A stretch of DNA of 64,000 nt, taken from assembly GCA_020724555.1 (NCBI GenBank), contig DYGT01000007.1, forward strand, positions 15,258 through 79,257, written 5' to 3'. Under the pieces are notes generated by a model that saw nothing but the letters and a program-made list of their open reading frames with translations, was not told the origin of the DNA and did no database searches. The translations under genes were made by a program, and so were the position numbers. Every line of letters starts with the position of its first letter. Positions within the stretch are counted from its first letter, which is position 1. The DNA is from Candidatus Microgenomatus sp. Lineage in GTDB: Bacteria > Patescibacteriota > Microgenomatia > UBA8517. Below are positions 1-64,000 of the stretch, one piece after another.

Positions 1-434
1 CGGCAGTGAATAATCCATCAGTTCAGGATTTTGCTTTAAAAATGTCCACAGCTTTTAATCCCCAGTCAGCCATTTACAATATTTTGTATTTTGCTTTGGT
101 AGTTGGTTTTACTTATTTTTATACTTCTGTGGTTTTTAATCCGGAAAAAATTACAGAAAATTTACAAAAAAGTGGTGCTTTTATTCCGGGAATTCGGCCG
201 GGAAAACAAACCACAGATTATTTAAAACATGTGCTTAACCGCATAACACTGGTGGGAGCGGTTTTTTTGGGATTTATTGCAATACTCCCTTCGCTCCTAC
301 AGAGTTTTTTGGGGGTGGCCAATCTGGTGATTGGCGGCACGGGAATCCTGATTGTGGTTTCTGTAGTTTTGGAAGTAACGCGCGAAATTGAAGCCCAGCT
401 GGTAATGAAACGTTATGAAAGGTTTATATCTTAA
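1..434 (+). CDS. secY: Preprotein translocase SecY, C-terminal part (gene starts upstream of window)
   Basis: C-terminal SecY membrane segments; ORF open to window start; followed by adk as in the spc operon. Confidence 0.8.
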   Translation, partial: AVNNPSVQDFALKMSTAFNPQSAIYNILYFALVVGFTYFYTSVVFNPEKITENLQKSGAFIPGIRPGKQTTDYLKHVLNRITLVGAVFLGFIAILPSLLQSFLGVANLVIGGTGILIVVSVVLEVTREIEAQLVMKRYERFIS

Positions 435-1073
435 ATGAATATTTTAATTTTGGGACCTCAAGGATCAGGTAAAGGTACACAAGCAAAACTTATTGCGGAC
501 AGATTGGGTTTTATACATTTAAGCACAGGACAAATGCTTCGCGATATTGCCAAAAATGACGTTAATTTAGCAAATACACTGGATCAGGGTTTATTACTTC
601 CCGACAAAAAACTTTTGGAATATTTATTTTCTTATTTAGAAAAAAATAATTTATACGACAAATTAATAATCGACGGCTCTCCCAGAACACTTTATCAATA
701 TCAGGAAATTATTAAGTGGTTTAAAAGTAAGGGAAAGCCCATTTCTTTGGCAATTTATTTGGATATCAGTGACGCCGAGGCCACGAGGAGATTATCAGCA
801 AGAAGGCAGCATAAAATAACAGGAGAAATATATAATTTGGTAACTAACCCTCCTAGCTCTGATATTAAAGAAACAGATTTAATTCAAAGAGAAGATGATA
901 TGCCGGAAGCTATCCAAAAACGCCTAAATGCCTTTCACACTCAAACAGAACCGATAGTAAAATTGATGCAGGCAGATGGAATTTTATTTAAAGTAGATGG
1001 AGAACGACCGATAGAAGAAATTTATCTGGATATAGAAAAGGAGGTAGAAAAGCGTGTACAAAATGAATCTTAA
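435..1073 (+). CDS. adk: Adenylate kinase
   Basis: P-loop GPQGSGKGTQ, LSTGQMLRD motif, operon context. Confidence 0.9.
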   Translation: MNILILGPQGSGKGTQAKLIADRLGFIHLSTGQMLRDIAKNDVNLANTLDQGLLLPDKKLLEYLFSYLEKNNLYDKLIIDGSPRTLYQYQEIIKWFKSKGKPISLAIYLDISDAEATRRLSARRQHKITGEIYNLVTNPPSSDIKETDLIQREDDMPEAIQKRLNAFHTQTEPIVKLMQADGILFKVDGERPIEEIYLDIEKEVEKRVQNES

Positions 1074-1806
1074 ATCCCCTGAGGAAATTGAAATTATGCA
1101 TCAGGGCGGACAAAAACTCTCTGAAGTTAAGAAAAAGGTGCTTGGGGCAATAGCTCCTAATGTAAGTGCCTGGGATATTGAAGAATTGGTAACGCGGGAA
1201 ATTGAAGCGTGTGGCGGCAAATCATCTTTTAAAATGGTTCCGGGATATAAATGGAGTACGTGCATAAACGTAAACGACGGCGTAGTTCACGGTATTCCCA
1301 AAAAAGAATTAGTTTTTAAAAAAGGAGATTTGGTGAGTGTGGATATGGGTATATTCTACCGCGGATTTCACACAGACACCTCGGTAAGCGTATATCTGGG
1401 TGATGATCCCAAGGTGCAAAGATTTATGGAAGTAGGTAAAAAAGCGCTAAAACAAGGAATTAAATCTTTTAAAAAAGGAAACACTGTCGCGGATATCACG
1501 CGGGCAATACAATCTGAGCTGGTGAATGCAAACTACAGCCCTGTTTACAATTTGACAGGGCACGGTGTGGGTAGGGAGCTCCATGAAGACCCCAGAGTAC
1601 CTCTGGTGATTAGCGGCTCAAGAGATGAAAAAGTGAAACTTGAACCTGGAATAGTTTTGGCTATCGAAGTGATGTATGCCATGGGCAAGGGAGATATCGT
1701 CCTGGAAGACGATGGTTGGACTTTGAGTATGAAAGATGGTACAATATCAGCGCTTTTTGAGGAGACCGTCGCCCTAACCAGCCACGGTCGTATTATTTTG
1801 ACTTAA
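1054..1806 (+). CDS. map: Methionine aminopeptidase type I
   Basis: MetAP pita-bread motifs (GHGVGRELHE, metal-binding D/H/E residues). Confidence 0.9.
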   Translation: MYKMNLKSPEEIEIMHQGGQKLSEVKKKVLGAIAPNVSAWDIEELVTREIEACGGKSSFKMVPGYKWSTCINVNDGVVHGIPKKELVFKKGDLVSVDMGIFYRGFHTDTSVSVYLGDDPKVQRFMEVGKKALKQGIKSFKKGNTVADITRAIQSELVNANYSPVYNLTGHGVGRELHEDPRVPLVISGSRDEKVKLEPGIVLAIEVMYAMGKGDIVLEDDGWTLSMKDGTISALFEETVALTSHGRIILT

Positions 1807-1841
1807 AATCGCTTTAAACTAGGCTAAAAATTAAGTATAAT

Positions 1842-2069
1842 ATGCAAAAGAGAAATATAATTATTGAGGGAGAAATTTTGGAGCTTCTGCCCAATACCAT
1901 GTTTAAGGTTAAGCTTATTGATGGGCGGGAAGTTTTGACTGTCCCTTCTGGCAAAATGCGCCGTGGTTTTATGCGTTTAATGCCTGGAAATACCGTGAAA
2001 GTAGAAATGACTCCCTACGATGAAAAAAGGGGTAGGATTGTTGGAAAGGTTGGTAAAAAAACACAATGA
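1842..2069 (+). CDS. infA: Translation initiation factor IF-1
   Basis: S1-like IF-1 sequence [24 protein letters not shown]. Confidence 0.9.
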
Positions 2070-2179
2070 AAGTAAGATCATCTGTTAAACGAATTTGTAA
2101 AGATTGTAAAATTGTTAAGCGCAAAGGGGTTTTGTATGTTATTTGCAAAAACCCAAAACACAAACAGCGTCAAGGATAA
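2066..2179 (+). CDS. rpmJ: 50S ribosomal protein L36 (37 aa, not in ORF track)
   Basis: ATG at 2066 overlaps the infA TGA (ATGA); translation [37 protein letters not shown] matches the L36 zinc ribbon. Confidence 0.8.
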
Positions 2180-2187
2180 ATATAAAA

Positions 2188-2580
2188 ATGGCAAGAATAG
2201 CTGGAATAGATTTAAATGACAACTGGAGAATAGATTATGCCTTAACTCACATTAAAGGCATAGGCTGGTCGCGTTCAGAAAAAATTTTAAATGAGATTAA
2301 AATAAAACCAGAAACTCGGGTATCGAATTTGTCAGCTGAAGATTTATCGCTTATCAACAGCCAATTGGAGGGAATTTTGGTTGAGGGAGATTTAATCCGG
2401 AAAGTACGCGAAAATATCCAAAGGTTAAAAGCTATTCATGCCTACCGAGGCATAAGGCACAATCGTGGTTTACCGGTACGAGGCCAGAGAACTAAATCTA
2501 ATGCAAGGACTAAAAGAGGCAAACGCCGGACAGTGGGTGCATTCAGAAAAGAAGAGTTAGCAAAACAAACAACAAGTTGA
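2188..2580 (+). CDS. rpsM: 30S ribosomal protein S13 (start at MARIAGI)
   Basis: Conserved S13 N-terminus MARIAGIDL; track ORF extends 15 codons upstream. Confidence 0.9.
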   Translation: MARIAGIDLNDNWRIDYALTHIKGIGWSRSEKILNEIKIKPETRVSNLSAEDLSLINSQLEGILVEGDLIRKVRENIQRLKAIHAYRGIRHNRGLPVRGQRTKSNARTKRGKRRTVGAFRKEELAKQTTS

Positions 2581-2581
2581 T

Positions 2582-2956
2582 ATGGCAGCAAAAAAAACAA
2601 AAAAAGAAATACCATCGGTTAAGATTTATATCTCAGCAAGTTTTAATAATACATTGGTTACCGTTTCCGACAATGATGGTAATACTTTATCTTGGGGCTC
2701 ATCCGGGTTATCCGGTTTTAAAGGCACCAGAAAGGCAACGCCGTATGCGGCCACGGTTGCCGTGGATGCCGTGGTCCAAAAGGCTGTTAAAGAATACGGA
2801 GTGCATGAAGCAGACGTTTATATTAAAGGGCCGGGTCCCGGCCGTGAAGCAGCCTTAAGAGCTATCAAAGCCGCTGGAGTAAACATTAATATGATTGCGG
2901 ATGTCACGCCAATGCCCCATGACGGGCCAAGGCCAAAAAAGAAAAGAAGAGTATAA
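2582..2956 (+). CDS. rpsK: 30S ribosomal protein S11
   Basis: S11 sequence signature. Confidence 0.9.
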   Translation: MAAKKTKKEIPSVKIYISASFNNTLVTVSDNDGNTLSWGSSGLSGFKGTRKATPYAATVAVDAVVQKAVKEYGVHEADVYIKGPGPGREAALRAIKAAGVNINMIADVTPMPHDGPRPKKKRRV

Positions 2957-2958
2957 AG

Positions 2959-3561
2959 ATGGCAAGATACATAGGACCAAAAGACAGATTATCACGCCGG
3001 GAAAATTTTGACCTTTTTGGTAAAGGGGGGAAATTGACGAGACTTAATGTAACTCCCGGTGTGCATGGGCCAAAAGGTAGCCGACGCAAGCCTTCACAGT
3101 ATGGCAAACAATTAAGAGAAAAACAAAAGGTAAAAAGATTTTACGGAATTTTAGAACGTCAATTTAAAAATTATATGGCTCAGGCTTTAAGTGAAAAGGG
3201 TAATACATCAGACGCCCTGTTTTCTTTGCTAGAATCCAGGCTTGATAATACGGTTTATCGTTTGGGATTTGCGGCTACAAGGCCACAAGCTAGACAGTTA
3301 GTAAGCCATAGGCACGTTTTTGTTGATGGGAAAAGGGTTAATATCCCTTCTTTCCAGGTTAGACCGGGACAGACCATTACCCTTTCTGCCAAGGCCATGG
3401 AAATACCTTCGGTTGCTCTGTTATTGAAAGCAAAAGACGTAACAATTCCAGAGTGGTTGAGCCGCAAAGCAGCAGCAGGCAAAATTAAAAGAAAGCCTGG
3501 GCGCGATGATGTTCCTGAACCATTTGAGGAGGCAGATATTGTGGAGTTTTACTCCCGATAA
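2959..3561 (+). CDS. rpsD: 30S ribosomal protein S4
   Basis: S4 N-terminus MARYIGPK and S4 RNA-binding domain. Confidence 0.9.
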   Translation: MARYIGPKDRLSRRENFDLFGKGGKLTRLNVTPGVHGPKGSRRKPSQYGKQLREKQKVKRFYGILERQFKNYMAQALSEKGNTSDALFSLLESRLDNTVYRLGFAATRPQARQLVSHRHVFVDGKRVNIPSFQVRPGQTITLSAKAMEIPSVALLLKAKDVTIPEWLSRKAAAGKIKRKPGRDDVPEPFEEADIVEFYSR

Positions 3562-3565
3562 TTAT

Positions 3566-3606
3566 TTGCCACTTGTAATTTGAGAGAGTATAATAAACGC
3601 TCTCTC
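3566..3606 (+). promoter_or_regulatory. Putative sigma70-type promoter (TTGCCA-17-TATAAT), with the -10 inside the loop of a GAGAGAG/CTCTCTC hairpin, upstream of rpoA
   Basis: TTGCCA 3566-3571, TATAAT 3589-3594; 7-bp perfect stem 3582-3588/3600-3606. Confidence 0.4.
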
Positions 3607-3637
3607 ATCGTTATTGTATGGGAGAGGAGGTGACAGT

Positions 3638-4552
3638 ATGGAACCATTATTTGAAATAAATATTGAAAATAAAGACGAAAAATATGGGAAATTTGTCATA
3701 AGCCCGCTTGTTGCTGGGTATGGTAATACTTTGGGCATATCTCTAAGACGCGTGCTTTTATCAAGCCTTCCCGGAGCAGCAATTACCAAAGTGCAAATTT
3801 CCGGTGTTAGACATCAATTTTCAACCCTAAAAGGAATGAAAGAAGATGTTTTGGATTTTCTTTTAAATTTGAAAAAAGTTAATTTTTCTTATGAAGGCAA
3901 TGGCCTGGTTAAAGCAAACCTTAGAGTTAAGACTCCCGGTGAAGTTAAGGCAGGGGATATTAAGGTTCCCGCCGGAGTTGTGATCGGAAATCCGGATTTA
4001 GTTTTAGCCAACTTATCTAAAGGAGCAAAACTGGAAGCAGACATGGTTATAGAATCCGGTGTGGGTTATTTACCCGCAGAAGGACGAGAAGCTGATAAGC
4101 TGGGAGAGATTTTGTTGGATGCTACTTTTTCTCCGGTTGAACGCGTAAATTATAAAGTTGAAGAAACTCGCGTAGGACGTGTTACTAATTATGACAAACT
4201 TACTTTAGAAATTTGGACAGATGGTACCATCGATCCCGAAGATGCTCTTAAGAGAGCTGCAAAAAACCTTATATCTTACTTTAGTCAAATCGTTGATCCT
4301 AAAAAGATAGAGAAGGAAAGCCCTCAAAAAGAAACAGATCTACTGGGACCGGTTGGAAAGCTTTCTGTAGAAGAAATAGGATTACCGACTCGTGTAGCCA
4401 ATGCTTTAAGTAAATCCGGTTATGAAACTGTTGAAAAATTGGCAAAAGCCAAAGCTGAAGATTTGGTGAAGGTCCGAAACTTGGGAGAAAAGTCTTTGGA
4501 AATTATTGATGCAGCATTAGCCGAAAAAGGAGTGAAAAGGGAAAATGCGTAA
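3638..4552 (+). CDS. rpoA: DNA-directed RNA polymerase alpha subunit (start at MEPLFE after GGAGG RBS)
   Basis: RpoA N-terminal and C-terminal domain motifs; RBS gggagaggagg precedes ATG 3638. Confidence 0.9.
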   Translation: MEPLFEINIENKDEKYGKFVISPLVAGYGNTLGISLRRVLLSSLPGAAITKVQISGVRHQFSTLKGMKEDVLDFLLNLKKVNFSYEGNGLVKANLRVKTPGEVKAGDIKVPAGVVIGNPDLVLANLSKGAKLEADMVIESGVGYLPAEGREADKLGEILLDATFSPVERVNYKVEETRVGRVTNYDKLTLEIWTDGTIDPEDALKRAAKNLISYFSQIVDPKKIEKESPQKETDLLGPVGKLSVEEIGLPTRVANALSKSGYETVEKLAKAKAEDLVKVRNLGEKSLEIIDAALAEKGVKRENA

Positions 4553-4976
4553 AAAGGTTTATGGCCGCAAATTAGGCAGAAATCGAGCCGCAAGAACCGC
4601 TCTCTTTCGTTCCTTGATCCGAGCTATGGTTTTGGAGGGATCCATTAATACTACGCTGGCAAAGGCGAAAGCCGTGTCGCCAGATTTGGATAAGCTTATG
4701 GTTATTGTCGGCCAAAATACGGTATCTGCCAGAAGGCGGATATCTCAGATTGTTGCCAATGATAGAATGGTTATGAAAAAGCTTTTTACTGATTATCTTC
4801 CTTTGGCGCAATCGAGACGTTCTGGATTTACAAGAATAGTTCTTATGCCAAAAAGAAAAGGAGATAATGCAACCATGGCAAGAATTGAATGGGTTACCGT
4901 CCCCAAAGCAGAGCCGCGAAAAACTAAAAAAGCTAAAGTAAATACTAAAAAAACGAAAAAAGAGGATAAAAAATGA
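4545..4976 (+). CDS. rplQ: 50S ribosomal protein L17
   Basis: L17 signature; overlaps rpoA stop. Confidence 0.9.
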   Translation: MRKKVYGRKLGRNRAARTALFRSLIRAMVLEGSINTTLAKAKAVSPDLDKLMVIVGQNTVSARRRISQIVANDRMVMKKLFTDYLPLAQSRRSGFTRIVLMPKRKGDNATMARIEWVTVPKAEPRKTKKAKVNTKKTKKEDKK

Positions 4977-5401
4977 AACAAACCAGTCAGCCTAAAGGAA
5001 AAGACATAAACCATGCTTGGCACGAAGTTGATGCAAATGGCCAGGCTTTAGGGAGATTATCCAGCCATATAGCAGGACTTCTGATGGGTAAAAATAAAAC
5101 CAATTACGCACCCCACCTTGATATGGGAGATTGGGTGGTGGTTAAAAACGCCAAAGCGGTAAAATTAACCGGCCGGAAAGATAAACAAAAAGTATATTAC
5201 AGACACTCGGGTTACCCTAAAGGGTTTAAGGAAATAAAAGTCGAAAAATTGCGCGTCGAGCAGCCGGAAAAAATAATAATACACGCAGTAAAAGGCATGC
5301 TTCCGGTTAATCGTTTAAGAGACAAAAGGATGGCCAGATTAAAAGTATTTGCAGGTGACAAACACCCGTTTCAAAATAAATTAGAAAATAAACAAGTCTA
5401 A
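4973..5401 (+). CDS. rplM: 50S ribosomal protein L13
   Basis: L13 signature. Confidence 0.9.
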   Translation: MKQTSQPKGKDINHAWHEVDANGQALGRLSSHIAGLLMGKNKTNYAPHLDMGDWVVVKNAKAVKLTGRKDKQKVYYRHSGYPKGFKEIKVEKLRVEQPEKIIIHAVKGMLPVNRLRDKRMARLKVFAGDKHPFQNKLENKQV

Positions 5402-5814
5402 TGGCAAAAACAAAAAAAGAATTAAAAAATTATACATATGCAGTAGGCAGGCGAAAAGAAGCTTCGGCCAGGGTCAGGCTATACAAAGGTAATAAAGAGA
5501 GTCTAGTAAACGGAGAAGTGATAGGTAAATACTTTCCGGGAGATGCAATGCGTAGCAAATGGCAGCTGCCTTTTTCTTTAACACAAACAGAAGGCAAGTA
5601 CTATGTTACGGTTCGTGTTTTGGGTGGCGGTAAAAACGGTCAATTAGAAGCAACAGTGCACGGGATTGCCAGAGCATTTGCCAAGTTAAATGAAAAATTT
5701 AAATCTTCTTTAAAACCAGCAGGGCTTTTAACCCGCGATGCACGCAAAAAAGAGCGCAGAATGGTGGGAACGGGTGGTAAAGCAAGGCGTAAAAAACAAT
5801 CTCCAAAACGTTAA
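5401..5814 (+). CDS. rpsI: 30S ribosomal protein S9
   Basis: S9 signature, C-terminal basic tail. Confidence 0.9.
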   Translation: MAKTKKELKNYTYAVGRRKEASARVRLYKGNKESLVNGEVIGKYFPGDAMRSKWQLPFSLTQTEGKYYVTVRVLGGGKNGQLEATVHGIARAFAKLNEKFKSSLKPAGLLTRDARKKERRMVGTGGKARRKKQSPKR

Positions 5815-5868
5815 TAGTCCCCGGTTCGTTTAATTAAACTGACCTTCATCTTGAGAGTTAATTTTACT

Positions 5869-6369
5869 TTAATTAAATAAATTACCTACTATTGTACCTA
5901 TTAGAATTGCCGCTCCACCGATAAACATCATTTTTAGTCCATGTTTAAGGGGTTTTACTTCAAATTTTTTTCCACCGATAAAACCGAGAAAAAACAGAGA
6001 AATAATTGAAAAACTAATAGAAACATATATTGCTTGGCTAACCGGTAATAGTAAGTAAGGTGTAATCGGGATTAAACCGGCTACAAAATATGACATGACC
6101 ATTATCAAAGACGCAAAAAAAGTTGAGTTGCTTTTGTATTTATGGCTTTCCATATCTTCGGTAAATCCCTCTGATAGGTAGCTGCCCACTCCCATGGAAA
6201 AAGCTTCGACAAATACTAACACAACACCAGTAATAAAAATTTCTTTTTTGGGCAGCCCCGCTGCTGCAACCCCGCTTAAAAGACCAACAGTTGAAACCAG
6301 ACTGTCCTCAACACCAAATATAAAATTTTTTATATATAATCTGTAAACCGATATGGTTTGATTATGCAT
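5869..6369 (-). CDS. VIT1/CCC1-family membrane protein (putative Fe/Mn transporter)
   Basis: Polytopic membrane protein whose FGVEDSLVSTVGLLSGV motif resembles the VIT family. Confidence 0.5.
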   Translation of the reverse strand: MHNQTISVYRLYIKNFIFGVEDSLVSTVGLLSGVAAAGLPKKEIFITGVVLVFVEAFSMGVGSYLSEGFTEDMESHKYKSNSTFFASLIMVMSYFVAGLIPITPYLLLPVSQAIYVSISFSIISLFFLGFIGGKKFEVKPLKHGLKMMFIGGAAILIGTIVGNLFN

Positions 6370-6525
6370 TACTCTATTAATGTTAAGGGATAAATTTTTT
6401 TTAGTAAAGCGAGATCGGCTTATTTCGGTTTGTGCTTGACAAAAAGCCCAAGCTTGAATTATTTTTAGCTTAGCAGCCAGCTAGGCTAAAAATAAGCCCG
6501 GCTGGAAAAGGGGGTGATTTAATAA

Positions 6526-6738
6526 ATGGATCAAATAGAATTTTACGATGTGAAAAAAAGAGACCGTGTACAAGTACCGGTTTCACAATGTTGGAAAGTA
6601 AAGTATGAGCGTCCCACAAAAGATGGCGGAGTACAAGTTCGTTATGCTGTAAAAGCAGAAGTAGACGGCTCTAAGCTAACCAAGTTTGTAAGCCAGGATG
6701 TTTGGCAAGGTTTAAGTTGTGAGGAGCGAGACAAGTAA
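6526..6738 (+). CDS. Small hypothetical protein (70 aa), standalone transcription unit
   Basis: ORF flanked by a promoter-like region and a strong intrinsic terminator; no recognisable domain. Confidence 0.4.
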   Translation: MDQIEFYDVKKRDRVQVPVSQCWKVKYERPTKDGGVQVRYAVKAEVDGSKLTKFVSQDVWQGLSCEERDK

Positions 6739-6762
6739 GTTTGAAAATAATTTACTTAAAAC

Positions 6763-6788
6763 AAAAACCCCATGTAAATGGGGTTTTT
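6763..6788. terminator. Bidirectional rho-independent terminator
   Basis: aaaaCCCC-atgtaaat-GGGGttttt hairpin, A-run on one side and T-run on the other; sits between the small gene (+) and tRNA-Pro (-). Confidence 0.6.
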
Positions 6789-6802
6789 GATTGATTATTG
6801 TG

Positions 6803-6873
6803 TCGGGGTACCAGGAATCGAACCTGGACCGGACGCACCCCATGCGCCCATTCTACCTTTAAACTATACCCCG
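6803..6873 (-). tRNA. tRNA-Pro (anticodon GGG), CCA not encoded
   Basis: Reverse complement gives perfect 7-bp acceptor CGGGGTA/TACCCCG, T-arm CCAGG-TTCGATT-CCTGG and anticodon loop ATGGGGT; D-arm is weak (G·U pairs). Confidence 0.7.
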
Positions 6874-6908
6874 TCGTTTCATTCCTGTGTATAGTTTGCG
6901 AGCTTACA

Positions 6909-6928
6909 CTTTAAAACTATACCCCGTC
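6909..6928 (-). repeat. Partial duplicate of the 5' ~19 nt of tRNA-Pro
   Basis: ctttaaaactataccccgtc here versus ctttaaactataccccgtc at 6857-6875. Confidence 0.5.
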
Positions 6929-6946
6929 CTTTGCTTATTATACCAG

Positions 6947-7573
6947 TTAGGCTATTTTCTTAAGTTTTACTGCGCCTTCGCGTATAATTTTTACCTTGCC
7001 CGTTTTAAGCTCTACCAAAGTAGAAGGTTCACTTGCGAGTTTTCCTGCATCCACATAAAAATCTACTTTATCCCCAAAGTAATTTTCTGCTTCTTCTATT
7101 GTTGTTGCAGGCTTTTTGCCTTGGGGATTAACACTTGTAGACACTAAAGGACCGGTTTCGGAAAGTAGCTCTCGAAGCTCTGGATAATCGGGCATGCGGA
7201 TGGCCAGGCTATTTTTGCCGCGGTGAAGATAGGAAAGCCAATCATTTTTTACCGGCAGAATTACACTTATTTTCCCGGGCCAGATTTTATTTAAGAAATT
7301 TCTAGTTTTACTGTCTAGTTTAATTTTTAGCAAATTTAGATCATTTAAAGATGAAATAAGAACCACAAGTGGTTTATCGTAGTCTCGTTTTCGGATTTTA
7401 TAGATTTTTTCAATAGCTTCAGGGTGGAAGACGCTTGCATGAATGCCGTATATCGTATCAGTCGGCAGAATACCAATTTTGCCTTCACGGATAAAATTTA
7501 CTAATTTTTTGTGTTTCAAACCAGTTATTTCCATAAATAAGTATTTTACTACATCTAAAGTGGCACTTGTCAT
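6947..7573 (-). CDS. tsaC: L-threonylcarbamoyladenylate synthase (YrdC/Sua5 family)
   Basis: YrdC-domain motifs (ILPTDTIYGI, KPLVVLI, GPLVSTSVN). Confidence 0.8.
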   Translation of the reverse strand: MTSATLDVVKYLFMEITGLKHKKLVNFIREGKIGILPTDTIYGIHASVFHPEAIEKIYKIRKRDYDKPLVVLISSLNDLNLLKIKLDSKTRNFLNKIWPGKISVILPVKNDWLSYLHRGKNSLAIRMPDYPELRELLSETGPLVSTSVNPQGKKPATTIEEAENYFGDKVDFYVDAGKLASEPSTLVELKTGKVKIIREGAVKLKKIA

Positions 7574-7606
7574 CTATGGGATATTTGTGTTAAAACAATG
7601 CCATAA

Positions 7607-8695
7607 ATGGCAAGAACAAAAAAAGACCCTCCAAAGGTAGATAAACCCGAAGGTTTATCTGAAAAACTTCAGGCAATAAAGTTGGCCATGGACCAGATCG
7701 AAAAGCAATATGGTAAAGGTGCCATCATGCGCCTTGGTGAGCGTGCCCGACAGCAGCGGAACATAGATTCAATTTCCACTGGGGCTATCGCTCTGGATGT
7801 TGCTTTGGGAATTGGTGGTCTTCCACGCGGGCGGATAGTGGAAATATATGGTCCTGAAGCTTCAGGTAAAACTACACTCGCCTTGCACGTAATTGCCGAA
7901 GCACAAAAACGAGGAGGCCAGTGTGCTTTTGTAGATGCTGAACACGCCCTCGATCCAACGCGTGCAGGAATTATTGGTGTTAATTTAGATGATCTTTTAT
8001 TAAGTCAGCCGGATTCCGGTGAGCAAGCTCTGGAGATCACTGAAACTTTAGTTCGTTCAGGGGGCTTGGATGTAATTGTGGTGGATTCGGTAGCCGCATT
8101 GGTTCCCAGAGCCGAGCTGGAGGGTGAAATGGGGGATGCAATAATTGGCGTCCAGGCAAGGCTAATGAGCCAAGCGCTTCGCAAGCTTACCGGGGCCATC
8201 AATAAAAGCAAAACTATTTTAATTTTTACTAATCAGATTCGCCAGAAAATAGGTGTGATGTTTGGCAACCCCGAAACAACTCCCGGTGGATTGGCGTTAA
8301 AATTTTATTCTTCGGTAAGGCTTGATATCCGCCGAATTGAAACTTTGAAAGAGGCAGATGAAGTTGTGGGATCGCGTCATCGCGTGCGGGTGGTTAAAAA
8401 TAAAGTTGCTCCGCCGTTGCGAGTTGCAGAATTTGATATCACGAACGACGAGGGCATTTCCAAAACCGGAGGGCTTTTGGATGTGGGAGTGGAAATGGAG
8501 ATAATCGGCAAAAGCGGGTCTTTCTTCAGCTATCAAGGCGAAACCATAGCTCAAGGTCGTGAAGCAGCAAAGAGTTACTTAAAAGAAAATCCTAAATTAG
8601 CAGAAAAGATTGAGAAAGAAATCCGCGATACATTAGCGTCGGGTAAAAAATTGCCTCATGAGGTAGGAGATAGTTCGGACTCAGACGAAGAATAA
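7607..8695 (+). CDS. recA: Recombinase RecA
   Basis: Walker [14 protein letters not shown]1/L2 loops, high conservation throughout. Confidence 0.95.
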
Positions 8696-8701
8696 TTCTT
8701 C

Positions 8702-9322
8702 ATGCCCCGCATCACAAAAATTTCCCAGCAAAATAATAAGAATAGGGTTAATCTATTTTTAGATGGTAAATTTGCCTTTGCTTTGGATTTGGAAAATTTT
8801 GTTAAGCTTGGTTTAAAAGTCGGTTTGGAATTAAACGAGGTCGAGGTGCAAAAAATTACTTCTGAAGGCGAATTCAGCCAGGTTTTTCAAAAATTATTGA
8901 ACTTTGCCACGCTTCGCCCAAGAAGTTATAAAGAAGTTTCAGATTGGCTAAAGCGTAAAAAAGTGCGCGAGAGCTTTCAGAAAAAGCTCATAAATAAACT
9001 TAAAAAGCTCGATCTATTGGATGATGCGCGCTTTGCCAGGTGGTGGGTGGAAGAGCGGCGTGAATTTCGCCCCAGGTCTAAAAAAGCGCTTTATAGCGAA
9101 CTTTTTAAAAAAGGGATTGATAAAAATATAATTAAACAAACGCTTGAAGAAACGGGTATAGATGAGATTTCTTTGGCGAAAAGGGATTTAGAAAAAAGAA
9201 AGACAAAGTGGACAAAATATACGGACATTTATGAGCGCAAACAAAAGCAGATGGAATACTTGGCACGCAAAGGTTATGGCTGGGACGTGATAAAAAAAGT
9301 GGTAGAAAATAAAAAAAGCTAG
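8702..9322 (+). CDS. recX: RecX-like regulatory protein
   Basis: Immediately downstream of recA; helical-repeat protein of RecX size; uses a TAG stop. Confidence 0.55.
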   Translation: MPRITKISQQNNKNRVNLFLDGKFAFALDLENFVKLGLKVGLELNEVEVQKITSEGEFSQVFQKLLNFATLRPRSYKEVSDWLKRKKVRESFQKKLINKLKKLDLLDDARFARWWVEERREFRPRSKKALYSELFKKGIDKNIIKQTLEETGIDEISLAKRDLEKRKTKWTKYTDIYERKQKQMEYLARKGYGWDVIKKVVENKKS

Positions 9323-9453
9323 ATTGACTGATTTGGCGTTAGGCAGTAAAATAGACAACAAAGGAAATTATGAGAGAAGTAACAGGAAACAATATGCTTC
9401 TTTTGGCTTTATAAAATTTTAGCCGCTTCCTTTTATTTAATATTATTTTTATT

Positions 9454-10707
9454 ATGGCAGAAAAAACAGAATCTGATATCAAGGAGCTTTTAAGCGAACT
9501 TAGAGAGGAAAAAGCACAGCTTGAGAAACGCGAGCAAAACCTAAAAAAACGCGAGGAAGAACTTTTAGATAAATTGAGCAGAGCAGCTTCAATGACAACC
9601 GAAGAAGCCAAAAAGGAGCTTCTCGCCGAAGTGCAAAAAGAATTAACCGGTGAAATAGCCAGACGCATAAAAAACGCCGAGGAAAAAATAAAGCAAAGCG
9701 CCGCTGAAAGAGCGCGGGAAATTTTGGTGGACGCCATGAAGCACGGGGCAACAAATTATGTTGCCGAGTATACCATATCTACAATTACGGTCCCGAGTGA
9801 AGAAGTTAAAGGCAGAATTATTGGTAAAGAAGGAAGAAACATCCGGGCATTTGAGCGTGCTGCATCTGTAGAGATCGAAATAGATGAAACCAATGAGATT
9901 CGTCTGTCCAGTTTTGACCCAATAAGACGTGAGATTGCCAGACGTTCATTGGAAATATTAATTAAAGATACAAGAATTCAGCCATCGCGCATAGAAGAGG
10001 TTATTGAACAGGTTAGAAAACAGATGAATGATATTTTATTGGAAGAAGGCAAAAAAATTGTTGAAGCTGTTGGTGAATATGGATTGCCCACCGAATTGGT
10101 TCGAATGATAGGGAAATTTAAGTTTAGAACTTCATATGGCCAAAATTTAGCTTTGCACACCATAGAAGAAACTAAAATCGGTATTCAAATAGCCCAGGAA
10201 TTGGGTGCGGATGTTGAATCTGTCCGATTGGGTGGGCTTCTTCATGATATTGGTAAAGTCGCAACGGAAGACGAAGGCACGCACATCCAAAAAGGCGTTG
10301 AAGTTGCCAAACGCTTTGGTATGCCGAAAAAAGTTATCAATATCATAGCCGAGCACCACGAGGACAGGCCGTTTAGTTCTATAGAGTCGGTTATCGTATG
10401 GGTGGCGGATGCTATTTCCGGCTCGCGTCCGGGTGCACGTTATGAGCCCCACGAAAATTATCTAAAGCGTATGGTTAAAATAGAAGAGATTGCGGGTAGT
10501 TTTGAGGGTGTTACTGAGGCTATAGCCTTTCAAGCAGGTAGAGACGTGCGCGTGGTGGTTAATCCCGAACAAATCAGTGATGAAGCGATTACCGTTCTTG
10601 CTCACGACATAGCCAAGCGGTTGGAAAAAGAAGCTGAGTACGCAGGGCAGATAAAAGTTACGGTCATCCGAGAAACTCGGGCTACGGGAATAACCGGTGC
10701 AAAATAA
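9454..10707 (+). CDS. rny: Ribonuclease Y (KH + HD domains); no N-terminal transmembrane helix
   Basis: KH domain GKEGRNIRAFE, HD motif LLHDIGK, coiled-coil N-terminus. Confidence 0.85.
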   Translation: MAEKTESDIKELLSELREEKAQLEKREQNLKKREEELLDKLSRAASMTTEEAKKELLAEVQKELTGEIARRIKNAEEKIKQSAAERAREILVDAMKHGATNYVAEYTISTITVPSEEVKGRIIGKEGRNIRAFERAASVEIEIDETNEIRLSSFDPIRREIARRSLEILIKDTRIQPSRIEEVIEQVRKQMNDILLEEGKKIVEAVGEYGLPTELVRMIGKFKFRTSYGQNLALHTIEETKIGIQIAQELGADVESVRLGGLLHDIGKVATEDEGTHIQKGVEVAKRFGMPKKVINIIAEHHEDRPFSSIESVIVWVADAISGSRPGARYEPHENYLKRMVKIEEIAGSFEGVTEAIAFQAGRDVRVVVNPEQISDEAITVLAHDIAKRLEKEAEYAGQIKVTVIRETRATGITGAK

Positions 10708-10752
10708 ATCCGCTTGACAAATGCTTAAACGTTTATTATCCTTCTTCCTAAG

Positions 10753-11028
10753 ATGACAAAAAGACAATTAATCGACCAAGTTTCGCGTAAGGCACATCTT
10801 CCAAAACGGTCGGCGACAGAGGCAGTTGATGTCTTTTTGGAGGAAATTGGTCGTACCCTTTCTAAAGGAGAAAAAGTTGTACTATCTGGTTTTGGTACCT
10901 TCCGCGTTATCCGTATGAAAGGCAAAACCGTACGTATCCCAAATACTGAAAAATTTGTAACAATTAAACCCCATCGTTCACCTCGTTTTACTCCCGGCAA
11001 GGCTTTAAAACGTAAAGTTACCCGTTAA
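10753..11028 (+). CDS. hup: DNA-binding protein HU
   Basis: HU/IHF fold signature GFGTF..R....RNP-like arm. Confidence 0.9.
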   Translation: MTKRQLIDQVSRKAHLPKRSATEAVDVFLEEIGRTLSKGEKVVLSGFGTFRVIRMKGKTVRIPNTEKFVTIKPHRSPRFTPGKALKRKVTR

Positions 11029-11029
11029 T

Positions 11030-11058
11030 TTGCCCGTAAGTTATATTGCTCGTATAAT
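11030..11058 (+). promoter_or_regulatory. Putative promoter TTGCCC-17-TATAAT for the ABC-2 operon
   Basis: TTGCCC 11030-11035, TATAAT 11053-11058, ATG at 11067. Confidence 0.4.
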
Positions 11059-11066
11059 TTCAGTTA

Positions 11067-12053
11067 ATGGAAAGAGTTGTAATTGTTGAAAAACTTAAAA
11101 AAAATTTCAGAGTTCGGGAAAAAGACGCTGGTCTGTTGGCCAGCTTTAAAAGTTTAGTAAGTTCCAGTTATAAGAATATTAACGCTTTAAAAAGTATTTC
11201 TTTTTCCTTAAATAAAGGTGAAATGGTAGGTTTTATTGGCCCAAATGGTGCCGGTAAAACCACGACGTTAAAAATCCTTTCAGGCATTCTTTATCCTACA
11301 TCTGGTTTTGTTCAGGTTATGGGGTTTACTCCGTGGGAACGTAAATACGACTATTTAAACCAATTAGGTCTTATTATGGGCCAAAAAAACCAGCTGTGGT
11401 GGGATTTGCCCGCAATAGACAGTTTGGAGTTAAACCGAGCAATTTACAATTTAAGTGATAAAAAATATAAAAAAAATCTTCAGGAACTTACCGAGATTTT
11501 GGATGTAGCTGATATTTTGCGCCGCCCTGTGCGACATCTTTCCTTGGGGCAGCGGATGCGGTTGGAATTGGTAGCCGGGTTGCTGCACAGCCCTCAAGTG
11601 GTTTTTCTTGATGAGCCAACGGTCGGGCTGGATGTTGTTGCTCAGGCAAAGATCCGAGAATTTATAAAAGAATATAATAAAAATCACGAAGCCACGGTTA
11701 TCTTAACCAGTCATAATATGAATGACCTTTTGGGGATAGTCGATCGGGTCATAATTATAGACAAGGGTAGTATATTTTTTGATGGAAAATTAGAAAGTCT
11801 GGTAAAAAAGTATGCGCTTAATAAAATTATTACGGCAACTTTAATTAACCCGGTGAGGCGAGAAGATCTGGAAAAAATCGGTAGTGTTGTTGAGTATGAA
11901 TTTCCCAAAGTGGTTTTGGCCGTTAAGCGCACTGTGGCCACGTTGGCTGCTTCTGAATTGCTTCAAAATTATCCGGTAAGCGATTTGAATATAGAAGAAG
12001 TGCCTGTTGAGCAAATAATCGTTCAGATTTTTCAGGCTAATGCAGAAAAATAA
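11067..12053 (+). CDS. ABC transporter ATP-binding protein (ABC-2 type)
   Basis: Walker A GPNGAGKTT, signature LSLGQRMR, Walker B VVFLDEPT. Confidence 0.85.
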   Translation: MERVVIVEKLKKNFRVREKDAGLLASFKSLVSSSYKNINALKSISFSLNKGEMVGFIGPNGAGKTTTLKILSGILYPTSGFVQVMGFTPWERKYDYLNQLGLIMGQKNQLWWDLPAIDSLELNRAIYNLSDKKYKKNLQELTEILDVADILRRPVRHLSLGQRMRLELVAGLLHSPQVVFLDEPTVGLDVVAQAKIREFIKEYNKNHEATVILTSHNMNDLLGIVDRVIIIDKGSIFFDGKLESLVKKYALNKIITATLINPVRREDLEKIGSVVEYEFPKVVLAVKRTVATLAASELLQNYPVSDLNIEEVPVEQIIVQIFQANAEK

Positions 12054-12843
12054 ATATATCCAGGTTATAAAAGCATCTTTGGGCCAGGAGCTTGTGTATA
12101 AAACAAGCTTCATATTCACCAGGATCAGGAGTTTACTAACCTTTTTTCTTTTATTTTTTTTGTGGGATGCTGTTTACCGCTCAGGCGAAAATGTATTTGG
12201 AATCTCCCGCGAGCAGATGTTGACCTATGTTTTTGGAATTTTAATCGTTAAAGCAATTGTCGCAAATTCAAAAATTTCCTCTCTATCCGGAGAGATTGCG
12301 TCGGGTAGTTTAACAAATTATTTATTAAAACCAGTAAGCTATTTTAAATTAAGCTTTGCCAGGGATATTGGCACGAAAAGCATCAATCTTATTTTTGCTT
12401 TTTTTGAAATTATTTTTGTTTATTTAATTTTACGCCCCCAACTTTTTTGGCAAACAGAGGCAATATCTGTATTTTTGTTCATAGTTTTGTTGGGAATTGC
12501 GGTTGTAACCTATTTTTTCCTTTTGGCTTTGGTGAGTATGGTCCCGTTTTGGCTGGCAGAGCAGACCTGGCCTCCTGTTTTTTTATTTCTTACGATTTCT
12601 GATCTGATGTCCGGGGCCATCTTCCCGCTGGATATTTTACCTGAGTATCTTCGTTACATTTTTTTGTTAACGCCTTTCCCCTATCTTTTGTATGTACCGC
12701 TGCAAATTTATTTGGGAAGGTTTAGTGTGGTTATGGTTGTTAAATATGTTGCCGTTTCTGTTTTTTGGCTGCTAGTTTCATTTTTGTTTTTTAACTATAG
12801 CTGGAAAAAGGGGATTAAGTTGTACCGAGCTGAAGGAAGATAA
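12040..12843 (+). CDS. ABC-2 family transporter permease
   Basis: Polytopic membrane protein downstream of the ABC ATPase. Confidence 0.6.
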   Translation: MQKNKYIQVIKASLGQELVYKTSFIFTRIRSLLTFFLLFFLWDAVYRSGENVFGISREQMLTYVFGILIVKAIVANSKISSLSGEIASGSLTNYLLKPVSYFKLSFARDIGTKSINLIFAFFEIIFVYLILRPQLFWQTEAISVFLFIVLLGIAVVTYFFLLALVSMVPFWLAEQTWPPVFLFLTISDLMSGAIFPLDILPEYLRYIFLLTPFPYLLYVPLQIYLGRFSVVMVVKYVAVSVFWLLVSFLFFNYSWKKGIKLYRAEGR

Positions 12844-13623
12844 ATGAAAAGATATATAAAAGTTTGGTTAATAATGTCCAAGAATTCGTTTTTGCGCGAT
12901 TTTAATTCAAAGTTGGGTCTGTTTTTACTTTTATTGGGTAAATTTGTGCGATTTGTTATTTTTGCCGTTTTTTTATTTTATTTGTTAAGCGGTATCGGCA
13001 GTTTGGCCGGTTACAGCCGTGAACAGGTGATTTTTATATTTCTGACTTTTAATTTGTTAGACATTTTAAGCCAGTTTTTGTTGCGTGAGGTTTACCGTTT
13101 TCGCCCACAAATTATTAGCGGAGATTTTGATTTAGTGTTGGTAAAGCCGATTAAGCCGTTGTTTAGGGCTGCCTTCGGTGGAGCCGACTTTATAGATTTT
13201 TTGACCATTCCACCTTTGTTTGTTGCTATCGTTTTTTTTGGCAATGAATTAAATCCGAGCGTTTTTTTGGTTCTAGCGTATATAATTTTGGTTATTAATG
13301 GCCTTATTCTTGCTATTTCTTTTCATATTTTAATCTTGGCTTTTGCCGTTCTCACTCTGGAGCTGGATAGTGTCTTGTGGTTGTTTCGCGAACTTTTAAA
13401 TTTAGGAAAAATTCCTTTGGAAGTATACCGACAGCCGCTTCGAACAGCGTTGGTCTACTTGTTGCCGGTAGCTATCATGATAGCCGTACCCGCAAAGACG
13501 TTGATGGGTTTATCTACTTTCAAAGACATATTAGTTTCTGTTTTCGTAACTATAATTTTTTCGCTTGCATCTTTAAAGTTTTGGGATTATTCTTTGTCCC
13601 GTTATACAAGCGCCAGCAGTTAA
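12844..13623 (+). CDS. ABC-2 family transporter permease (second subunit)
   Basis: Polytopic membrane protein, paralogous arrangement. Confidence 0.6.
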   Translation: MKRYIKVWLIMSKNSFLRDFNSKLGLFLLLLGKFVRFVIFAVFLFYLLSGIGSLAGYSREQVIFIFLTFNLLDILSQFLLREVYRFRPQIISGDFDLVLVKPIKPLFRAAFGGADFIDFLTIPPLFVAIVFFGNELNPSVFLVLAYIILVINGLILAISFHILILAFAVLTLELDSVLWLFRELLNLGKIPLEVYRQPLRTALVYLLPVAIMIAVPAKTLMGLSTFKDILVSVFVTIIFSLASLKFWDYSLSRYTSASS

Positions 13624-13624
13624 T

Positions 13625-14563
13625 ATGAAAAAAAATATAATTGTGATAGTTGGCCCCACGGCAACAGGCAAATCAGACCTGGCTTTTAAGCTTGCTTACA
13701 AAAATAAATGCAATTTGGTTTCGGCTGATTCTCGTCAGGTTTATCGCCATATGAGTATTGGAACTGGCAAGGATATTCCTCATGGCTTTTATTATAAAAA
13801 AAATAAACCGGGATATTTTACCAATGATGAAATAAAAATATGGGGTTACGACTTGGTGGAGCCTTGGGAGGAATATAGCGTTTCTCACTACCTAAAAGAC
13901 GCCAAAAAGATATTTAACAATCTAAAAGCGGATAATAAAATTTTTGTTGTAGGAGGCACCGGTTTATATATTAAAGGCTTGGTTGACGGCATAGAAACGG
14001 CTTCAATTCCAAAAAATCCGATTTTAAGACAGAAATTAAAAGATATGGATATCCCGGATTTATATGAGATGCTTGGACACTTAGATGGGGTAAAAGCGGC
14101 TTCCCTAAATAGCTCAGACAGAAAAAATCGCCTGAGGCTTATGCGTGCAATTGAAATTGCCAGCAGCAAAAAGAAAATCAAAAAAAATAAACCAATTGCT
14201 TGGGGTTATAAGCCGATATTTATCGGCCTTGATTTGGATGATGACGTTTTAAATCTGAGAATTGAAAAAAGGATATTAAAACGCGTAAAAGCAGGGATTG
14301 AGGCAGAAATAGATTGGCTATTGGCGCATGGAGTCAGTTGGGATGATCAGGCAATGTCGGGATTGGGATACCGTCAGTGGAAAGGATATTATGAGGGCAA
14401 CAAAAGCATTGAAGAGGTTTTGGCAATGTGGTACAAAGCGGAAAAAAAATTTATTAAACGCCAAAGAAAGTGGTTCAAAAAAGATAAAAGGATAAGGTGG
14501 TTTTCGGCAGATAGGAAAAACCTGCAATCAATAGTAGATGAATATATTAAAAAAATGGTATAA
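13625..14563 (+). CDS. miaA: tRNA dimethylallyltransferase
   Basis: P-loop GPTATGKS, SADSRQVY motif. Confidence 0.9.
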   Translation: MKKNIIVIVGPTATGKSDLAFKLAYKNKCNLVSADSRQVYRHMSIGTGKDIPHGFYYKKNKPGYFTNDEIKIWGYDLVEPWEEYSVSHYLKDAKKIFNNLKADNKIFVVGGTGLYIKGLVDGIETASIPKNPILRQKLKDMDIPDLYEMLGHLDGVKAASLNSSDRKNRLRLMRAIEIASSKKKIKKNKPIAWGYKPIFIGLDLDDDVLNLRIEKRILKRVKAGIEAEIDWLLAHGVSWDDQAMSGLGYRQWKGYYEGNKSIEEVLAMWYKAEKKFIKRQRKWFKKDKRIRWFSADRKNLQSIVDEYIKKMV

Positions 14564-14571
14564 GTAAATAA

Positions 14572-15570
14572 ATGCGAGCTAAAAAAGTAGAAATTTCTCA
14601 CCGCACCATAATTTTTACCGTAGCCTTTTTGGCTTTTTTGTGGTTGGTATATTACATCCGGGACGTAATCTTGCAAATTTTTGTGGCCCTTTTAATTATG
14701 ACCATTTTAAACCCCACTGTTTCCAAGTTTAATAAAAAGCTCAAAATTCCCCGAGTTGCTTCTGTTTTGATAGTTTATCTATTTGTTTTTGGGTTTATAA
14801 GTTTTGGAATGGCAGTGGCCATTCCCCCGTTTGCGGAGCAAACTACAAGCTTTGCCAATAATATTCCGGCATATATAGAAGAGCTCAGTATTCCAGATTT
14901 TATCGCCAACGGCTTAACTCAAGAGCTCGCCTCTTTGTTGGGGAATCTACCCTCTCAAATTATAAGATTAAGTGTTTCTATTTTTTCCAACGTACTTTCG
15001 GTTTTTTCGGTTTTTATATTCGCACTTTATTTTTTGTTGGCCCGAGAAAATCTCAATACTCAGTTGGCAGAGGTATTTAACGACAAAACTATTGAACAAA
15101 AAATTGAGCGCACAATAAATAAACTTGAGCTGAAATTGGGAGGTTGGGCGCGAGGGCAGATAATTCTAATGACAATGGTTGGACTGCTTACTTATATTGG
15201 CCTTAGCTTGATTGGTATACCATATGCTTTGCCCCTGGCTTTGCTTGCCGGAATTTTGGAAATAATTCCTAATATAGGCCCATTTTTATCGGCAATACCG
15301 GCTGTTGTCGTGGGATTTGGGATATCGCCACTGACCGGTATCGCCGTGGCCGCTTTGGGTATTCTCATCCAACAAGTTGAGAATTATGTATTTGTGCCCA
15401 AGGTTATGCAAAAATCAGCAGGAATTAGCCCGATTATAACGCTGCTATCTTTACTTATTGGTTTTAAAGTTGCGGGTATAGTAGGCGCCATCTTATCTGT
15501 TCCTGTGGTTATAACTACCAAAGTTATAGTTGAAGAGTTTTTTTCTTTGGATTTTATGCATAAACAGTAA
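14572..15570 (+). CDS. AI-2E family transporter (PerM/UPF0118)
   Basis: Typical 7-8 TM AI-2E topology and conserved mid-region. Confidence 0.7.
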   Translation: MRAKKVEISHRTIIFTVAFLAFLWLVYYIRDVILQIFVALLIMTILNPTVSKFNKKLKIPRVASVLIVYLFVFGFISFGMAVAIPPFAEQTTSFANNIPAYIEELSIPDFIANGLTQELASLLGNLPSQIIRLSVSIFSNVLSVFSVFIFALYFLLARENLNTQLAEVFNDKTIEQKIERTINKLELKLGGWARGQIILMTMVGLLTYIGLSLIGIPYALPLALLAGILEIIPNIGPFLSAIPAVVVGFGISPLTGIAVAALGILIQQVENYVFVPKVMQKSAGISPIITLLSLLIGFKVAGIVGAILSVPVVITTKVIVEEFFSLDFMHKQ

Positions 15571-15572
15571 GG

Positions 15573-15601
15573 TTGCATTTTTAGCCTCGAAATGATATAA
15601 T
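15573..15601 (+). promoter_or_regulatory. Putative promoter TTGCAT-17-TATAAT for rnpB
   Basis: TTGCAT 15573-15578, TATAAT 15596-15601, about 8 nt before the P1 helix of the RNA. Confidence 0.45.
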
Positions 15602-15609
15602 TTTTCTGT

Positions 15610-16043
15610 TTCTGGAAAGGCAAGTGATCAGTCCGGCTTAACCGGACAGGAAAGTCCAGGCAGCAGAAGGAAACGGTGCCCCATATTATCTTATGGGGAC
15701 GCGTAAGCGCTAGTCAGAGCAACAGAGACGATGTCGGTTCGAAAAACCCTAAAGGTTTGTGAACACGAGTGAAAAGTCCCAGACTAAGTAGGCCTTTTGG
15801 TCAATTAGCGGGATCCCGTGAGGAACTAAATTTTCTTACGGGAGGCAATCCTCCCGGCTGCAACCTGCGATCTAGACGTTTGAGGTATCCTTCCCGAAAC
15901 CGATATTTCGGTACGTCTAAAAGACAGGGCACCCTGTATAAATTCAGGGGTCCCGTAAGATAGGCATAACTGCCATCTCATGGGACAGACAGATGATCAC
16001 ATGCGGTAAAACCGCAACAGAACCTGGCTTATGCTTTCCAGAA
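15610..16043 (+). ncRNA. rnpB: RNase P RNA (bacterial type A)
   Basis: P1 helix ctggaaag (15612-15619) pairs with ctttccag (16034-16041); conserved AGGAAAGTCCaGGC...GGTGCC P4 region, GCAACAGAGA, and ACAGAACCtGGCTTA near the 3' end; followed by an intrinsic terminator. Confidence 0.8.
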
Positions 16044-16054
16044 ACAAAAAAGTC

Positions 16055-16081
16055 CCCCACCGGTCGGTGGGGTATTTTTTT
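16055..16081 (+). terminator. Rho-independent terminator after rnpB
   Basis: CCCCACCG-gt-CGGTGGGG perfect hairpin followed by a T-run. Confidence 0.65.
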
Positions 16082-16104
16082 GCTACAATAGGTCAAAAGA
16101 GAGA

Positions 16105-16542
16105 GTGAAGGCTGTAATCCAAAGAGTAAATAAGGCCGAGGTCATTAAAATTGACTCCGGTGAAGTAGTGGGCAAGATCGGTATGGGTTTATTTATACTT
16201 TTGGGGGTAGAGATAAAAGATTCGGAAGAAGATGCCAAAAAATTGGCAGATAAGATAGTAAACCTTCGTATTATGGCGGATAAAAACGGCAGAATTAATT
16301 TATCTATAAAAAACACTACCAAAGAGATTTTAGTTGTTTCGCAGTTTACGCTTTTATCTGATATCAAAAAAGGCAATCGTCCTTCATTTTTGCGCGCCGC
16401 AGAACCAAAGCGCGCCCGTGAACTTTATGATTATTTTGTTTACAGTCTTAAAAACCATGCCATTAAGGTTGAAACAGGGAGCTTTGGTGATTATATGAAG
16501 ATTTCCGCAGATTTGGATGGTCCGGTTACTATAGTGATGTAG
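16105..16542 (+). CDS. dtd: D-aminoacyl-tRNA deacylase (GTG start)
   Basis: Dtd signature MKAVIQRV...SQFTL...NGPVT. Confidence 0.85.
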   Translation: MKAVIQRVNKAEVIKIDSGEVVGKIGMGLFILLGVEIKDSEEDAKKLADKIVNLRIMADKNGRINLSIKNTTKEILVVSQFTLLSDIKKGNRPSFLRAAEPKRARELYDYFVYSLKNHAIKVETGSFGDYMKISADLDGPVTIVM

Positions 16543-16546
16543 AAAC

Positions 16547-17152
16547 ATGACAAAAAGGTTTAAGACCACAATTTTAAAAATTTTAGGAATACTTACTGCT
16601 TTATCGGCAATATTTGTAATAGCTGGAGTGATCGCTGTGGCTGGCTATGTTGCCGGCTATGCTCGTGGTGTTTATCGCACAGCAGCACTATATGGTAAAG
16701 ACGTAACCGAGGTCAGCCAAAATTCCACTGCTACACCCCTGGTGACTCCAAATAAAACTCACAATATTGCGCCAGCCATCCCCACATGGGGTGGTCCTCA
16801 ATTATGGGAAGCAGTGAACAAAAAAAGGACAGAGTATGGTGTGAATCCGCTAAACAATAAAGACGAGCTTTGTACTATAGCCGCGATTCGTTTAAATGAA
16901 ATTTTGGCTATAGGCAAGTTGGACGGTCATGAAGGTTTCGGCAACATGCCGGAGCGTCGCCCGGATTTGCTTCCCATTTTTGAGGAATACACAATAAGCG
17001 AATTCCTCTTGTCAGGAGCTCAGACGCCGGATGAAGCGGTTGAGCTTTGGGAAAATACTTTGGGGCACAAAAAATTGTTAACGGGTGGTGAATATGTGTG
17101 GGGCTGTATTTATGCAAAAAGTGGTTTTGCCGTGGCCATTGCAGCCTACTGA
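16547..17152 (+). CDS. Membrane-anchored CAP/SCP (YkwD-like) domain protein
   Basis: N-terminal TM helix; C-terminal W..S.GHKKLL...GEYVWGCIY resembles the CAP-domain motifs. Confidence 0.45.
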   Translation: MTKRFKTTILKILGILTALSAIFVIAGVIAVAGYVAGYARGVYRTAALYGKDVTEVSQNSTATPLVTPNKTHNIAPAIPTWGGPQLWEAVNKKRTEYGVNPLNNKDELCTIAAIRLNEILAIGKLDGHEGFGNMPERRPDLLPIFEEYTISEFLLSGAQTPDEAVELWENTLGHKKLLTGGEYVWGCIYAKSGFAVAIAAY

Positions 17153-17760
17153 ATCAGGCCGTTTTCTTGTAAAAAAGAAACCAGCCTTTTTTGGGTTGTG
17201 TACTGGCGGCCAATACTTACAAATAAACGGTTAAGGTCTCTTCGGTATTCTTGGGGAATGATGAGCATGAGTTCTTTTTCAGTTTCCGTCGGGTTTTTTG
17301 TTTTTACCCACCCTAAAAGATTACTGATTCTGTGTACATGAGTGTCAACCGCGATGGTTGGCTTGTTAAAAGTACGCGAAAGCACCAAGTTTGCGGTTTT
17401 TAAACCTACACCGGGCAAAAGCATAAGCTCTTTTGGGTCTTCCGGTATCCGGCCGTTGTATTTTTGCAGGATTAGGGAAGATAAATAGCAGAGGTGTTTA
17501 GCTTTATTTTTATAAAAGCCCACAGGATATATGAGTTTTTCTATCTCTTCTTGGGATAATTTGGCAAGCGTTTCAAAATCGGGAGCTTTTGCAAAAAGCC
17601 GTCCGGCGGCTTTTAGGGTTGTATCATCGTTTGTGCGCGACGACATAATCGTTGAAACTAAAGACTTATATGGGTCTTTTTCAAAAACTTCCAAAGGAAT
17701 AAGCTTGTAGTGTTTTTGAAATACACTAAAGACTTTTTCGAGGTTATTTGGCTTGTTCAT
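17146..17760 (-). CDS. nth: Endonuclease III-like HhH-GPD DNA glycosylase; no C-terminal Fe-S cysteine cluster
   Basis: HhH motif LPGVGLKTANLV and catalytic Asp region; C-terminal 4-Cys cluster absent. Confidence 0.65.
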   Translation of the reverse strand: MNKPNNLEKVFSVFQKHYKLIPLEVFEKDPYKSLVSTIMSSRTNDDTTLKAAGRLFAKAPDFETLAKLSQEEIEKLIYPVGFYKNKAKHLCYLSSLILQKYNGRIPEDPKELMLLPGVGLKTANLVLSRTFNKPTIAVDTHVHRISNLLGWVKTKNPTETEKELMLIIPQEYRRDLNRLFVSIGRQYTTQKRLVSFLQENGLIQ

Positions 17761-18276
17761 GTTTTTGATATTTGTGTTAGTATAACTAATAGATTTAATA
17801 TTTATAAAGTGGCAGGAGAACTTTCCGATTTACTACCAGTTATAATAGCTGCTAACATTATATGGCTTATCGGCTTGAGCGTGATGGTTTATGTAGTTTA
17901 TAATCATTACAAGCGTTTAGGCCAAGGAGTTTCAAGCGGTAATCTTATCAAAGCATTTGAGAGGGTTTTGGCGGAGCAAAAAGAGATTGCCACAGCACAA
18001 AAAAATTTAGATAAAAATATAGCGGAGCTGAATAAAAGCTCGTTGACCCATTTTCAAAAAATGGGTCTTATTCGTTTTAATCCGTTTAATGAAACCGGTG
18101 GAGACCAAAGTTTCAGTCTTTGTCTTTTGGATAAAAAAAATGACGGATTTGTGGTGAGCTGTTTGCACACCCGTGACCGTACCAGGATTTATGCGAAAGC
18201 GATAGACAAAGGTAAAAGCAAACTTGAGCTTAGTGACGAAGAAAAGAAAGCACTAGAAAAAGCTAAAAAATCATGA
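17710..18276 (+). CDS. Hypothetical membrane-anchored protein (DUF4446-like); true start probably downstream of 17760
   Basis: TM helix followed by a FNPFNETGGDQSFSLCLLD...RIYAKAI segment; the 5' end overlaps nth on the opposite strand. Confidence 0.3.
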   Translation: MFLKYTKDFFEVIWLVHVFDICVSITNRFNIYKVAGELSDLLPVIIAANIIWLIGLSVMVYVVYNHYKRLGQGVSSGNLIKAFERVLAEQKEIATAQKNLDKNIAELNKSSLTHFQKMGLIRFNPFNETGGDQSFSLCLLDKKNDGFVVSCLHTRDRTRIYAKAIDKGKSKLELSDEEKKALEKAKKS

Positions 18277-19472
18277 ATAAAAAAATAGTTACAATATTGG
18301 GTTTTTTGGGGCTGTATATGCTTACAACCGGAATATCGTGGGCTGGTTTTAGCGTGTTTGGCGGCAATAATATAAGCCAAAATCCATCCGGTTTGGAGTC
18401 TGAACGTGACAGAATCGCAAGCCTCCCCAAAACAGAAGTTTGTCCTTTAAATGGACAGATGTTTTCGGAGATTGAACGCGATATCTGGCAGGAGCGTCGG
18501 CCAATGGCTGTGGTAATTGAAAACCATACAGATGCAAGACCACAGTCAGGTCTTTCCAAAGCAGATATTGTTTATGAAGTTGTGGCAGAAGGTGGTATAA
18601 CGCGTTTTTTGGCTTTATATTACTGCGCGGCGGCAGCTCATGACGTAACCATTGGCCCGATAAGAAGCGCGCGTATATATCTTATTGACTGGGCAGCGGA
18701 ATATGGACCGGAGCCTTTATTTGTTCATTATGGAGGAGCCAATAATATTTGTGGCAATTGTCCGGGAGGCGTTAAGCCTAGGGGTCAGGTGGATCCGCGC
18801 GTCATGGCTTTGGAAAAACTTATTAATATGGGTTGGAGGCATTCATCCGGAAACGCCTTGGATGGCGGAGCCAATGTAAGCTACCCAGCTATTAAGCGTG
18901 ATCAGTATCGTCTGGGTCATGAAAGTGCATGGGAACACTCGGCTATTGGCTCTTCCGACCTTTTGTTTAATTTAGGTATTGAGCGTGGTTTTGGATATAA
19001 AGACGATTCCGGAAATCCATGGGTGGATGATTTTGATATGTGGAATTTTGCCGAAGATAGTCCTCAAGCGCCTACCGCCTCAAACATCTCATTTGAATTT
19101 TGGCGCAATAAACCGGATTTTGATGTGCGATGGGAATACGACCAAGCTACAAATACTTATAAACGTTTTAACGGCGGACAACCACATACCGATTGGGAGT
19201 TTGATAAACCCCAGTTAACGGCCAAAAACGTAATTGTTATGTTTGTTGAAGAAGAAGGTCCGGTAGATACCGAGCTACATATGTATTATGAAGTGATAGG
19301 CGAAGGCCAGATGATGTTATTTCAAAATGGACAGGTGATTGAAGGTACATGGGAAAAGGACGCCATGTCCGCAAGGACTAAATTTATGGATGAAAATGGG
19401 GATGAAATTTCCTTTGTCCGGGGCCCAATCTGGATTGAGGCTGTGCCCCAAGGAAATGATATAGTATACTAA
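18273..19472 (+). CDS. DUF3048 domain lipoprotein/secreted protein (YerB-like)
   Basis: Signal/TM N-terminus; RPMAVVIENHTDARPQSGLSKADIVYE...GGITRFLALY pattern typical of DUF3048. Confidence 0.55.
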   Translation: MNKKIVTILGFLGLYMLTTGISWAGFSVFGGNNISQNPSGLESERDRIASLPKTEVCPLNGQMFSEIERDIWQERRPMAVVIENHTDARPQSGLSKADIVYEVVAEGGITRFLALYYCAAAAHDVTIGPIRSARIYLIDWAAEYGPEPLFVHYGGANNICGNCPGGVKPRGQVDPRVMALEKLINMGWRHSSGNALDGGANVSYPAIKRDQYRLGHESAWEHSAIGSSDLLFNLGIERGFGYKDDSGNPWVDDFDMWNFAEDSPQAPTASNISFEFWRNKPDFDVRWEYDQATNTYKRFNGGQPHTDWEFDKPQLTAKNVIVMFVEEEGPVDTELHMYYEVIGEGQMMLFQNGQVIEGTWEKDAMSARTKFMDENGDEISFVRGPIWIEAVPQGNDIVY

Positions 19473-19504
19473 AGAATACAAAAGTTCTGCCCTTTGTATA
19501 AAAT

Positions 19505-20089
19505 ATGGCTGATTTAGGTGATTTTATCACTTCAAAAGTAAGAATTAAGATTTTGGAACTTTTTTTCTCCAATGTCGGCGAAATGTACCATGTTCGCGGT
19601 ATTGTCCGTGAAGTAAAAGAAGAAATTAATGCCGTACGCCGTGAGTTAGCTCGACTTGAAGGTGCTGGCATTGTGAAAAAAGAATCTCGGGGGAACCGTG
19701 TCTATTATTGGCTGCGAACGGATTACATGCTTTATGGGGATTTACTTAGCATGGTCGCCAAAACAACCGGCTTGGGTCTTCAGATAATTAGCAATAAAAA
19801 GAAAATTGGAAGAGTGAGTTTTGTGATGTTTTCCGGTCAGTTTGTCAGGTACAAAGACCCCCAAAAAGAAGACGAAGTTGACATTTTGGTTGTTGGCGAT
19901 ATTGTTTTGCCTGAATTGGCAACCCTGATCCGCGTGGAAGAATCAAAACGCGGCAGGGAAATAAATTATACGGTTATGAGTAGGGAAGAGCTGGAATTTA
20001 GGAAAAAACGACGCGACCCCTTTTTGTTGGGAATATTATCCGGCAGCCGGGTAATGATTATTGGTGATGAGGAGGGTCTTGTAAGTTAA
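19505..20089 (+). CDS. Hypothetical winged-helix regulator
   Basis: N-terminal wHTH-like segment (ArsR-like); C-terminal domain unassigned. Confidence 0.35.
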   Translation: MADLGDFITSKVRIKILELFFSNVGEMYHVRGIVREVKEEINAVRRELARLEGAGIVKKESRGNRVYYWLRTDYMLYGDLLSMVAKTTGLGLQIISNKKKIGRVSFVMFSGQFVRYKDPQKEDEVDILVVGDIVLPELATLIRVEESKRGREINYTVMSREELEFRKKRRDPFLLGILSGSRVMIIGDEEGLVS

Positions 20090-20090
20090 T

Positions 20091-21437
20091 ATGTACAAAC
20101 CCTTGGGCAAGCGACTTTTTTTTATTTTTATTCTGTTTTTTTTGGCGCTTCTTGTTAGTTTACCTAAAAATATTCCAATTAAATTTTCTGCTTTTGGTTT
20201 GAATGTAGATAAAACATTAACAAGAAAAGATTTAGACCTTTCCTTTGGCAGATTTAGGATAAAACGAAATTTCGATCTTAAGCTGGGGCTGGATTTGGTT
20301 GGGGGAAGTTATTTGGTGTTTGAAACAGATTTAAGTAAGATCGAAGAAAGCCAAAAACAACAAGCACTAGAAAGCCTGCGCGATGTGATTGAGAGAAGAG
20401 TGAATTTGTTTGGTATATCCGAGCCCAATATCCAAATATCGTCTTTTGAAGGCCGTGAGCGCATAATCGTTGAATTGCCCGGAGTTGACAATACCCAGGA
20501 AGCAATATCGCTCGTTGGCCAGACTGCTCAATTAGTTTTTGCTGAAGTAATAGAAGCTGAAGACCCTGAAAACAGTCAGGTTGTGCCCACAGAGCTCACT
20601 GGAGGCGATCTAAAGGGTGCCGGGGTCTCTTTTGACCAAGTGACGGGTAAGCCGGTAGTAACGCTGCAATTTACGGATGAAGGTGCGGAGAAATTCGCCA
20701 ATTTAACCGAAAAAAATATTGGTAAACCCCTGCCAATAATCCTGGATAATCAAATGGTTTCGGCTCCGGTTGTTCAGGATAAAATTACCGGCGGAAACGC
20801 GCAAATAAATGGAAATTTTACTCTTGATCAAGCCAAGGCCCTCTCAATTCAGCTAAATGCCGGTGCCCTTCCTGTCCCCGTGGAGCTTGTTTCCGAGCGC
20901 AGTGTGGGTGCTTCACTGGGGGCCGAATCCGTACAAAAAAGCGTTAAAGCAGGATTAATTGGCATCGCCCTTGTATTTATTTTTATGATTGTTTTTTATG
21001 GTAAATTGGGCTTAGTTGCTAATATTGGTTTAATAATTTTTGGGACACTGACGCTTGCACTTTATAAATTGATTCCGGTAGTTTTAACGCTTCCCGGGAT
21101 AGCCGGATTTTTACTATCCGTAGGTATGGCAGTTGACAGTAATATTTTGATTTTTGAGCGATTTCGTGAAGAACGTGCGAAAGGAATTAATTTGGTTTAT
21201 GCTTTGGAAACGTCGTTTAATCGCGCTTGGGATTCAATAAAAGATGCAAATATTGCTACCTTGGTCACTGCCTTTATTTTGGCAAATCCCTTGAATTGGT
21301 CATTTTTGCACGCATCCGGTCCGGTGCGCGGATTTGCCATTACCTTGGCTCTCGGGATTGCTGTGAGCTTGTTTACCGGAGTATTTGTTTCCCGTAATTT
21401 ACTGCGACTTTTAATAAAAGAAAGGAAAAGTAAATGA
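20091..21437 (+). CDS. secD: Protein translocase subunit SecD
   Basis: SecD periplasmic and TM domain conservation. Confidence 0.9.
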   Translation: MYKPLGKRLFFIFILFFLALLVSLPKNIPIKFSAFGLNVDKTLTRKDLDLSFGRFRIKRNFDLKLGLDLVGGSYLVFETDLSKIEESQKQQALESLRDVIERRVNLFGISEPNIQISSFEGRERIIVELPGVDNTQEAISLVGQTAQLVFAEVIEAEDPENSQVVPTELTGGDLKGAGVSFDQVTGKPVVTLQFTDEGAEKFANLTEKNIGKPLPIILDNQMVSAPVVQDKITGGNAQINGNFTLDQAKALSIQLNAGALPVPVELVSERSVGASLGAESVQKSVKAGLIGIALVFIFMIVFYGKLGLVANIGLIIFGTLTLALYKLIPVVLTLPGIAGFLLSVGMAVDSNILIFERFREERAKGINLVYALETSFNRAWDSIKDANIATLVTAFILANPLNWSFLHASGPVRGFAITLALGIAVSLFTGVFVSRNLLRLLIKERKSK

Positions 21438-22312
21438 AAATAAATTGGATGAAATATCGCCTATTGTACGCCTTTGTCTCTTTTGCTCTGATCGCCTTAT
21501 CTGTATTTAGCCTCTTAAATTGGGGATTGACACTGGGGATCGATTTTCGTGGCGGTATCGTCATTGAATATCAGATTTCTGGGGAATTTTCATCTGAAAA
21601 TGCCACTAATCTTTTATCGGATAATGAGATCGAAGTAGGAAGCATACAGCAAATCGGAGAGAATAATTATTTATTTCGTTTGGGAGATATAAACCAGGAA
21701 CAAAGAGATAGAATTTTAGAATTGTTAAACCAGAGCGGCCAGACAGCGGAAGAAGTGCGTTTCGAGCGCGTTGGCCCCTCAATTGGTCCGGAATTAATCA
21801 AAAAGACTATTTACGCACTTTTAATCTCTGCGGGCGCCATTTTGGGGTGGGTAGCTTTGCAATTTAAAAGCATCAAATTTGGTGTTTCTGCTATTTTAGC
21901 AATGATTCATGACAATTTCATTTTAATTGGAATTTTTTCCCTGCTGGGACATTTTTATAGCGCAGAGATCGACTTTTTGTTTGTAACTGCTCTACTTACT
22001 ACTTTATCTTTTTCAGTGCATGACACAATCGTAGTCTACGACCGCATTAGAGAAATAAGAAAAAAACATGGAGGTACTATAGAGGAGGTTGCCAATAGGG
22101 CTCTTAGCGAAACCATGCGCCGTTCAATAAATAATTCAGCAACGATTGCGCTGATGCTTATTTCCCTTATGGTTTTTGGTGGAAGCACCATATTTTGGTT
22201 TGCCGCAGCGCTTTTGACCGGAACAATACTGGGCACTTACTCTTCACCTTTTGTGGCAGTACCGGTTTTGGTGTTGTGGGAAAAAATACAAAAAAAGCGG
22301 TTTAGGAAATAG
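21434..22312 (+). CDS. secF: Protein translocase subunit SecF
   Basis: SecF conservation; overlaps the secD stop. Confidence 0.9.
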   Translation: MKINWMKYRLLYAFVSFALIALSVFSLLNWGLTLGIDFRGGIVIEYQISGEFSSENATNLLSDNEIEVGSIQQIGENNYLFRLGDINQEQRDRILELLNQSGQTAEEVRFERVGPSIGPELIKKTIYALLISAGAILGWVALQFKSIKFGVSAILAMIHDNFILIGIFSLLGHFYSAEIDFLFVTALLTTLSFSVHDTIVVYDRIREIRKKHGGTIEEVANRALSETMRRSINNSATIALMLISLMVFGGSTIFWFAAALLTGTILGTYSSPFVAVPVLVLWEKIQKKRFRK

Positions 22313-23744
22313 GTTTAGTTTTATTTAGTGATTTTAGTTCCAAAAGTAATGCTTCTTTTTCATTGGGGATTTGCCGGTTTTCTACTTTAGAAAAAAGTTC
22401 GTTTAGTATTTCCCCAATTTTCGGTCCGGGCTTAAGACCAAGTTCCTGCATAACATCGTACCCTGTGATTTTTAAGTCGCGCACAGTAAACGGCTGTTTT
22501 TGTACTTCGATAAGCCTTTTTTTAAATTCCTCGGTCCTCCAGCTGGTTTCGCGTGCACCGCTTCCGATTCTGTCTGCACGCCGCAGCTCCAGCATGTCTT
22601 CTATATTTTCCGGGCCAATCTTTTTAATAAGACGCCTCAGGGCTGAATCTGTCTGCTTCTCATCTACACTAAACTGGTGCCACCGTACAAGTCTTGTGAG
22701 TTTATCCTTTTGGTTTTTGCTAAGCTTTAGTCTGTCTGCAATTTGATTGGCGATCTGTGCACCTATAACTTCATGATTATAAAAAGTGATGACATTATTT
22801 TTTTGTTTTTTAAAAGTTTGAGGTTTGCCGATATCATGGATCAGGGTAGCTAAGCGTACTATCGGATCGGTTGTTTTAACTTCTTTAAGGGAATTTATTA
22901 AATGTGTGCCTACGTCATAAATGTGATGTCTTTGCGGAGATTTTTGTTCCACCCCAAAAGTTTTTTTCAATTCAGGTAGAATTTTTTCCAAAAGACCTGT
23001 TTCATCCAAAAGGAGCATCCCTTCTTCCGGGTGTGGGGAGCAAAGGATCTTAAATAGTTCATCTCGGATGCGCTCTCCGCTGATTTTATTTATTAAACCA
23101 GCATTTGATTTAATAGCGTCAAGCGTAGACTCTTCAATTGTAAAATTAAGTTCAGTGGCGATGCGCACGGCTCGCATCATGCGTAGCGCATCTTCCCCAA
23201 AGCGCTCGGCAGCATCTCCTACCGCACGAATAAATTTTTTTTCCAAGTCTAGTTTGCCATTGTATGGGTCATGAAGATAAAGCATAAGTTTGGTTTTTTC
23301 CTCGATTATTGCCGGTATTTCACTAGCTTTAAGTTCCCTGTTTTTGTTTAAGCCCAAAGCCATCGCATTGATAGTAAAATCGCGTCTTTTAAGATCCTCA
23401 AAAAGACTTGTTCCCCAGCTGACTTTATCCGGGCGACGGTTATCACTATAGCCATGCTCGGTCCTGTAGGTGGTTATTTCATGAGGTTTTAAAAAAGTAT
23501 CTTGGCTGGGAATACCTACAGTGCCAAACTGGTTATTATAATAAGCGTCTTTAAATAACGACATGATCAACTCGGGGGTAGCGTTGGTTGTGTAGTCCCA
23601 GTCAACTATGGTTTTATGCATCAGAAAATCACGGACAGCTCCACCAACGATATAAATTTCGAACCCTTCTTTTGAAAAAGTGCTCAAGATTTTATAGACT
23701 TCATTTGGTAGATTAAATATCATGGTCTTTTTAAACTTATCCAA
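22302..23744 (-). CDS. cca: CCA-adding tRNA nucleotidyltransferase with HD domain
   Basis: Pol-beta NTase head GGAVRD..DWD and C-terminal HD motif LIHDIGK. Confidence 0.8.
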   Translation of the reverse strand: MDKFKKTMIFNLPNEVYKILSTFSKEGFEIYIVGGAVRDFLMHKTIVDWDYTTNATPELIMSLFKDAYYNNQFGTVGIPSQDTFLKPHEITTYRTEHGYSDNRRPDKVSWGTSLFEDLKRRDFTINAMALGLNKNRELKASEIPAIIEEKTKLMLYLHDPYNGKLDLEKKFIRAVGDAAERFGEDALRMMRAVRIATELNFTIEESTLDAIKSNAGLINKISGERIRDELFKILCSPHPEEGMLLLDETGLLEKILPELKKTFGVEQKSPQRHHIYDVGTHLINSLKEVKTTDPIVRLATLIHDIGKPQTFKKQKNNVITFYNHEVIGAQIANQIADRLKLSKNQKDKLTRLVRWHQFSVDEKQTDSALRRLIKKIGPENIEDMLELRRADRIGSGARETSWRTEEFKKRLIEVQKQPFTVRDLKITGYDVMQELGLKPGPKIGEILNELFSKVENRQIPNEKEALLLELKSLNKTKPIS

Positions 23745-25416
23745 TTATAGCAGCATAAACGGCCGTGTCTGGAATACCCAACGCATTCTTAAAGAAAAAA
23801 ACGCCAAAGTAGAGAATATCATTGAGTTATTGCTCATGGCCCGGGGAATTGAAAATAAAAATGATATTAAGCTTTTTTTTGATCCTCCCGACCCGCATTC
23901 AATACCTCTTAAAGATATTGGTATAAAAGAAACAGAAATTAAAAAACTAACAGACAGACTGAAAAAAGCTAAAAAGGAAAATGAGCAAATTGTAATTTTC
24001 GGTGATTATGATACAGATGGCGTTTGTGCGACGACGATTGTCTGGGAGGTTTTGTATAAAATGGGTTTCAAAGTAATGCCCTATCTACCTAACCGGTTTG
24101 AAGAAGGATATGGTATAAAAGCTGATTCAATTAAAAAACTAAAAAAAATTTATCCTGATTTAGGCTTAATTATAACCGTTGACAACGGGATTGTTGCTTT
24201 TGAAGCTGCCAGCGAAGCACAAAAGTTGGGGATTGATCTTGTAATATCAGATCACCACGAGCCCGGGAGTGTAAAACCGCAATCTTTAGCGGTAATTCAT
24301 ACAACAAAAACAAGTGGCGCCGGAGTATCTTGGTTTTTAGCGCGGGAAACGGTTAAATTTTTTAAAAGTGATTTAGATTTAAAAGACTTATTGGGGCTGT
24401 GTGCCTTGGGAACGGTTGCGGACCAATTGCCGCTTTTGGGTATTAACCGTGCGCTTGTAAAACATGGAATAACGGCCCTTAGAACCACTGACAGGCCGGG
24501 GATTATTGAGCTTTGCAATGTCGCACAAGTCGTTCAAGAAAATATCGGTACTTATGAGATAAATTATGCTTTGGCTCCACGAATCAATGCCATGGGCAGG
24601 CTTGATCACGCCATGGATTCCCTGCGTCTGTTGTGTACCAAAAACCATACTCAGGCCAAAAATTATGCTAATAAAGTAGGGAAAACCAACAGTGAACGCC
24701 AAAAGATAGTAGAAGAAGTTGTTTTTCACGCAGATCAATCGGCAAGCCAAAAAAATTGGGAAAATATTATTGTTTTATCTCACGAAAGCTACCATGAAGG
24801 CGTCATTGGGCTGGCTGCAGCAAAATTGGTTGAAAAGTACCATTTGCCCGCGATCGTTATGACTGAAAATGAAGGCATCTGTAAGGCTTCGGCCAGGTCT
24901 ATTCCCGGTTTTAATATTATTAAGGCTATCCGCCAGCTTGAAGGTTATTTAATTACCGGCGGAGGGCACGAAATGGCTGCCGGCTTTAGCATTAATAAGG
25001 AAAATTTAGATAGTTTTATTAATGAAATCGATAAAATTGCCGCTTCTTTGTTAACAGATGAAATACGTACCCGTAAATTACAAATAGATCTGGAATTAGA
25101 TTTTAATGCTCTTAGCTGGGATTTGGCAGAAAAACTTATTGCCTTTGAGCCATGCGGTGTTGGTAATTTTAATCCGGTTTTTCGAACCAATAACGTTGAA
25201 ATTAAAGAAAATAAATTACTCGGAAAAGACGGGAAACATTTGCGTTTAATTTTAAAGGAAAGCGAGCGTGAATATGAGGCCGTTGCTTTTGGATTAGGCA
25301 ACCAGGCAAAAGCCTTAAATGTCGGCAGAAAGATAGACATCGCTTACAATTTGGACATTAATCGTTGGAACGGCAGGGAAAGCCTCCAGTTAAAAATCAA
25401 AGATATAATGATATGA
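23722..25416 (+). CDS. recJ: Single-stranded-DNA-specific exonuclease RecJ
   Basis: DHH motifs (GDYDTDGV, DHH) and DHHA1 domain. Confidence 0.85.
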   Translation: MVFLNLSNYSSINGRVWNTQRILKEKNAKVENIIELLLMARGIENKNDIKLFFDPPDPHSIPLKDIGIKETEIKKLTDRLKKAKKENEQIVIFGDYDTDGVCATTIVWEVLYKMGFKVMPYLPNRFEEGYGIKADSIKKLKKIYPDLGLIITVDNGIVAFEAASEAQKLGIDLVISDHHEPGSVKPQSLAVIHTTKTSGAGVSWFLARETVKFFKSDLDLKDLLGLCALGTVADQLPLLGINRALVKHGITALRTTDRPGIIELCNVAQVVQENIGTYEINYALAPRINAMGRLDHAMDSLRLLCTKNHTQAKNYANKVGKTNSERQKIVEEVVFHADQSASQKNWENIIVLSHESYHEGVIGLAAAKLVEKYHLPAIVMTENEGICKASARSIPGFNIIKAIRQLEGYLITGGGHEMAAGFSINKENLDSFINEIDKIAASLLTDEIRTRKLQIDLELDFNALSWDLAEKLIAFEPCGVGNFNPVFRTNNVEIKENKLLGKDGKHLRLILKESEREYEAVAFGLGNQAKALNVGRKIDIAYNLDINRWNGRESLQLKIKDIMI

Positions 25417-25431
25417 GCTATAATTGTTGGC

Positions 25432-26919
25432 ATGCAAAAAGAGGATATAATTACAAAATTTATAGTTTTATCTGAAGAAAACAAAATTCCTTTGGATAAA
25501 AATTATTTAAAAAAGGTGTTTGATTTTGCCCAGGATGCTCACGTCGGGCAGAAGCGTTTAAGCGGTGAAGATTATGTGTGGCATGGGTATGAGGTTGGAA
25601 AGATATTAGTTTCTTGGCATTTAGATCCTGAATCTATTGTTGCAGGCATTTTACACGATAGTGTAGATGATGGAGCCGCTTCGTACGAAGATCTTAAACA
25701 GTCATTTGGTGAGGGTGTGGCAAATTTGGTGCGTGGAGTAACTGTCCTTGGCAATATCCGTTTAAGGGGTAGCCATGACGCCGAATTTGTGGAAAATTTA
25801 CGTAAAATGTTTTTGGCAATTTCGCAGGATTTGCGGATAGTACTTATCAAGCTGGCAGACAGACTGCATAACATGCGAACTCTTAATTCACTTCCGCCCG
25901 ATAAACAAAAAAAGATTGCCGAAGAAACACTGGAAATTTTCGCGCCGTTAGCTGAGCGGCTTGGTATGGGGGAGGTAAAAAGCGAGCTTGAAGATCTTTC
26001 TTTTCCGATTGTTTATCCGGAAAAATACAAAGAAGTGGTTAGTCTTTCCCGATCCCAATATAAAGAAGCTGCCGAGCATATTACAAAAATGCGCCACACC
26101 ATATTGCGCTCACTCGCTAAAGAAGGTATAAAAGGCGCTAAATTACATGCAAGAAAAAAACATTTATATTCTTTATGGCGCAAACTGGAAAGAAAAGACA
26201 TAAAAGGAGATTTTTCCCAGATACACGATATTGTAGCCATGAGGATATTGGTTAATAGTATAAAAGATTGCTATGTCGCCTTGGGAGTTGTACACACACA
26301 TTATAAACCAGTGCCGCATTTGGGTGTTTCAGATTTTATAGCCCAGCCCAAGCCAAATGGCTATCGGTCAATTCACACCAAAGTTTTTGGGCCAAAAAAC
26401 CGGATCGTTGAAGTACAAATAAGAACGTTTGCTATGCATGAAGAAGCCGAATACGGAGTAGCCGCCCATTGGGCATATAGCGAAGCTAAAACAACGGGAA
26501 AAATATCTGACACCAAAGGTGTGAGCGTAGATATTGACAGATTAAATTGGGTAAAGCAGTTAGCGTCTTGGCAAGAAGAAATTGTCGACTCAAAAGATTT
26601 TTTGGAAGCGGTTAAATTTGATGCATTAAGTGATCATAATTTTATTTTTTCTCCCAAAGGGGATGTCTACGATTTACCGGTTGGGGCTACACCTGTTGAT
26701 TTTGCCTTTGGGGTTCATACAAAGCTGGGTAATTACATTCAAGGAGCAAAAGTTGACGGTAAAGTTGTTCCCTTGTCAACAGAGCTCAAAAGCGGTCAGG
26801 TGGTCGAAATTATAAAAAGCAAAAATCCAAAAAAACCAAACCGGGATTGGTTAAGATTTGTAAAAACGCCAACCGCAAGACGCGCGATCCAAAAAGCCAT
26901 ACGGGAAGAAACCGGATAA
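25432..26919 (+). CDS. rel: (p)ppGpp synthetase/hydrolase Rel/SpoT, short form (HD + synthetase + TGS)
   Basis: HD motif HDSVDD, synthetase motif RSIHTKV..Q.RT, TGS segment; 495 aa, so apparently lacks the C-terminal ACT/RRM region. Confidence 0.8.
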   Translation: MQKEDIITKFIVLSEENKIPLDKNYLKKVFDFAQDAHVGQKRLSGEDYVWHGYEVGKILVSWHLDPESIVAGILHDSVDDGAASYEDLKQSFGEGVANLVRGVTVLGNIRLRGSHDAEFVENLRKMFLAISQDLRIVLIKLADRLHNMRTLNSLPPDKQKKIAEETLEIFAPLAERLGMGEVKSELEDLSFPIVYPEKYKEVVSLSRSQYKEAAEHITKMRHTILRSLAKEGIKGAKLHARKKHLYSLWRKLERKDIKGDFSQIHDIVAMRILVNSIKDCYVALGVVHTHYKPVPHLGVSDFIAQPKPNGYRSIHTKVFGPKNRIVEVQIRTFAMHEEAEYGVAAHWAYSEAKTTGKISDTKGVSVDIDRLNWVKQLASWQEEIVDSKDFLEAVKFDALSDHNFIFSPKGDVYDLPVGATPVDFAFGVHTKLGNYIQGAKVDGKVVPLSTELKSGQVVEIIKSKNPKKPNRDWLRFVKTPTARRAIQKAIREETG

Positions 26920-26963
26920 GCCAGATTAAGCGATGTCAAGGATTTGAAAAAATGCTATAGTAT

Positions 26964-28373
26964 GTGCTAATGGAAAGAATTTTAACGTCTGAAACTCCTA
27001 AAAAAATTGGCGAGAAAGTGAAGCTTATGGGTTGGGTGCATAACCTTCGAGACCATGGAAAAATCACTTTTTTGGATTTGCGTGACAAAACAGGCATAAT
27101 CCAGTGCGTTGGTCAAAACATCCCAAAATTAACGCTTGAATCAGTAGTGGAGGTGGTAGGACAAGTTGTAGAAAGGCCTGAAAAAATGATAAATCAAAAT
27201 TTGGAAACAGGCAGGATAGAGCTACAAATAGAAAAAATAAATGTAATATCTGTTGCCGGTGAAATGCCTTTGCCCTTAGAAGGTGACGGATATGACATTG
27301 ATGAAAAAACAAGGATGAAATACCGCTATTTGGACCTTCGTCGAGCCAGGATGACCCACAATATCCGTTTGCGTAGTGAAACCACGCTTTGGATTAGAAA
27401 TTATTTAAGTAAAAACGGATTTGTCGAAATCGAAACGCCAATTTTGACCAAAACCACGCCCGAAGGCGCACGAGATTTTTTGGTGCCATCCAGACTTAGA
27501 CCTGGGAATTTTTACGCACTACCCCAAAGTCCACAACAATACAAGCAACTTTTAATGGTTTCCGGCTTTGAGCGTTATTTTCAGATAGCCCGCTGCTTCC
27601 GTGATGAGGACCCGAGGGCCGATCGGGCATACGGAGAATTTACCCAGCTTGATATTGAAATGTCGTTTGTAACACAAAAAGACATTTTAACTCTATCGGA
27701 AGAATTATTTACTCAATTAGTGGGTAGTATTTTTCCTCATAAAAAAATTACTCAATCACCCTGGCCTAGGCTGAGCCATCAAGATGCTAGAAAAAATTAC
27801 GGGACCGATAAACCGGATTTAAGAAAAGACAAAAATAATCCCGATGAACTGGCGTTTTGCTGGATACTTGATTTTCCGTTGTTTACACAACAGTCAGACC
27901 AGGATTTTTTTCATGGATCGGGTAAGGCAAAATTTGCGCCGTCCCATCATATGTTTACAGCTCCTCACCCCGACGATATCGGCCTTTTGGATAGCGATCC
28001 GGCAAAAGTTCGCGGCCTTCAGCACGATTTGGTTTTAAACGGATTTGAAGTAGGCGGAGGCAGCATCCGCATTCATGATCCAAAAATTCAGGAAAAAATA
28101 TTTGATTTAATTGGATTTAGTACTAAGCAAAAAAAAGAATTTGAACATGTCTTGGCTGCTTTTGGCTATGGCGTTCCTCCACATGGTGGCATAGCTTCTG
28201 GTTTGGATCGTTTTTTAATGGTGGTACTCGGGGAACCAAGCGTGCGGGAAGTTATTGCATTTCCGGCTACAGCGGGAGGGCAAACTGCGGTAATGGATGC
28301 TCCGGGTAAGGCAACGCCCGCTCAGCTTCGTGAGCTGGGAATAAAAGTATCAACAGTCCCTAAAGAAAAATGA
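26964..28373 (+). CDS. aspS: Aspartyl-tRNA synthetase, compact form without GAD insertion
   Basis: OB anticodon-binding domain and class II motifs (FRDED, GGGSIR). Confidence 0.9.
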   Translation: MLMERILTSETPKKIGEKVKLMGWVHNLRDHGKITFLDLRDKTGIIQCVGQNIPKLTLESVVEVVGQVVERPEKMINQNLETGRIELQIEKINVISVAGEMPLPLEGDGYDIDEKTRMKYRYLDLRRARMTHNIRLRSETTLWIRNYLSKNGFVEIETPILTKTTPEGARDFLVPSRLRPGNFYALPQSPQQYKQLLMVSGFERYFQIARCFRDEDPRADRAYGEFTQLDIEMSFVTQKDILTLSEELFTQLVGSIFPHKKITQSPWPRLSHQDARKNYGTDKPDLRKDKNNPDELAFCWILDFPLFTQQSDQDFFHGSGKAKFAPSHHMFTAPHPDDIGLLDSDPAKVRGLQHDLVLNGFEVGGGSIRIHDPKIQEKIFDLIGFSTKQKKEFEHVLAAFGYGVPPHGGIASGLDRFLMVVLGEPSVREVIAFPATAGGQTAVMDAPGKATPAQLRELGIKVSTVPKEK

Positions 28374-29290
28374 GTATTTTGCAGTCTTTACAAAAGGATT
28401 TATTATTTTTATCGATGCTTTGTTTTTTTATTGTGGTTACGACCACATTTTCGCTTGTGGAAAGTTTAAAGCCTATTGATCCCTATGATTTTTATTTTTA
28501 CGCTGGAGATGTTAGCGCAATGCCGGTTTTACAAGAAGGGAAAAATGTGCCAATCTTAACGGCGCAAGGTGTGATTGCCGTTGATTTGGATTCCGCAGTG
28601 ATCCTTTATGAAAAAAATCCGGATCTAAAACTCCTTCCTGCATCTACCACAAAGATGATGACGGCGCTTGTGGCTATGGAGTTATATAACTTAAACGATG
28701 TAGTTACGGTTACTAATGGAAAAGTGGCAGGGCAGAATATGAAATTGTATCCGGGAGAAAAGATATCGGTCTATAATTTATTACAAGGCCTTTTAATTTT
28801 TTCAGCAAACGACGCCGCCGAGGCCTTAGCCAACCACCACCCCTTGGGAAGAGCAGGTTTCGTGGAGGCCATGAATCAAAAGGCCAGAAGTTTGTCACTG
28901 ACTAATACTCATTTTGTTAACCCTTCTGGTTTGGAAGACACTGGTCACGTTTCTACAGCCCGGGATTTGCTGCGGCTCTCTGAAGTCTGTATGCGCAACC
29001 CTGTTTTTGCCGAAATAGTTGGTACTAAACAAACCGTGGTTTTCAATCAAGAAAATACCTACAAGCACTATCTGACAAATGTTAATGAGCTTTTGGGGAC
29101 AGTAGAGGGAGTTCGTGGAATAAAGACAGGCTGGACCGAAAATGCCCGCGAAAATTTGGTTACTTATGTTAACCGAGACGGTAAAAATATTATTATTGCT
29201 CTTTTGGGTAGCCAGGATAGATTTGAGGAAACTGAGAAACTCATAGATTGGATATTTGACAGCTATACTTGGGAAAAAATTGATTATTGA
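28370..29290 (+). CDS. D-alanyl-D-alanine carboxypeptidase (S11, PBP5-like)
   Basis: SxxK motif STTK, SxN and KTG motifs (IKTGWT). Confidence 0.8.
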   Translation: MSILQSLQKDLLFLSMLCFFIVVTTTFSLVESLKPIDPYDFYFYAGDVSAMPVLQEGKNVPILTAQGVIAVDLDSAVILYEKNPDLKLLPASTTKMMTALVAMELYNLNDVVTVTNGKVAGQNMKLYPGEKISVYNLLQGLLIFSANDAAEALANHHPLGRAGFVEAMNQKARSLSLTNTHFVNPSGLEDTGHVSTARDLLRLSEVCMRNPVFAEIVGTKQTVVFNQENTYKHYLTNVNELLGTVEGVRGIKTGWTENARENLVTYVNRDGKNIIIALLGSQDRFEETEKLIDWIFDSYTWEKIDY

Positions 29291-30372
29291 GTCGGTTGTG
29301 GCTCTTTTGTCGGGGGAGCAGGAACTTCATAATACTGGTCGGTAACAGCAGGGACGTATGCCAGAAAATTATCATCGCCTTTAAAAACAATAACTGGTTG
29401 GAAAAATTCTGAATTTATATCCGGATCGTAATATGCAAGGTAGATGTCTCGCACAATTACTGCCCCATCTTGATTAAGGCCTAGGCTGGCGATATAAGCG
29501 CGACCGGCCTTAAGGTCTTCCAAAGCTTGGGCAGCGGTTTTAATAGGATATGTATGGACTTTTTCCTCGTCTATGGGATAGTAATGAAACTCACCTGCGA
29601 TTATTTGCCCTGTACCGCTTATAATGAACCAAACATTGGCTTCGTTCGGATCTTTTGTGACAACGGGTATGGGATTGTCTTCACTGCCAAAATTTTTTCG
29701 GTATAGATTGACTTTGATTAGATCTGCCTCTGATAATGAGATTGCCTGAACCAGTTTTTGACTTTCGACTTTTAGAAATTCGTGAGGTGTGGGTCCAGTC
29801 AGGTCAGCTGGTAGCGAGTTGGCGTTTCTCAGTAAAGTATTTACCTGGTTTACAGCTGCTTCAGGATGAGGTGGGTTTTTTTGGATGGGACTTGGATCTG
29901 AAGCCAAGTCGTAGGCGATGGAAAAAGTTTCCCAGACAATATTCATTGTCAAGGACGAAGGATCCGTTGGGTGGTCAAACCGATATACTGTTTGGGAAAT
30001 TTCAATGGGGTCGCTTTTAAAGCCAAGGTTTCTTGCCCGTGATTTTGCAACATCTACTGAATTTAAAGTAGGCAAGGCTTTAGGCATAAAGTAAACAGGC
30101 AGAGACTCCGGAAATTCGGGAAGCGTGCCTGTCGGAGTTTCTACGGAAACCGAAAGTTGTGGCAGCGCTTGTGAATACTGCGGAAACTGAATAGCCGGTA
30201 ACACGTCAAAACCAACGGTCGGTGGTGGAGGGGGTGCAGGAAAAAAAGTGTTTTTTATTGAGCGTCCGCTGCTTATGGCAAAGCGAGCTACTAAAATAAA
30301 TATGATAAAATAGATACCCCATCGGATAGACTTTCTCGTTTTTATTGCGACGTCTGTGAGGGTGACAGCCAT
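29284..30372 (-). CDS. Hypothetical membrane-anchored exported protein
   Basis: N-terminal TM followed by a Pro-rich linker; no assigned domain. Confidence 0.3.
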   Translation of the reverse strand: MAVTLTDVAIKTRKSIRWGIYFIIFILVARFAISSGRSIKNTFFPAPPPPPTVGFDVLPAIQFPQYSQALPQLSVSVETPTGTLPEFPESLPVYFMPKALPTLNSVDVAKSRARNLGFKSDPIEISQTVYRFDHPTDPSSLTMNIVWETFSIAYDLASDPSPIQKNPPHPEAAVNQVNTLLRNANSLPADLTGPTPHEFLKVESQKLVQAISLSEADLIKVNLYRKNFGSEDNPIPVVTKDPNEANVWFIISGTGQIIAGEFHYYPIDEEKVHTYPIKTAAQALEDLKAGRAYIASLGLNQDGAVIVRDIYLAYYDPDINSEFFQPVIVFKGDDNFLAYVPAVTDQYYEVPAPPTKEPQPTQ

Positions 30373-30415
30373 AGTATGCTTTGAGTATATATTTTTAGGG
30401 TGTTAAAATTCAAAT

Positions 30416-31753
30416 ATGGTAAAAACAAGATTTGCCCCCTCTCCTACGGGATCTTTGCATATCGGAGGACTTAGGACTGCCCTATATTCATATGCGCTCG
30501 CCAAGTCACAGAAGGGAAAATTTGTCTTGCGCATTGAAGACACGGACAAAAAGCGGGAAGTGCCGGGAGCTGTTGACACGATTAAAAAGAATTTAAAGAT
30601 ATTTGGTTTAGATTGGGATGAATTTTATATTCAATCCGAGCGGGTGAATAGCGGGATATATCAGCAAGCCGCCGAAAAATTGGTCGCAGACGGCCACGCC
30701 TTTTATTGCCAGTGCGAGGCAAAAAATGCAAAAAAAGAAGGATTCAGTAAAATTCTACGCGATCCTTGTAGAGACAAAAATTTAATAAGTGGTGCCGTCA
30801 AGCTTAAAGTCCCGGACAATGAGACTGTGAGTTTTATCGATTATGTTTTAAACAAAAAAATTGTTTGGAATTCGTCGGAAGTGGCGGATACCACGCTTTT
30901 GAAATCTGACGGGTTTCCGACATACCACTTAGCTGTGGTCGTTGACGACAGTGATATGGGCATCACCCACGTTTTCCGGGGCCATGATTGGCTGCCAAGT
31001 ACACCCATCCATATCTTAGTTTATAAATACTTGGGGCTAAAAATGCCCGAGATTGGCCATTTAACAGACATCTTAGACCCAACAGGCAAAGGAAAATTGA
31101 GTAAAAGAAAAGGAAGCGTATCGGTTGAGGGGTTTTTAAGTGAAGGGTTTCTAAAAGAAGCAATACTCAATTTTATTATGCTTCTGGGTTGGGCACCAAA
31201 AGATAATCAGGAAATATTTACGTTAACTGAATTTGTCGAGAAATTTGGGAGGGTAGGGTTGCAAAAAAGTAACCCCATTTTTAATCGCGATAAGCTTTTG
31301 TGGCTCAATAGCCACTATATACAGTCAATCTCAAAAGAGGATCTGGCAAAAAGAATTTATGATTTTTATGACCATAGATATGGCCTTGGCTTAATTAAAC
31401 AAATTGTTCCTTTAATCAGTACCCGTATCCGGCTTTTGAGCGAATTTGACAAAATGGCGAAATTTTTTATTGAAGCGCCAAAAGTAGCAAAAACCGATTT
31501 TCCAACAAACGATTATCTTAAACATTTGTCTTGCGCATATGACACGCTTTTAAAAGTAGAAAAGTGGGAATTGGACAATATTAACTCAAGCTTAATGGAT
31601 ATGGTAGCTAAACAAGGTTTTAAAGTCGGAAAGTTTTTTATGGATTTAAGAATAGCTATAACCGGGTCCAAGGTAACACCCCCCATAAATGAATCCATAG
31701 TAATACTGGGAAAGAGTGAGACCCTAAGCCGCATAAAAAAATTGTTAAATTAA
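30416..31753 (+). CDS. gltX: Glutamyl-tRNA synthetase
   Basis: HIGG (SLHIGG) and KMSKS-like (KLSKR) class I motifs. Confidence 0.9.
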   Translation: MVKTRFAPSPTGSLHIGGLRTALYSYALAKSQKGKFVLRIEDTDKKREVPGAVDTIKKNLKIFGLDWDEFYIQSERVNSGIYQQAAEKLVADGHAFYCQCEAKNAKKEGFSKILRDPCRDKNLISGAVKLKVPDNETVSFIDYVLNKKIVWNSSEVADTTLLKSDGFPTYHLAVVVDDSDMGITHVFRGHDWLPSTPIHILVYKYLGLKMPEIGHLTDILDPTGKGKLSKRKGSVSVEGFLSEGFLKEAILNFIMLLGWAPKDNQEIFTLTEFVEKFGRVGLQKSNPIFNRDKLLWLNSHYIQSISKEDLAKRIYDFYDHRYGLGLIKQIVPLISTRIRLLSEFDKMAKFFIEAPKVAKTDFPTNDYLKHLSCAYDTLLKVEKWELDNINSSLMDMVAKQGFKVGKFFMDLRIAITGSKVTPPINESIVILGKSETLSRIKKLLN

Positions 31754-32709
31754 TGACACCTGCCCGTAAAAAATTTAAATCTTATGAAGATTTAAGGACG
31801 CAGCTTAAACTTAAAACTTTGGATACTCAAAAAAGTTTTAAGGAAAAATATCATTTGGCTGACGAATTTTTGCGCAGTAAACAGTTAGATTTGGGCAAAA
31901 TCAGGGATCACTCAGCTAAGCTTTTGGGCACAGGTGCCTTAACCGGGACGCTTCTTCTTTCCGCGCCTTCGGATATAAAAAGTCCGGAGCTAAAGGCATT
32001 AATTCAAACAGCCGCTAAAGACAGCGAAACAGGCATTAAAATCCCGGGCCTTTATATAAAAGAGGTTTTGGAGTCTTTGCCCATTTCCACACGCCCCTTA
32101 AGCTACAACGAAGAAAAATATTTGGAACAAGTGTTTAGCGACGTCTATGGTATAAAAGCAAAAGCGACCTTGGAGGGGGAGCATTTAAATACGACCTATG
32201 GCATGATTGGCGTCGAGCAACACCTGAAGCGTTTTCCCGGAGATTCGCTTTCCCAGCATGCACCAAGGAGGGGTGAATATGGCGAAAAAAACCCTGCAGA
32301 AATTTTAAAAGAAGGCATAGCGCCGGGCTTGGGAGCATGGGGTTATTTTGCCCCGTCTCAATCTGAACTGACGGATGAATTGGTAGAAACCGAACGTTGG
32401 TATGCGGTTGTGCAGACTTTATATCTTCCGGACTGGGGTAGGCGGCAGCCGTACCTTCGCGATTGGTATAAATTTCGAAAAGTATTAATAATAAATAAAG
32501 ACAATGGTCGCGCTGTCGTGGCCTCTATCGCAGACGCCGGTCCTGCCGCTTGGACAGGAAAACATTATGGAGGAAGCCCTGAGGTGATGGATTACCTTGG
32601 TGGGCCACGATATAAAAAGGGGCCTGTAATTGTGATGTTTGTCGATGACCCGGATAATACTGTACCTTTGGGCCCGGTTGGGTATAATAAGGAAGAGTTA
32701 ATTATATGA
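31753..32709 (+). CDS. Hypothetical protein with a C-terminal RlpA-like double-psi beta-barrel domain
   Basis: GLGAWGYF ... LIINKDNGRAVVASIADAGP resembles the RlpA DPBB core. Confidence 0.35.
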   Translation: MTPARKKFKSYEDLRTQLKLKTLDTQKSFKEKYHLADEFLRSKQLDLGKIRDHSAKLLGTGALTGTLLLSAPSDIKSPELKALIQTAAKDSETGIKIPGLYIKEVLESLPISTRPLSYNEEKYLEQVFSDVYGIKAKATLEGEHLNTTYGMIGVEQHLKRFPGDSLSQHAPRRGEYGEKNPAEILKEGIAPGLGAWGYFAPSQSELTDELVETERWYAVVQTLYLPDWGRRQPYLRDWYKFRKVLIINKDNGRAVVASIADAGPAAWTGKHYGGSPEVMDYLGGPRYKKGPVIVMFVDDPDNTVPLGPVGYNKEELII

Positions 32710-33044
32710 GCAAAATTTTTTATGATCATTTAATCGATTTTAGTGAGGTAGAAAAAAAAGTTAAAAAAATTGCTAAAACCCCCGAGGAGCGCGAAGAAAT
32801 ATACCGCCTTATAGATGAAATTATCCATCACCGTGTGATTGGCTGTATTTTAAACGAATTGCCGGAGAAAAATCATAAAGAATTTTTACAGGAATTTTCC
32901 CTGCGTCCCTACGACGAAGGGCTTTTTTCTTACCTGGGCCAACATATAGGCCGCGATATAGGAGAATTTATAAAACAAGAGGTTCATATGCTCACGGTTG
33001 AGCTTCTAAGTTACATCGAAGAGCGCACGCGTCCAGCTTCTTAA
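32706..33044 (+). CDS. Hypothetical protein
   Basis: ORF only. Confidence 0.3.
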   Translation: MSKIFYDHLIDFSEVEKKVKKIAKTPEEREEIYRLIDEIIHHRVIGCILNELPEKNHKEFLQEFSLRPYDEGLFSYLGQHIGRDIGEFIKQEVHMLTVELLSYIEERTRPAS

Positions 33045-33354
33045 TTTCTTCCCTTTTTCTTACCTGTTTCTACATCGGATTTAACAAAAAATAAATAGTG
33101 TAAATAATGAGCAGATTTCTATTAGGGTACACGCGAAACAACTCTTAATTGGCAGGTCTGGCGTTTAGCCAAGAAGGCCGACGGCACAAACAACCGTTAA
33201 ACCTAAAGACTGTTTGGCACTACCCTAAAGAAATTTTAAAAGGGGGGTGAAAAATATATAAATTTGCGATATAAAATGGGATTTTTAATACGTAAAATTA
33301 ATATCTTATCTATGTTTTTTTTGGTGTTTAAAGCTCCTGTAGAATAGAATCCTT

Positions 33355-34041
33355 CTAATTTTTTTCTTCACTTTCTTTTAGGGTGTAGCCAAATCCACGG
33401 ATGGAATGAATTAACTTGTTTTTGTGCCCTTTGTCAATTTTTTTTCTGAGATAACCTATATATACGTCTACCACTCTGGATTGAATGTCTGGTGAATAGA
33501 GCCAGATGCGGTTTAAGATCATTTCGCGAGTTAAAACCTGATTTGAGTTGCGCATCAAATACTCTAAAAGTTTATATTCCTGAGGAGTTAGGGTAATATT
33601 TTTGTCTCCCCTTTTTACGCTAAAAGTTTTGCTATTTAACACGAGATCTCCTACAGTAATTACGTCGTCATCTTTCCCTTTATTTCTTAATCGTGCTTTA
33701 ACACGGGCTAAAAGTTCCTGCTCTTCAAAGGGCTTAGTAATGTAATCGTCTGCCCCCAAATTTAAGCCTTTAACTACATCGGTTGGAGTGTCTTTTGCGG
33801 TAAGCATAATAACAGCAGTTTGGGTGTATTCTTTGTTTATGGTGCGGCAAACAGACTCGCCGGAAATATCAGGAAGTTTAAGGTCTAATATAACCAGATC
33901 GGGTGGAGTTTTATCGAGTTTTTCAAGGGCCGTGGTACCATCTGGGGCGGTTGTTACACTGTAACCTTCTGAAGTGAGTAGTTCACGTAAATATTCACGG
34001 ATTCCACGGTCATCTTCGACTATTAGTATGGCTTGATTCAT
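33355..34041 (-). CDS. OmpR-family response regulator
   Basis: Receiver domain (DD...D...K) and winged-helix output. Confidence 0.85.
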   Translation of the reverse strand: MNQAILIVEDDRGIREYLRELLTSEGYSVTTAPDGTTALEKLDKTPPDLVILDLKLPDISGESVCRTINKEYTQTAVIMLTAKDTPTDVVKGLNLGADDYITKPFEEQELLARVKARLRNKGKDDDVITVGDLVLNSKTFSVKRGDKNITLTPQEYKLLEYLMRNSNQVLTREMILNRIWLYSPDIQSRVVDVYIGYLRKKIDKGHKNKLIHSIRGFGYTLKESEEKN

Positions 34042-34121
34042 AAGGCATTATAGTTTGTAAAAATTAAATAGACAAGGCAAGTTTGCCTGGATACTTAGGC
34101 TAAAAGTGAGTAAAATAAATT

Positions 34122-35600
34122 ATGCGAGTGGATGCCCAACTTGTTAAAAGCCAAAAAAAAGCTTCGGAGATGGCGTTATCAGCGGGAAACATTGGAATAT
34201 GGGAATGGAATATTGAAACGGATAAAATCACATGGTCCCCCGAGCTTGAACGTATTCATGGGTTAAAAAAGGGTGAGTTTGGAGGTAGTTTCAAAGATTA
34301 TTTTAAAAATGTACATCCTGGCGATAGCAATAAACTTAAAAAATTTATTAATGATGCGCTCAAAAAGAAAAATAAATATCATGTTCAATACCGCGTTATT
34401 ATCCCGAACGGGCAAATCCGTTGGCTTGAAGCTCACGGTCAGATAATAACAAAAAAAGGCAAAGCACTTGGGATGGTTGGTGTGTGCTTCGACATTTCCG
34501 CACAAAAAAAGATAGAAGAAGATATTATGCAAACCACACGTCAGCTGAAAGCTGTTTTTCAAAGCGTTCCTGAAGGTATAACAGTTGAAAACCAGAAAGG
34601 AGAGATAATTTATGCAAACGAAGCGGTTGCTCAGCTTTTTGGCGCTCCCAGCCTATCGGCCGTGGTTTCACAAAATATTAAAAGTCTTTTTAAAAATTAC
34701 AACATTTTTAACGAGAAAAATGAAAAAGTGCCATTGGATATGATGCCTGCGGCGATAGTTTTCAAAACTAAGCGCGACCACAAAGCCAGATACTTATTTA
34801 TTCATAAAAAAACAAAAGAGCAAATGTGGATCGACATTACTGCTACTCCGGTGATAAAAGGAGAAGACAGCGTTGGCTTGGTTGTCAAAGTATTTCAGGA
34901 TATCACTCAGGTGGTGGAAGACCAGAGGCAAAGGGAAATTTATTTAGGTTTAGTTGGCCACGAGCTTAAAAACCCTCTGGCAAGCATTAAAGCATACGTT
35001 GGTTTGCTGAAGCTTAGGCTCGAAAAAAAGGAATACGACAAATTGTCCGAAAATATGGATAGTATTAACGAACAAGCTGAAAGGTTGATTCATCTGATTG
35101 GCGACATGATGGACGTGACCCGTATACAAGCGGGGAAGCTGGAGCTTCATAAAACAAAGACAGATTTAAACTCCTATGTACGAAAAGTTGTTTCGGATAT
35201 AAAAGTAGCAAACAATAGCCATAAAATATCTACCCGTATTCCTAAAAAGATTATTTATGCCAAAGTAGATAAGCAAAGATTGACACAGGTTATTACAAAT
35301 TTAATAAATAACGCCCAAAAATATTCACCGCCAAACAGTAATATTTACGTATCCTTGACAAAAAATAAGGATGGTGTTTGTCTAAATGTGCGTGATTGTG
35401 GATATGGGGTCCCTAAAAATCAGTGGCGGCAAATTTTCCAGCTATATAGCCAAATAGGCAGCAAAAAAGATTTAAGAACAAAAGGCTTGGGTATGGGGTT
35501 ATTTATTTCCCGTGCCATAATAAAAGCACACGGCGGTAAAATAATCCTTAAAAGCAAAGTAAACAAGGGTTCTACTTTTACAATTTGTTTACCGGTTTAA
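34122..35600 (+). CDS. Cytoplasmic PAS-domain sensor histidine kinase
   Basis: Two PAS-like regions, H-box HELKNPLASI, and N/G1/G2 ATPase boxes. Confidence 0.85.
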   Translation: MRVDAQLVKSQKKASEMALSAGNIGIWEWNIETDKITWSPELERIHGLKKGEFGGSFKDYFKNVHPGDSNKLKKFINDALKKKNKYHVQYRVIIPNGQIRWLEAHGQIITKKGKALGMVGVCFDISAQKKIEEDIMQTTRQLKAVFQSVPEGITVENQKGEIIYANEAVAQLFGAPSLSAVVSQNIKSLFKNYNIFNEKNEKVPLDMMPAAIVFKTKRDHKARYLFIHKKTKEQMWIDITATPVIKGEDSVGLVVKVFQDITQVVEDQRQREIYLGLVGHELKNPLASIKAYVGLLKLRLEKKEYDKLSENMDSINEQAERLIHLIGDMMDVTRIQAGKLELHKTKTDLNSYVRKVVSDIKVANNSHKISTRIPKKIIYAKVDKQRLTQVITNLINNAQKYSPPNSNIYVSLTKNKDGVCLNVRDCGYGVPKNQWRQIFQLYSQIGSKKDLRTKGLGMGLFISRAIIKAHGGKIILKSKVNKGSTFTICLPV

Positions 35601-35661
35601 TTCTTACTACATTCTTACTCTAATTCAGATATCTTGTTATTATAAATAAATAAGAATAATA

Positions 35662-35712
35662 GGAAAGCGTTTTTAAGCACTTTCCTTTGTGTCAAAGGAG
35701 AACCCTTTTTAT
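35662..35712 (+). terminator. Tandem hairpins plus T-run after the histidine kinase gene
   Basis: GGAAAG...CTTTCC and CCTTTG-tgt-CAAAGG hairpins followed by ttttt. Confidence 0.45.
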
Positions 35713-35753
35713 TTATATGAATAACACACTTAAAAAAGTAGTAAAAAACAATT

Positions 35754-36119
35754 TTGAATATGAAAAAACATGTATTAGTTGTAGATGACGATACGGCAAT
35801 TTTGGATGCTATAAGTCAAACTTTAGAAGAAAAAGGTTATAAAGTAACCGGATTTTCTCGGGGGCATTTATTTTTACAATTTTTAGAAAGCAATGGGGCC
35901 GATTTAATTATTTTAGATATGTTTCTTCGTGGTATGGACGGACGGGAAATAACTAAGTTAATAAAGAAAGACAAAAACAAAAAAAATATTCCTGTCCTTA
36001 TGATATCGGCACAATCAGGCGAAGTTGGCTCCATAGCTGAAAGTGGGGTAGATGCATTTTTACCCAAACCTTTTGACACACTTGAACTTTTACAGGAAGT
36101 AGAAAGACTTGCTGTATAA
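35754..36119 (+). CDS. Stand-alone CheY-like receiver domain protein
   Basis: Receiver fold (VDDD...D...K). Confidence 0.75.
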   Translation: MNMKKHVLVVDDDTAILDAISQTLEEKGYKVTGFSRGHLFLQFLESNGADLIILDMFLRGMDGREITKLIKKDKNKKNIPVLMISAQSGEVGSIAESGVDAFLPKPFDTLELLQEVERLAV

Positions 36120-36127
36120 TTTATTTT

Positions 36128-36460
36128 ATGGATCAGAATTTTGGTGGGGTAATTTGGACTAACCATGCCCTCCAAAGACTTAAGGAGCGGGGTATAAAGC
36201 AAGGGGATGCATGGGCAACTTTTAACCGTCCGGACCAATCACGCTATGCTAAATCCAAAGGCGCATGGGTTTACTACAAAACTTATGGCACAGAAAAAAT
36301 AGAGGTGGTTGCCAAAAAAAACGAGCAAAATAAATGGGTAATTTTAACTGTCTGGTCCCGGCCTGTTTATGACCAACACACTTACCAAAAGGATTATAAA
36401 AATTCAGCCAGAGGCGGGTTTGCGATAAATCTGCTTAAAAAAATATTTAAAGTGCAATGA
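36128..36460 (+). CDS. Hypothetical protein, DUF4258-like
   Basis: WTNHALQRLKERGI resembles the DUF4258 N-terminal motif; weak call. Confidence 0.3.
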   Translation: MDQNFGGVIWTNHALQRLKERGIKQGDAWATFNRPDQSRYAKSKGAWVYYKTYGTEKIEVVAKKNEQNKWVILTVWSRPVYDQHTYQKDYKNSARGGFAINLLKKIFKVQ

Positions 36461-36789
36461 AGTGGTTTTTACTTACAGCGTTAGCTTTTGCTTTTTATCT
36501 GGTGCTTGTGCCTCACATAAATAGCCTAACCGACCCGTGTTTGCTTGATTATCAGCCATTGGCGTGCGACGCAGGAGGGATAATGGACCGTTTTTTGTTT
36601 TTAGAAGTGATTGGATTTTTTGTTTTTGGTATTTTTTCCTATATCCTTTTCAGGACTAACAAAATTGAACTTAAGGTTTTTTTTACCCTTCTTTTAGTTT
36701 TTGCGGCACTTATGATTGGCAATTATTACCGCTATATCCCCATGTTTTTTTCTCAGACTCAAAAAATTAATATTACCTTTTTAGAGTAA
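36457..36789 (+). CDS. Hypothetical small membrane protein
   Basis: 3 predicted TM helices. Confidence 0.3.
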   Translation: MKWFLLTALAFAFYLVLVPHINSLTDPCLLDYQPLACDAGGIMDRFLFLEVIGFFVFGIFSYILFRTNKIELKVFFTLLLVFAALMIGNYYRYIPMFFSQTQKINITFLE

Positions 36790-36920
36790 TTATCCCTTTT
36801 GTGTTAAAATTGAGCCTGCAAGAGGAATATTGCCCGGTTGGTGTTCCGAGCTTCCGACCTAAAGTCGAGAACTCGTGAATGCTCGATTGCGAAGCAGATC
36901 GGCATAATGGTAGTAAAAAA

Positions 36921-37196
36921 ATGGCATTTTGTTATGTAATCAAATGTTCAGATAAAAGTTACTATGTAGGATCAACTAAAGATATTGTCGGTCGTTTTAA
37001 AAATCACAAGCTTGGTAAAGTAAGATATACAAAGTCCAGAAGTCCTTTGAAATTAATTTTTGTAAAAGAGTTTGAGACATATAGTGAGGCTTATAATTTC
37101 GAACAAAGAGTAAAATCATGGAAAAAGAGGAAATCTATAGAGAATATGCTTAATAAGTCTGATAATGTAGTATCCAAATATTGCCCGGTGGTGTAA
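36921..37196 (+). CDS. GIY-YIG nuclease-superfamily protein (UPF0213-like); its last 5 codons are encoded by a tRNA-Gln 5' fragment
   Basis: CYVIKCSDKSYYVGSTKDIVGRFKNH...YTKSR motif set; track ORF starts at 36879 but the conserved family start is MAFCYV at 36921. Confidence 0.7.
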   Translation: MAFCYVIKCSDKSYYVGSTKDIVGRFKNHKLGKVRYTKSRSPLKLIFVKEFETYSEAYNFEQRVKSWKKRKSIENMLNKSDNVVSKYCPVV

Positions 37197-37201
37197 TGGT
37201 A
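37177..37201 (+). repeat. 24-nt direct repeat: 4 nt upstream plus the first 20 nt of tRNA-Gln (second copy 37254-37278); a diverged third copy lies at 36826-36844
   Basis: atattgcccggtggtgtaatggta appears twice exactly; aatattgcccggttggtgt at 36826. Confidence 0.7.
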
Positions 37202-37204
37202 AGC

Positions 37205-37237
37205 AAAGCTTGGCCTTCGGCTAAAGCAAAGCTTGGC
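37205..37237 (+). repeat. 33-nt element aaagcttggccttcggctaaagcaaagcttggc, copy A (identical copy B at 52431-52463)
   Basis: Exact 33/33 match between the two loci; internal 13-nt direct repeat gcaaagcttggcc and a hairpin with a TTCG loop. Confidence 0.9.
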
Positions 37238-37258
37238 CATTACACCCTATTACTATAT

Positions 37259-37332
37259 TGCCCGGTGGTGTAATGGTAGCACGTCGCGCTCTGGACGCGG
37301 AAATTGGGGTTCAAATCCCTGCCGGGCAGCCA
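37259..37332 (+). tRNA. tRNA-Gln (anticodon CTG)
   Basis: Acceptor TGCCCGG/CCGGGCA with U1:A72 and G73, D-arm GTGT-AATGGTA-GCAC, anticodon loop CTCTGGA, T-loop TTCAAAT, CCA encoded. Confidence 0.8.
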
Positions 37333-37584
37333 AGACGGGCACCCCCTCAAGATCGAGGTCTCTATTCGGCTTGAGGAGGCTTGCCGAAACGCTCATTTTT
37401 CTTCAAATCATTCGAACCGTAAAAATAGCTTCAACGCTTCTATATTAAAGCTCTGGTTCGAGTAAAACCAAATCAGCTAGGGTAATTTGGAATAAACACA
37501 TTTATTTTAAAGAACTATTTGATTTCTCGGAAGTCAAGAAGATATAGATATTCATTATTTCCTCTTTAGTTGAATATCGCGTAA

Positions 37585-37610
37585 TACTGTTATACAATTG
37601 TATAACAGTA
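37585..37610. promoter_or_regulatory. 26-bp perfect palindrome TACTGTTATACAA|TTGTATAACAGTA overlapping the TTG start of the first island gene
   Basis: Exact dyad read from the sequence; spans the start codon at 37598. Confidence 0.4.
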
Positions 37611-39025
37611 TGTGCAGAAATATTCCGAATGTTGACTTTAAATCCACTTCCGATGGTTGGAGGGGAAAATTGGCTGACAATTTTACCTTTGCCAATGTTG
37701 AAGAAATCTCCAAAGCAATAGCTCAATTCCTCATCAAAGATAAAAAACAGAACAAAATAGTTGTCGGTTATGACACTCGATTTATGAGTAAAGAATTTGC
37801 TTATTTCATTGCAGCTGTGATGCAAGAGTGTGGAATTGATGTAAGTATTATTTCATCGCCATCTCCCACCCCTTACCTGACATTTGCCGTAAATGAATAC
37901 AGTTTTCCATTGGGAATAAATGTTACCGCTTCTCACAATCCACCGTATGATGACGGGATAAAAATTCGCATGGGCTACGGAGGCACACCTCCAAAGGATG
38001 TAATCGAGAAAATTGAGTCATATTTAAAAAATGGATATGAAGTAAAAGCAAAAATAAAAGGTAAAGTTAAGATAATCAATCCAAGAAAAAAATATGTAGC
38101 TCGAATTAGGAAATTTATAAATTTGGACTCTTTTGATAAAAGCGCTCCAAGAGTGTTAATAGATACAATGCACGGCACAACAAAAGGTTTCTTAGAAGAT
38201 ATTTTTGGCAATACAAAAGTAAAGATAGACCATCTTCATGAAGATTTTGATCCATATTTTGGAGGCATTAATCCCGAACCCAAATTTGAGTCAACAAGCG
38301 AATTACAACAAATTGTTAAGACTGGAGCTTACGATTTGGGGATAGCTCATGATGGAGACGGAGACCGTATAGTGGCTGTATTGCCCTCAGTCGGTTATTT
38401 GTCACCGCATGATGTAGCTAGCTTAATGGTTTTATATTTAGTAAAGCACAAACAGCTTCAAGGTACTGTTTTTGGGAGTTCTACTCTTGGTCGTCGCGTA
38501 GAAAGAATCTGTGAGAAACTTGGAATACAGTATGAAACAATGCCGGTTGGTTTCAAAAACGCAACGGACAAAATGCTAAAAGGAGAAATTTTGTTGGCGG
38601 CAGAAGAAAACGGAGGGCTTGGTTTCGGATTCTACTTACCGGAAAGGGATACCACTCTTGCAGCAGCGTTGCTACTAGAAGCTCAAGTATCCGTTGGAGT
38701 TAAAAAATTACTGGATGAGGTTGAAGAAATTGCTGGTAAATCTGGATTTTGTAGGTACAACTATTCACCCAAAGTAGATAGAAGGCGTTTGTTCAATAGT
38801 ATTTTAGAACATAGAAACGATTTTGATTTTAGAGAAATAGAGTCAATGAACGACTCTGACGGGATAAAGATTACTTATGATAACGGAGATTGGTTAAGTA
38901 TACGCTATTCTGGGACAGAAGAGATATTAAGAATTTATTGCGAATCAAATAGCCGACTAAAGGCAACAAAAATCAAAGACTTTGCAATTAAGCAGATCAA
39001 GTTACTAGAAAAGAAACAGAAATGA
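37598..39025 (+). CDS. Phosphohexomutase (phosphomannomutase/phosphoglucomutase family)
   Basis: GWRG N-terminus, active-site TASHNP, Mg-loop DGDGDR. Confidence 0.85.
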   Translation: MYNSMCRNIPNVDFKSTSDGWRGKLADNFTFANVEEISKAIAQFLIKDKKQNKIVVGYDTRFMSKEFAYFIAAVMQECGIDVSIISSPSPTPYLTFAVNEYSFPLGINVTASHNPPYDDGIKIRMGYGGTPPKDVIEKIESYLKNGYEVKAKIKGKVKIINPRKKYVARIRKFINLDSFDKSAPRVLIDTMHGTTKGFLEDIFGNTKVKIDHLHEDFDPYFGGINPEPKFESTSELQQIVKTGAYDLGIAHDGDGDRIVAVLPSVGYLSPHDVASLMVLYLVKHKQLQGTVFGSSTLGRRVERICEKLGIQYETMPVGFKNATDKMLKGEILLAAEENGGLGFGFYLPERDTTLAAALLLEAQVSVGVKKLLDEVEEIAGKSGFCRYNYSPKVDRRRLFNSILEHRNDFDFREIESMNDSDGIKITYDNGDWLSIRYSGTEEILRIYCESNSRLKATKIKDFAIKQIKLLEKKQK

Positions 39026-40173
39026 ATAATTACTGGAAATTTGCAACACCGAAATATTTAACTGCAGGAATGAGCTTAGTCTCAAATCTTACTGACTATA
39101 TTAACGATTTTGGGATAAAGAAGCCCTTTATTGTTATTGATCCCAAACTAAAAAAAGAAAGCAAAGCCATAAAAGCTTTAATAAAACAACTTGAATCTCT
39201 TGATATATTTATCTTTGAAGACTTCTCAACAAACCCAACAACTGATCAGGTGAGTAAATCAGTTAGTTTTTATCTTAAATTCAAACCTGATAGTGTAATT
39301 GCTATTGGTGGCGGTAGTGCAATCGATTTAGCAAAAGCTACTACTCTGGTCGCCCTGAATGGAGGAAACATTGAGGAATATTTGGCGGGGAGAAAAGGGA
39401 ACCGCGAATTTCCGCCCTTTATAGCAATTCCCTCCACATGCGGAACCGGCTCGGAAGCCAGTCCTTACGCAGTGATACTAGATCCCAAAACGAAAAAGAA
39501 AAGAGGGATTGAAGATTCCAATTTTTTACCAAAATTGGTTGTTCTTGATCCAAGACTATTGGATTCACTAGATACCACCATTCTTGCCGCGACAGCAATT
39601 GATGCTCTTGCACATATTCTTGAATCATTCATTTCTAAAAAGGCAAATGAAATTACACGAAGTTCAGCAAGAGGATTAATGATCGGATTAAAAAAATATA
39701 TTGAAGATGCTTCTGTGAAACGTGATTTAAATGCCGGCGCAGCAATGCTAAATGCCTCTTTTTCCTCTCGCCTCCTTTACCCTCGCACGGGCTTAACTAT
39801 TGCCCACGCTCTTTCTCATCCGTTGGGAGCATACACAAATATCCATCACGGCATGGCGGTTAGTTTCTTTTTACCAGTCTCGTTTAAAGTTAACCAGGAA
39901 TACTGTAAGGATTCGCTGAAAGAGGCAGTAAATCTGTTGGGATTTACTAACTTAGAACAATTTGATCAGTGGTTCAAAGACTTTTGTGATAAGGCCGGAA
40001 TCACAAGTTATCTGTGTGACTACTTGAAAGATGAAGATCTCCCTATTGAAATCTTAGCGAAAGACGCGCTTGAAAGTAGCAATATCCCTTCTAATCCTAA
40101 ACCAGTTAACAAGGAAGACTTAATTGGTGTTATTAATGATTCGCTAGCCTATTGGAGGATATATGGGAACTAA
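39022..40173 (+). CDS. Iron-containing alcohol dehydrogenase family oxidoreductase
   Basis: GGGSAIDLAKA NAD-binding motif and His-rich metal site (HALSHPLG, HHGMA). Confidence 0.8.
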   Translation: MNNYWKFATPKYLTAGMSLVSNLTDYINDFGIKKPFIVIDPKLKKESKAIKALIKQLESLDIFIFEDFSTNPTTDQVSKSVSFYLKFKPDSVIAIGGGSAIDLAKATTLVALNGGNIEEYLAGRKGNREFPPFIAIPSTCGTGSEASPYAVILDPKTKKKRGIEDSNFLPKLVVLDPRLLDSLDTTILAATAIDALAHILESFISKKANEITRSSARGLMIGLKKYIEDASVKRDLNAGAAMLNASFSSRLLYPRTGLTIAHALSHPLGAYTNIHHGMAVSFFLPVSFKVNQEYCKDSLKEAVNLLGFTNLEQFDQWFKDFCDKAGITSYLCDYLKDEDLPIEILAKDALESSNIPSNPKPVNKEDLIGVINDSLAYWRIYGN

Positions 40174-40999
40174 AGAAACTGGAGAAACTACTCCGATTGA
40201 AGACTTAATATTGTCTAGGTTTAATGAGGTTAATGTAGAAGCTATTAATATCATTCGACAATGGAGAGCTGGACAGAAGAGAGTTTTGGATAAAGTTAAT
40301 GCAAACGGGGCACATGATGTCGTTACAGATGTAGATATAACCATCGAATCCCTTACCAGACAAACATTTGCTGATACAATTCCTGTATTCGGTGAAGAGG
40401 GCTTTAATAATGACGCTTACGTTGTTGAAAAACCGCTATATATCGTTGTCGACCCTATAGATGGGACAAAAGAATTCGCAAAAGGCAGTAATGAATGGAG
40501 TATATCCCTTTGCGCTGTCCAGAATGGGGTACCAATTGTCGCATCTATTTTTATGCCAGATAAAGGAGAATGTTTTACTGCAATTAAAAACAAAGGGGTA
40601 AGGTTAAATGGTTTACCTTTAAAATCGCAGCAAGCCAATAATGGCAAAATTGCTGTAAGCCCGCGACAAATTAAAGACCCAGTGTTTGGTGAATCTATAA
40701 GAAGGACTGGATTGGTCGCTGCCGAAGTTTCTGCCTTAACACCGAAAATATGCGCAATACTTCGTGGAGAGGTGCAATCTGCGGTCTACTTTCCTCAGGA
40801 CGGGCAATCCGCTGCTTTATGGGACTATGCCGCAGGTGTATTGCTCGTCCAGGAGTTTGGTGGAAGGATAAGCTCGCTATGTGGTGCTGATCTTCCTTTC
40901 AGGGGAGCAGATATTATTCACAAAAAAGGATGGCTAGCTACTCGAGAAATTGATCATACGCAATTGTTAGCTTGTCTTAACAGCCTAGGTGAACTATAA
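40163..40999 (+). CDS. Inositol monophosphatase / FIG-family phosphatase
   Basis: DPIDGT and WDxAAG motifs. Confidence 0.8.
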   Translation: MGTKETGETTPIEDLILSRFNEVNVEAINIIRQWRAGQKRVLDKVNANGAHDVVTDVDITIESLTRQTFADTIPVFGEEGFNNDAYVVEKPLYIVVDPIDGTKEFAKGSNEWSISLCAVQNGVPIVASIFMPDKGECFTAIKNKGVRLNGLPLKSQQANNGKIAVSPRQIKDPVFGESIRRTGLVAAEVSALTPKICAILRGEVQSAVYFPQDGQSAALWDYAAGVLLVQEFGGRISSLCGADLPFRGADIIHKKGWLATREIDHTQLLACLNSLGEL

Positions 41000-41007
41000 T
41001 AACTCAA

Positions 41008-41541
41008 ATGACAAAAGTACAAAAATGGCAAGAGCTTTCGAGAGAAATAGCCTTTCAAAAATATAGTCGCAAAATTGAAAAAGTAATGTTTAAACTTCCC
41101 GATGGAAAAGAAACTGACTTTTATATCAAAAGAGAAGGTCCAGCAGCTGGAGTTCTGGCAATAACAAAAAATAAACAAGTAATTCTTGTAAAGCAATATC
41201 GACCTGGACCGGAAGAAGTTCTCCTTGAGCTGCCCGGCGGCTATGTTGATCCCAATGAAAAACCAGAAAAGACAATGGAGCGTGAATTACTTGAAGAAAC
41301 AGGATATAAAGGCAAGGTAAAACTTGTCACCACCTGTTTTGACGATGCCTACTCTACAATGAACAGATACTGCTTTGTCGCAACTGATTGTGAGAAAGTC
41401 AGTGAACCCCAGACAGGTGAGCATGAATTTGTAGAACTTGAACTCCTAACTCTAGAAGATTTCAGAAAGCTTTTGCGTAGCGGCAAGATGACCGATGTTG
41501 AGGTGGGATACCTCGGTCTTGATTTTCTAAACCTTCTGTAA
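41008..41541 (+). CDS. Nudix hydrolase (ADP-ribose pyrophosphatase-like)
   Basis: Nudix box GGYVDPNEKPEKTMERELLEETG. Confidence 0.8.
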   Translation: MTKVQKWQELSREIAFQKYSRKIEKVMFKLPDGKETDFYIKREGPAAGVLAITKNKQVILVKQYRPGPEEVLLELPGGYVDPNEKPEKTMERELLEETGYKGKVKLVTTCFDDAYSTMNRYCFVATDCEKVSEPQTGEHEFVELELLTLEDFRKLLRSGKMTDVEVGYLGLDFLNLL

Positions 41542-41566
41542 TAACAGAATAAATCGCTCCAATAAT

Positions 41567-42127
41567 ATGAAAATATTTTTTCATTCCTCAATCTTTGCCA
41601 AAGAGCATTATGAAGAAGCCTACCTTTTAATTGTTAAAATTTGCAAAGACCATGGTCATACAGTATTTGCTGATCATATGCTCAAACGCGATTACCATGA
41701 TACGGACAAGTATACTAGAGAACAGCACCAGCAGGATTTTCAAAGATTGACGAAACAAATCAAGGAATGTGATGTTGTTATTGTTGAAGGAACTGCCCCC
41801 AGCATTGGAACTGGCCATTACATGACTATTGCATTAGGTTATCTGAAGCCAGTTTTAGTGCTTCACCAAAATGAACCGCATGGAGTGTTGGTTGGTGACC
41901 CAAACAGGCTATTGTCCTTAAGGAGGTATTCAATGAATGACAAAAAAGGGTTGGAGAAGACAATCAAAGATTTTCTGAGAAACGCCGAAAAGAAAACTTT
42001 GAAAAATAGATTCAACTTAATGCTAGACGATGAGATGATAGACTTTCTTGAAAGATACTCCAAACAAGATAAGGCCAGTAAGGCTGATGTAATCAGGCGA
42101 TTAATACTGGAGAGAATGAACAAGTAA
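41567..42127 (+). CDS. Nucleoside 2-deoxyribosyltransferase-like domain fused to a C-terminal ribbon-helix-helix (CopG/Arc-like) domain
   Basis: KIFFHSSIF...CDVVIVEGTAPSIGTGHYMTIALGYLKPVLVL resembles the NDT-like Rossmannoid fold; C-terminal RFNLMLDDEMIDFLERY...ADVIRRLILERM has the RHH beta-alpha-alpha pattern. Confidence 0.45.
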   Translation: MKIFFHSSIFAKEHYEEAYLLIVKICKDHGHTVFADHMLKRDYHDTDKYTREQHQQDFQRLTKQIKECDVVIVEGTAPSIGTGHYMTIALGYLKPVLVLHQNEPHGVLVGDPNRLLSLRRYSMNDKKGLEKTIKDFLRNAEKKTLKNRFNLMLDDEMIDFLERYSKQDKASKADVIRRLILERMNK

Positions 42128-42129
42128 AA

Positions 42130-43023
42130 TTAATCTTTCCTCCCGAATTGCCTTAGTCTTTCTGGAGTACCAAGATCTGGAGCAGGCTGACCGATATCAA
42201 ATGTCCCCACTTGGACACCTTTATCTATAAGCCAAGGGATAAACTGTCTATACATGTCAACGACTCTAAGATCGCCACTTTCTTGTAAAAATTTTTGATA
42301 TGTAAGCAAATAAAATTCCCGATTGGCGATAGCCACACCCACGCTTGTACTTGGAATTAGTCCGTCAGAAAACAAGCTGATGTCTATATTGGGATTGTTT
42401 TCAAAGGTATGAACAACATTTCGGCTAAGGGGATCAACTAATATTCTCCCAGAGTTTTGGGCATTTTCTCCAGGAGATGTTGTTACAACCCAAGTAATAG
42501 ATGTATCTTGAGCCTTGTGGTTTTCAAGTATCTGAGGTAACAAACTGAAGGGGAATAATGTATCTGCTGGTACAATCGCTACAGTTGAGTATTCGGATAG
42601 ATTAAGAGCGTTAAATACAGCTCCCGCTGTCCCTAACGGTTGCTCTTCTCTGATAAATCTGACTGTGTTTTGATGATTGGCAGTGGTATGATCTTCTATA
42701 AGTGAACCTTGGGCTTCTGGGTCAGAACTAGTTAACAAAACAACATCTTTTATTCCTGTTGCAAAAATACCATATAGAGCATTGTCCAACATCGGTAATC
42801 TGCCATCACCTGAGTCTATTGGCACTAATGGCTTGGGCAAAGTTTGCAAGTCTGGGTCGTCAGACTTTTTTAGTCTAGAGCCCTTTCCTCCTGCCAAGAT
42901 AAGCACTCCTACTCCAATCTTTTGAGCCTCTAATTCAGGCGCAATTCGTTTTTCGCCAAATTCCAGAGATAGAGGTGTCTCAATTTCTTTATTTAACATG
43001 CTGACTTTGATTCCGTTATACAA
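42130..43023 (-). CDS. Sugar-phosphate nucleotidyltransferase (GlmU/RmlA-like NTP_transferase)
   Basis: LILAGGKGSRL nucleotide-binding motif. Confidence 0.8.
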   Translation of the reverse strand: MYNGIKVSMLNKEIETPLSLEFGEKRIAPELEAQKIGVGVLILAGGKGSRLKKSDDPDLQTLPKPLVPIDSGDGRLPMLDNALYGIFATGIKDVVLLTSSDPEAQGSLIEDHTTANHQNTVRFIREEQPLGTAGAVFNALNLSEYSTVAIVPADTLFPFSLLPQILENHKAQDTSITWVVTTSPGENAQNSGRILVDPLSRNVVHTFENNPNIDISLFSDGLIPSTSVGVAIANREFYLLTYQKFLQESGDLRVVDMYRQFIPWLIDKGVQVGTFDIGQPAPDLGTPERLRQFGRKD

Positions 43024-43159
43024 CTACATAACATTCTGATATTCTATAACAACTGCTTGAATTCAGCAATATTATGTGATTTTTAAGAGGTAAACGATAA
43101 AAAAATCTCAGGTAAAACATTCAGATAATTATCCGAAGCCGAAGTGGTACAATAGCTTC

Positions 43160-43537
43160 ATGTCAGATATCAAAGAACTCACTAAGAAAATTAACCAATG
43201 GGTAGCAGAGCGTGGATGGGAGAAGGCACAAAAACCCAAAGATTTAGCAATCTCGCTATCGCTTGAGGCAGCAGAAGTGCTTGAACACTTCCAGTGGAAG
43301 AATGAAAGAAAAGTTGCTAAGCATATTAAAGAAAACAAAGAGGAACTGGCAGATGAGCTTGCGGATGTGGCAATTTATCTCTTGAAACTTGCGGACAAAA
43401 CTAAAATTGATTTGAGAACTGCAGTTGAAAACAAATTGATTAAAGCTTCAAAGAAATATCCTGTAGAAGTGGTTAAGGGAAACTCGAAAGAGTATTACAA
43501 TTTGAAGAAGCAAGCTCGGGCCCAGCGACCATTATAA
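43160..43537 (+). CDS. MazG-like nucleotide pyrophosphohydrolase (small all-alpha type)
   Basis: EExxE...ELADV acidic motifs typical of MazG/HisE. Confidence 0.65.
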   Translation: MSDIKELTKKINQWVAERGWEKAQKPKDLAISLSLEAAEVLEHFQWKNERKVAKHIKENKEELADELADVAIYLLKLADKTKIDLRTAVENKLIKASKKYPVEVVKGNSKEYYNLKKQARAQRPL

Positions 43538-43550
43538 TTTCAACTATCCC

Positions 43551-43958
43551 TTATACCAGCTCAAAGACTTTCTTTTCATCTTCATGCTTCATAATTTCTT
43601 TTACTTTTTCAAGTCTCATCCAATCGTAACCAATACTTTCTTCATTCAAAGTAATAGGCGTATCTAAATCCCTGATTTTTAATGCTACGAAATGAATCTC
43701 TGTTAGTCTATGTTTGCCTTCAAATTCAATTTTGTAATTTAGGTTTTTAGTTTCTTCTAGATATCCAATTCCAAACTCTTCTGATACTTCTCTTTTTGCT
43801 GCATCTTCTAAATTTTCATTGGGTTCAATATCTCCAAAGATAATGGTCCACTCATCCTCATATCCGTTAAAAGGCTTGTTATGCCGAAGTAAGAATCTTC
43901 TGTTCCCTTCCGTGTCAATTGTCCAAACTATAACTGCAACTTTTTGGTGTTTACTCAT
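43551..43958 (-). CDS. Nudix hydrolase
   Basis: Nudix box GDIEPNENLEDAAKREVSEEFG. Confidence 0.75.
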   Translation of the reverse strand: MSKHQKVAVIVWTIDTEGNRRFLLRHNKPFNGYEDEWTIIFGDIEPNENLEDAAKREVSEEFGIGYLEETKNLNYKIEFEGKHRLTEIHFVALKIRDLDTPITLNEESIGYDWMRLEKVKEIMKHEDEKKVFELV

Positions 43959-44452
43959 GTTTCTAGGATTTTATTGTAAAACATATATTTTGCTCTCTGG
44001 TAGTCTATAAAACTCTTGCCATTAAATTTAAGTTTTAGCTCCTCATATTCTTTTAACAACTCTTTGTTTGATTTGAGTATGTCATAGACTTTAATTTGTC
44101 TGTCTGGTGGCTCAGTCAAATAGAGTTCTACTGGATATCCTTTCTCAGTAAATGACCATTCGATAAAAGTTTCATGAATATTTTTAGGTTTGCCAAAGAG
44201 TTTTTCTAAAATCGGTAAGTGTTCACCAAATTTACTAGATTCTGATAACACATAAATATCAATATCATTTTGTCCTGCAATTCCAAGCGCTGTTGCCCCC
44301 ATAAATAACACACGAGCATCAGGCAATTTGTCTTTGATTCTTTTGACTATTAAATCTCCAGTTTCTTTTGCTCTTGGATCAAATGCCGAAATGCTGACCT
44401 TCCTTGTCGGATCAATTTTGGCTAAATAATTTTCCTCATCTTGCGTTAACAT
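43955..44452 (-). CDS. GrpB-family nucleotidyltransferase-fold protein
   Basis: MGATALGIAGQNDIDIYV motif typical of GrpB (UPF0157). Confidence 0.6.
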   Translation of the reverse strand: MLTQDEENYLAKIDPTRKVSISAFDPRAKETGDLIVKRIKDKLPDARVLFMGATALGIAGQNDIDIYVLSESSKFGEHLPILEKLFGKPKNIHETFIEWSFTEKGYPVELYLTEPPDRQIKVYDILKSNKELLKEYEELKLKFNGKSFIDYQRAKYMFYNKILET

Positions 44453-44490
44453 GTCTTGATTATAGCCTGCCTTAGGTCAATAATACAGAA

Positions 44491-45246
44491 ATGTCTAAGT
44501 CAAAACTGCGTGAACCATTTTTAAGTGCTTACAAGAAAATAGAAGAACTTCAAAAATACGATCGCTATCTTGCGGCTTATATCTTCGGTTCAGTAGTACG
44601 AGGAGAGCAAGACAAAAATAGCGATCTTGATGTTATGGTTATCGTTGATGAGGATAATAATTGTAAAGAAATCAACCACCCAATTATTAATGGAATTAAG
44701 CTTGACATTACTTTTAGATCTCTGTCTCAAATAAAAGAAATTAACGACGATGTAGTCAAAAAGGGTGAAAGACTGCCCATGCTTGCTGAATCAATTATTG
44801 TCTTTGACAAAAATGGAGAGCTTAAGAAACTAAAACAAACATATTCCAATATGCGCCCAAAGGCAACAGAGCAAGATTTTCAACAAATCCACTTTATGCT
44901 TTACCACTCTGATAACAAGGCAAAGAGAAACCTGAAAAGTGACAAAGCGACAGCACTTCTTGCTCTATCTATAAACATAAATGACATCCTCAAATATCAT
45001 TACCATATTAATGGCAAGTGGTGGCTAAGCAATAAAAGATTACTTCCGGATTTAAGGCAATGGGATCCCAAAATGGCAAGATTAGTTGAGAGATTTGTAG
45101 GGACTTCCAATGTTGAGAAGAAATATCAAATTTGGAGCAAAATTCTGGATTATGTTGCCAACCCAATTGGTGGAAGAAAAGAAATCTCAGAGATTAATTG
45201 CAATTGTAAAACCTGTAAAAAAGACCTTACTCTTCTTACTTCTTAG
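44491..45246 (+). CDS. Pol-beta-superfamily nucleotidyltransferase (kanamycin/lincosamide NTase-like)
   Basis: GSVVRGEQDKNSDLDVMV motif (G[SG]x9-13DxD). Confidence 0.7.
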   Translation: MSKSKLREPFLSAYKKIEELQKYDRYLAAYIFGSVVRGEQDKNSDLDVMVIVDEDNNCKEINHPIINGIKLDITFRSLSQIKEINDDVVKKGERLPMLAESIIVFDKNGELKKLKQTYSNMRPKATEQDFQQIHFMLYHSDNKAKRNLKSDKATALLALSININDILKYHYHINGKWWLSNKRLLPDLRQWDPKMARLVERFVGTSNVEKKYQIWSKILDYVANPIGGRKEISEINCNCKTCKKDLTLLTS

Positions 45247-45272
45247 CTATCTATGCTAAACTAGCCTCATCT

Positions 45273-45734
45273 ATGGAAAATAAAATTAAAATCAGACTCA
45301 GATTAGTAATTATTAAGGAGGATAAGCTTCTGGCTTACTATGATTCAATGGATGATTATTATTTTTATATTGGGGGCAAGCTAGAGTTTAGGGAAACTAT
45401 TGAAGATGGTTGGAAGCGGGAGATTAAGGAGGAGTTGGGCAATGATGTTGAATTTACTTTTAAGAAAATACTCTATGTCAGAGATTTTATTCTTAAAGAG
45501 AAAAATGAACACAGTCTTGAGCTATTTATCTTGGGAGATATTAATAAGTTTATGGAAATAGACGAGCGCCCTGACTCAGAGTTTGACGGCAAGAAATGGC
45601 CAAAATGGCTAGATCTAAATAATTTACCAGATAATCTTTATCCTAAACCTTTGAGTAAAAAGCTTCTTACGGATTACAAAGCAGGATTCCCAAGAGAGGG
45701 AGAATATATAGGAAGGATGGATTCAAATGACTGA
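45273..45734 (+). CDS. Nudix-like hydrolase
   Basis: Nudix box GKLEFRETIEDGWKREIKEELG fits Gx5Ex7REUxEExGU. Confidence 0.6.
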   Translation: MENKIKIRLRLVIIKEDKLLAYYDSMDDYYFYIGGKLEFRETIEDGWKREIKEELGNDVEFTFKKILYVRDFILKEKNEHSLELFILGDINKFMEIDERPDSEFDGKKWPKWLDLNNLPDNLYPKPLSKKLLTDYKAGFPREGEYIGRMDSND

Positions 45735-46317
45735 AGAGAAAGAACTACTCACAATTTTATCGAAAGTAGAGTATGAGAAGGTACTTGCTCGTCTAGTTAA
45801 AAAGTTTGGAGATCCTGAAATTGTCAAAAGGCTTTCGCTTCAATCAACAGATTACAGATGGGCGGATGTAGATACAAGAATCAGGATTACCAATGGAAAA
45901 GCTGAGATTATTCAAAAAGTTGGTGATTGGAAGAAACAAAACCGCCAGGAAATCACAATTCCTCTGCCTTCTGACCCCAAAATAATTTTTGACATGTACA
46001 AGATTTTTATGAATGCGATGCGAGATGAAAAGGTACTAACTCCAATAATGCAATACGAGAATAAGTTATTTAAAACCAAAAATTTTGAAATCAAATTAAC
46101 TTACCAGTTTGGCAAAAAAGATGCATACAATTGTGAAATTGAAGTTTTTGACCATGCCCTTGAGCCAGATGATTTGGCTAAAAAGTATAATATTCCAATT
46201 CACTTACCAGAACAAACCCAAGATTTTTGGAAAAATTGGAATGAAATTGTTAATTTATCAGCTACAGAATTATCGGATGATGAGTTGTTAAAAATAATTT
46301 CTAAATATATTAACTAA
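45727..46317 (+). CDS. Hypothetical protein (possible CYTH-like fold)
   Basis: Weak resemblance (IRITNG...EIEVF) to the triphosphate-tunnel family; low confidence. Confidence 0.25.
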   Translation: MTEEKELLTILSKVEYEKVLARLVKKFGDPEIVKRLSLQSTDYRWADVDTRIRITNGKAEIIQKVGDWKKQNRQEITIPLPSDPKIIFDMYKIFMNAMRDEKVLTPIMQYENKLFKTKNFEIKLTYQFGKKDAYNCEIEVFDHALEPDDLAKKYNIPIHLPEQTQDFWKNWNEIVNLSATELSDDELLKIISKYIN

Positions 46318-46318
46318 T

Positions 46319-46753
46319 ATGACTGAAAAACAGCACGATTTTGTTTTTGAGACTAAGTATTGGGAAGTATATCTCAACCCTGATCAGTATTACTTGGGTC
46401 GTTGTGTTGTTTTTGCAAAAAGAGATGTAGGAGCAATGAGTGAGTTAACTCGCGAAGAATGGCTTGATTTTGCAGAACTATCTCGAAAGATTGAAAAAGG
46501 GTTTAAACAAAAGTTTGGCGCAACAATGTTTAATTGGACTTGTCTTATGAATAATGCTTATCAAGAAGAAAATCCCCACCCTTGGGTGCATTGGCATATG
46601 AGACCAAGATATAAAAATCCAGTTGAATTTGCGGGCCAGAAATTTGAAGACAAAGAATTTGGGCATCATTATGCTAGGCAAACCGAACAAACAGTCTCGC
46701 CTGAAGTTTTTACTAAAATTGTTGAAGAAATAGAGAGCTTTTTAGAAAAATAA
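46319..46753 (+). CDS. HIT-like (histidine triad) nucleotide hydrolase/transferase
   Basis: His triad HPWVHWHMRP (HxHxHxx). Confidence 0.6.
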   Translation: MTEKQHDFVFETKYWEVYLNPDQYYLGRCVVFAKRDVGAMSELTREEWLDFAELSRKIEKGFKQKFGATMFNWTCLMNNAYQEENPHPWVHWHMRPRYKNPVEFAGQKFEDKEFGHHYARQTEQTVSPEVFTKIVEEIESFLEK

Positions 46754-46755
46754 CT

Positions 46756-47334
46756 ATGTACACAGAATTTGAAGCAACATTCACAGATATCAGTAAAGAT
46801 GAAGCAAGAGAAAAACTTAAAAAAGCTGGGGCAAAGTTAGTTCGTGAGGAGTATCTTCAAAAGCGTTGTGTTTTTAATCTTCCAAAAAGTCATGAAATAA
46901 AAGGAGGATGGCTAAGAGTGAGAGATGAAGGAGACAAAATCACAATGAGCCTCAAAATTGTTGATGGAGATAAAATTGAAAATCAAAAAGAAACACAACT
47001 TGTAATTGATAATTTTGAAAATGCAGTAAATCTTTTTGAAAGCATTGGATGTATCAAAAAAGCATATCAAGAAAGCAAACGAGAACTTTGGAAGTTAAAG
47101 GATGTCGAAATAACAATTGATGAATTGCCTTTCCTTGAGCCGTTTGTTGAAATTGAAGGCAAATCTGAAGAGGAAGTAAAAGAAGTAGCTCAGAAACTTG
47201 GACTTGATTATTCAAAAGCAAAATTCTGTGCTGTTGACACACTTTACTCTGAAAAATATGGCATTTCTGAAGACAGAATAAACAACCACACCCCAGAAAT
47301 ATTATTTGAATCAGAAAATCCATTTATTAAATGA
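46756..47334 (+). CDS. CYTH-domain protein (triphosphate tunnel metalloenzyme)
   Basis: N-terminal EFEATF (ExExK-like), WLRVRDEG, C-terminal ExE (FVEIEGK). Confidence 0.55.
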   Translation: MYTEFEATFTDISKDEAREKLKKAGAKLVREEYLQKRCVFNLPKSHEIKGGWLRVRDEGDKITMSLKIVDGDKIENQKETQLVIDNFENAVNLFESIGCIKKAYQESKRELWKLKDVEITIDELPFLEPFVEIEGKSEEEVKEVAQKLGLDYSKAKFCAVDTLYSEKYGISEDRINNHTPEILFESENPFIK

Positions 47335-48338
47335 AAACTCTAAAAATTGCAGTTGGAACTACATCCGAACAGAAGATTGGATATCTAAAAGAAGTTTTGG
47401 ATGAAATTGGGATAGGTGCTGAAATTGTCCCAACGGATGTCAAAAGTGGAGTTTCCGATCAGCCAATCACTGAAGAAGAAACTCAAACGGGCTCACTTAA
47501 CCGTGCTAAGGCTGCATTTGAAAGTGTTGAAGATGTCGATTTTGGGATTGGGATAGAAGTCGGATATCACAAAAATAAGAATGAGGATTTCGAGATGTTT
47601 TGCTGCACTTCAATCTTTGGCAAAGGTGAGGCTATAGCGAGTTGTTTTTCGACTAGGTTCTTGCTTCCTGATTTTCACCAACAGATATTAAAGGAAAATA
47701 AATATCTTGGAGAATATGTGCGTAAATACAAAGAAGAGGTTGACGAGCCAGTTATAAACTATACAAGAGAATTGGTCCGTGGCAGAAAACCGTTAATTGT
47801 TGAAGCAACAAGAAATGTCTTACTTCAATTTCTAGAACTACATGCAACAGTTAGCCATTTACTAAAGTCTGATAGCTTAGGTTATAGAGATAAATCACTT
47901 GGAGTAATAATAGACAAAGACAAAAATTTTCTCCTAGTCCAACTACATAGCTATGGAGAAAATGACTGGAATTTTCCTGGTGGCGGAATCGAAGACGGAG
48001 AAACTCCTGAAGAAGCCTTATTAAGAGAATTATCTGAAGAGCTTGGAAGTAAAAAATTCAAAATCCTTGCAAAAAGTGAAAAACAAATAGAGTATGATTG
48101 GCCTGATTTCATTATCGTCAAAGATATCAAAAAAAGAAACGGCAAAACTTTTAGAGGTCAAAGACAGCATATATTCTTGGTTGAATTTAGCGGAGGCAAA
48201 GATGAGATTAATCCTGACCCAGGTGAGATACGACATACTAAATGGGTGAAAAAAGATGAGTTAAAAGACCACCTCAATTTCCCCAGCCAGAAGGAAATAT
48301 TTGATGAGGTGATTAAGGAGTTGCTTACTGAATTATGA
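47331..48338 (+). CDS. Fusion protein: N-terminal YjjX/Ham1-like non-canonical NTP pyrophosphatase, C-terminal Nudix domain
   Basis: N-terminal KIAVGTTSEQKIGYLKEV...SGVSDQP (NTPase_I-T/Maf-Ham1 type); C-terminal Nudix box PGGGIEDGETPEEALLRELSEELG. Confidence 0.6.
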   Translation: MKTLKIAVGTTSEQKIGYLKEVLDEIGIGAEIVPTDVKSGVSDQPITEEETQTGSLNRAKAAFESVEDVDFGIGIEVGYHKNKNEDFEMFCCTSIFGKGEAIASCFSTRFLLPDFHQQILKENKYLGEYVRKYKEEVDEPVINYTRELVRGRKPLIVEATRNVLLQFLELHATVSHLLKSDSLGYRDKSLGVIIDKDKNFLLVQLHSYGENDWNFPGGGIEDGETPEEALLRELSEELGSKKFKILAKSEKQIEYDWPDFIIVKDIKKRNGKTFRGQRQHIFLVEFSGGKDEINPDPGEIRHTKWVKKDELKDHLNFPSQKEIFDEVIKELLTEL

Positions 48339-48377
48339 ATATTTATTTAAAAGGCAATTATAAATCATTCATCAGAC

Positions 48378-49082
48378 TTGATGTTTTCAAAACTAAAAAG
48401 AAAACAAATAAAGTGTATCTTAATGTGCATGGGTTATATGCCATGTCTGGAGACAGAGGTTCTAAGTCAAAGTTTTTTGGGAAACAGGACACTGGAGAAA
48501 AATATAGCCAATGTAGTCCAGTTTTCCTCCTCTCGTGACTGGAATATCTTCCCTCCAGATGGGACTTATTCAAAGCAACAAGAGTCATTCAAGGGTAAAA
48601 CTTTTGTGCAAGAAGCTCAAGATTTGAGAGATGCAATTGATTTGATTCTTGACCAAAGTAAATATCTTTTTGGTATCGAGAAAGGAAAGCTGAGATTTTA
48701 TATAGTAGCTAATTCAATCGGTGGAACCGTTACTACAACTTTAAAAGATAAGTTTAAATATATTGATAAAATCGTGTTGGCTGGATTTGGAACCAGACCG
48801 TCAGATTCCACAAAACCAATTCTTTCAACCTGTCCAACTGAAAAAGAAATTCTTGATTCGGCTGCAAAATTTAACGGAGAACTACTTTTTCTCCAAGGAA
48901 GCAAGGATGACGTGGTGCCCATTGAAGCGCAGGATAAATTGTTTGCAAGTTATAAGCATGCCAAAAAAGAAAAAGTGATTGTTGAAGGAGCAAATCACAA
49001 CTTCTCAAAGTTAAACGGAAAAGACAAAAGATTGGTTCAGAAATTGTATGTTGATTTCATTCTTAAATTTTTGGTCAAATGA
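48378..49082 (+). CDS. Alpha/beta-fold hydrolase
   Basis: Nucleophile elbow ANSIGG (GxSxG); catalytic Asp/His region (DDVVP, ANHNF). Confidence 0.55.
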   Translation: MMFSKLKRKQIKCILMCMGYMPCLETEVLSQSFLGNRTLEKNIANVVQFSSSRDWNIFPPDGTYSKQQESFKGKTFVQEAQDLRDAIDLILDQSKYLFGIEKGKLRFYIVANSIGGTVTTTLKDKFKYIDKIVLAGFGTRPSDSTKPILSTCPTEKEILDSAAKFNGELLFLQGSKDDVVPIEAQDKLFASYKHAKKEKVIVEGANHNFSKLNGKDKRLVQKLYVDFILKFLVK

Positions 49083-49597
49083 AATATCATCAAGACACAT
49101 ATTTATACAAAGGCACTAAGGTTACAAATACCTGGATTAAAACTGACAATCTTGAGAATTACTCTCCAATAACTCAGGTCTACGGAATCGTTTTTAACGA
49201 TAAAAATGAAGTCATAATTTGTCGTGAATCTAATAGCGGTAGCTGGATAATTCCAGGAGGACACCCAGAGGAAGGTGAATCTATTGAGCAAACACTAAAG
49301 CGAGAGCTTCAAGAAGAAGTGGATGTAGAGATCGAAGATATCAAACCATTAGGTGTCCAAAAGGTTACGTTTCCGGATGATGTTAATTCTGATAAAGCCA
49401 TATATCAAGTCAGATGTATTGCAAAACTCAAAAAACTGAATTCTCAAACTCCTGATCCTGCAAATGGGAATACTTGGGAGAGAAAATTTATTCCTGCTTC
49501 TGAAATTACAAACTATGTTAAGTGGGGAAAAACCGGAGAGGTAATGTTTAAGGATGCTGTTGAAGTTTATTCTTCTGGCTTGAAACCAATGATTTGA
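49079..49597 (+). CDS. Nudix hydrolase
   Basis: Nudix box GGHPEEGESIEQTLKRELQEEVDVE. Confidence 0.75.
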   Translation: MKYHQDTYLYKGTKVTNTWIKTDNLENYSPITQVYGIVFNDKNEVIICRESNSGSWIIPGGHPEEGESIEQTLKRELQEEVDVEIEDIKPLGVQKVTFPDDVNSDKAIYQVRCIAKLKKLNSQTPDPANGNTWERKFIPASEITNYVKWGKTGEVMFKDAVEVYSSGLKPMI

Positions 49598-49826
49598 TAC
49601 CCTTTTTCTTCTATCTCCTCTTTGCTCCAAAATGGTAAATCACGAGTTTTGACAATATATGTTACTTTCTTCTCAAGAGTTCTGCCTGTGTAATCTTTTT
49701 TCTCTGGATCCCACTCAAAACATCTCCTTCGTTACATTCAAAATCATTAAGCCTAACTTCGAAATTTTTGTCACCTTTTAATATTGCCTCAAAGTATGGT
49801 GGTTGAACTTTCTTTTCTATTTTCAT
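49568..49826 (-). pseudogene. DUF3850 (ASCH-like) gene interrupted by a frameshift near 49715
   Basis: MKIEKKVQPPYFEAILKGDKNFEVRLND...GDVL in one frame; the conserved continuation EWDPEKKDYTGRTLEKKVTYIVKTRDLPF...GYQIIGFKPEE* is in another frame. Confidence 0.5.
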
Positions 49827-49850
49827 AGCTTTACCGCTATTATACCGAAT

Positions 49851-50351
49851 ATGAGGCAAAAGCGGTATCAAGAGGTAAGGTTTTATCTATTTGCAAATTC
49901 ATACTCAGGCAAAGCTATAGTCACTTTTATTAGAGAAAAATATAAGAGGAAGAGATTAAATTATGTAGTGAAACGCTTATCATCAGTCTTGGGTTTTAAC
50001 TACAAACAAACGAAAAGACTCATTATTTTTGAGCTGATTCCAGACTGTCCTTATAAAAGATTGCCAAATAAATTGAAAATCTATCTTGAAATAGAAAAAG
50101 AATTAACAACTCTTGTACAGGAAAAATTAGATGAATACTCAACTGCACTGGAAGATTACCAGAGGCAATTATTAGCGCCCGCTATTGAGAGGGCAGCTGG
50201 TAATCTCATGATAGAAATTGAAGATAGAGAATTTGATAAAACGCTAGAAATACAAATAAGAAAATATAGCCATATTTATTATAGGACTGCATACAAGTAC
50301 AAATTAACAACTTTGAGGGTTGTACCATTCATACTTAGGTTAATATCCTAA
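49851..50351 (+). CDS. Hypothetical protein (start at MRQKRY)
   Basis: ORF only; the 5' end of the track ORF overlaps the DUF3850 gene. Confidence 0.3.
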   Translation: MRQKRYQEVRFYLFANSYSGKAIVTFIREKYKRKRLNYVVKRLSSVLGFNYKQTKRLIIFELIPDCPYKRLPNKLKIYLEIEKELTTLVQEKLDEYSTALEDYQRQLLAPAIERAAGNLMIEIEDREFDKTLEIQIRKYSHIYYRTAYKYKLTTLRVVPFILRLIS

Positions 50352-50680
50352 GTATATCAAAATATATCAACAACTTTTGAGACATTCCCTTTTTATACTG
50401 TCTCATTTGTCTCGTTTAGCCTCACTCGTGATACACTACTTATGGGTCTGAAAGGTTCAAGACCGACATGCTCAGCAAAACAGGGCGCAAGGTGACCGAG
50501 ATACTTCAAAAAGCCCAATCTTTCGTTCAAAACAGCTATTTTTATTTGAAACATTCGGACGGTACGCTCGACATTCGGATATTTACCTTGAAATTGGCCT
50601 TTCTGACTACCTTGTGGTGTTTAATTTTTCTCCAAATTTATTCTAGATGTCAAGTACCCCTTTTACTACACACTCTGTCT

Positions 50681-51559
50681 CTAAACGGATAACTGTCTAA
50701 ATTGGGTTGGTGGCATTTTTAGTTTGGTGTGTATTCTTTGGTGGTTGTAGTAGTGGATTACTTGATGGATAGCCTCCACTAGTTCTCCAATTTTGTATTA
50801 AATCTCTCAAACTCCAGTCCCAGATCTGTCTTGAAATTGTTGTAAAAAGATTCTTGATATCCATTCTCCCAAGGACTACCTTTTTTACTCATACTGATTT
50901 TGATACCCAGCTTGTTTGTTAGTTGAGTGTATTCTTTTGATTTGTATTCACTTCCTTGGTCTGTATGAACAATTTGCGGTTTGCCTTGAGTGATAACAGC
51001 CTCAAGTAAGGCTTCAATTACCAGTTCTTTGGTGTGTCTGATTGAAATATTCCAGCCTACAATTTCTCTGGTATAAATATCCATAAATCTGGCTAAATAT
51101 ATAGTTTTACTGTTCCCACCTTAAATATGTAAAGTCACCAACATAAACAATGTTTGGTCCAATAGGGCAAGTGCCCTTAATCATGTTTGAATATCCAGCA
51201 TCAGGTTTTCTCAAATCTCTCCTTTTGCTCCACCTGGCTTTCCTTTTGTATGGCTTAATAGAGTAAAGCTTCATCACCCTTCTCACTCTTTTCTTGCCAA
51301 CAGGATGTTGAGGAGTGGATAAAGCAATAGCAATCCTTCTGTGGCCATAGCTTGGGTTTAATTCCAAGACCTGTAGTATCTGTTCTTTCAGGGATTCATC
51401 CTTGGTTTTAAGTTTGTTTGAGTGTAGATATAGTGATTCTCTGGATACCCCAAATAAATTTGAAATTAGACTTTTGGAGACATTTTTAACTTTCCCTTGG
51501 ATTAGCTCAACCAGATATCTTTTTTTTTGTTTTCTCCAGCTCAAAAGTGAGCACTCCAA
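50681..51559 (-). pseudogene. IS3 transposase OrfB (rve integrase core), disrupted by two frameshifts beyond the programmed one
   Basis: NIVYVGDFTYLRWEQ* then KTIYLARFMDIYTREIVGW in the +1 frame (break near 51084-51107); HTDQGSEY core; C-terminal IHYYNHQRIHTKL again in another frame (break near 50781). Confidence 0.7.
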
Positions 51560-51764
51560 TGATTTCTTTGAGCTGTTGATTTTCTTTTTTGAGCCTCACG
51601 TGTTCCATCCAGCTAACTTGCTTGGCTACTCCACCCCTTAACCAATTGTAAATTGTTTTTCTACTGACCCCATACTTTTCAGATAAACTGGAGTCTGGCT
51701 CACCTGTTTTAACTTTACCCAAAATCTCCTTTTTAACTTCTTTTGCGACTGTCTTTCTTTGCAC
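51507..51764 (-). CDS. IS3 transposase OrfA (HTH)
   Basis: HTH_Tnp_1 pattern, leucine zipper, followed by an AAAAAAAAA -1 frameshift window. Confidence 0.8.
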   Translation of the reverse strand: MQRKTVAKEVKKEILGKVKTGEPDSSLSEKYGVSRKTIYNWLRGGVAKQVSWMEHVRLKKENQQLKEIIGVLTFELEKTKKKISG

Positions 51765-51934
51765 AGTTTCACCTCCTTTTGTGTTTCAAGTATATAAGCA
51801 AGCTTGTTACTTGCGTAATAGAAACTGTGTGTATTTTAAGGGGTACCTGTCAATGCATATTTTACACCCTTTTATCATATTAAATCTCTTGACGGAATAG
51901 TCGCCTTTATCATGTGAGCGTAAAACTCCATGCG

Positions 51935-51954
51935 CCTGCCTGCCGGCAGGCAGG
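51935..51954. repeat. 20-bp perfect GC-rich palindrome CCTGCCTGCC|GGCAGGCAGG
   Basis: Exact dyad; 83 bp beyond the IS right end and ~140 bp upstream of blaI. Confidence 0.6.
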
Positions 51955-52082
51955 TAAGCACGGGGATGTAAGCTCAAAACAATCTCGCTTAAACGAGTGT
52001 TTCAAAATACCATCTGGCGTAAGCCGGTGGTAGTTTGTCTTAAAGGAAGGTTGATTGTTGGCTGCAAAACTCCTAGAATCTC

Positions 52083-52101
52083 TGTAGAGTATATGACTAC
52101 A
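52083..52101. promoter_or_regulatory. Imperfect dyad TGTAGagtATATgaCTACA overlapping the blaI-like start codon (possible autoregulatory operator)
   Basis: TGTAG/CTACA arms around an ATAT centre; ATG at 52093. Confidence 0.3.
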
Positions 52102-52419
52102 TACAATTTGGGTCCACTTGAACAGGAAATAATGAACTGCGTTTGGCGTAGTAAGGAGGTTTCGGTGAAAGATGTACATTCTTGTCTCAAAAAGTCTCGC
52201 AAGATCGCCTATACCACTGTAATGACAATAATGACAAGGCTGACAAAAAAGGGGTTTTTAACAAGAAAAAAGGTGGGTAAAGCCTATTTATATACCCCAA
52301 AGAATACGAAAGAAAAAGTGGCCAAAGGAATGGTCAAAAGAATCATTGATTCATTGGTTAATCAATATGGCACTGATGCAGTTACGGCATTTACTGATGA
52401 GCTTGAAAAAAGAAGATAA
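52093..52419 (+). CDS. BlaI/MecI/CopY-family transcriptional repressor (start at MTTYNL)
   Basis: Winged-helix N-terminus typical of penicillinase-repressor family proteins, ~110 aa; no C-terminal Cys cluster. Confidence 0.7.
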   Translation: MTTYNLGPLEQEIMNCVWRSKEVSVKDVHSCLKKSRKIAYTTVMTIMTRLTKKGFLTRKKVGKAYLYTPKNTKEKVAKGMVKRIIDSLVNQYGTDAVTAFTDELEKRR

Positions 52420-52430
52420 TTTATATAACC

Positions 52431-52463
52431 AAAGCTTGGCCTTCGGCTAAAGCAAAGCTTGGC
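52431..52463 (+). repeat. 33-nt element, copy B (identical to 37205-37237), in the blaI/M56 intergenic spacer
   Basis: Exact 33/33 match. Confidence 0.9.
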
Positions 52464-52466
52464 AAA

Positions 52467-53345
52467 ATGTTATTTATGATAATTAAAAGGAATTTTGTGA
52501 AAAAAGAGTTGAGATGTTTTTTAATAATAGTTACTGTTTTTATTTCATCAGTGTTTTTTCTTTTTGGCCTTCTTAAAAAATATTCTTTTTTTACATTAGA
52601 ACACTTCCTTGAAGTATGCAGGCAAGTTTCGTCTGGTTTTTTAGCTTCCGGTTTACAACACATTGGGTTTGGATTATTGGTTCTCACTTTCTTTTCTATA
52701 GCTATATTTTTCGTCAAAGCAATCTTTTCTTATATCAAGACCCAAAAGAAATTAGCCTCACTTTTGAATAGTAAAAGCAATGTTATCCCCGGAAAGCTAT
52801 TAAACGTTATTGAAAAGAATAAAGTTGAAAAAAACCTTATTTTCGTTGTTAATTTAAAAAAAGACATTGCCTTAACAATTGATTGGTCAGGGCCTAAAAT
52901 TATTCTTTCGACGGGATTAATAGACAAACTTGAACCTGAGGAGCTGGAGTCGGTGGTTTTGCATGAGTATTACCATGCCAAATACAGACACCCGCTAATG
53001 CTCATTATCAGCGAGATTGTTTCGGACACTTTATTTTTCATTCCAGTCTATAAGGATCTACACAAATATTTCAGATCTCTGCTGGAAAAAGAAGCTGACG
53101 ATTTCGTTAGTAGCTTACAAAACGGAGCAACTTCTTTAGATTTGGCGCTTTCTAAAGTAGAAACAGAGACTCGTTTTCCTATTTTTCCCTCTTTTTCAAA
53201 AAGAATTGATCATAAAATAAGCAGGAGAAATGCGGTCCTTTCTGTTTTGACAGTAACCGTTGGTTTGGCCCTTTATCTTCTACCTACCCAAACATACGCT
53301 TCATGGGGTAATTCACATAATTTTTCTGAAGTATGCATAAGATAA
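52467..53345 (+). CDS. BlaR1/MecR1-like M56 metallopeptidase membrane protein without a penicillin-binding sensor domain
   Basis: 4 TM helices; HExxH zinc motif LHEYYHAKYRHP; length 292 aa. Confidence 0.7.
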   Translation: MLFMIIKRNFVKKELRCFLIIVTVFISSVFFLFGLLKKYSFFTLEHFLEVCRQVSSGFLASGLQHIGFGLLVLTFFSIAIFFVKAIFSYIKTQKKLASLLNSKSNVIPGKLLNVIEKNKVEKNLIFVVNLKKDIALTIDWSGPKIILSTGLIDKLEPEELESVVLHEYYHAKYRHPLMLIISEIVSDTLFFIPVYKDLHKYFRSLLEKEADDFVSSLQNGATSLDLALSKVETETRFPIFPSFSKRIDHKISRRNAVLSVLTVTVGLALYLLPTQTYASWGNSHNFSEVCIR

Positions 53346-53408
53346 TCAATGAAATTTCTTCTAATTAGTTATTGACAGATAAACAGATTTTTTACTACAC
53401 TTTGTAGT

Positions 53409-54173
53409 ATGTCTAAAAAAAGTTATACATTTACCCTTCCAAGTAATTTGACACCAGTGCTTCTTGTTGTGGTAATTGGTCTTACTTTTGGAGTCGGTAT
53501 TCTTTGGCAAAAAGTTCAAAACCTCGAAAGTAGCACAAGTACTAGAGTAGCGGCCGGTACAGCCAAAGTTGGTAATCCTCAAGAGGCAGCTCCCCAAGCT
53601 CCTCCACAAGCAGGAGAAGTAGAACCGGTTGATGAAGAAGACCATGTGCGAGGCAACAGGAATGCAAAAATTGCTTTGATTGAATACTCTGATTTGGAAT
53701 GCCCTTTTTGTAAAGCTTTTCACCCCACAGCAAGCCAGGCCATTAAGGAGTATCCCAATGACGTGATGTGGGTATATAGGCATTTTCCCTTGGACCAGCT
53801 TCACTCAAAAGCCGATAAACAAGCTGAAGCTGTTGAGTGTGCAGGAAAACTTGCAGGTGACGATGGTTTTTGGAAGTTAACAGATAAGATATTTGAGGTT
53901 ACACCATCAAACAACGGGCTGGACAATAGCACACTTCCCGATTTGGCAGCCAGTGTGGGTATTAACAAATCACAGTTTCAGGCGTGCCTTGATTCCGGAG
54001 AGTTTGCGAGTCATGTGGAAGAAGATTACCAATCTGGTATCAAAGCAGGTGTGACGGGAACTCCGGGAAATATATTGCTTAATACCGTGACAGGCGAAAC
54101 ACAACTTATTCCGGGAGCCGTACCATATCCTCAACTAAAACAAGCAATCGACGCTATGCTTTCTGAAAGCTGA
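53409..54173 (+). CDS. DsbA-like thioredoxin-fold protein, membrane-anchored/exported
   Basis: N-terminal TM/signal; CxxC active site ECPFCKAF; thioredoxin-fold length. Confidence 0.7.
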   Translation: MSKKSYTFTLPSNLTPVLLVVVIGLTFGVGILWQKVQNLESSTSTRVAAGTAKVGNPQEAAPQAPPQAGEVEPVDEEDHVRGNRNAKIALIEYSDLECPFCKAFHPTASQAIKEYPNDVMWVYRHFPLDQLHSKADKQAEAVECAGKLAGDDGFWKLTDKIFEVTPSNNGLDNSTLPDLAASVGINKSQFQACLDSGEFASHVEEDYQSGIKAGVTGTPGNILLNTVTGETQLIPGAVPYPQLKQAIDAMLSES

Positions 54174-54181
54174 CATGGACA

Positions 54182-54913
54182 ATGGTTCCTTTTACTTTAC
54201 TTAATCTGGCAATCGCCTTTTTGGCAGGCTTTCTTACTTTTTTTGCGGGTTGCCTGGCACCGGTTGCTCCTGTTTATATAAGTTTTCTGGCGGGCGTTAC
54301 CCCCGATGAGATAAAAGGGAAACATAAAAGAGTATTCCTGGGAAACTCACTACTTTTTACTTCTGGTTTTTTGTTTGTATTTTTACTTTTGGGGCTAACT
54401 GTTAACTCTTTGGCAAGGATACTGGGAAGCTACAGACCGCTTCTAAATAAAATCGCAGGAGTGTTTTTATTTTTTTTTGGCTTGTTTTTAGGAAAATTTG
54501 TAAACATTCCCCTCCTAAACAGAACCTTCGTCCTGAAAAAGAGCACGAAGGATATTGGCGCCTTTACTCTTGGAGCTACATTCGGCTTTGCCTGGACTCC
54601 TTGCGTGGGACCGGTCTTGGCTGCAATTTTATTTTGGGTTAGCTCCAAGTCAAGCTTAATTGCCGGATTGCCGCTTTTGGTTCTTTTTGCGCTCGGCCTT
54701 GGCACACCCTTTGTCTTGATAGGGTTAGGTTTTGATAAATTCTGGCCACTGTTTAAGAGCCTTAATAAATACTCATTTTGGTTAAATAGGGTTGGGGGAA
54801 TAATTTTAATTGTCTTTGGGGTTCTTATTTTTACAAATAATTTTTCAGTTATCTCGGCCTTTCTTTTGGCGAAACTGGGAAGCCCGGCGTTTAACTTAGA
54901 GCTTAAACAATAA
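54182..54913 (+). CDS. ccdA: CcdA/DsbD-beta family thiol-disulfide electron transporter
   Basis: 6 TM helices with the two conserved Cys (GCLAPVAP and WTPCVGP). Confidence 0.75.
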   Translation: MVPFTLLNLAIAFLAGFLTFFAGCLAPVAPVYISFLAGVTPDEIKGKHKRVFLGNSLLFTSGFLFVFLLLGLTVNSLARILGSYRPLLNKIAGVFLFFFGLFLGKFVNIPLLNRTFVLKKSTKDIGAFTLGATFGFAWTPCVGPVLAAILFWVSSKSSLIAGLPLLVLFALGLGTPFVLIGLGFDKFWPLFKSLNKYSFWLNRVGGIILIVFGVLIFTNNFSVISAFLLAKLGSPAFNLELKQ

Positions 54914-54960
54914 TTACATATTTCGTTTTTTTACTACATATTGTAGTATATATTTAAATT

Positions 54961-55602
54961 ATGTCTGACATAGACTACCCAAGCGAGTGGAACGATCTGC
55001 CAAAAAGGGAAAGAAAACAAAAAATCAAGGAGCTTAAGAGACAAAAACAGAAAAAGGCTGATTTTGTTAAAAAAGCAAGAAATATCGGCATTGTGGTTGT
55101 TTTATTTGTAGCTCTAATTGGCGGATACAAATTCATGACTCAAAAGTCTCCCCAAGAGCTAGCCTTTGAGCAGGAGGTAAATGAAGTGTCTTTAGAGGGA
55201 AAGGTAGAAGAATTTCCGATCGAGGGCGTCGAGCATGTTTCAGCTGAAACAACTGTGGAATACAAGACAAATCCGCCAACGTCAGGGCCTCATTTTGCAC
55301 AAGCACAAAACTGGGGTGTGTATGACAAAGAGATTGACGATAAAGCCGCAGTCCATGCTTTGGAACACGGAGGTATCTGGATTTCTTATAAAGATATAAG
55401 CGATGATGAAAAAAATATTTTAGAGGAAATTGGTAGGGAAAACTCAGGGAGTGCGATAGTTTCACCAAGGGGTGCAAATGATGTAAAAATCGCGGTGGTT
55501 TCCTGGGGAAGGATGATGAAACTAGATACTGCCGATAAAGCTCCTATCCAAAAATATATTGACACTTATAAAAACCAATCTCCTGAGAGATTGGCCCGAT
55601 AA
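54961..55602 (+). CDS. DUF3105 domain membrane-anchored protein
   Basis: TM anchor; TNPPTSGPHF...HALEHGGIWISY motifs characteristic of DUF3105. Confidence 0.55.
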   Translation: MSDIDYPSEWNDLPKRERKQKIKELKRQKQKKADFVKKARNIGIVVVLFVALIGGYKFMTQKSPQELAFEQEVNEVSLEGKVEEFPIEGVEHVSAETTVEYKTNPPTSGPHFAQAQNWGVYDKEIDDKAAVHALEHGGIWISYKDISDDEKNILEEIGRENSGSAIVSPRGANDVKIAVVSWGRMMKLDTADKAPIQKYIDTYKNQSPERLAR

Positions 55603-55610
55603 ATCATCTC

Positions 55611-55639
55611 TTGACATATACCCTAGGGGGGTATATAGT
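55611..55639 (+). promoter_or_regulatory. Promoter (TTGACA-17-TATAGT) overlapped by a CsoR-type operator dyad ATATACCC-tag-GGGGGTATAT
   Basis: TTGACA 55611-55616; GC-core pseudo-palindrome 55616-55636 resembles the B. subtilis copZA CsoR operator TACCCTACGGGGGTA (recalled, not checked). Confidence 0.5.
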
Positions 55640-55648
55640 ATATTTATT

Positions 55649-55921
55649 ATGGACAACGGAGGCTTTAAAGGTCAGGCCGAAAGGCGGATAAATATTATTA
55701 AAGGCCAACTGGACGGTCTTTTTAAAATGATAGATAAGGATGAGTATTGCACTGATATTCTCGACCAGTCACTCGCGATTCAGAATTCCCTCAAGAGCCT
55801 TGACGGGCTTATCTTGGAACGCCATTTAAGAATCCATGCCGCGGATCAATTCAAAAACAATAAAGAAAAAGCTGTAAATGAGTTACTTAAAATTTTCAAG
55901 AAAAAACAAAGAAATGACTAA
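55649..55921 (+). CDS. csoR: CsoR/RcnR-family metal-sensing repressor (DUF156), start at MDNGGF
   Basis: Four-helix-bundle-size protein with Cys (EYCTDIL) and HxxxH (RHLRIH) metal-site positions; precedes the P1B-ATPase. Confidence 0.65.
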   Translation: MDNGGFKGQAERRINIIKGQLDGLFKMIDKDEYCTDILDQSLAIQNSLKSLDGLILERHLRIHAADQFKNNKEKAVNELLKIFKKKQRND

Positions 55922-58016
55922 GAAATACACCTGTCCGATGCACCCCGAAGTTATATCGGATAAACCCGGAAAATGCCCCAAATGTAAAATGGATCTAGTG
56001 CCAATGGATGAAATGAAAGATGGTGGTGGGCACGAGCACCATGACCACGCCAGCATGATGGCAAGCCCGGAAGCTGCAGCAGATTTTCTGAAACGTTTTT
56101 TTATTGTTACTGCCCTTTTGGTTCCCCTGGCTATTTTTTCCGAACCGGCAGTAAAATTTTTAGGGACTCCGGATTTTGTGCTTAGGCCATATTTGGAGTT
56201 TGGTATTGCCACAATCATTTTTTACTTCAGCTTAGTCTTTTTTCAACATGCAAGGCACGAAATTATATCCCGACAATACGGAATGATGACCTTAGTTTCG
56301 CTTGGAGTTGGTGCGGGTTATCTTTTTTCTGCTGCCTCAACCTTTATCCCGGCAATTGAAGTTGAATTTTATCTGGAGATTTCAACACTTATCTGGGTTC
56401 TTCTTTTTGGCCACTTTCTGGAAGCTAAGTCCAGCTCTGCCGCCGGTGATGCCCTTGCTGAGGTGGCAAAATTACTCCCAAAAGAAGCGCACCTGAAAAC
56501 CGATAACGGCGTAAAGGAAGTAGAAATTGCATCTTTAAAAGAAGGAGATATTGTAATTGTTAAAGCAGGGGAAAAAGTGCCGGCAGACGGAATCATTGTA
56601 AAGGGTGGAGGAAATTTTAACGAATCCCATATTACCGGTGAAAGCAGACCGGTTGAAAAATCTGTCAAAAGTGGAGTTGTTGCCGGGGCAATTAATATTG
56701 ACGGGTCGGTAGAGGTCAAGCTCACCCGTGTGGGCGAAAGCTCGACGCTTGGGCAAATACAAAATCTGATAGCTTCGGCCAAACAAACCAAGCCTTCCGT
56801 ACAAAAGTTGGCTGATAGGGCGGCCAAATGGCTTACATTTTCTGCTTTGGGCGTGGCCTTTCTGACCTTAATAGTATGGTCGGTTATAGTCGGGCAACCC
56901 CTTGTTTTTGCGGCAACGCTGGCAATTACAGTCTTGGTCATTGCTTGCCCCCATGCTCTGGGACTGGCTATCCCGACGGTTTCTACCATTGCCACCAGGC
57001 TTGCCGTAAACAACGGAGTTTTTATTAAAGACATGGGAAAGATTGAAGTTGTCAAGGATGCTACCTATGTGGTTTTTGATAAAACAGGAACGCTTACTAA
57101 AGGCGAATTTGGTGTAACAAAGATTGAATCCTTCGTTGGGTCCAAAAACGAGCTTTTGGAAATAGCCGGGGCCATTGAGGCAAACTCATCGCATGTTATT
57201 GGTATGGCAATTTACCAACATTTGGCTATGGAAAAGATAAAACCTAAGGAAGTTACAAAGGTAAAAAACTTGGCTGGACGAGGGATGGAAGCGGAGCTAT
57301 CGGGCAAGAAATATTTTGTGGGGAATAAAAGACTCATGGAGGAAACAGGAGTGTGGAGCGACAAAGCGCAAAAAGTATTGGACGAGATGTCTGAGGAAGG
57401 TAGGACACCGGTTTTTGTGGCAAGCCAGGAGCAGCTTTTGGGTGTTATAGCACTTAGCGATGAGATTAAAGAGGAATCAAAACAAGCGATTAATGAACTG
57501 CATAAATTGGGAGTGAAAGTTGCCATGCTCACGGGGGACACGAAAGCTGCTGCCCGACCCATTGCTAAAAAGCTTGGGATAGACACTATTTTTGCCGAAG
57601 TACTGCCAGAGGATAAATATAAATATGTTCGTAAGCTTCAAGAAAAGAGTAATGTGGTGATAATGGCTGGTGATGGCGTAAATGATGCACCTGCTTTGAC
57701 CCAAGCCAATGCAGGAGTGGCAATTGGAGCGGGGACCGATGTCGCGGTGGAAGCCGGAGACATTGTCTTAACGCAAAGTAATCCCCAGCATTTAGTGCGG
57801 CTTATTGTCTTGGCAAGAAAAGTTTACAAAAAAATGGTTGAAAATCTCATCTACGCGGTTGGTTATAACGTCTTGGCAATTCCTGCCGCGGCAGGACTTT
57901 TTATTCCCTTTGGGTTCAGGCTTACTCCTGCAGTCGGGGCGCTTCTCATGAGCGCCAGTTCCGTGATTGTTGTCATCAATGCCATGACTTTAAGAAAAGC
58001 AAAACTTGAAGTTTAA
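55914..58016 (+). CDS. copB: Copper-translocating P1B-type ATPase, CopB-like (CPH motif); alternative start 55878
   Basis: N-terminal CPMHPE...CPKC metal-binding motif and His-rich stretch GGGHEHHDH; TM CPH; DKTGTLT; GDGVNDAPAL; ATGA overlap with the csoR stop. Confidence 0.85.
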   Translation: MTKKYTCPMHPEVISDKPGKCPKCKMDLVPMDEMKDGGGHEHHDHASMMASPEAAADFLKRFFIVTALLVPLAIFSEPAVKFLGTPDFVLRPYLEFGIATIIFYFSLVFFQHARHEIISRQYGMMTLVSLGVGAGYLFSAASTFIPAIEVEFYLEISTLIWVLLFGHFLEAKSSSAAGDALAEVAKLLPKEAHLKTDNGVKEVEIASLKEGDIVIVKAGEKVPADGIIVKGGGNFNESHITGESRPVEKSVKSGVVAGAINIDGSVEVKLTRVGESSTLGQIQNLIASAKQTKPSVQKLADRAAKWLTFSALGVAFLTLIVWSVIVGQPLVFAATLAITVLVIACPHALGLAIPTVSTIATRLAVNNGVFIKDMGKIEVVKDATYVVFDKTGTLTKGEFGVTKIESFVGSKNELLEIAGAIEANSSHVIGMAIYQHLAMEKIKPKEVTKVKNLAGRGMEAELSGKKYFVGNKRLMEETGVWSDKAQKVLDEMSEEGRTPVFVASQEQLLGVIALSDEIKEESKQAINELHKLGVKVAMLTGDTKAAARPIAKKLGIDTIFAEVLPEDKYKYVRKLQEKSNVVIMAGDGVNDAPALTQANAGVAIGAGTDVAVEAGDIVLTQSNPQHLVRLIVLARKVYKKMVENLIYAVGYNVLAIPAAAGLFIPFGFRLTPAVGALLMSASSVIVVINAMTLRKAKLEV

Positions 58017-58019
58017 CTT

Positions 58020-59243
58020 TTACTCATATCTTAGTGCCTCAATGGGTTGTAAACCGGCGGCTTTGTAAGCCGGATACCAGCCAAAAAGAACTCCTATTGC
58101 TCCCGATACCCCCATGGCCAAAAAGACCGAAGTGAGCGACAGGGTAAAAGGCAAATTAATTATCTGGGATAAAACATATGAAGTACCGGTCCCCAGCGCC
58201 ATGCCGATAACACCACCCGCAAAAGTGAGAATTATTGATTCAATAAGAAATTGGGTAATGATAATTTTTTTCTTAGCCCCCAAGGCTTTCCTCAGGCCAA
58301 TCTCTCTTGTCCTCTCGGTAACGGTAACCAGCATAATATTCATTATTCCTATTCCCCCAACCAAAAGGGAAATGGCGGCAATGCCGGAAAGAAGAGCAGA
58401 AAAAGTGCCGGTAATGCTGGACGCCGCCCCCAGGATGTCGTTTTGGGAAAAAATAGTAAAGTCGGCCGCTGCCGGGTCTTTTAGTTTGTGTCGGGCAAGA
58501 AGCAAATAACCGATTTCATCTTGGGCTTGAGCCATGACATTCTCGTCATGGACCTCAACGGAAATCGAGGACACATAATCCGCTCCAAAAAGCTGTTTTT
58601 GGGCGGTTGTCAAAGGCACAAGCACCATATCATCCTGATTTTGAAAGCCCGTTCCTCCGCGGCTTTCAGTAACTCCGACAACCCTAAATGAAACATTATT
58701 AATACGGATTGATTGCCCAACCGGGTTCGCCCCTTCGCCAAAAAGATCAGTAACCACCTGAGGGCCAAGTACGGCGACTTTTGTCATTGCTTCAACGTCC
58801 CGCTCGCTTATAAAAGAGCCGGAAGCGAGATTAACCTTTCTCACCTGACTGTAAGAGGGAGTAACGCCTAAAATCTGGGTGTTGGTATTGTTTTTCGCGG
58901 TGGTCACTTGAGTTCTTCGCGAAAATTCAGGAGAGACATCTTTTACGGTTGTAATTTCAGAAGATGTTAGTAGGGCCCTTGCGTCTTCATAGGTAAGACT
59001 TGTCGCTTCCCCGGTTGCACCCCGGACAGAACCGCTGCTCGTGGCACCCGGGATTACCGTAAGAAGATTTGAGCCAAGAGATTGAATTTGCTCAGTAACG
59101 GCTTTTTGGGAAGATTGGCCTAAAGATACCAAAGCAATGACACTGCCAATCCCAATAACAATCCCCAAAGTTGCCAGGCCAGTCCTTAGCTTGTTTAAGG
59201 TCAGGGTGCCAATGGCTTCAAAAAACAATTCTGAAAAGTCCAT
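58020..59243 (-). CDS. MacB/FtsX-family ABC transporter permease
   Basis: N-terminal TM, large periplasmic domain, C-terminal FtsX-type 3-TM bundle. Confidence 0.8.
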   Translation of the reverse strand: MDFSELFFEAIGTLTLNKLRTGLATLGIVIGIGSVIALVSLGQSSQKAVTEQIQSLGSNLLTVIPGATSSGSVRGATGEATSLTYEDARALLTSSEITTVKDVSPEFSRRTQVTTAKNNTNTQILGVTPSYSQVRKVNLASGSFISERDVEAMTKVAVLGPQVVTDLFGEGANPVGQSIRINNVSFRVVGVTESRGGTGFQNQDDMVLVPLTTAQKQLFGADYVSSISVEVHDENVMAQAQDEIGYLLLARHKLKDPAAADFTIFSQNDILGAASSITGTFSALLSGIAAISLLVGGIGIMNIMLVTVTERTREIGLRKALGAKKKIIITQFLIESIILTFAGGVIGMALGTGTSYVLSQIINLPFTLSLTSVFLAMGVSGAIGVLFGWYPAYKAAGLQPIEALRYE

Positions 59244-59246
59244 AAG

Positions 59247-59945
59247 CTAATTCTTTGTCCTTTTTTGCCGGTGATGATTGCTGTCATTGACGACCTTTCC
59301 ATCTCTTAGATGAATAATCCTTTTGGCATGTTCGGCGATGTCGGGTTCGTGGGTAATCATAACTATGGTATGCCCCTTATCGTTAAGGTCCTGAAAGATT
59401 GCCATAATTTCTTCTGCCTGGGCTGTAGCAATATTACCCGTTGGTTCATCTGCCAAAATAAGCCTTGGGTTCATTACTAAAGCTCTGGCAATCGCGGCTC
59501 GCTGTTGCTGGCCTCCTGAAAGCTGACTTGGCGTGTGGTCAATTCTGTCTGCCAAGCCAACCATTTCTAAAAATTTCTTTGCTCTTTTTGTTCTTTCTTT
59601 TTTTGCTATTCCGCCGTAAACCATAGGCAGGGCAACATTTTTAAGGGCTGTCGTGCGCGCCAAAAGATTAAACGCCTGAAAGACAAAGCCAATTTTTCTA
59701 TTCCTGATGTCCGCAAGCTCATCGTCTGTTAGTTTACCGACATTTTCTTTATCCAAAAGATAAGTCCCTTTTGTCGGAAGGTCTAACGCCCCCATAATGT
59801 GCATAAGAGTACTTTTTCCGCTCCCCGAAGCTCCCATGATCGCCACAAACTCACCTTCTTTTATCTCAAATGAGACGTCATCAAGGGCAATTGTTTCTAC
59901 GGAATCGTTTTTGTAGATTTTTGAAACATGAGTAAGTTGAATCAT
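59247..59945 (-). CDS. ABC transporter ATP-binding protein (MacB-type ATPase)
   Basis: Walker [10 protein letters not shown], signature LSGGQQQR, Walker B ILADEPTG. Confidence 0.9.
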
Positions 59946-59947
59946 AT

Positions 59948-61231
59948 TTATCTTTGTTGTTCACCGGCAAAACCTCCCGGCCTAAAGGCTCCTCCGCCAA
60001 ATCCGCCTCCGCCAAAGGCAGAGCTTCCCCCTTGTTGATTTATTGTTCCTATAATGACTTCGTCGCCTTCTGAAAGCCCCGACACGATTTCTGTTTGCGT
60101 ATCACCAGTAAGCCCTATTTCAACCGGGATTGCTTGTTCCCGGCCATCTCGCAAAACTCTGACAAACGCTTGTCCGGCCCGAAACTGAATAGCCACCGAG
60201 GGAATTACAAGGACATCTGCCTTGGTCTCAATGATAATATTGGCGCTCGCCGCCATATTAGGAAAGATTTCAGAGAGGGGAGTATCAAGCTGGATTAGGC
60301 TTTGGTAGCTTGTGACATTGTTGCTGGTTGTCCCGATCCTATCGACTGTTACCACCCTCCCACTAAAGATTTTGTCCGCTAAACTATCGAGCATCACTGT
60401 GGCTTTTTGGTCAATTTTTACCTTTGGGACATCTATTTCAGTTATGTTGACGCTGATAATGGGATTTACCTCGTTTTGGATAACGGCTACTCGCTGTGAT
60501 GAGCTGGTGGTTTGATTTGTTGAAGTAGCTTCATGGGTAAGCACCATCCCAGGGACAATCCCGACATTACTGACAACTCCGGAAATAGGAGCCGTAATAA
60601 CAGGCGAGGTGGATTGATAGGATAGCCAGGCGCTATTTAAAGCCGCCTTTGCCTGGTCAATGACTGCCTGTTGATTTTTATATTTTGCCTCCGCGGCTAA
60701 CCAGTCGGCATTTTGCTCAATATAAGTGGGATCGTCGGCCGACAAATCTCTGGCAACCGCATCGTTTATAAACTTTTGGTTGGCAGCAAACATTGCGGAT
60801 TGAAGGGTATAAAGGTTGGTATAAGCCGAGTCAACGCTGTTTTTAGCCGAGAGATAACTTGACCAGTTAGATGCATTTTTTTGTTGACCCTCTTTGTCCA
60901 AGGCAATTTCGGCAATTTTCGCTCCGGCCGCCACTTTATCGCCGTCTTTGACATAGACTGCTTTCACTACTCCGGAGGCCTAGGTTGTAACATTGACAAT
61001 GTTGGCAGCCAGAACGTTACCGGAAGCGGAAACGGTGGAAACGATTGTCCCCTTTTGGGCTATGGCGGTTTGAGACACGGGCTGTTGAGCTTCATTGGTT
61101 AAGCTTGAGAAGATAAACCAACCAATTCCTAAAACGGCGACGATTAAAACAATTTTTATAGGAAGCGAGCGCCTGGAGAACCAGCCTACAATTTTCGCAG
61201 GGCTTTTTAAAACATTACTAACAACACTCAT
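59948..61231 (-). pseudogene. HlyD/MacA-family periplasmic adaptor interrupted by an in-frame TAG at 60980-60982
   Basis: N-terminal TM piece (60983-61231) and C-terminal lipoyl/beta-barrel piece (59948-60967) are in the same frame, separated only by TAG (...NIVNVTT*ASGVVKAVYVKDGDKV...). Confidence 0.7.
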
Positions 61232-61286
61232 AGAGCGAAGTTTACAAAGCGAATCTGAAAATTAGCTGAAGAATAAGAAGTTGATT

Positions 61287-62330
61287 TTATAGGGTCTTGT
61301 GCTTTACAGGAAGCCGGACGGTAAAAACACTTCCCTTGCCGGGCGTACTTTCAACGCTTATTTTGCCGTGATGGGATTCAACAATTTTTTTGGCAATAGA
61401 AAGCCCCAGTCCATACCCCACTGCCCTGTCTTTACTTCTGGCGAAATCGGCACGCCAAAAGCGGTCAAAAATATGGGGTAAATCTTTCTCATTGATTCCG
61501 ATTCCATAATCAGATACGCTTATCAGGATTGAGCCATCGGTTTTTTCTGAAGCAATTGTGACTGATTTTTCTTTTGGGCTGTACTTAATGGCATTATCAA
61601 GAAGGATGACCAGTAAGTCGGTCAGCGCATATTGATCGGCTTCAAGTTCAAAGTTTTGGGATTTATCTTTAAGCGTGATTTTCTTTTTTGTGGCTTGCGG
61701 TTTAACTTTTTGGATTGATTTTTTTATTATCGAAGCAAGAGACACTTTCTCAAATTTGCTGCTATTGTTTGGTTTTTGGTAAGAAGCCAGCCGAAGCAGC
61801 CCCTCAGATAGAGATTGGAGTTTATCTACCTCTTCAATATTTTCCTTAATTAATTTTTTAGCGTCGGCAAGAGTCAGGCGTTTATCCCTGAGGTGAACCT
61901 CTAAGGCGGCCTTAAGAGAAGTAAGAGGGGTTTTAAGTTCATGAGAAGCATCGGAAATAAATTGATTTTGTTCGTCGACCATGTTTTTAATCGGCTTTAA
62001 GGTCTTTCCTGCAAGAAAATAGCCAAGTCCACTGGAGACCACCAAAATTCCGCCATTAATAATTACCAAAAAGAAAATTAAACGCTGTTTTGTTTCTTCA
62101 ACCAACTCCGGATCAGTAAGGATTCTTGGAGGAGTATTGCGGAAACGGGATTCGGGTGACATAAATTCCTGCCCGCTGAGACGCCTTTCAATTTGTAGCC
62201 CCTGAAGATGAGAAAAGCGATTTAATTCTGCCGTCAGCACTTTATAGATAACCGTGCTAAAACCAATGCTAATCAGCATGATTATCAGTAAATACCAGGC
62301 GGTTAGTTTAAGTCGTGCTTTACCAAACAT
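61287..62330 (-). CDS. Sensor histidine kinase (membrane-anchored)
   Basis: 2 TM, H-box HELKTPLTSL, N/G boxes. Confidence 0.85.
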   Translation of the reverse strand: MFGKARLKLTAWYLLIIMLISIGFSTVIYKVLTAELNRFSHLQGLQIERRLSGQEFMSPESRFRNTPPRILTDPELVEETKQRLIFFLVIINGGILVVSSGLGYFLAGKTLKPIKNMVDEQNQFISDASHELKTPLTSLKAALEVHLRDKRLTLADAKKLIKENIEEVDKLQSLSEGLLRLASYQKPNNSSKFEKVSLASIIKKSIQKVKPQATKKKITLKDKSQNFELEADQYALTDLLVILLDNAIKYSPKEKSVTIASEKTDGSILISVSDYGIGINEKDLPHIFDRFWRADFARSKDRAVGYGLGLSIAKKIVESHHGKISVESTPGKGSVFTVRLPVKHKTL

Positions 62331-62333
62331 AAA

Positions 62334-63032
62334 TTAATCTCCAATTTTGTAGCCAAAGCCCCTGACTGTATGGAGCAATGCTTTTTTGCCTGCCCGTCCG
62401 GCCTTCGGGTCATTAAAGGGAAGGTCAATTTTACGGCGAAGAATGCGGATATATACTTCAACCGTGTTGGGCAAAATGTCGGCATTATAATCCCAAACAT
62501 GGCTGATAATTTGCTCTTTAGTCAGAGTCTGGTGGGGGTGGCGCATTAAATATTCAAGCAGGGAAAACTCTTTACTTGAAAGCTGGATTTTTTGCTTGCC
62601 CCGTTTCACCTCAAAGTTTTGAGTGTTAAGCTTTAGATCCCCGACAGTTAACACAATTGGCAGGGAATTTTTTGGTCTGCGGATTAAAGCCCTTATCCTG
62701 GCAAGCAGTTCCTCAAAAGAGAAAGGCTTGGTAAGATAATCATCTGCGCCGCTGTCCAGTCCTGCCACTTTGTCTTGGGTTTGTCCTTTGGCAGTCAGAA
62801 TAAGGATTGGAGTATGTTTTCCCTCCTCACGAAGTCTCCTGCAAACTTCCAAGCCGTCCATTCCGGGAAGCAATAAATCCAAAACGATAGCATCGTAATC
62901 TTCGGCTGAGGCTAAATCAAAACCGTCTGTGCCGTTATAAGCAACATCAACAGCATACCGTTCTTGTTCCAAGCCTTTTTTGATGGAGTTGGCAATCCGA
63001 TGCTCATCCTCGACAATAAGAATTCTCACCAT
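62334..63032 (-). CDS. OmpR-family response regulator
   Basis: Receiver domain plus winged-helix output. Confidence 0.9.
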   Translation of the reverse strand: MVRILIVEDEHRIANSIKKGLEQERYAVDVAYNGTDGFDLASAEDYDAIVLDLLLPGMDGLEVCRRLREEGKHTPILILTAKGQTQDKVAGLDSGADDYLTKPFSFEELLARIRALIRRPKNSLPIVLTVGDLKLNTQNFEVKRGKQKIQLSSKEFSLLEYLMRHPHQTLTKEQIISHVWDYNADILPNTVEVYIRILRRKIDLPFNDPKAGRAGKKALLHTVRGFGYKIGD

Positions 63033-63047
63033 TTAAATTATACAGTA

Positions 63048-63069
63048 ATAGCTGAAAAATAGCTGAAAA
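63048..63069. promoter_or_regulatory. Tandem 11-bp direct repeat ATAGCTGAAAA x2 upstream of the response regulator/efflux operon
   Basis: Two exact copies with 11-bp periodicity, 16-37 bp upstream of the RR start (minus strand). Confidence 0.35.
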
Positions 63070-63223
63070 ATAAATAATGTGAAACTTCGCGTAAGCTCGA
63101 GGGAGATTCATTGATTTCTTCTTTTCTTCAAAATGGCAAGTCCTTGGTCTTAAGAACATAAGTAACTTTCTTCTTATACCTTTGACCGGGAAGAATCATC
63201 GGTAAAAATGCTATAATCAACCT

Positions 63224-63514
63224 ATGAACTTAAATGTGGATACAAAGCAATTGCAAAATATCTGCAAAGCTAATGATATTTCCTATCTTGGACTTTTTGG
63301 CTCTTTTGCAACTGGGCAAGAACGGGAAGATAGTGATGTAGATTTGTTGGTTGATTTTAAAAGCACCAAGTCTTTGCTTGAAAAGGGAAAAGTGCTTATT
63401 GAGCTAGAGAGTTTATTTAATCGAGAAGTGGATTTGGTTTCCAGAAAAAATGTCAAACCATCTCTTAAACCCTACATTAATAAACAACTAATTACGCTGT
63501 ATGGAGAAAAGTAA
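63224..63514 (+). CDS. mntA: MNT-type nucleotidyltransferase antitoxin
   Basis: GLFGSFATGQEREDSDVDLLV minimal NTase motif. Confidence 0.75.
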   Translation: MNLNVDTKQLQNICKANDISYLGLFGSFATGQEREDSDVDLLVDFKSTKSLLEKGKVLIELESLFNREVDLVSRKNVKPSLKPYINKQLITLYGEK

Positions 63515-63845
63515 TAAGGTTTATCTCGAAGATATTATCCAGGCAATAAAACTGATATTAGACGACTATGTTTCTGGAGTTAGCTTCGAGGAATTCGACA
63601 AGGATAAGAAAACTCAGGATGCCGTCATAAGACAGATCGCAATAATCGGTGAGGCGATGGGTAAGTTGAACAAAGATTTTATAGAGAATCATCCTGAACT
63701 TCCCAGCAAAGAAGCAGTGTCGATGAGAAATGTTCTAGTTCACGATTATGACTGGGTGGATACTGAAGAGGTGTGGAGGACGATTGAGCAAGATCTTCCT
63801 AATCTTAAACAGTCTGTGGAAAAAATTTTGAAATTGGAGCATTAA
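63501..63845 (+). CDS. hepT: HepT-like (DUF86) toxin
   Basis: Rx4HxY motif RNVLVHDY; overlaps the upstream mntA stop. Confidence 0.75.
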   Translation: MEKSNKVYLEDIIQAIKLILDDYVSGVSFEEFDKDKKTQDAVIRQIAIIGEAMGKLNKDFIENHPELPSKEAVSMRNVLVHDYDWVDTEEVWRTIEQDLPNLKQSVEKILKLEH

Positions 63846-64000
63846 CATTATGGGACTAGTGTTTACTAGATTCGTATTCTCAGCAGAGTTCGAGTAGGAA
63901 GGCATGGATTTTCGGAGTTAAGGGTTTAATCTTTGGTTTCTCCCCACTGCCGCATTTTTATGATGATATCCCGTAAGGACTCGCCTTTGGGTGTGAGCGA

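Follow-up and report, generated by a model that had tools for sequence, protein, structure and literature searches.

The tRNA-Gln locus of this Candidatus Microgenomatus genome raises the question of why the 5′ end of a tRNA gene should be repeated upstream of the gene itself, around a gene for a small GIY-YIG nuclease. Within the window (the whole 64,000-nt stretch of DNA that was analyzed), sequence comparison placed the tRNA-Gln 5′ end at 36826, 37178, and 37255 (Table 1). AATATTGCCCGGT is exact at 36826-36838 and 37177-37189, with TATATTGCCCGGT at 37254-37266, and ATATTGCCCGGTGGTGTAATGGTA is an exact 24-nt repeat at 37178-37201 and 37255-37278. The initial annotation had recognized the 24-nt repeat, although it began both copies one nucleotide early. 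It had also described the copy at 36826 as diverged; that copy is present, but rather than having simply diverged it is interrupted after ...GGTGT (36844) by a 60-nt element that we call S. With up to 3 mismatches allowed, a 21-nt core has 2 matches, versus 0.01 expected from shuffles.

Table 1. Features of the tRNA-Gln and tRNA-Pro loci (window coordinates; relics are upstream copies of tRNA 5′ ends)
Feature	Position	Strand	Basis or remark
Extended -10-like box TGTTAAAAT	36802-36810	+	Read from sequence; 20 nt upstream of relic 1
Relic 1, first part: AATAT + tRNA-Gln positions 1-13 (TGCCCGGT[T]GGTGT, one T extra)	36826-36844	+	
S element, 60 nt, two adjoining imperfect hairpins	36845-36904	+	Within relic 1 at tRNA position 13/14
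Relic 1, second part: TAATGGTAG = tRNA D-loop, positions 13-21	36905-36913	+	Just 5′ of ORF
GIY-YIG nuclease ORF, 91 aa, UPF0213/YhbQ type	36921-37196	+	PF01541
GATAAT within ORF (codons D-N of conserved KPDN motif)	37161-37166	+	Promoter-like scan match TAGAGA-17-GATAAT
Relic 2: ATAT + tRNA-Gln positions 1-20	37178-37201	+	Same as real tRNA gene start
33-nt hairpin element (AAGCAAAGCTTGGCC, TTCGGCTA, AAGCAAAGCTTGGCC)	37201-37238	+	Repeats 37201-37215 and 37224-37238
Anti-D arm CCATTACACC	37237-37246	+	Perfect inverted copy of GGTGTAATGG
Intact tRNA-Gln(CTG) gene	37259-37332	+	ARAGORN; Rfam RF00005, 59.2 bits
Intact tRNA-Pro(GGG) gene	6802-6873	-	ARAGORN; Rfam
AACTATAC = inverted copy of relic/tRNA D-arm GTATAGTT	6889-6896	-	In 33-nt spacer; read from sequence
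tRNA-Pro relic: GA + positions 1-18 (GACGGGGTATAGTTT[T]AAAG)	6909-6928	-	
Extended -10 box TGGTATAAT	6937-6945	-	Read from sequence; 8 nt upstream of tRNA-Pro relic

The observed architecture of copy 1 runs from tRNA positions 1-13 through S and TAATGGTAG to the 91-aa ORF, and GGCATAATGGTA is kept ahead of the ATG in most related loci of the Gln clade (see below). As first proposed, the ORF lies between copies 1 and 2 and terminates (...KYCPVV*) in copy 2, with its final four codons and TAA stop supplied by relic 2. The junction of TAATGGTA and AGCAAAGCTT in relic 2 is also found in the closest homologue, L047, and in a syntenic locus, L107. Judged from its sequence, the -10-like box ahead of relic 1 is probably the original tRNA-Gln promoter. 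The orthologous box in L107 is tgctaaaat, and a TANAAT hexamer, mostly TGnTAAAAT, precedes the relic in 21 of 26 S-clade loci, at a distance of 7-21 nt in 17. At the tRNA-Pro locus, as in the S-clade loci, the promoter-like -10 box adjoins the relic, not the functional tRNA. The GATAAT within the ORF might serve the relic and tRNA downstream of it as an internal -10 box, a function that is only inferred; at loci with an overlap of ORF and tRNA, a GATAAY motif is conserved ~15 nt ahead of the tRNA +1.

The predicted protein belongs to the GIY-YIG superfamily (PF01541, E = 5.5e-18, 65.5 bits versus a cut-off of 22.6), and Y14, Y15, G17, R25, H29, and E61 are invariant among 8 homologues. Searches with phmmer matched PDB 1ZG2 (E = 7.1e-11) and 1YWL (E = 6.5e-6), and Foldseek ranked the same two structures first and second for the predicted fold, supporting assignment to the UPF0213/YhbQ type. 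After UPF0213, the nearest solved fold to the predicted one is the Slx1 nuclease domain (rmsd 2.0 Å over 71 columns). The NCBIfam group I intron endonuclease model scored 18 bits versus a cut-off of 56. No second domain was detected in the 91-aa protein, in which the Pfam domain spans residues 2-71 and leaves ~20 residues; it does not qualify as Seg-like in the sense of a C-terminal DNA-binding module joined to the catalytic domain. A dN/dS of ~0.1-0.2 indicates that the ORF is under purifying selection. Homologues begin at MAFCYV. The gene call is over-extended, at 105 aa, and reads through S. We found no other GIY-YIG gene or S copy elsewhere in the window. A weak tblastn match (25942-26109, E = 0.005) lies inside a 495-aa ORF.

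The two S hairpins have the consensus TCCGRYC..GRYCGNGA and TRCNCGAYY..RRTCGGYA. A covariance model finds S once in the window (58 bits, E = 3.9e-13). The predicted structure is backed by covariation: 99.4% of cells are paired, and 34 double-sided changes were observed versus 10.7 in shuffles. The hairpin B reading of TCGAGAATGCTCGA was dropped for the two-stem fold because the R of AATRC covaries perfectly with the Y of TCGGYA (26/26) and a U.U mismatch is left uncompensated. Pairing of S with the relic was also rejected, since relic position 7 and S position 6 do not covary; S is self-paired. Whether S acts at the RNA or the DNA level is undecided: G.T pairs make up 22/656, one pair is C-G in 14 cases and U-G in 10, and the mean MFE is -30.1 for the plus strand and -29.1 for the minus strand. 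No Rfam 15 family was found for S or the 33-nt hairpin, either in the window at the gathering threshold, where only tRNAs matched, or in 36780-37340 at E ≤ 1, where the 33-nt hairpin weakly matched mir-266 and the tRNA-Gln gene itself weakly matched mascRNA, both apparently by chance.

Between copies 2 and 3 lie, as the initial annotation stated, the 33-nt element, which has a second copy at 52427-52464, and the anti-D arm. In predicted folds this arm and the relic 2 D-arm form the closing stem of a long hairpin that encloses the 33-nt element. The duplication of the tRNA-Pro 5′ end proved equally real: the minus strand carries exact copies of GACGGGGTATAGTTT at 6861-6875 and 6914-6928 (2 matches versus 0.10 expected), and the repeat extends to 19 and 20 nt, the upstream copy having one T extra. 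The two loci are laid out alike, each with an inverted D-arm copy between relic and tRNA. Fold-back copying was considered as the origin of the anti-D arms and set aside; inspection by eye revealed no reverse-complement continuation past the inverted segment at either the tRNA-Gln or the tRNA-Pro locus.

The arrangement recurs at dozens of tRNA genes of related uncultured bacteria. A same-strand tRNA gene is directly downstream of 58 of 87 distinct homologous ORFs (tRNA start -20 to +160 nt from the ORF end), whereas we estimate a chance rate of ~0.4%, assuming ~45 tRNA genes per Mb; at 21 loci the ORF overlaps the tRNA gene. In a neighbor-joining tree the nucleases form Gln, Glu, Ala, second Gln, and Pro (pair) clades that track tRNA identity. 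CTG and TTG isoacceptors are mixed in the Gln clade, and the targeted Gln and Glu tRNAs have TCGTCTA and GGAC in common. In the Gln/Glu clade, the 13 nt ahead of S are identical to positions 1-13 of the local tRNA at 14 of 24 loci, versus 3.4% for noncognate pairs (permutation 0/10000), and this match holds despite dS between cassettes of at least 0.5, up to saturation. An upstream copy of the first 13 nt is present for 30 of 59 tRNAs with a GIY-YIG gene and 4 of 25 without, one of the 4 being spurious (a neighboring paralogous tRNA), leaving 3/25 genuine cases. A control 13-mer from the tRNA 3′ half was repeated in 0 tRNAs. These frequencies speak against the generic tRNA-promoter architecture that had been entertained for the repeats, and the comparative data as a whole support the other suggestion, of GIY-YIG-associated insertion or excision at the tRNA 5′ region, although the events themselves are inferred and were not observed.

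Several features bear on whether the repeated unit is a mobile cassette. Loci L036 and L037 share a 100% identical S and a 97% identical ORF, with relics 77% identical, tRNA positions 1-13 85% identical, and unrelated flanks, a pattern that argues for the cassette as a discrete unit. Cassettes occur in tandem and at many different tRNAs, including different tRNAs of the same Leu-Val-Phe cluster (L026 and L095). Other clades carry unrelated hairpins at the same relic position; in the Ala clade the ORF is bracketed by perfect 16- to 20-nt inverted repeats that vary from locus to locus. In L021/L022 S has the opposite orientation, and in L011 and L056 the relic has no S beside it. Distant family members are tied to classic mobile contexts, e.g., a group I intron-bearing tRNA-Asn gene. 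Against the cassette reading, viral contigs yielded no homologue, the relics of L008/L036 and L039 match another tRNA-Gln type than the gene they precede, and several loci have a common downstream gene, so part of the distribution is vertical.

A further comparison is with L107, whose neighborhood (HK-HK-RR-DUF4258-membrane) is that of the tRNA-Gln locus. Relic 1, here bearing a different hairpin, is present at this orthologous locus together with relic 2, the orthologously conserved 33-nt element, the anti-D arm, and the tRNA; the GIY-YIG gene is missing. Three tRNA positions differ between window and L107, and at each of them all 3 copies within a lineage share that lineage's own state. The anti-D arm does so as well; in L107 it reads CCATTATCCGAC, in keeping with that lineage's D-arm GTCGTCTAATGG. 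In L047 the ORF is disrupted. Neither a near-identical genome nor a close relative yielded a clean empty site, so mobility is not directly shown. The relatives with PGM synteny (L099-L103, 63-86% PGM identity) keep PGM, Fe-ADH, inositol phosphatase, and NUDIX genes and have no tRNA-Gln upstream, so they allow no empty-site comparison.

We consider it probable, though well short of established, that the tRNA-Gln gene carries a compact selfish cassette of homing type, that duplication of the 5′ segment keeps the tRNA intact, and that the tRNA-Pro repeat is an ORF-less product. The cassette would comprise the gene for a catalytic-domain-only GIY-YIG nuclease and the double hairpin S, and members of the family would occupy the 5′ portion of tRNA genes, at the D-loop (Gln and Glu clades) or the anticodon loop (Ala and Pro clades). 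Upon insertion the tRNA 5′ segment would become directly duplicated. As the upstream copy, the relic would retain the tRNA promoter and turn into the leader of the nuclease mRNA, split by the hairpin insert, while the downstream copy would complete an intact tRNA, into which the ORF often reads; the host would therefore be unharmed. In the window, a second event of this kind may have added the 53-nt insert (33-nt hairpin, inverted D-arm copy, and short spacer), flanked by a 24-nt duplication, creating a third tRNA-Gln copy and moving the ORF stop codon off the functional tRNA. The tRNA-Pro repeat could be a product of the same process without an ORF. The layout and its recurrence, the match between nuclease clade and tRNA target, the covariation in S, purifying selection on the ORF, an orthologous locus without the ORF, and the identity of all copies within a lineage are observed. 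Cleavage of the tRNA gene, or of the hairpin structure, by the nuclease is inferred, as are the origin of the duplication in the insertion event and the renewal of relics through recurrent gain and loss or gene conversion. The cassette explanation has weaknesses. It does not account for how a 91-aa protein without a DNA-binding domain recognizes a tRNA gene, and because the presumed target persists in the intact downstream tRNA, some protection from self-cleavage must further be assumed. Target duplications of 13-24 nt are not known for GIY-YIG enzymes.

Strong purifying selection, together with relics and hairpins conserved over saturated dS, would also fit a resident function useful to the host. 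The small GIY-YIG gene might then be a stable cellular gene cotranscribed with the tRNA in a host-integrated operon, with relics and hairpins as functional cis-elements. These could form a target-mimic operator through which the nuclease represses itself at the tRNA promoter, a leader that weighs RNase P processing against translation, or a decoy neutralized by the anti-D hairpin. Such roles are favored by the low dN/dS, by relic-tRNA identity far beyond neutral expectation, by the compensatory changes in S, by conservation of the hairpin of relic 2, 33-nt element, and anti-D arm with matching changes in window and L107, and by the 7-21 nt between -10 box and relic in 17/26 S-clade loci. The stop codon inside the tRNA at 21 loci points the same way; RNase P cleavage there would leave a non-stop mRNA. 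There is also a precedent: I-TevI is reported, in work by Edgell and colleagues from 2004, to repress itself via an operator mimicking its homing site. A resident operon is nevertheless unlikely, although it deserves to be kept in mind, because the ORF is missing from L107 and broken in L047, one and the same relic position can hold different types of hairpin, near-identical cassettes stand in unrelated flanks, and cassettes occur in tandem and at many tRNAs with clade-specific targets. It is compatible with a mobile origin and is partly a complement to the selfish cassette, not an alternative. More speculative is guided targeting, in which S, as RNA or DNA, would direct the domain-only nuclease, and the cut would fall at the branched structure formed. 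The flanks of S reproduce tRNA positions 1-13 and 13-21, and the anti-D segment would play that role in the mini-elements. The lack of a DNA-binding domain, the resemblance to the nuclease domain of Slx1, a branched-DNA endonuclease, and the conserved double hairpin with target-identical arms on both sides all suit this idea, as do the anti-D segments of tRNA-Gln and tRNA-Pro, which are complementary to the local D-arm and track it in L107. The arms, however, have the sense orientation and repeat the neighboring gene exactly, which a simple relic would also be expected to do; unrelated hairpins take the same place in other clades, and S may be inverted or absent. G.U pairs are rare, both strands fold almost equally well, and no experiment bears on the matter, so we rate guided targeting as improbable. 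Only slightly less doubtful is the proposition that these loci define a new class of mobile element, with an Slx1-like domain-only GIY-YIG nuclease, targeted by nucleic acid structure (S with its tRNA-identical arms and, in the mini-elements, the anti-D segment) and copying the tRNA 5′ end at each insertion. In that case the nuclease would home into tRNA genes under the guidance of structure or nucleic acid, and the orphan UPF0213/YhbQ family would acquire a function.

Conventional explanations (att-site scars left by an integrase-borne island, a promoter or leader repeat common to all tRNA genes, the remnant of a group I intron, or chance) receive almost no credence from us. tRNA genes are common integration sites, and in archaea a 5′ tRNA fragment does flank a recombinase-encoding element (PMC3293823). 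At our locus no integrase or recombinase domain was detected among five neighboring ORFs scanned or in precomputed Pfam calls within ~3 kb (HK, RR, DUF4258, membrane protein, PGM, and Fe-ADH), and the inserts are tiny: 33 nt (tRNA-Pro spacer), 53 nt (relic 2 to tRNA-Gln), and about 340 nt (S and ORF). The repeats derive from the tRNA 5′ end, whereas an integrase island calls for a recombinase and a 3′ repeat, and the contrast drawn at the outset with 3′-end integrase scars was apt. A generic repeat is contradicted by its genuine presence in only 3/25 control tRNAs, and the match counts given above for tRNA-Gln and tRNA-Pro exclude chance. Finally, the tRNA is uninterrupted and no Rfam intron or ribozyme matched; group I intron RF00028 was found neither in the window at the gathering threshold nor in 36780-37340 at E ≤ 1, and the same search detects one in L063.

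Among the closest known systems are the free-standing GIY-YIG homing endonuclease genes of T4-like phages, especially SegB in the tRNA gene cluster of T4 (PMC2330249). In both cases a GIY-YIG gene lies among or beside tRNA genes, outside any intron, and behaves, as inferred for the cassette, like a selfish gene linked to a conserved RNA gene. Seg proteins, in contrast, exceed 200 aa, have a DNA-binding domain, and are of phage origin, whereas the protein here has 91 aa, is of UPF0213 type, and has no viral homologue that we found; Seg genes also lack the tRNA 5′-end duplication, the S hairpin module, and an ORF that reads into the tRNA. With integrase islands and prophages at tRNA genes the cassette shares direct tRNA repeats flanking the insert and a partial duplicate that keeps the gene intact, and the Caldiarchaeum element leaves a 5′ tRNA-Thr fragment (PMC3293823). 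Bacterial integrase islands, however, duplicate the 3′ end, need a tyrosine or serine recombinase, and are kilobases long; the cassettes duplicate the 5′ end (13-35 nt), have no recombinase nearby, and form units of 33-350 nt. The I-TevI family and the group I introns of tRNA anticodon loops likewise combine a GIY-YIG catalytic domain with a conserved RNA gene target. In the Ala clade only, the ORF is enclosed by a long-range stem, as in intron-encoded GIY-YIG genes, and the relic may play the part of a target-mimic operator like that reported for I-TevI. Unlike the intron systems, there is no intron ribozyme and the uninterrupted tRNA makes splicing unnecessary. The best sequence and fold matches, UPF0213/YhbQ (1ZG2, 1YWL) and the Slx1 nuclease domain, agree in size and single-domain form. 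Slx1 acts with Slx4 and a RING domain on branched DNA, unlike the domain-only nuclease here, and the literature searched assigns neither a function nor a genomic syntax to UPF0213 proteins. IS200/IS605 elements with REP/RAYT, and OMEGA systems of TnpB and omegaRNA, are similar in being small, bounded by imperfect palindromes, and having structured nucleic acid beside target-matching sequence. The cassette has neither an HUH transposase nor TnpB, and long 5′ tRNA duplications are not theirs. GIY-YIG chemistry is not known to permit strand transfer.

The literature searched contains no account that we found of GIY-YIG genes accompanied by tRNA 5′ duplications, and a tRNA-targeting selfish DNA cassette of this layout is apparently undescribed. 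Extremely compact, with ~340 nt in total and a 91-aa nuclease, it provides a 5′-end counterpart, with the first 13-35 nt duplicated, to the 3′-end strategy of tRNA-targeting integrative elements. It accounts for over-extended gene calls and pseudo-tRNA 5′ fragments and may also explain why contigs break in CPR assemblies. The small UPF0213/YhbQ-type GIY-YIG proteins, whose structures were solved years ago, gain a concrete, testable genomic syntax and a likely role. If targeting depends on structure or a nucleic acid guide, the nuclease would be of biotechnological interest.

The tRNA-Gln 5'-end repeats described in the initial annotation exist, with AATATTGCCCGGT at 36826 and 37177 and TATATTGCCCGGT at 37254, as does the inverted copy of the D-arm, CCATTACACC (37237-37246; anti-D arm). 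The 5' duplication at the only other tRNA gene predicted in the window by ARAGORN and Rfam, tRNA-Pro, was also recovered: GACGGGGTATAGTTT occurs twice, upstream of the gene and at its start. Expected matches in shuffles are 0.01 for the Gln pattern and 0.10 for the Pro pattern. Copy 1 had been described simply as diverged, but it is more than that. It comprises tRNA positions 1-13, a 60-nt insert (S), the D-loop piece TAATGGTAG and, a few bases further, the start of the GIY-YIG ORF. The 33-nt element occurs again at 52427-52464; because this copy has no tRNA association, we consider the element a small dispersed palindromic repeat. The second copy lies directly 3' of an ORF stop codon, ahead of the next gene.

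Features of the tRNA-Gln and tRNA-Pro loci
Feature	Position	Strand	Details
GIY-YIG ORF	36921-37196		91 aa, single domain; PF01541, E = 5.5e-18
60-nt insert in copy 1	36845-36904		after tRNA positions 1-13
Exact 24-nt repeat, tRNA-Gln	37178-37201 and 37255-37278
tRNA-Gln(CTG)	37259-37332	+	ARAGORN, Rfam
tRNA-Pro(GGG)	6802-6873	-	ARAGORN, Rfam

Gene callers predict a 105-aa version of the nuclease that reads through the insert; homologues begin at MAFCYV. The best solved relatives of the 91-aa protein are uncharacterised UPF0213 proteins (1ZG2, 1YWL). UPF0213 is also the first structural match of its AlphaFold model (pLDDT 85), followed by the Slx1 nuclease domain (rmsd 2.0 A, 71 columns), and I-TevI and UvrC match less well. 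The protein has no room for a DNA-binding domain. Its dN/dS of 0.1-0.2 indicates purifying selection. The conserved C-terminal KPDN motif of the nucleases falls outside the Pfam domain. Its codons include GATAAY, at 37161-37166 in the window and, in loci with an ORF-tRNA overlap, some 15 nt ahead of tRNA +1; conservation here may reflect an internal -10 box serving the tRNA and not the needs of the protein. A weak tblastn match of a distant GIY-YIG protein (25942-26109, E = 0.005), inside a 495-aa ORF (25432-26919), is probably spurious.

Such genes do recur beside tRNAs in relatives. We fetched 93 loci encoding related nucleases, which include 87 distinct ORFs followed by 120 nt or more of sequence. 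For 58 of the 87, a same-strand tRNA starts between -20 and +160 nt relative to the end of the ORF; 32 of these tRNAs are Gln, 11 Glu, 7 Ala and 3 Pro, with single cases of Leu, Met, Lys, Ser and Phe. At 21 loci the end of the ORF falls on or inside the tRNA; the usual overlap is 11 nt, which places the final four codons and the stop within the tRNA. In a neighbour-joining tree, nuclease clades agree with tRNA identity, and CTG and TTG isoacceptors are intermixed in the Gln clade. Targeted Gln and Glu tRNAs have TCGTCTA...GGAC in common. Most hosts are CPR/Patescibacteria MAGs (Curtiss-, Woese-, Lipton- and Paceibacteria), and an Omnitrophota MAG is also among them. The window itself derives from JGI metagenome 3300029893. 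At six loci (L044, 1616-2617; L039, L040, L053, L073, L081), two or three tandem GIY-YIG ORFs of different clades surround one tRNA gene, which implies that cassettes accumulate at individual loci. At L063 (218-492, 676-915), the anticodon loop of a tRNA-Asn(GTT) gene holds a group I intron (RF00028, 53.7 bits), and a distant GIY-YIG ORF follows this tRNA at about 135 nt, behind a terminator-like hairpin. At L066 (1394-1791, 2001-2192), a distant homologue lies about 200 nt downstream of a tmRNA gene; the family may have further associations with structured RNA genes other than those for tRNAs.

Upstream of the ORF, the Gln/Glu clade has a regular order: a -10-like box that mostly reads TGnTAAAAT, the opening 13 nt of the local tRNA (the relic), S, TAATGGTA and ATG. 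Of 26 loci, 21 contain the hexamer TANAAT, and in 17 of these it precedes the relic by 7-21 nt. In 14 of 24 loci the 13-mer is identical to that of the cognate tRNA, versus 3.4% of non-cognate pairs (permutation 0/10000). Relics reach as far as the 3' strand of the D-stem in a second Gln clade and, for Ala and Pro, as far as the anticodon loop, with different hairpins inserted. The ORFs of the Ala clade are flanked by perfect 16-20-nt inverted repeats, which vary from locus to locus. Tandem 5' fragments might instead be a generic feature of tRNA promoters. However, across all loci the first 13 nt recur upstream of 30 of 59 tRNAs with a GIY-YIG gene but of only 4 of 25 without one (one of the four is spurious), and no recurrence is seen for a control 13-mer taken from the tRNA 3' half. 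This concentration leads us to reject the promoter reading.

S folds into two adjacent imperfect hairpins. Among 25 sequences, 99.4% of cells are paired, and four pairs show double-sided changes (34 cells versus 10.7 +/- 3.9 in shuffles; 0/500 reach 34); sliding the partners abolishes pairing. The R of AATRC covaries with the Y of TCGGYA in 26/26 sequences. Covariance-model matches are confined to GIY-YIG loci, with one in the window, and Rfam contains no match for S. S might act as RNA or as DNA: G.T pairs are rare (22/656) and both strands fold nearly equally well, although one pair (C-G 14, U-G 10) slightly favours the + strand. S is inverted in L021 and L022.

Comparison of loci suggests turnover. 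L036 and L037 have identical S and 97% identical ORFs, but different relics and acceptor stems and unrelated flanks. The syntenic relative L107 has the same upstream gene order as the window (HK, HK, RR, DUF4258, membrane protein), followed by a promoter, relic 1, 8 nt, relic 2, the 33-nt element, the anti-D arm and tRNA-Gln. Its relic 1 holds a 31-nt hairpin unrelated to S, and the locus lacks a GIY-YIG gene. The tRNA 5' part differs from that of the window at three positions. All three copies carry their own lineage's state, and the anti-D arm follows; thus, the copies are younger than the divergence of the two lineages or are continuously homogenised. L047, the closest homologue, shares the TAATGGTA/AGCAAAGCTT junction of the window, and its ORF is interrupted by 136 nt. 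Solo relics without an ORF occur at tRNA-Gly in L062 and L065, and the tRNA-Pro repeat of the window is of the same kind.

Two independent Logan contigs identical to the window at 36.9-37.2 kb (L002, L003) both terminate within the 33-nt element, at one and the same base 37 nt past the ORF stop. A contig from an 80% relative (L105) ends exactly at the membrane-protein gene stop, just before the relic region. These ends suggest assembly breaks or population variation at the tRNA-Gln locus. Beyond the tRNA, a perfect 28-nt palindrome (ATACTGTTATACAA/TTGTATAACAGTAT, 37584-37611) immediately precedes the start of the phosphoglucomutase gene, and the orthologues in L100 and L102 have a similar TGTTATACAAnnGTATAACA palindrome ahead of them; it probably serves as a conserved operator. 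Of the near hits to this phosphoglucomutase, the one with an organism name (62% identity) is from candidate division CPR3. In a relative with 86% phosphoglucomutase identity (L099, 797-2094), the region upstream of the gene is replaced by a reverse transcriptase (RVT_1) and HTH gene pair.

These data are most simply explained by a selfish homing-type cassette whose target is the conserved tRNA 5' part and which keeps the tRNA intact by duplicating it. On this view the relic, together with its promoter, is where the gene originally began. Repeated gain and loss would explain why relics match the local tRNA, and deletion between direct repeats would restore the naive gene. Where the stop codon lies within the tRNA, we infer that RNase P cleavage would leave a non-stop mRNA, a conflict that the second duplication in the window may remove. 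A hairpin of relic 2 and the anti-D arm may sequester the decoy D-arm, and the promoter-adjacent relic could act as a target-mimic operator, as is known for I-TevI. Several points are difficult for this account: the nuclease lacks a DNA-binding domain, an intact target remains downstream, and some relics match a tRNA-Gln type other than that of the gene they precede. Further, we know of no route by which GIY-YIG enzymes generate 13-24-nt duplications. The modelled Slx1-like fold and the branched S suggest structure-directed cutting, but this is only a lead. In the tRNA-Gln of the window (37259-37285), one D-stem pair is flipped and position 9 is G. Its D-stem, TGGTGT...GCAC versus the otherwise invariant TCGTCT...GGAC, is unique among 26 cassette-bearing tRNA-Gln genes and common to all three copies; it may represent a variant that escapes targeting.

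The arrangement most resembles free-standing GIY-YIG homing endonuclease genes, T4 SegB (PMC2330249) among them, tRNA-targeting integrative elements, of which an archaeal example leaves a 5' tRNA fragment (PMC3293823), and intron-encoded GIY-YIG enzymes. The tRNA-Gln locus fails defining tests of all three, with no DNA-binding domain, no recombinase among the ORFs scanned or called within about 3 kb and no intron, and no description of the arrangement was found in the searched literature. We favour reading it as a nuclease-encoding selfish cassette, with a modest chance that its targeting principle is new.

Follow-up and report, generated by a model that had tools for sequence, protein, structure and literature searches.

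The 33-nt repeats framing a region beside tRNA-Gln in a Patescibacteriota genome are probably members of a dispersed hairpin family, separate from a foreign insert between them

Results

The window, a 64,000-nt stretch of DNA from a Candidatus Microgenomatus genome, contained the following features.

6874–6950, minus strand: leader of tRNA-Pro(GGG), with the layout of the tRNA-Gln leader but without a full repeat unit
36879–37196, plus strand: ORF of the GIY-YIG nuclease family, directly upstream of the tRNA-Gln leader; absent at this site in relatives
37178–37201, plus strand: copy of the tRNA-Gln 5' end, exact for positions −3 to +21 (T at 37258 = +1); left arm of the leader hairpin
37200–37237, plus strand: copy A of the hairpin repeat at the apex of the tRNA-Gln leader hairpin; it comprises 1.6 units of a 23-nt module
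37237–37246, plus strand: inverted arm CCATTACACC, reverse-complementary to GGTGTAATGG in the D-arm region of tRNA-Gln; it forms the right arm of the leader hairpin
37259–37332, plus strand: intact tRNA-Gln(CTG); the foreign block begins at its 3' end (left junction)
37333–50453, unstranded: foreign block of approximately 13.1 kb, with sugar-phosphate genes, NUDIX/MazG/HIT/CYTH hydrolases and nucleotidyltransferases, and without a recombinase gene
50454–50610, plus strand: relic right junction (attR-like), a decayed tRNA-Gln T-arm/3' end (GGTTCAAGACCGACATGCTCAGCAAAACA) with approximately 130 nt of original downstream flank
50779–51764, minus strand: remnants of an IS3-family transposase (rve, HTH_21, HTH_Tnp), located after the relic junction and before the blaI operon
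51997–55602, plus strand: blaI-M56-dsbA-dsbD_TM-DUF3105 unit, a block conserved in relatives and containing copy B
52426–52463, plus strand: copy B of the hairpin repeat, in the blaI-M56 spacer; its left end is a TAACC variant

As the first-pass annotation had reported, the 33-mer AAAGCTTGGCCTTCGGCTAAAGCAAAGCTTGGC occurred exactly twice, at 37205–37237 and 52431–52463, both on the plus strand. No further match with up to three mismatches was found in the window, 100 shuffles gave none, and no such pair was expected by chance. The identity of the two copies extended to 38 nt at 37 of 38 positions (37200–37237 and 52426–52463). The placement described earlier also held: copy A lay between the copy of the tRNA-Gln 5' end (37181–37201) and the intact tRNA-Gln(CTG), and copy B was inside the 47-nt spacer between the stop of a BlaI-type repressor gene (52419) and the start of an M56 peptidase gene (52467), 6 nt past the blaI stop and with the M56 ATG 3 nt further on. 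A 36-nt hairpin within copy A (37200–37235) had a predicted RNA folding energy of −11.9 kcal/mol, and its predicted tip was a GGCC-UUC-GGCU stem-loop.

The copy of the tRNA-Gln 5' end (TTGCCCGGTGGTGTAATGGTA at 37181–37201) belonged to an exact direct repeat of 24 nt (37178/37255), the score of which (46) was reached in 0 of 300 shuffles. The inverted arm matched at 10 of 10 positions (0 of 300 shuffles) and was also present in the relative L035. Folding of the tRNA-Gln leader (37177–37260) gave −31.8 kcal/mol with a z value of −3.95. The GIY-YIG ORF extended into the 5' copy and used the TAA of that copy as its stop, and a homologous tRNA-Gln was located at the same place in the relatives L025 and L035. 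A pre-tRNA leader composed of the tRNA's own 5'-end copy, an apical loop or repeat, and an inverted D-arm complement recurred at tRNA-Gln (two genomes), tRNA-Thr, and tRNA-Pro. In the tRNA-Pro leader the order was a TGGTATAAT promoter, the tRNA 5'-end copy (ACGGGGTATAGTTTTAAAG), the loop TGTAAGCTCGC, the inverted AAACTATAC, a spacer, and the tRNA. The "tRNA fragment" noted beside copy A belongs to this recurring layout.

The direct repeat previously noticed inside the 33-mer was real and set a period of 23 nt. One complete hairpin was TAAGC-NNN-GCTT-GGCCTTCGGCTA-AAGC-NNN-GCTTG (36 nt), the ends of which are two 12-nt direct repeats (AAGCNNNGCTTG), and the 33-mer represented 1.6 units of this small modular palindromic repeat. 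The TAAGC and GCTTG ends were conserved though they lay outside the search pattern, and the NNN triplets were variable. Arrays had a period of 23 nt, and forms with 0, 1, 1.6, 2 to 4, and 5.6 units were seen across the family. Unit number also differed within single loci, being 4.2 in L001 and 5.6 in L006 at one locus, and 1.6 in the window and collapsed in L035 at two others. Modules may have been gained and lost by replication slippage or by unequal exchange between the 12-nt direct repeats.

Scanning for the core by exact 20-mer match, a requirement that under-sampled diverged copies (L035 and L009 each held one that the scan missed), detected the 20–22-nt core at 13 other distinct places among 16 fetched loci, which came from one Woesebacteria MAG and 15 metagenome contigs of at least 10 projects. 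All of these places were intergenic. Copy number was low: the present genome had two copies in approximately 83 kb, and a 707-kb contig had a single locus. The repeat followed a co-oriented gene in 12 of the 14 scorable copies and was usually on the sense strand, either directly past a stop codon or within a leader; it would therefore be transcribed as an RNA hairpin. At the L29|S17 junction it was present in L010 and the site was empty in the window's genome. These results indicated that the repeat family is scattered, at low copy, through Woesebacteria-like Patescibacteria. Of the two readings offered in the first-pass annotation, the occurrence of many copies in unrelated intergenic places of other genomes spoke against attL/attR ends and for a dispersed small intergenic repeat family, two members of which happen to frame the region.

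No target-site duplication was found at the non-tRNA copies and no mobilising enzyme was identified for the repeat, so that its mobility is deduced from presence/absence and scattering only. It might be a non-autonomous selfish or semi-domesticated element needing a trans-acting factor; such dependence would explain how the 36-mer differs only in its NNN triplets among hosts that share 46–75% ribosomal-protein identity and range in GC content from 0.31 to 0.45. This near-identity among distant hosts, and the persistence of the repeat at orthologous sites, fit a functional motif no less well than selfish DNA. The repeat could instead be a cis element for a conserved factor, the copies of which are kept by selection, either as an RNA hairpin that signals processing or stability in polycistronic mRNAs and pre-tRNA leaders, or as DNA in which two AAGC-N3-GCTT palindromes 23 bp apart bind a dimeric protein. 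The variable triplets would then be the uncontacted centre of a palindromic site or the purine-rich 3x3 internal loop of an RNA helix. The strand bias relative to genes agrees with this explanation, as do two orthologous sites at which the repeat was kept while the neighbouring spacer was randomised, and the slightly greater stability of the plus-strand RNA, which is favoured by G.U pairs (−11.9 against −10.6 kcal/mol for the minus strand). However, occupancy was polymorphic at the universally conserved L29|S17 junction, the genomic contexts were functionally unrelated, unit number ranged between 0 and 5.6 without evident constraint, there were very few copies per genome, and one copy, in L035, was inverted. 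Moreover, nine distinct copies contained no compensatory pairs, so that covariation lent no support to the hairpin, and no matching Rfam family was found. On balance, we regard selection for a cis function as rather unlikely.

Comparison with relatives showed that copies A and B occupy sites that also carry the repeat elsewhere. In L035 the family was represented in the tRNA-Gln(CUG) leader as well as in the blaI-M56 spacer, the two sites orthologous to those of copies A and B, and the genes between these sites were unrelated to those in the window. Its tRNA-Gln leader consisted of the fragment, a collapsed repeat, and CCATTACAC; the right half was identical to that of the window at 23 of 23 positions, and the adjacent spacer was unalignable. 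The blaI-M56 spacers could be aligned between the window and a relative and carried the motif, which in L035 and L036 was only the 12-nt collapsed form, GCC[T/A]AGCTTTGC. Amino acid identity to L035 was 81% for BlaI, 88% for DsbA, and 76% for DUF3105. Since blaI, M56, dsbA, dsbD, and DUF3105 form one conserved five-gene unit, copy B sits inside an operon, and an island boundary between blaI and its partner protease is not supported. Copies A and B occupy two old sites.

Both copies were near the variable region, and with two copies in approximately 83 kb chance does not fully explain this proximity. We attribute it to the old sites being neighbours, approximately 5 kb apart in L035.

Pfam annotation of the genes between the copies agreed with the accessory inventory given before: PGM/PMM, Fe-ADH, and IMPase; five to six NUDIX proteins; MazG-like, HIT, CYTH, and NTPase_I-T proteins; a deoxyribosyltransferase-like protein; three nucleotidyltransferases; and the IS3 fragments. 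As had been noted, it gave no recombinase or integrase gene. Composition deviated as well, the tetranucleotide correlation with the 1–33 kb core being 0.86 for 37238–52430 and 0.95–0.96 for the two flanks. A Markov change point was located at approximately 37.2–37.5 kb, at tRNA-Gln, and island-like composition ran on to approximately 51.8 kb before reverting. The segment 50454–50610 was identical to the tRNA-Gln 3' end and flank of L035 at 99 of 155 positions (score 76; shuffles 21 ± 3.7; 0 of 500 shuffles), and the region matched 37387–37422 at 28 of 34 positions (0 of 500 shuffles). The tRNA part of this relic is decayed: as counted from the alignment, only approximately 17 of 29 positions agree with the 3' end of the intact tRNA in the window. 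The composition switch at tRNA-Gln and the decayed tRNA remnant place the insert at approximately 37.33–50.45 kb, and both 33-mers are outside it and are not its ends. The proposal of an accessory island beside tRNA-Gln was thus correct as to foreign DNA inserted there and incorrect as to its extent (37.2–52.46 kb). The genes of the block were absent from relatives (L022, L025, L027, L029, and L035), and in L035 both repeat sites were occupied.

The 33-mers could nevertheless be recombination sites bracketing a mobile or exchangeable 15.2-kb unit, either as attL/attR from Campbell-type integration via the hairpin or as portable anchors for swaps by homologous recombination. The two copies have the same sequence, lie in direct orientation, and are the sole ones in approximately 83 kb of this genome; the intervening DNA has a foreign composition, with its left switch coinciding with copy A and tRNA-Gln; and the L035 interval, with different genes between occupied sites, resembles a replaceable slot. 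At 33–38 nt, the copies are close to the shortest length that allows RecA-dependent exchange. However, many genomes have solitary copies of the repeat in operon spacers, not adjoined by foreign DNA, and a relative lacking the block has both sites occupied. Excision would remove tRNA-Gln and split the conserved blaI-M56 unit, the tRNA-derived relic junction is reached at 50.45 kb, 2 kb before copy B, composition reverts at approximately 51.8 kb, and a recombinase gene is lacking. Moreover, the tRNA 5'-end copy (24 nt beside copy A) and the inverted arm have counterparts at tRNA-Thr and tRNA-Pro, where no island is present. These observations make bracketing by the 33-mers very improbable.

A chimeric or synthetic artefact of assembly or library construction, suggested by common cloning-site motifs (AAGCTT, GGCC) and by identical sequence in unrelated datasets, is effectively refuted: the copy A/tRNA fragment junction was the same in four independent datasets (JGI and three SRA runs, the latter as independent k=31 assemblies, L019–L021, each contig of which breaks within the repeat), copy B was identical in the JGI source contig, copies were inside long contigs with precise stop/start-codon boundaries and consistent orientation, orthologous sites held diverged and collapsed versions, and AAGCTT occurred 44 times in the window against 47 expected.

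Discussion

The two 33-mers are probably members of a dispersed small hairpin repeat at old sites, next to which a separate insert of approximately 13.1 kb lies at the 3' end of tRNA-Gln. This foreign DNA would have entered at tRNA-Gln(CUG) independently of the hairpin repeat, perhaps by a site-specific integrase that has since been lost. Such an insertion would have left the intact tRNA at the left and, at the right, the now-decayed tRNA 3' copy with the original flank, followed by IS3 debris.

Among known systems, the repeat resembles the REP/BIME elements (repetitive extragenic palindromes) of Proteobacteria, which RAYT Y1 transposases mobilise, in being an imperfect palindrome of approximately 35 nt that is strictly extragenic and non-coding, often past stop codons within operons, co-transcribed, and sometimes clustered. 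Whereas REPs are species-specific, reach hundreds of copies per genome, and have a conserved 5' GTAG, the present repeat is of very low copy, nearly invariant across deeply diverged hosts, devoid of GTAG and of a visible RAYT gene, and expanded head-to-tail in exact 23-nt modules. Correia/NEMIS of Neisseria and MITE-like repeats (ERIC, RUP, and Rickettsia palindromic elements) are likewise small, non-autonomous, inserted between genes, potentially hairpin-forming, and co-transcribed with the genes beside them; the Rickettsia elements can land in RNA genes too. They differ in their length of 100–150 nt or more, in their terminal inverted repeats, and in duplicating the target site (TA in the case of Correia), whereas the repeat here is 36 nt, modular, and without duplication at non-tRNA sites. 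Integron attC sites share a hairpin-forming imperfect palindrome immediately behind a co-oriented ORF's stop codon, but their length of 55–140 nt, R''/L''-L'/R' boxes, GTTRRRY core, variable sequence, and IntI integrase have no counterpart here. The 13.1-kb block, in turn, fits the model of tRNA-targeted genomic islands or integrative elements, in which attL/attR derive from the 3' part of a tRNA. It begins where an intact tRNA-Gln ends, has a foreign composition, is missing in relatives, and is followed by a partial tRNA 3' copy and then the original flank. In contrast to such islands, neither an integrase nor an excisionase has survived and the right tRNA copy is heavily decayed, which indicates a fixed relic, and the 33-mers are no part of its junctions.

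The two 33-nt repeats at the tRNA-Gln and blaI loci

A scan of the window detected the 33-nt repeat at exactly two places, 37205–37237 (copy A, before tRNA-Gln) and 52431–52463 (copy B, between the BlaI-type repressor gene blaI and its M56 peptidase partner), where none was expected by chance. The count of two agreed with the first-pass annotation, there were no near matches elsewhere in the window, and the genes between the copies were as that annotation had described. The identity of the two copies reached 38 nt with one mismatch, and copy B occupied most of the 47-nt blaI–M56 spacer. Before copy A lay an exact copy, 24 nt long, of the start of tRNA-Gln (37178–37201 = 37255–37278), and CCATTACACC, after copy A, was the reverse complement of GGTGTAATGG in tRNA-Gln. 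The fragment and the inverted CCATTACACC would therefore enclose copy A in a long hairpin at 37187–37248, with a predicted energy of -31.8 kcal/mol and a z-score of -3.95.

The window matched JGI contig Ga0246236_1000076, and three independent k=31 assemblies included the point where the tRNA fragment meets the repeat; each of them ended within copy A, as expected from a repeat of at least 31 nt; a 52-kb k=31 contig ran unbroken as far as copy A. Within the Cu-ATPase gene, 12 clustered differences from the JGI contig were present at 57708–57752, mostly spaced by multiples of three like third-codon-position changes, and the other ~20.8 kb of the overlap (L017) was identical. This patch reflects either strain-level recombination or a consensus artefact.

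Comparison with related genomes

The 33-mers had been read either as attL and attR of an integrated island or as members of a dispersed family of small intergenic repeats. Left-hand gene order (SecDF ... AspRS, GluRS ... DUF4258 gene pair) was kept in four relatives to ~36.8 kb, and the GIY-YIG gene, the repeat, and the genes of the 15-kb segment were absent from all four. One relative (L025) had a homologous tRNA-Gln at the equivalent place followed by unrelated genes, and in two others (L027 and L029) synteny returned only from the Cu-ATPase gene (55.9 kb in the window). On the right side, loci with relatives of the M56 protein had blaI-M56-dsbA-dsbD-DUF3105 as a conserved unit, so blaI cannot be island cargo, contrary to what the att-site reading had implied.

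The decisive relative for the island question was L035/L036, whose shared proteins were 56–88% identical to those of the window. Upstream of its tRNA-Gln(CUG), L035 carried TGCTGGATGGTGTAATG, CAAAGCAAAGCTTGG, and CCATTACAC in succession, which is the architecture seen at copy A except that the repeat was collapsed. The L035/L036 blaI–M56 spacer aligned to that of the window, with the motif GCC[T/A]AGCTTTGC where copy B sits, and an inverted but complete copy, differing at three positions, separated the BlaI operator from the start codon of blaI. Family members were thus held at both orthologous sites, the tRNA-Gln leader and the blaI–M56 spacer, which were separated in L035/L036 by a tRNA-to-blaI distance of 5.3 kb and by genes unrelated to those of the window. 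Because both sites were occupied with unrelated genes between them, both must be old and were not made by the arrival of the present block. Neither a single repeat copy joining the outer flanks nor a locus without repeats was seen in L035/L036, and the repeat was not limited to the ends of an element: its core was present at 13 other distinct intergenic places in other genomes. The attL/attR assignment was rejected, and the repeat-family reading was accepted. Recombination of the 33-mers, which would give a deletion junction joining 37199 to 52464 (...GTAATGGTAAGC..GCTTGGCAAAATG) or a circle junction joining 52425 to 37238 (...TATATAACC..GCTTGGCCATTACACC), was considered very unlikely. The island model bounded by the 33-mers was attractive but wrong, and the repeats are not mobility sites.

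BlaI/MecI-type operator palindromes (TACTACA-N3-4-TGTAGTA) were located at 53388–53419 and 54927–54958, directly 5' of the dsbA-like and DUF3105 genes, and at ~52060–52085, 5' of blaI. Their positions suggest that the BlaI/M56 pair may control a disulfide-bond module, not a beta-lactamase.

A relic insert at the 3' end of tRNA-Gln

Composition marked out a foreign block between the copies. The tetranucleotide correlation to the 1–33 kb core was 0.86 for 37238–52430 versus 0.95–0.96 for the two immediate flanks. A Markov log-likelihood profile (1-kb resolution) switched at ~37.2–37.5 kb, coinciding with copy A, and returned at ~51.8–52.0 kb, with 52–53.5 kb neutral. The features of this region were as follows.

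37259–37332: intact tRNA-Gln(CTG), one end of the block
~37.33–50.45 kb: foreign block of 13.1 kb, from composition and the relic junction
50454–50610: relic right junction, homologous to the T-arm/3' end of the L035 tRNA-Gln and ~130 nt downstream
50779–51764: IS3 debris between the original flank and the blaI unit

The relic junction and the L035 tRNA-Gln end with its flank were identical at 99 of 155 positions (score 76 against 21 +/- 3.7 for shuffled sequences; 0 of 500 shuffles), and the relic also weakly matched the sequence 3' of the window's own tRNA-Gln (28/34; 0 of 500 shuffles). Its tRNA portion was decayed: a search for a tRNA-Gln 3' fragment with at most three mismatches, as in a classical attR, found none, and the remnant was detected only by comparison with L035. 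Copy A lay 22 nt 5' of tRNA-Gln and copy B ~2 kb past the relic. The genes of the block were missing from five relatives (L022, L025, L027, L029, and L035). As noted in the first pass, there was no integrase between the copies; Pfam and PHROGs searches of all ORFs in 37.3–52.4 kb showed only IS3 transposase fragments and no integrase in or near the block, and the unannotated ORFs at 45727–46317, 49803–50351, and 50468–50692 encoded none.

This arrangement is the usual footprint of tRNA 3'-end integration. Like known tRNA-integrated islands, the ~37.33–50.45 kb block had an intact tRNA at one end, a decayed 3' copy with the original flank at the other, atypical composition, and no counterpart in relatives; unlike them, it had no integrase beside the att site. 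The lack of any remaining integrase and the decay of the tRNA relic indicated that the integration was old. The DNA acquired at this locus, 13 kb beginning where tRNA-Gln ends, would thus be a relic and no longer active.

A second stretch of distinct composition was observed at 55900–64000 (GC 0.44–0.45; tetranucleotide correlation 0.88–0.90 to the rest of the window), containing the Cu-ATPase gene, which was syntenic in relatives, a MacB-type efflux system, and a two-component system.

Structure and distribution of the repeat family

When a single genome from each species was scanned with a 22-nt core, only one other genome was detected, Ca. Woesebacteria GW2011_GWC1_42_9, in which 4.2 units stood in tandem with a period of 23. 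The metagenome scan with a 20-nt core gave 15 contigs from at least 10 projects, and this core was absent from the viral contigs scanned. The hosts were diverse: the GluRS of the window organism reached no more than 64% identity to named Woesebacteria sequences, the ribosomal proteins of the host of one repeat-bearing locus (L010) were 46–75% identical to those of the window, and the GC of repeat loci was 0.31–0.45. Copies per genome were few, with two in ~83 kb of the window's genome by a Hamming scan and one locus on a 707-kb contig (Ga0209518_1000002). Candidate collapsed copies (TAAGCAAGCTTG at 51795 and TGTAAGCTC motifs) could not be told apart from chance.

Alignment of the contexts gave a 36-nt unit, TAAGC-NNN-GCTT-GGCCTTCGGCTA-AAGC-NNN-GCTTG, whose TAAGC and GCTTG ends were conserved although they were not part of the search pattern, and whose two NNN triplets varied among copies (AAA, GGA, AGA, GAA, ATA/TAA). 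The unit terminated in two 12-nt direct repeats, which explain the arrays (2 to 5.6 units), the differing unit numbers at one locus in near-identical genomes (4.2 in L001 versus 5.6 in L006), and the collapsed forms without the inner hairpin. Every copy was intergenic, and 12 of the 14 scorable copies came after a co-oriented gene, the TAA of TAAGC often being its stop codon. Several copies were within operons, at L29/S17, pilin/pilin, and blaI/M56 and immediately 5' of an enolase gene; the L29/S17 junction of the window's own genome was empty.

The predicted RNA hairpin of the unit was modest (-11.9 kcal/mol on the + strand and -10.6 kcal/mol on the - strand), and arrays were predicted to fold as a single long nested hairpin. 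The covariation test gave 0 compensatory pairs and was uninformative because the copies were too uniform; a diverged copy (L009:3700–3745) preserved the inner stem with other bases.

The unrelated loci L008 (676–690) and L015 (~2582–2595) shared the right flank GCTTG/CAAACT[A/T]TGTTTAT in the + orientation of the repeat, and at each an additional unit was present in part; the element may sometimes take flanking DNA along. At L002 900–1080, an atypical copy had its inner hairpin bordered by another reiterated motif, GTAAGCAATTGGTAAGA (~4 occurrences), and may be a member of a related repeat family.

Repeat units in tRNA leaders

Four tRNA genes had leaders of one layout: promoter, a copy of the first 18–21 nt of the tRNA, an apical loop or repeat, an inverted complement of the D-arm strand, a short spacer, and the tRNA.

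tRNA-Gln(CUG) of the window
tRNA-Gln(CUG) of the relative L035
tRNA-Thr(GGU) of the repeat-bearing locus L006
6802–6873, - strand: tRNA-Pro(GGG) of the window, leader 6874–6950, without a full repeat unit

In the tRNA-Pro(GGG) leader, the order was TGGTATAAT promoter, own 5'-end copy, loop with GTAAGC, inverted D-arm complement, and spacer. Each leader fragment matched the acceptor sequence of its own tRNA, and an extended -10 box, TGGTATAAT, preceded three of the four layouts. Between the window and L035, the Gln leader hairpin was identical at 23 of 23 positions in its right half, with an unalignable neighbouring spacer. The layout was not present at four other tRNA loci examined.

In a Woesebacteria assembly (L001/L003), the tRNA-Thr array was fused straight onto the remainder of the tRNA: tRNA-Thr(GGU) at L001 324–487 (= L003 ~6946–7109) was broken by 4 units just past the GGTA of the D-loop. 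No intact tRNA-Thr(GGU) was nearby, and the near-identical L006 had the fragment, 5.6 units, and an intact tRNA. Either the L001 allele is disrupted or its D-loop tolerates the insertion. A deletion that joined the D-arm-like module (..GGCTAAAGC..) of an L006-like allele to its true D-arm (..GGTAGAGC..) best explains the fusion. In practice, k=31 assemblies break at the repeat, and it can make tRNA genes look interrupted, as with this tRNA-Thr; both call for caution.

For the origin of the leader layout, homeologous exchange between the module and real D-arms explained one case only, namely L001 from an L006-like state. Tandem-inversion duplication, quasi-palindrome correction, and long target duplication were also considered, and none covered the whole. 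As a general mark of insertion, target-site duplication or flank inversion was significant at the two tRNA sites only. It is conceivable, though we consider it improbable, that the leader and hairpin module form a functional, factor-gated pre-tRNA device in Woesebacteria-like bacteria. In such a device, several tRNA genes would each have, just behind the promoter, a copy of their own acceptor/D-arm 5' strand paired to an anti-D-arm segment, with the conserved, D-arm-like 23-nt module at the apex; the anti-D-arm could pair with this decoy copy or with the nascent tRNA. By binding the invariant module, a conserved factor could then control how the tRNA folds or is processed by RNase P, and intergenic mRNA copies would be extra targets of that factor. 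If true, tRNA and mRNA maturation in CPR would be under a further, undescribed layer of control.

Small GIY-YIG nuclease ORFs were observed directly 5' of tRNA genes at 36879–37196 in the window and 1775–2032 in L001, with stop codons within tRNA-derived sequence: the window's stop fell in the tRNA-Gln leader fragment, and the L001 ORF overlapped tRNA-Trp (2023–2096) by 10 nt. Since the window's gene was missing at this place in relatives, this suggests that they are selfish nuclease genes targeted to tRNA flanks. At L003 5364–5518, between a TGGTATAAT promoter and tRNA-Thr(UGU)-tRNA-Tyr, a match to 6S RNA scored 29.2 bits (E 3e-4), below the gathering score of 46.4; Woesebacteria may have a divergent 6S RNA here that is transcribed together with tRNAs.

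Comparison with known elements

Several known kinds of site did not account for the repeat. The AAGCTT hexamer occurred 44 times against 47 expected, and restriction-site avoidance was therefore dropped. The repeat was not an intrinsic terminator: it had no U tract, the flanks after it were not T-rich, the next start codon was 3–16 nt away, and no terminator was predicted in 36800–37650. Integron attC sites have an R''/L''-L'/R' architecture with a GTTRRRY core in 55–140 nt, and the 36-nt consensus was without this core. No Rfam family was found for the repeat at gathering or permissive thresholds; it gave hairpin noise of 12–24 bits, far under the gathering thresholds, which only tRNAs passed. 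A literature search on the sequence, on CPR REP-like repeats, and on Patescibacteria pre-tRNA leaders returned no relevant description.

The repeats of this family, from uncultivated Patescibacteria, are small and unusual in combining very low copy number and near constancy across distant hosts with clean 23-nt modular expansion and collapse and a recurrent tie to self-copy pre-tRNA leaders. If they are constant because a host or mobile-element protein recognises them, the family would give a way into how RNA is processed or DNA transposed in a lineage without genetics.

Like REP/BIME elements, the repeat is a short imperfect extragenic palindrome. However, REP/BIME elements reach hundreds of copies per genome and have a conserved 5' GTAG, whereas this repeat was present twice in ~83 kb and at one locus on a 707-kb contig, and its consensus begins with TAAGC and has no GTAG; no Y1 transposase (RAYT) was present among the ORFs annotated in 33–53 kb of the window. 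In MITEs, a target-site duplication flanks each copy, whereas none was significant at the non-tRNA copies of this repeat. The family resembles REP- or MITE-like elements, but its copy number, its constancy from host to host, its modularity, and its association with tRNA leaders set it apart from them.

Follow-up and report, generated by a model that had tools for sequence, protein, structure and literature searches.

Ribbon-Helix-Helix Repressors and Regulators Derived From Enzymes

The members of the ribbon-helix-helix (RHH) superfamily share a small beta-alpha-alpha domain, which is an obligate dimer and places a two-stranded antiparallel sheet in the major groove of DNA. Their operators are made of two subsites about one helical turn apart, on which a dimer of dimers is expected. 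In NikR, an N-terminal RHH domain is joined to an ACT-like nickel-binding sensor, and the operator, GTATGA-N16-TCATAC, has half-sites 16 bp apart. As for the transcriptional regulation of the Patescibacteria (CPR), to our knowledge very little is known; the literature searched contained no regulator-operator pair from these organisms, and nothing relevant on their leaderless promoters or on the fusion protein considered below.

The locus described here lies in a stretch of DNA of 64 kb (hereafter the window) and centers on a palindrome and on a gene for a 186-aa protein with a DNPH1-like and an RHH domain. With Arc, Mnt, CopG and MetJ this predicted regulator would share the beta-alpha-alpha arrangement, the alternating polarity of the strand, subsites about one helical turn (here 11 bp) apart and a site overlapping a promoter, whereas its RHH domain is C-terminal, is fused to a 140-residue domain of nucleotide-binding type, and shows marginal sequence similarity to those proteins. 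It resembles NikR as a one-component regulator joining an RHH domain to an oligomerizing sensor, with two RHH dimers per dyad and an affinity set by a ligand, all of which is predicted here; it differs in its DNPH1-like sensor, in the C-terminal position of the RHH domain and in conserved blocks that are ~11-12 bp apart. A further likeness is found in PutA and NrtR, where the fold of a metabolic enzyme is coupled to a DNA-binding domain and regulates adjacent genes, as is predicted for the window protein. PutA retains its enzyme activity, whereas the nucleotide-hydrolase fold found here, like that of NrtR, seems to have lost catalysis and to have turned into a sensor. NrtR is built of Nudix and wHTH domains and uses a GT-N7-AC box, in contrast to the DNPH1-like and RHH domains and the TGTTAT-N8-ATAACA box of the present case. 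Finally, with DNPH1/Rcl (2'-deoxynucleoside 5'-phosphate N-hydrolase) the window protein has in common the fold, the phosphate-binding loops and the equivalent of Asp80, and it departs from this enzyme by the changes Glu104 to Tyr85 and Tyr24 to Phe4 and by the extra RHH domain at its C-terminus. Taken as a whole, the sequence comparisons support a candidate RHH repressor-operator pair of the Arc/CopG/NikR kind, with a sensor of enzymatic origin.

The Palindrome and Its Conserved Core

An earlier note on this DNA had drawn attention to an exact dyad of 26 bp, TACTGTTATACAATTGTATAACAGTA, at positions 37585-37610, which it described as the longest perfect palindrome (13+13) of the window and proposed as an operator. 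The sequence is present as described and is part of the longest perfect palindrome of the 64-kb window, the arms of which extend 1 bp further on each side and are in fact 14+14 (37584-37611); the runner-up, at 51935-51954, has arms of 10 nt. When the window was simulated 300 times with a third-order Markov model, the longest arm reached 13 nt, in a single case, and never 14; a chance origin of the palindrome is unlikely. The coordinates of the palindrome, of the other candidate sites and of the surrounding genes are collected in Table 1.

Table 1. Position of the palindrome, candidate operators, promoter-like elements and genes within the window.
Feature	Position	Strand	Remarks
Promoter match, sigma-70-like, TTGAAT-17-TACAAT	37570-37598	+	-10 hexamer at the center of the dyad
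Perfect palindrome, ATACTGTTATACAA / TTGTATAACAGTAT	37584-37611	none	28 bp (14+14); outer 4+4 bp in this lineage only
Candidate operator O1, 20-bp core TGTTATACAA / TTGTATAACA	37588-37607	none	PWM 31.4 bits
Phosphohexomutase-family gene (PGM/PMM domains I-IV)	37610-39025	+	First gene of the operon; 471 aa; ATG at 37610
Iron-containing alcohol dehydrogenase family gene	39022-40173	+	
Inositol monophosphatase / CysQ-like phosphatase gene	40163-40999	+	
Internal promoter-like element TTGTCT-17-TATAAT	40972-41000	+	Free of the dyad; 7 nt before the Nudix ATG
Nudix hydrolase gene	41008-41541	+	177 aa; without DNA-binding domain
Proposed repressor gene, DNPH1-like + RHH	41567-42127	+	186 aa
Sugar-phosphate nucleotidyltransferase gene (NTP_transferase)	42130-42999	-	Convergent; ATG 42999-42997
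Candidate operator O2, degenerate dyad	43014-43033		CGTTATACAACTACATAACA on +, TGTTATGTAGTTGTATAACG on the gene strand; PWM 24.6 bits
Possible auxiliary half-site TTCTATAACA	43042-43051		9/10 matches; offset from O2 by 28 nt, counted start to start, on the promoter-distal side

The alignment of 19 non-redundant sites, drawn from the loci described in the next section, defines a core of 20 bp. Positions T3, T4, T6, A15, T16, A17 and A18 are invariant and positions 1, 2, 5, 7-9, 19 and 20 nearly so, the center of the core (positions 9-14) is variable, and the 4 bases on each side of it show no conservation. Because the core is conserved and its flanks are not, the functional unit appears to be the 20-bp core, and the 28-bp perfection a lineage-specific extension; the proposal of the 26-bp dyad as an operator would apply to its inner 20 bp, the outer bases of the palindrome (4+4 of the 28 bp) being peculiar to this lineage. 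The O1 core can be read as two pseudo-palindromic subsites of 9 bp, TGT-TAT-ACA and TGT-ATA-ACA, separated by AT and with their centers 11 bp apart. Judging from the sequence, this spacing would fit two RHH dimers, in agreement with the dimer-of-dimers arrangement suggested in the earlier note, and the two subsites would suit two-fold-symmetric RHH dimers bound on one face of the helix, as in Arc/CopG.

The site is also rare. With a threshold of at least 12 bits, a PWM built from the aligned sites gave no match beyond the promoter sites described here when it was run over the dereplicated loci, 297 kb in total with the complete 64-kb window among them, and in simulated sequence ~0.6 matches reached this threshold, with a maximum of 17.5 bits. 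An 18-mer of the core was found in nine contigs of IMG/VR, corresponding to ~5-6 independent sequences; since none of the nine encodes proteins of the module, these matches are regarded as background. Among the known RNA elements of Rfam, only the tRNA matched in the 250-nt leader region.

The dyad is directly followed by an operon of five genes on the + strand, from the mutase gene to the gene of the 186-aa protein. The TTG at 37598, which the earlier note had taken as the start codon spanned by the dyad, is merely the first start-like codon of the mutase open frame. The start is instead the in-frame ATG at 37610-37612, the A and the T of which close the palindrome: it is the start chosen by gene callers on contigs identical to the window (471 aa), and in 8/8 lineages the dyad is followed by an ATG within 0-3 nt. 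As a side observation on the gene content, the 41-50 kb stretch that holds the module in the window is crowded with nucleotide hydrolases, and the matches of the window module to a defense library are limited to generic Nudix and NTase entries.

Distribution of the Dyad Among Related Loci

Thirty-three relatives of the 186-aa protein, 48-98% identical to the window protein, were aligned, and 33 loci, together with four contigs identical to the window, were fetched from genome and metagenome collections and mapped by tblastn. These relatives are found in bins of Patescibacteria (CPR), i.e., Roizmanbacteria, Woesebacteria and CPR3, and a CPR origin of the window itself is therefore very probable. 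The absence of the dyad from orthologous loci, which the earlier note had named as evidence against an operator, was not seen: the core TGTTATACAATTGTATAACA, with at most two mismatches, precedes the orthologous mutase gene in 8/8 independent lineages (site 1; the window, L008/24, L009, L010/20, L012, L013/14, L015/16 and L022, in all of which the mutase start was included), and in all eight the ATG lies 0-3 nt after the core. The proteins of these eight lineages show no more than 61-73% identity, the module proteins of the site-1 lineages are 52-84% identical to those of the window, and the surrounding DNA is unalignable.

A recurrence of the dyad at another gene of the module, which the earlier note had proposed to look for, was seen as well. 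A second copy, O2, is located 14 nt upstream of the ATG of the NTP-transferase gene and agrees with O1 at 16/20 positions. Its equivalent is present in L005, L012, L015, L021 and L033, that is, in six lineages with the window, and was looked for and not found in L024, L009, L013, L022, L028 and L034, about half of the lineages. Near O2, the possible auxiliary half-site has a counterpart in a single further lineage (L015, at +30). Half-sites of this type next to full sites, found in 2/19 regions against at most 0.6 expected, are too weak a signal to be claimed as part of the operator.

A third position of the dyad (site 3) is found in L026, L027 and L029-L032, where the regulator is 44-50% identical to the window protein and the remaining genes of the module are missing. 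In these operons, which have the order regulator, Nudix, viperin-like (pVip-like) radical SAM, the dyad is ~75 bp upstream of the regulator ATG, and a conserved extended -10 (TGGTATAAT) follows it at a distance of 36 nt. Over both types of operon, which are unrelated, the dyad accompanies the fusion gene in 13 independent lineages.

Members of a distant P0105-like subfamily that retains the Glu (~30% identity, L047-L050) have no TGTTAT...ATAACA dyad and no shared upstream palindrome. A reading of the site as a LexA (SOS) box, CTGT-N8-ACAG, was rejected: the window has 14 bp between CTGT and ACAG, and conservation does not extend to the outer bases, since a C before TGT is seen only in L009 and in the window and the base that follows ACA differs among lineages.

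The Protein That Accompanies the Site

The gene of the 186-aa protein is the only orthologous gene common to all the dyad-bearing loci. The other neighbors in the window, the OmpR-type regulator (33355-34041) among them, show no conservation near the dyad in other lineages, and on this ground the upstream OmpR-type response regulator, histidine kinase, DUF4258 and GIY-YIG genes and the downstream MazG, GrpB and NTase genes were set aside as candidates. The Nudix protein was also rejected, being too short to carry a wHTH of the NrtR type and not orthologous between the two operon types, the Nudix genes of which have only the Nudix box in common. Because the Nudix is non-orthologous and no other flanking gene is conserved, the regulator is left as the only constant partner of the dyad; no further paralogue of it was found within the window. 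The dyad has the traits that would be expected of an operator, namely symmetry, overlap with a promoter or start, conservation at orthologous loci and co-occurrence with a regulator gene, and on these sequence grounds it probably serves as the operator for the 186-aa DNPH1-like/RHH protein, which would act as a one-component repressor of its own gene cluster. Put forward as a prediction, the operator-repressor pair of the earlier note is backed by the conserved core ahead of the mutase gene in 8/8 lineages, by O2 and by the fact that the dyad follows the regulator gene.

Both halves of the protein are consistent with their previous description as an NDT-like domain followed by an RHH domain. 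Residues 1 to ~140 match PF05014 with 30.2 bits, above the cut-off of 28.8, and the closest solved structures are those of DNPH1/Rcl (E=5e-7 with a profile against the PDB; E=2e-7 in Foldseek, with a TM of ~0.8 normalized to the target), an enzyme that here appears to be disabled. In human DNPH1, the active site of which is built across the dimer interface, the essential nucleophile is Glu104, Tyr24 and Asp80 also take part in catalysis, and the 5'-phosphate is held by Ser98, Gly100 and the main chain of Ile29-Arg30-Gly31 (PMC10483697). In the alignment, in which the human sequence agrees with the published numbering at every residue named in that paper, the window protein keeps Ser98 (as Ser79), Gly100 (Gly81), Asp80 (Asp57) and the S-I-x-G loop (S8-I9-x-G11), all of them invariant or nearly so in the clade, and the P-S-x-G-x-G phosphate-binding loop is conserved; lost are the nucleophile Glu104, at the position of Tyr85, and Tyr24, replaced by Phe4. 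None of the 33 sequences of the clade has a Glu at the nucleophile position, which in the wider family is occupied by E, Q, L, M, F, I or Y, the Glu being kept in some distant subfamilies. As neither the catalytic Glu nor Tyr24 is present, the protein should not be filed as an active DNPH1. Phosphate contacts retained together with a lost nucleophile are what would be expected, from the sequence, if the fold of an enzyme had been co-opted for sensing a ligand, and, by analogy with the enzyme, it is plausible that a ligand resembling a nucleoside 5'-monophosphate (NMP), bound at the dimer interface, could shift the RHH pairs. An exhaustive profile search collected 674 clusters at 50% identity (E<=1e-10), mostly full-length and of ~190 aa. 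The fusion has no NCBIfam model, and its only name is the UniRef entry 'CopG domain-containing protein'.

The predicted RHH domain occupies residues ~146-186, the C-terminal 40 residues (...KNRFNLMLDDEMIDFLERYSKQDKASKADVIRRLILERMNK). Taken singly, the window protein scores 14.7 bits with Pfam RHH_1 (E=0.031), below the cut-off of 20.5, its residues 148-183 being aligned with positions 1-36 of the 39 in the profile. At the family level the same model matches 22/33 close relatives, with a best E of 5.1e-7, precomputed matches to PF01402 exist for P0008, P0011 and P0025, and the best matches of a domain profile against the PDB, weak ones, are AvtR and the N-domain of SeqA, both of which have RHH folds. 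In the full-length AlphaFold model (pLDDT 86), residues 143-154 are extended and lead into two helices, 155-168 and 172-185 (pLDDT 85-90). With the isolated C-domain as query, 18 of the 26 Foldseek matches are RHH proteins (VapB, AvtR, CopG, ORF56, Arc, CopA-SO), with an rmsd of 0.7-2.1 A over ~33 residues and E values above 1, as is expected when only 33 residues are aligned; predicted as a monomer, the isolated domain has a helix where the strand is expected, which can occur without the partner chain. The beta-strand K-N-R-F-N-L-M, with its alternation of polar and hydrophobic residues, is invariant across the clade. By analogy with known RHH proteins, Phe149 and Leu151 would point into the hydrophobic core and Arg148, Asn150 and Met152 towards the DNA, and the invariance of the residues predicted to face the DNA fits an equally invariant operator. 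The assignment of the C-terminal domain to the RHH fold is therefore supported by evidence from the family rather than from the single sequence.

Promoter Context

Promoter-like hexamers are overlapped by the dyad in every lineage. In the window, in addition to the match listed in Table 1, a second -10-like hexamer, TATAAC, is found at 37601-37606. In L008, L009, L010 and L022 a TTGAC(A/T) lies exactly 3 nt before the core and 16 nt from the TATAAC of the right arm, which often has TGG directly before it. SD-like motifs are rare in this genome (11/68 genes), and TATAAT-like boxes are found 5-7 nt before the ATG of 13 genes, against ~1.2 expected, an excess from which it follows that leaderless mRNAs seem to be common. 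The hexamers inside the dyad are spaced differently from the mutase ATG (1-4 nt for TATAAC and 9-12 nt for TACAAT, the usual spacing in the genome being 5-7 nt); a transcription start could not be assigned from the -10 spacing, because neither of them is at the usual distance. Under every reading of the sequence the dyad would cover either the -10 region or the start site, the classical place for repression by occlusion. A different arrangement is seen inside the operon, where a dyad-free TTGTyT-17-TATAAT precedes the Nudix ATG by 5-7 nt in 9/11 distinct lineages. Such an element would provide expression of the Nudix gene and of the regulator independently of O1.

Proposed Mechanism and Alternative Explanations

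According to the proposed mechanism, the RHH domains would dimerize and two RHH dimers would be joined, probably through dimerization of the DNPH1-like domains, so that the beta-ribbons (Arg148, Asn150, Met152) could be inserted at the conserved blocks (T)GTTAT and ATAAC(A), which lie in consecutive major grooves. Occupancy of the dyad would exclude RNA polymerase from the mutase operon, a step proposed in view of the overlap of the dyad with the -10 region and of its end, only 0-3 nt from the ATG, and the convergent nucleotidyltransferase gene would likewise be blocked via O2. The N-terminal domain, in which the residues that hold an NMP are kept and the catalytic Glu is absent, is for this reason proposed as the sensor of a nucleotide-like ligand that would alter the affinity for DNA. 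The regulator and the Nudix gene would be served by their own dyad-free internal promoter. Throughout this scheme we infer binding, its stoichiometry, repression rather than activation, and both the identity of the ligand and the sign of its effect.

The earlier note had offered as an alternative a hairpin in the mRNA, to be evaluated by RNA folding; such a structure, at the 5' end and at or including the AUG, would limit the initiation of translation in a genome largely devoid of Shine-Dalgarno sequences. For the window alone this folding is appealing, the 28-mer forming a stem of -13.2 kcal/mol (z = -5.8) in which the A and the U of the AUG are paired, and the fixed distance between the dyad and the ATG at site 1 (0-3 nt) and the rarity of SD motifs, by which a structure adjacent to the AUG could matter, go in the same direction. 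The orthologous sites, however, fold at just -1.8 to -7.2 kcal/mol, and what is conserved among them is the sequence itself and not merely its pairing, the loop bases being as conserved as those of the stem. Moreover, asymmetric pairs are without a bias for the sense strand (G.U in 9 cases and A.C in 7). A TACAAT just upstream of the core in L013 and L015 means that the dyad could be transcribed there, but the -35-like TTGAC(A/T) placed 3 nt before the core in four lineages would leave the left arm untranscribed, and the dyads of the regulator-first operons are 36 nt before the extended -10 and ~75 nt from the ATG. With stability unconserved and no G.U bias in the sense strand, the hairpin was rejected as the general function of the element, and we consider this explanation unlikely.

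The remaining two explanations keep the element in the DNA. The dyad could be the operator of another DNA-binding protein, encoded elsewhere, its linkage to the RHH fusion gene being incidental. This would agree with the sub-threshold RHH score of the window protein itself, and the inspection covered 10-64 kb around each site. Nevertheless, the dyad tracks the fusion gene through its two unrelated contexts and 13 independent lineages, no other gene, the OmpR-type one at 33355-34041 included, is conserved near it, and the adjacent Nudix is too short for an NrtR-type wHTH and non-orthologous between contexts. A global regulator, in addition, predicts more sites, and none further exists in the 297 kb searched; an unlinked protein as the partner of the dyad is quite unlikely. 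Alternatively, the conserved sequence might be a plain core promoter, AT-rich and -10-like, with a symmetry that is accidental or serves bidirectional use of the promoter. The dyad does hold the -10-like TACAAT and TATAAC and overlaps promoter predictions. Yet its arms are conserved symmetrically, including a GTTAT that matches no promoter element, other promoters, such as the internal TATAAT before the Nudix gene, are without a dyad, and the extended -10 of the regulator-first operons lies apart from the dyad and downstream of it, all of which makes the core-promoter explanation very improbable. The preferred reading remains that of an operator bound by the 186-aa protein.

A Possible Family of Nucleotide-Sensing Regulators

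If the dyad is the operator of the 186-aa protein, a concrete candidate pair becomes available for the Patescibacteria, consisting of this protein, which belongs to a family of hundreds, and of a 20-bp site with known invariant bases. The retained phosphate contacts of DNPH1 and the lost nucleophile make NMP-like compounds a plausible class of ligands. Should the 186-aa protein not bind, the dyad would still be among the most strongly conserved non-coding elements of these loci, and another factor would be required. A broader reading, tentative and in our opinion doubtful, is that the fusion represents a large and unstudied family of one-component regulators of the Patescibacteria (CPR), in which the nucleophile was lost repeatedly and which would sense a non-canonical or modified NMP and switch on, through the 20-bp dyad, modules for the processing of nucleotides. 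These modules would be devoted to sugar-phosphate and nucleotidyl-transfer chemistry in the window and would consist of a Nudix and viperin-like antiviral pair in the relatives. If true, surveillance of the nucleotide pool would be tied to gene control in organisms that depend on scavenged nucleotides.

A nucleotide-type effector of the predicted regulator is plausible because of the viperin-like gene of the relatives and of the stretch crowded with nucleotide hydrolases in which the window module lies. The presence of the same candidate operator and regulator at a viperin-like operon is a hint that the sensing of nucleotides might govern antiviral as well as salvage-type nucleotide chemistry in these reduced genomes. 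As for the identity of the radical SAM proteins, those of L029 and L031 match nearly the whole PADLOC pVip model with E values of 1e-31 to 3e-31, and reach 103-105 bits with the NCBIfam model viperin_w_prok, under its cut-off of 180 bits, the next family scoring 48-60.

Relatives of the proposed regulator and contigs lacking its putative operator

Relatives of the proposed repressor, a DNPH1-like/RHH fusion protein, were found in several genomic settings. In two distant relatives (L029, 9927-12004, and L031, 9926-11994), the dyad and the regulator lead an operon in which a Nudix gene is accompanied by a radical SAM gene of viperin-like type, the latter matching PADLOC pVip with an E-value of ~1e-31, and genes for a T4SS pilin and a reverse transcriptase are among the neighbours of these operons. 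Other genomes of the CPR (Patescibacteria) carry tandem arrays of three to four DNPH1-like/RHH paralogues (L047, 4001-6333; L048, 1063-3362), some of which retain the DNPH1 nucleophile motif G-Y-E-L, and the arrays are adjoined by genes for dCMP deaminase, NDK and a YfbR-like dNMP nucleotidase. On a complete-genome-sized CPR contig (L049), a 31-bp palindrome, TCAATATCACATACCGGGTATGTGATATTGA, with perfect 15-nt arms flanking one central base, lies at 7520-7550, in or close to an alpha/beta-hydrolase gene.

Two related contigs, L011 (5472-6137) and L006 (9070-10535), are without the mutase and ADH genes and the putative operator O1, and their phosphatase gene lacks its 5' part, the breakpoint corresponding to about window position 40640. 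The junction is spanned by a chimeric ORF in L011; in L006 the RHH region of the regulator is frameshifted, and the dyad was not found in 20 kb of this contig.

Genomic surroundings in the window

Upstream of the dyad, the region 36879-37258 looks like a mobile endonuclease insertion adjoining a tRNA gene: it contains a GIY-YIG ORF that contig L002, at 99.9% identity, does not have, and a 5' fragment of tRNA-Gln is duplicated at 37181-37201, upstream of the intact tRNA (37259-37332). An exact 18-bp repeat, GCTAAAGCAAAGCTTGGC, has intergenic copies at 37220-37237 and 52446-52463, with similarity extending around both; the copy near 37.2 kb is partly tandem (AGCAAAGCTTGGCC twice).

Nucleotide-hydrolase genes (Nudix, MazG-like, HIT and CYTH) are unusually dense within 41008-49597, where GrpB and Pol-beta-type NTase genes also lie. 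Across the whole window, an SD-like motif precedes only 11 of 68 genes, and TATAAT-like hexamers cluster 5-7 nt upstream of start codons (13 genes against ~1.2 expected), which together suggest that many mRNAs of this CPR genome are leaderless.

Features of the window and example positions of the SD-poor, TATAAT-near-start pattern
Feature	Position	Strand	Start pattern
	11067		example
	25432		example
	33355	-	example
	36128		example
GIY-YIG ORF	36879-37196		
Nudix	41008		example
MazG-like	43160		example
Nudix	43551	-	
GrpB	43955	-	example
Pol-beta-type NTase	44491		
Nudix	45273		
HIT	46319		
CYTH	46756		
Nudix fused with NTPase_I-T/ITPase-like domain	47331		
Nudix	49079		
	62334	-	example

A search of Rfam gave no match for an intergenic palindrome at 51935-51954, and no T-run lies 3' of it; this perfect 20-bp palindrome, CCTGCCTGCCGGCAGGCAGG, is GC-rich in an AT-rich genome.
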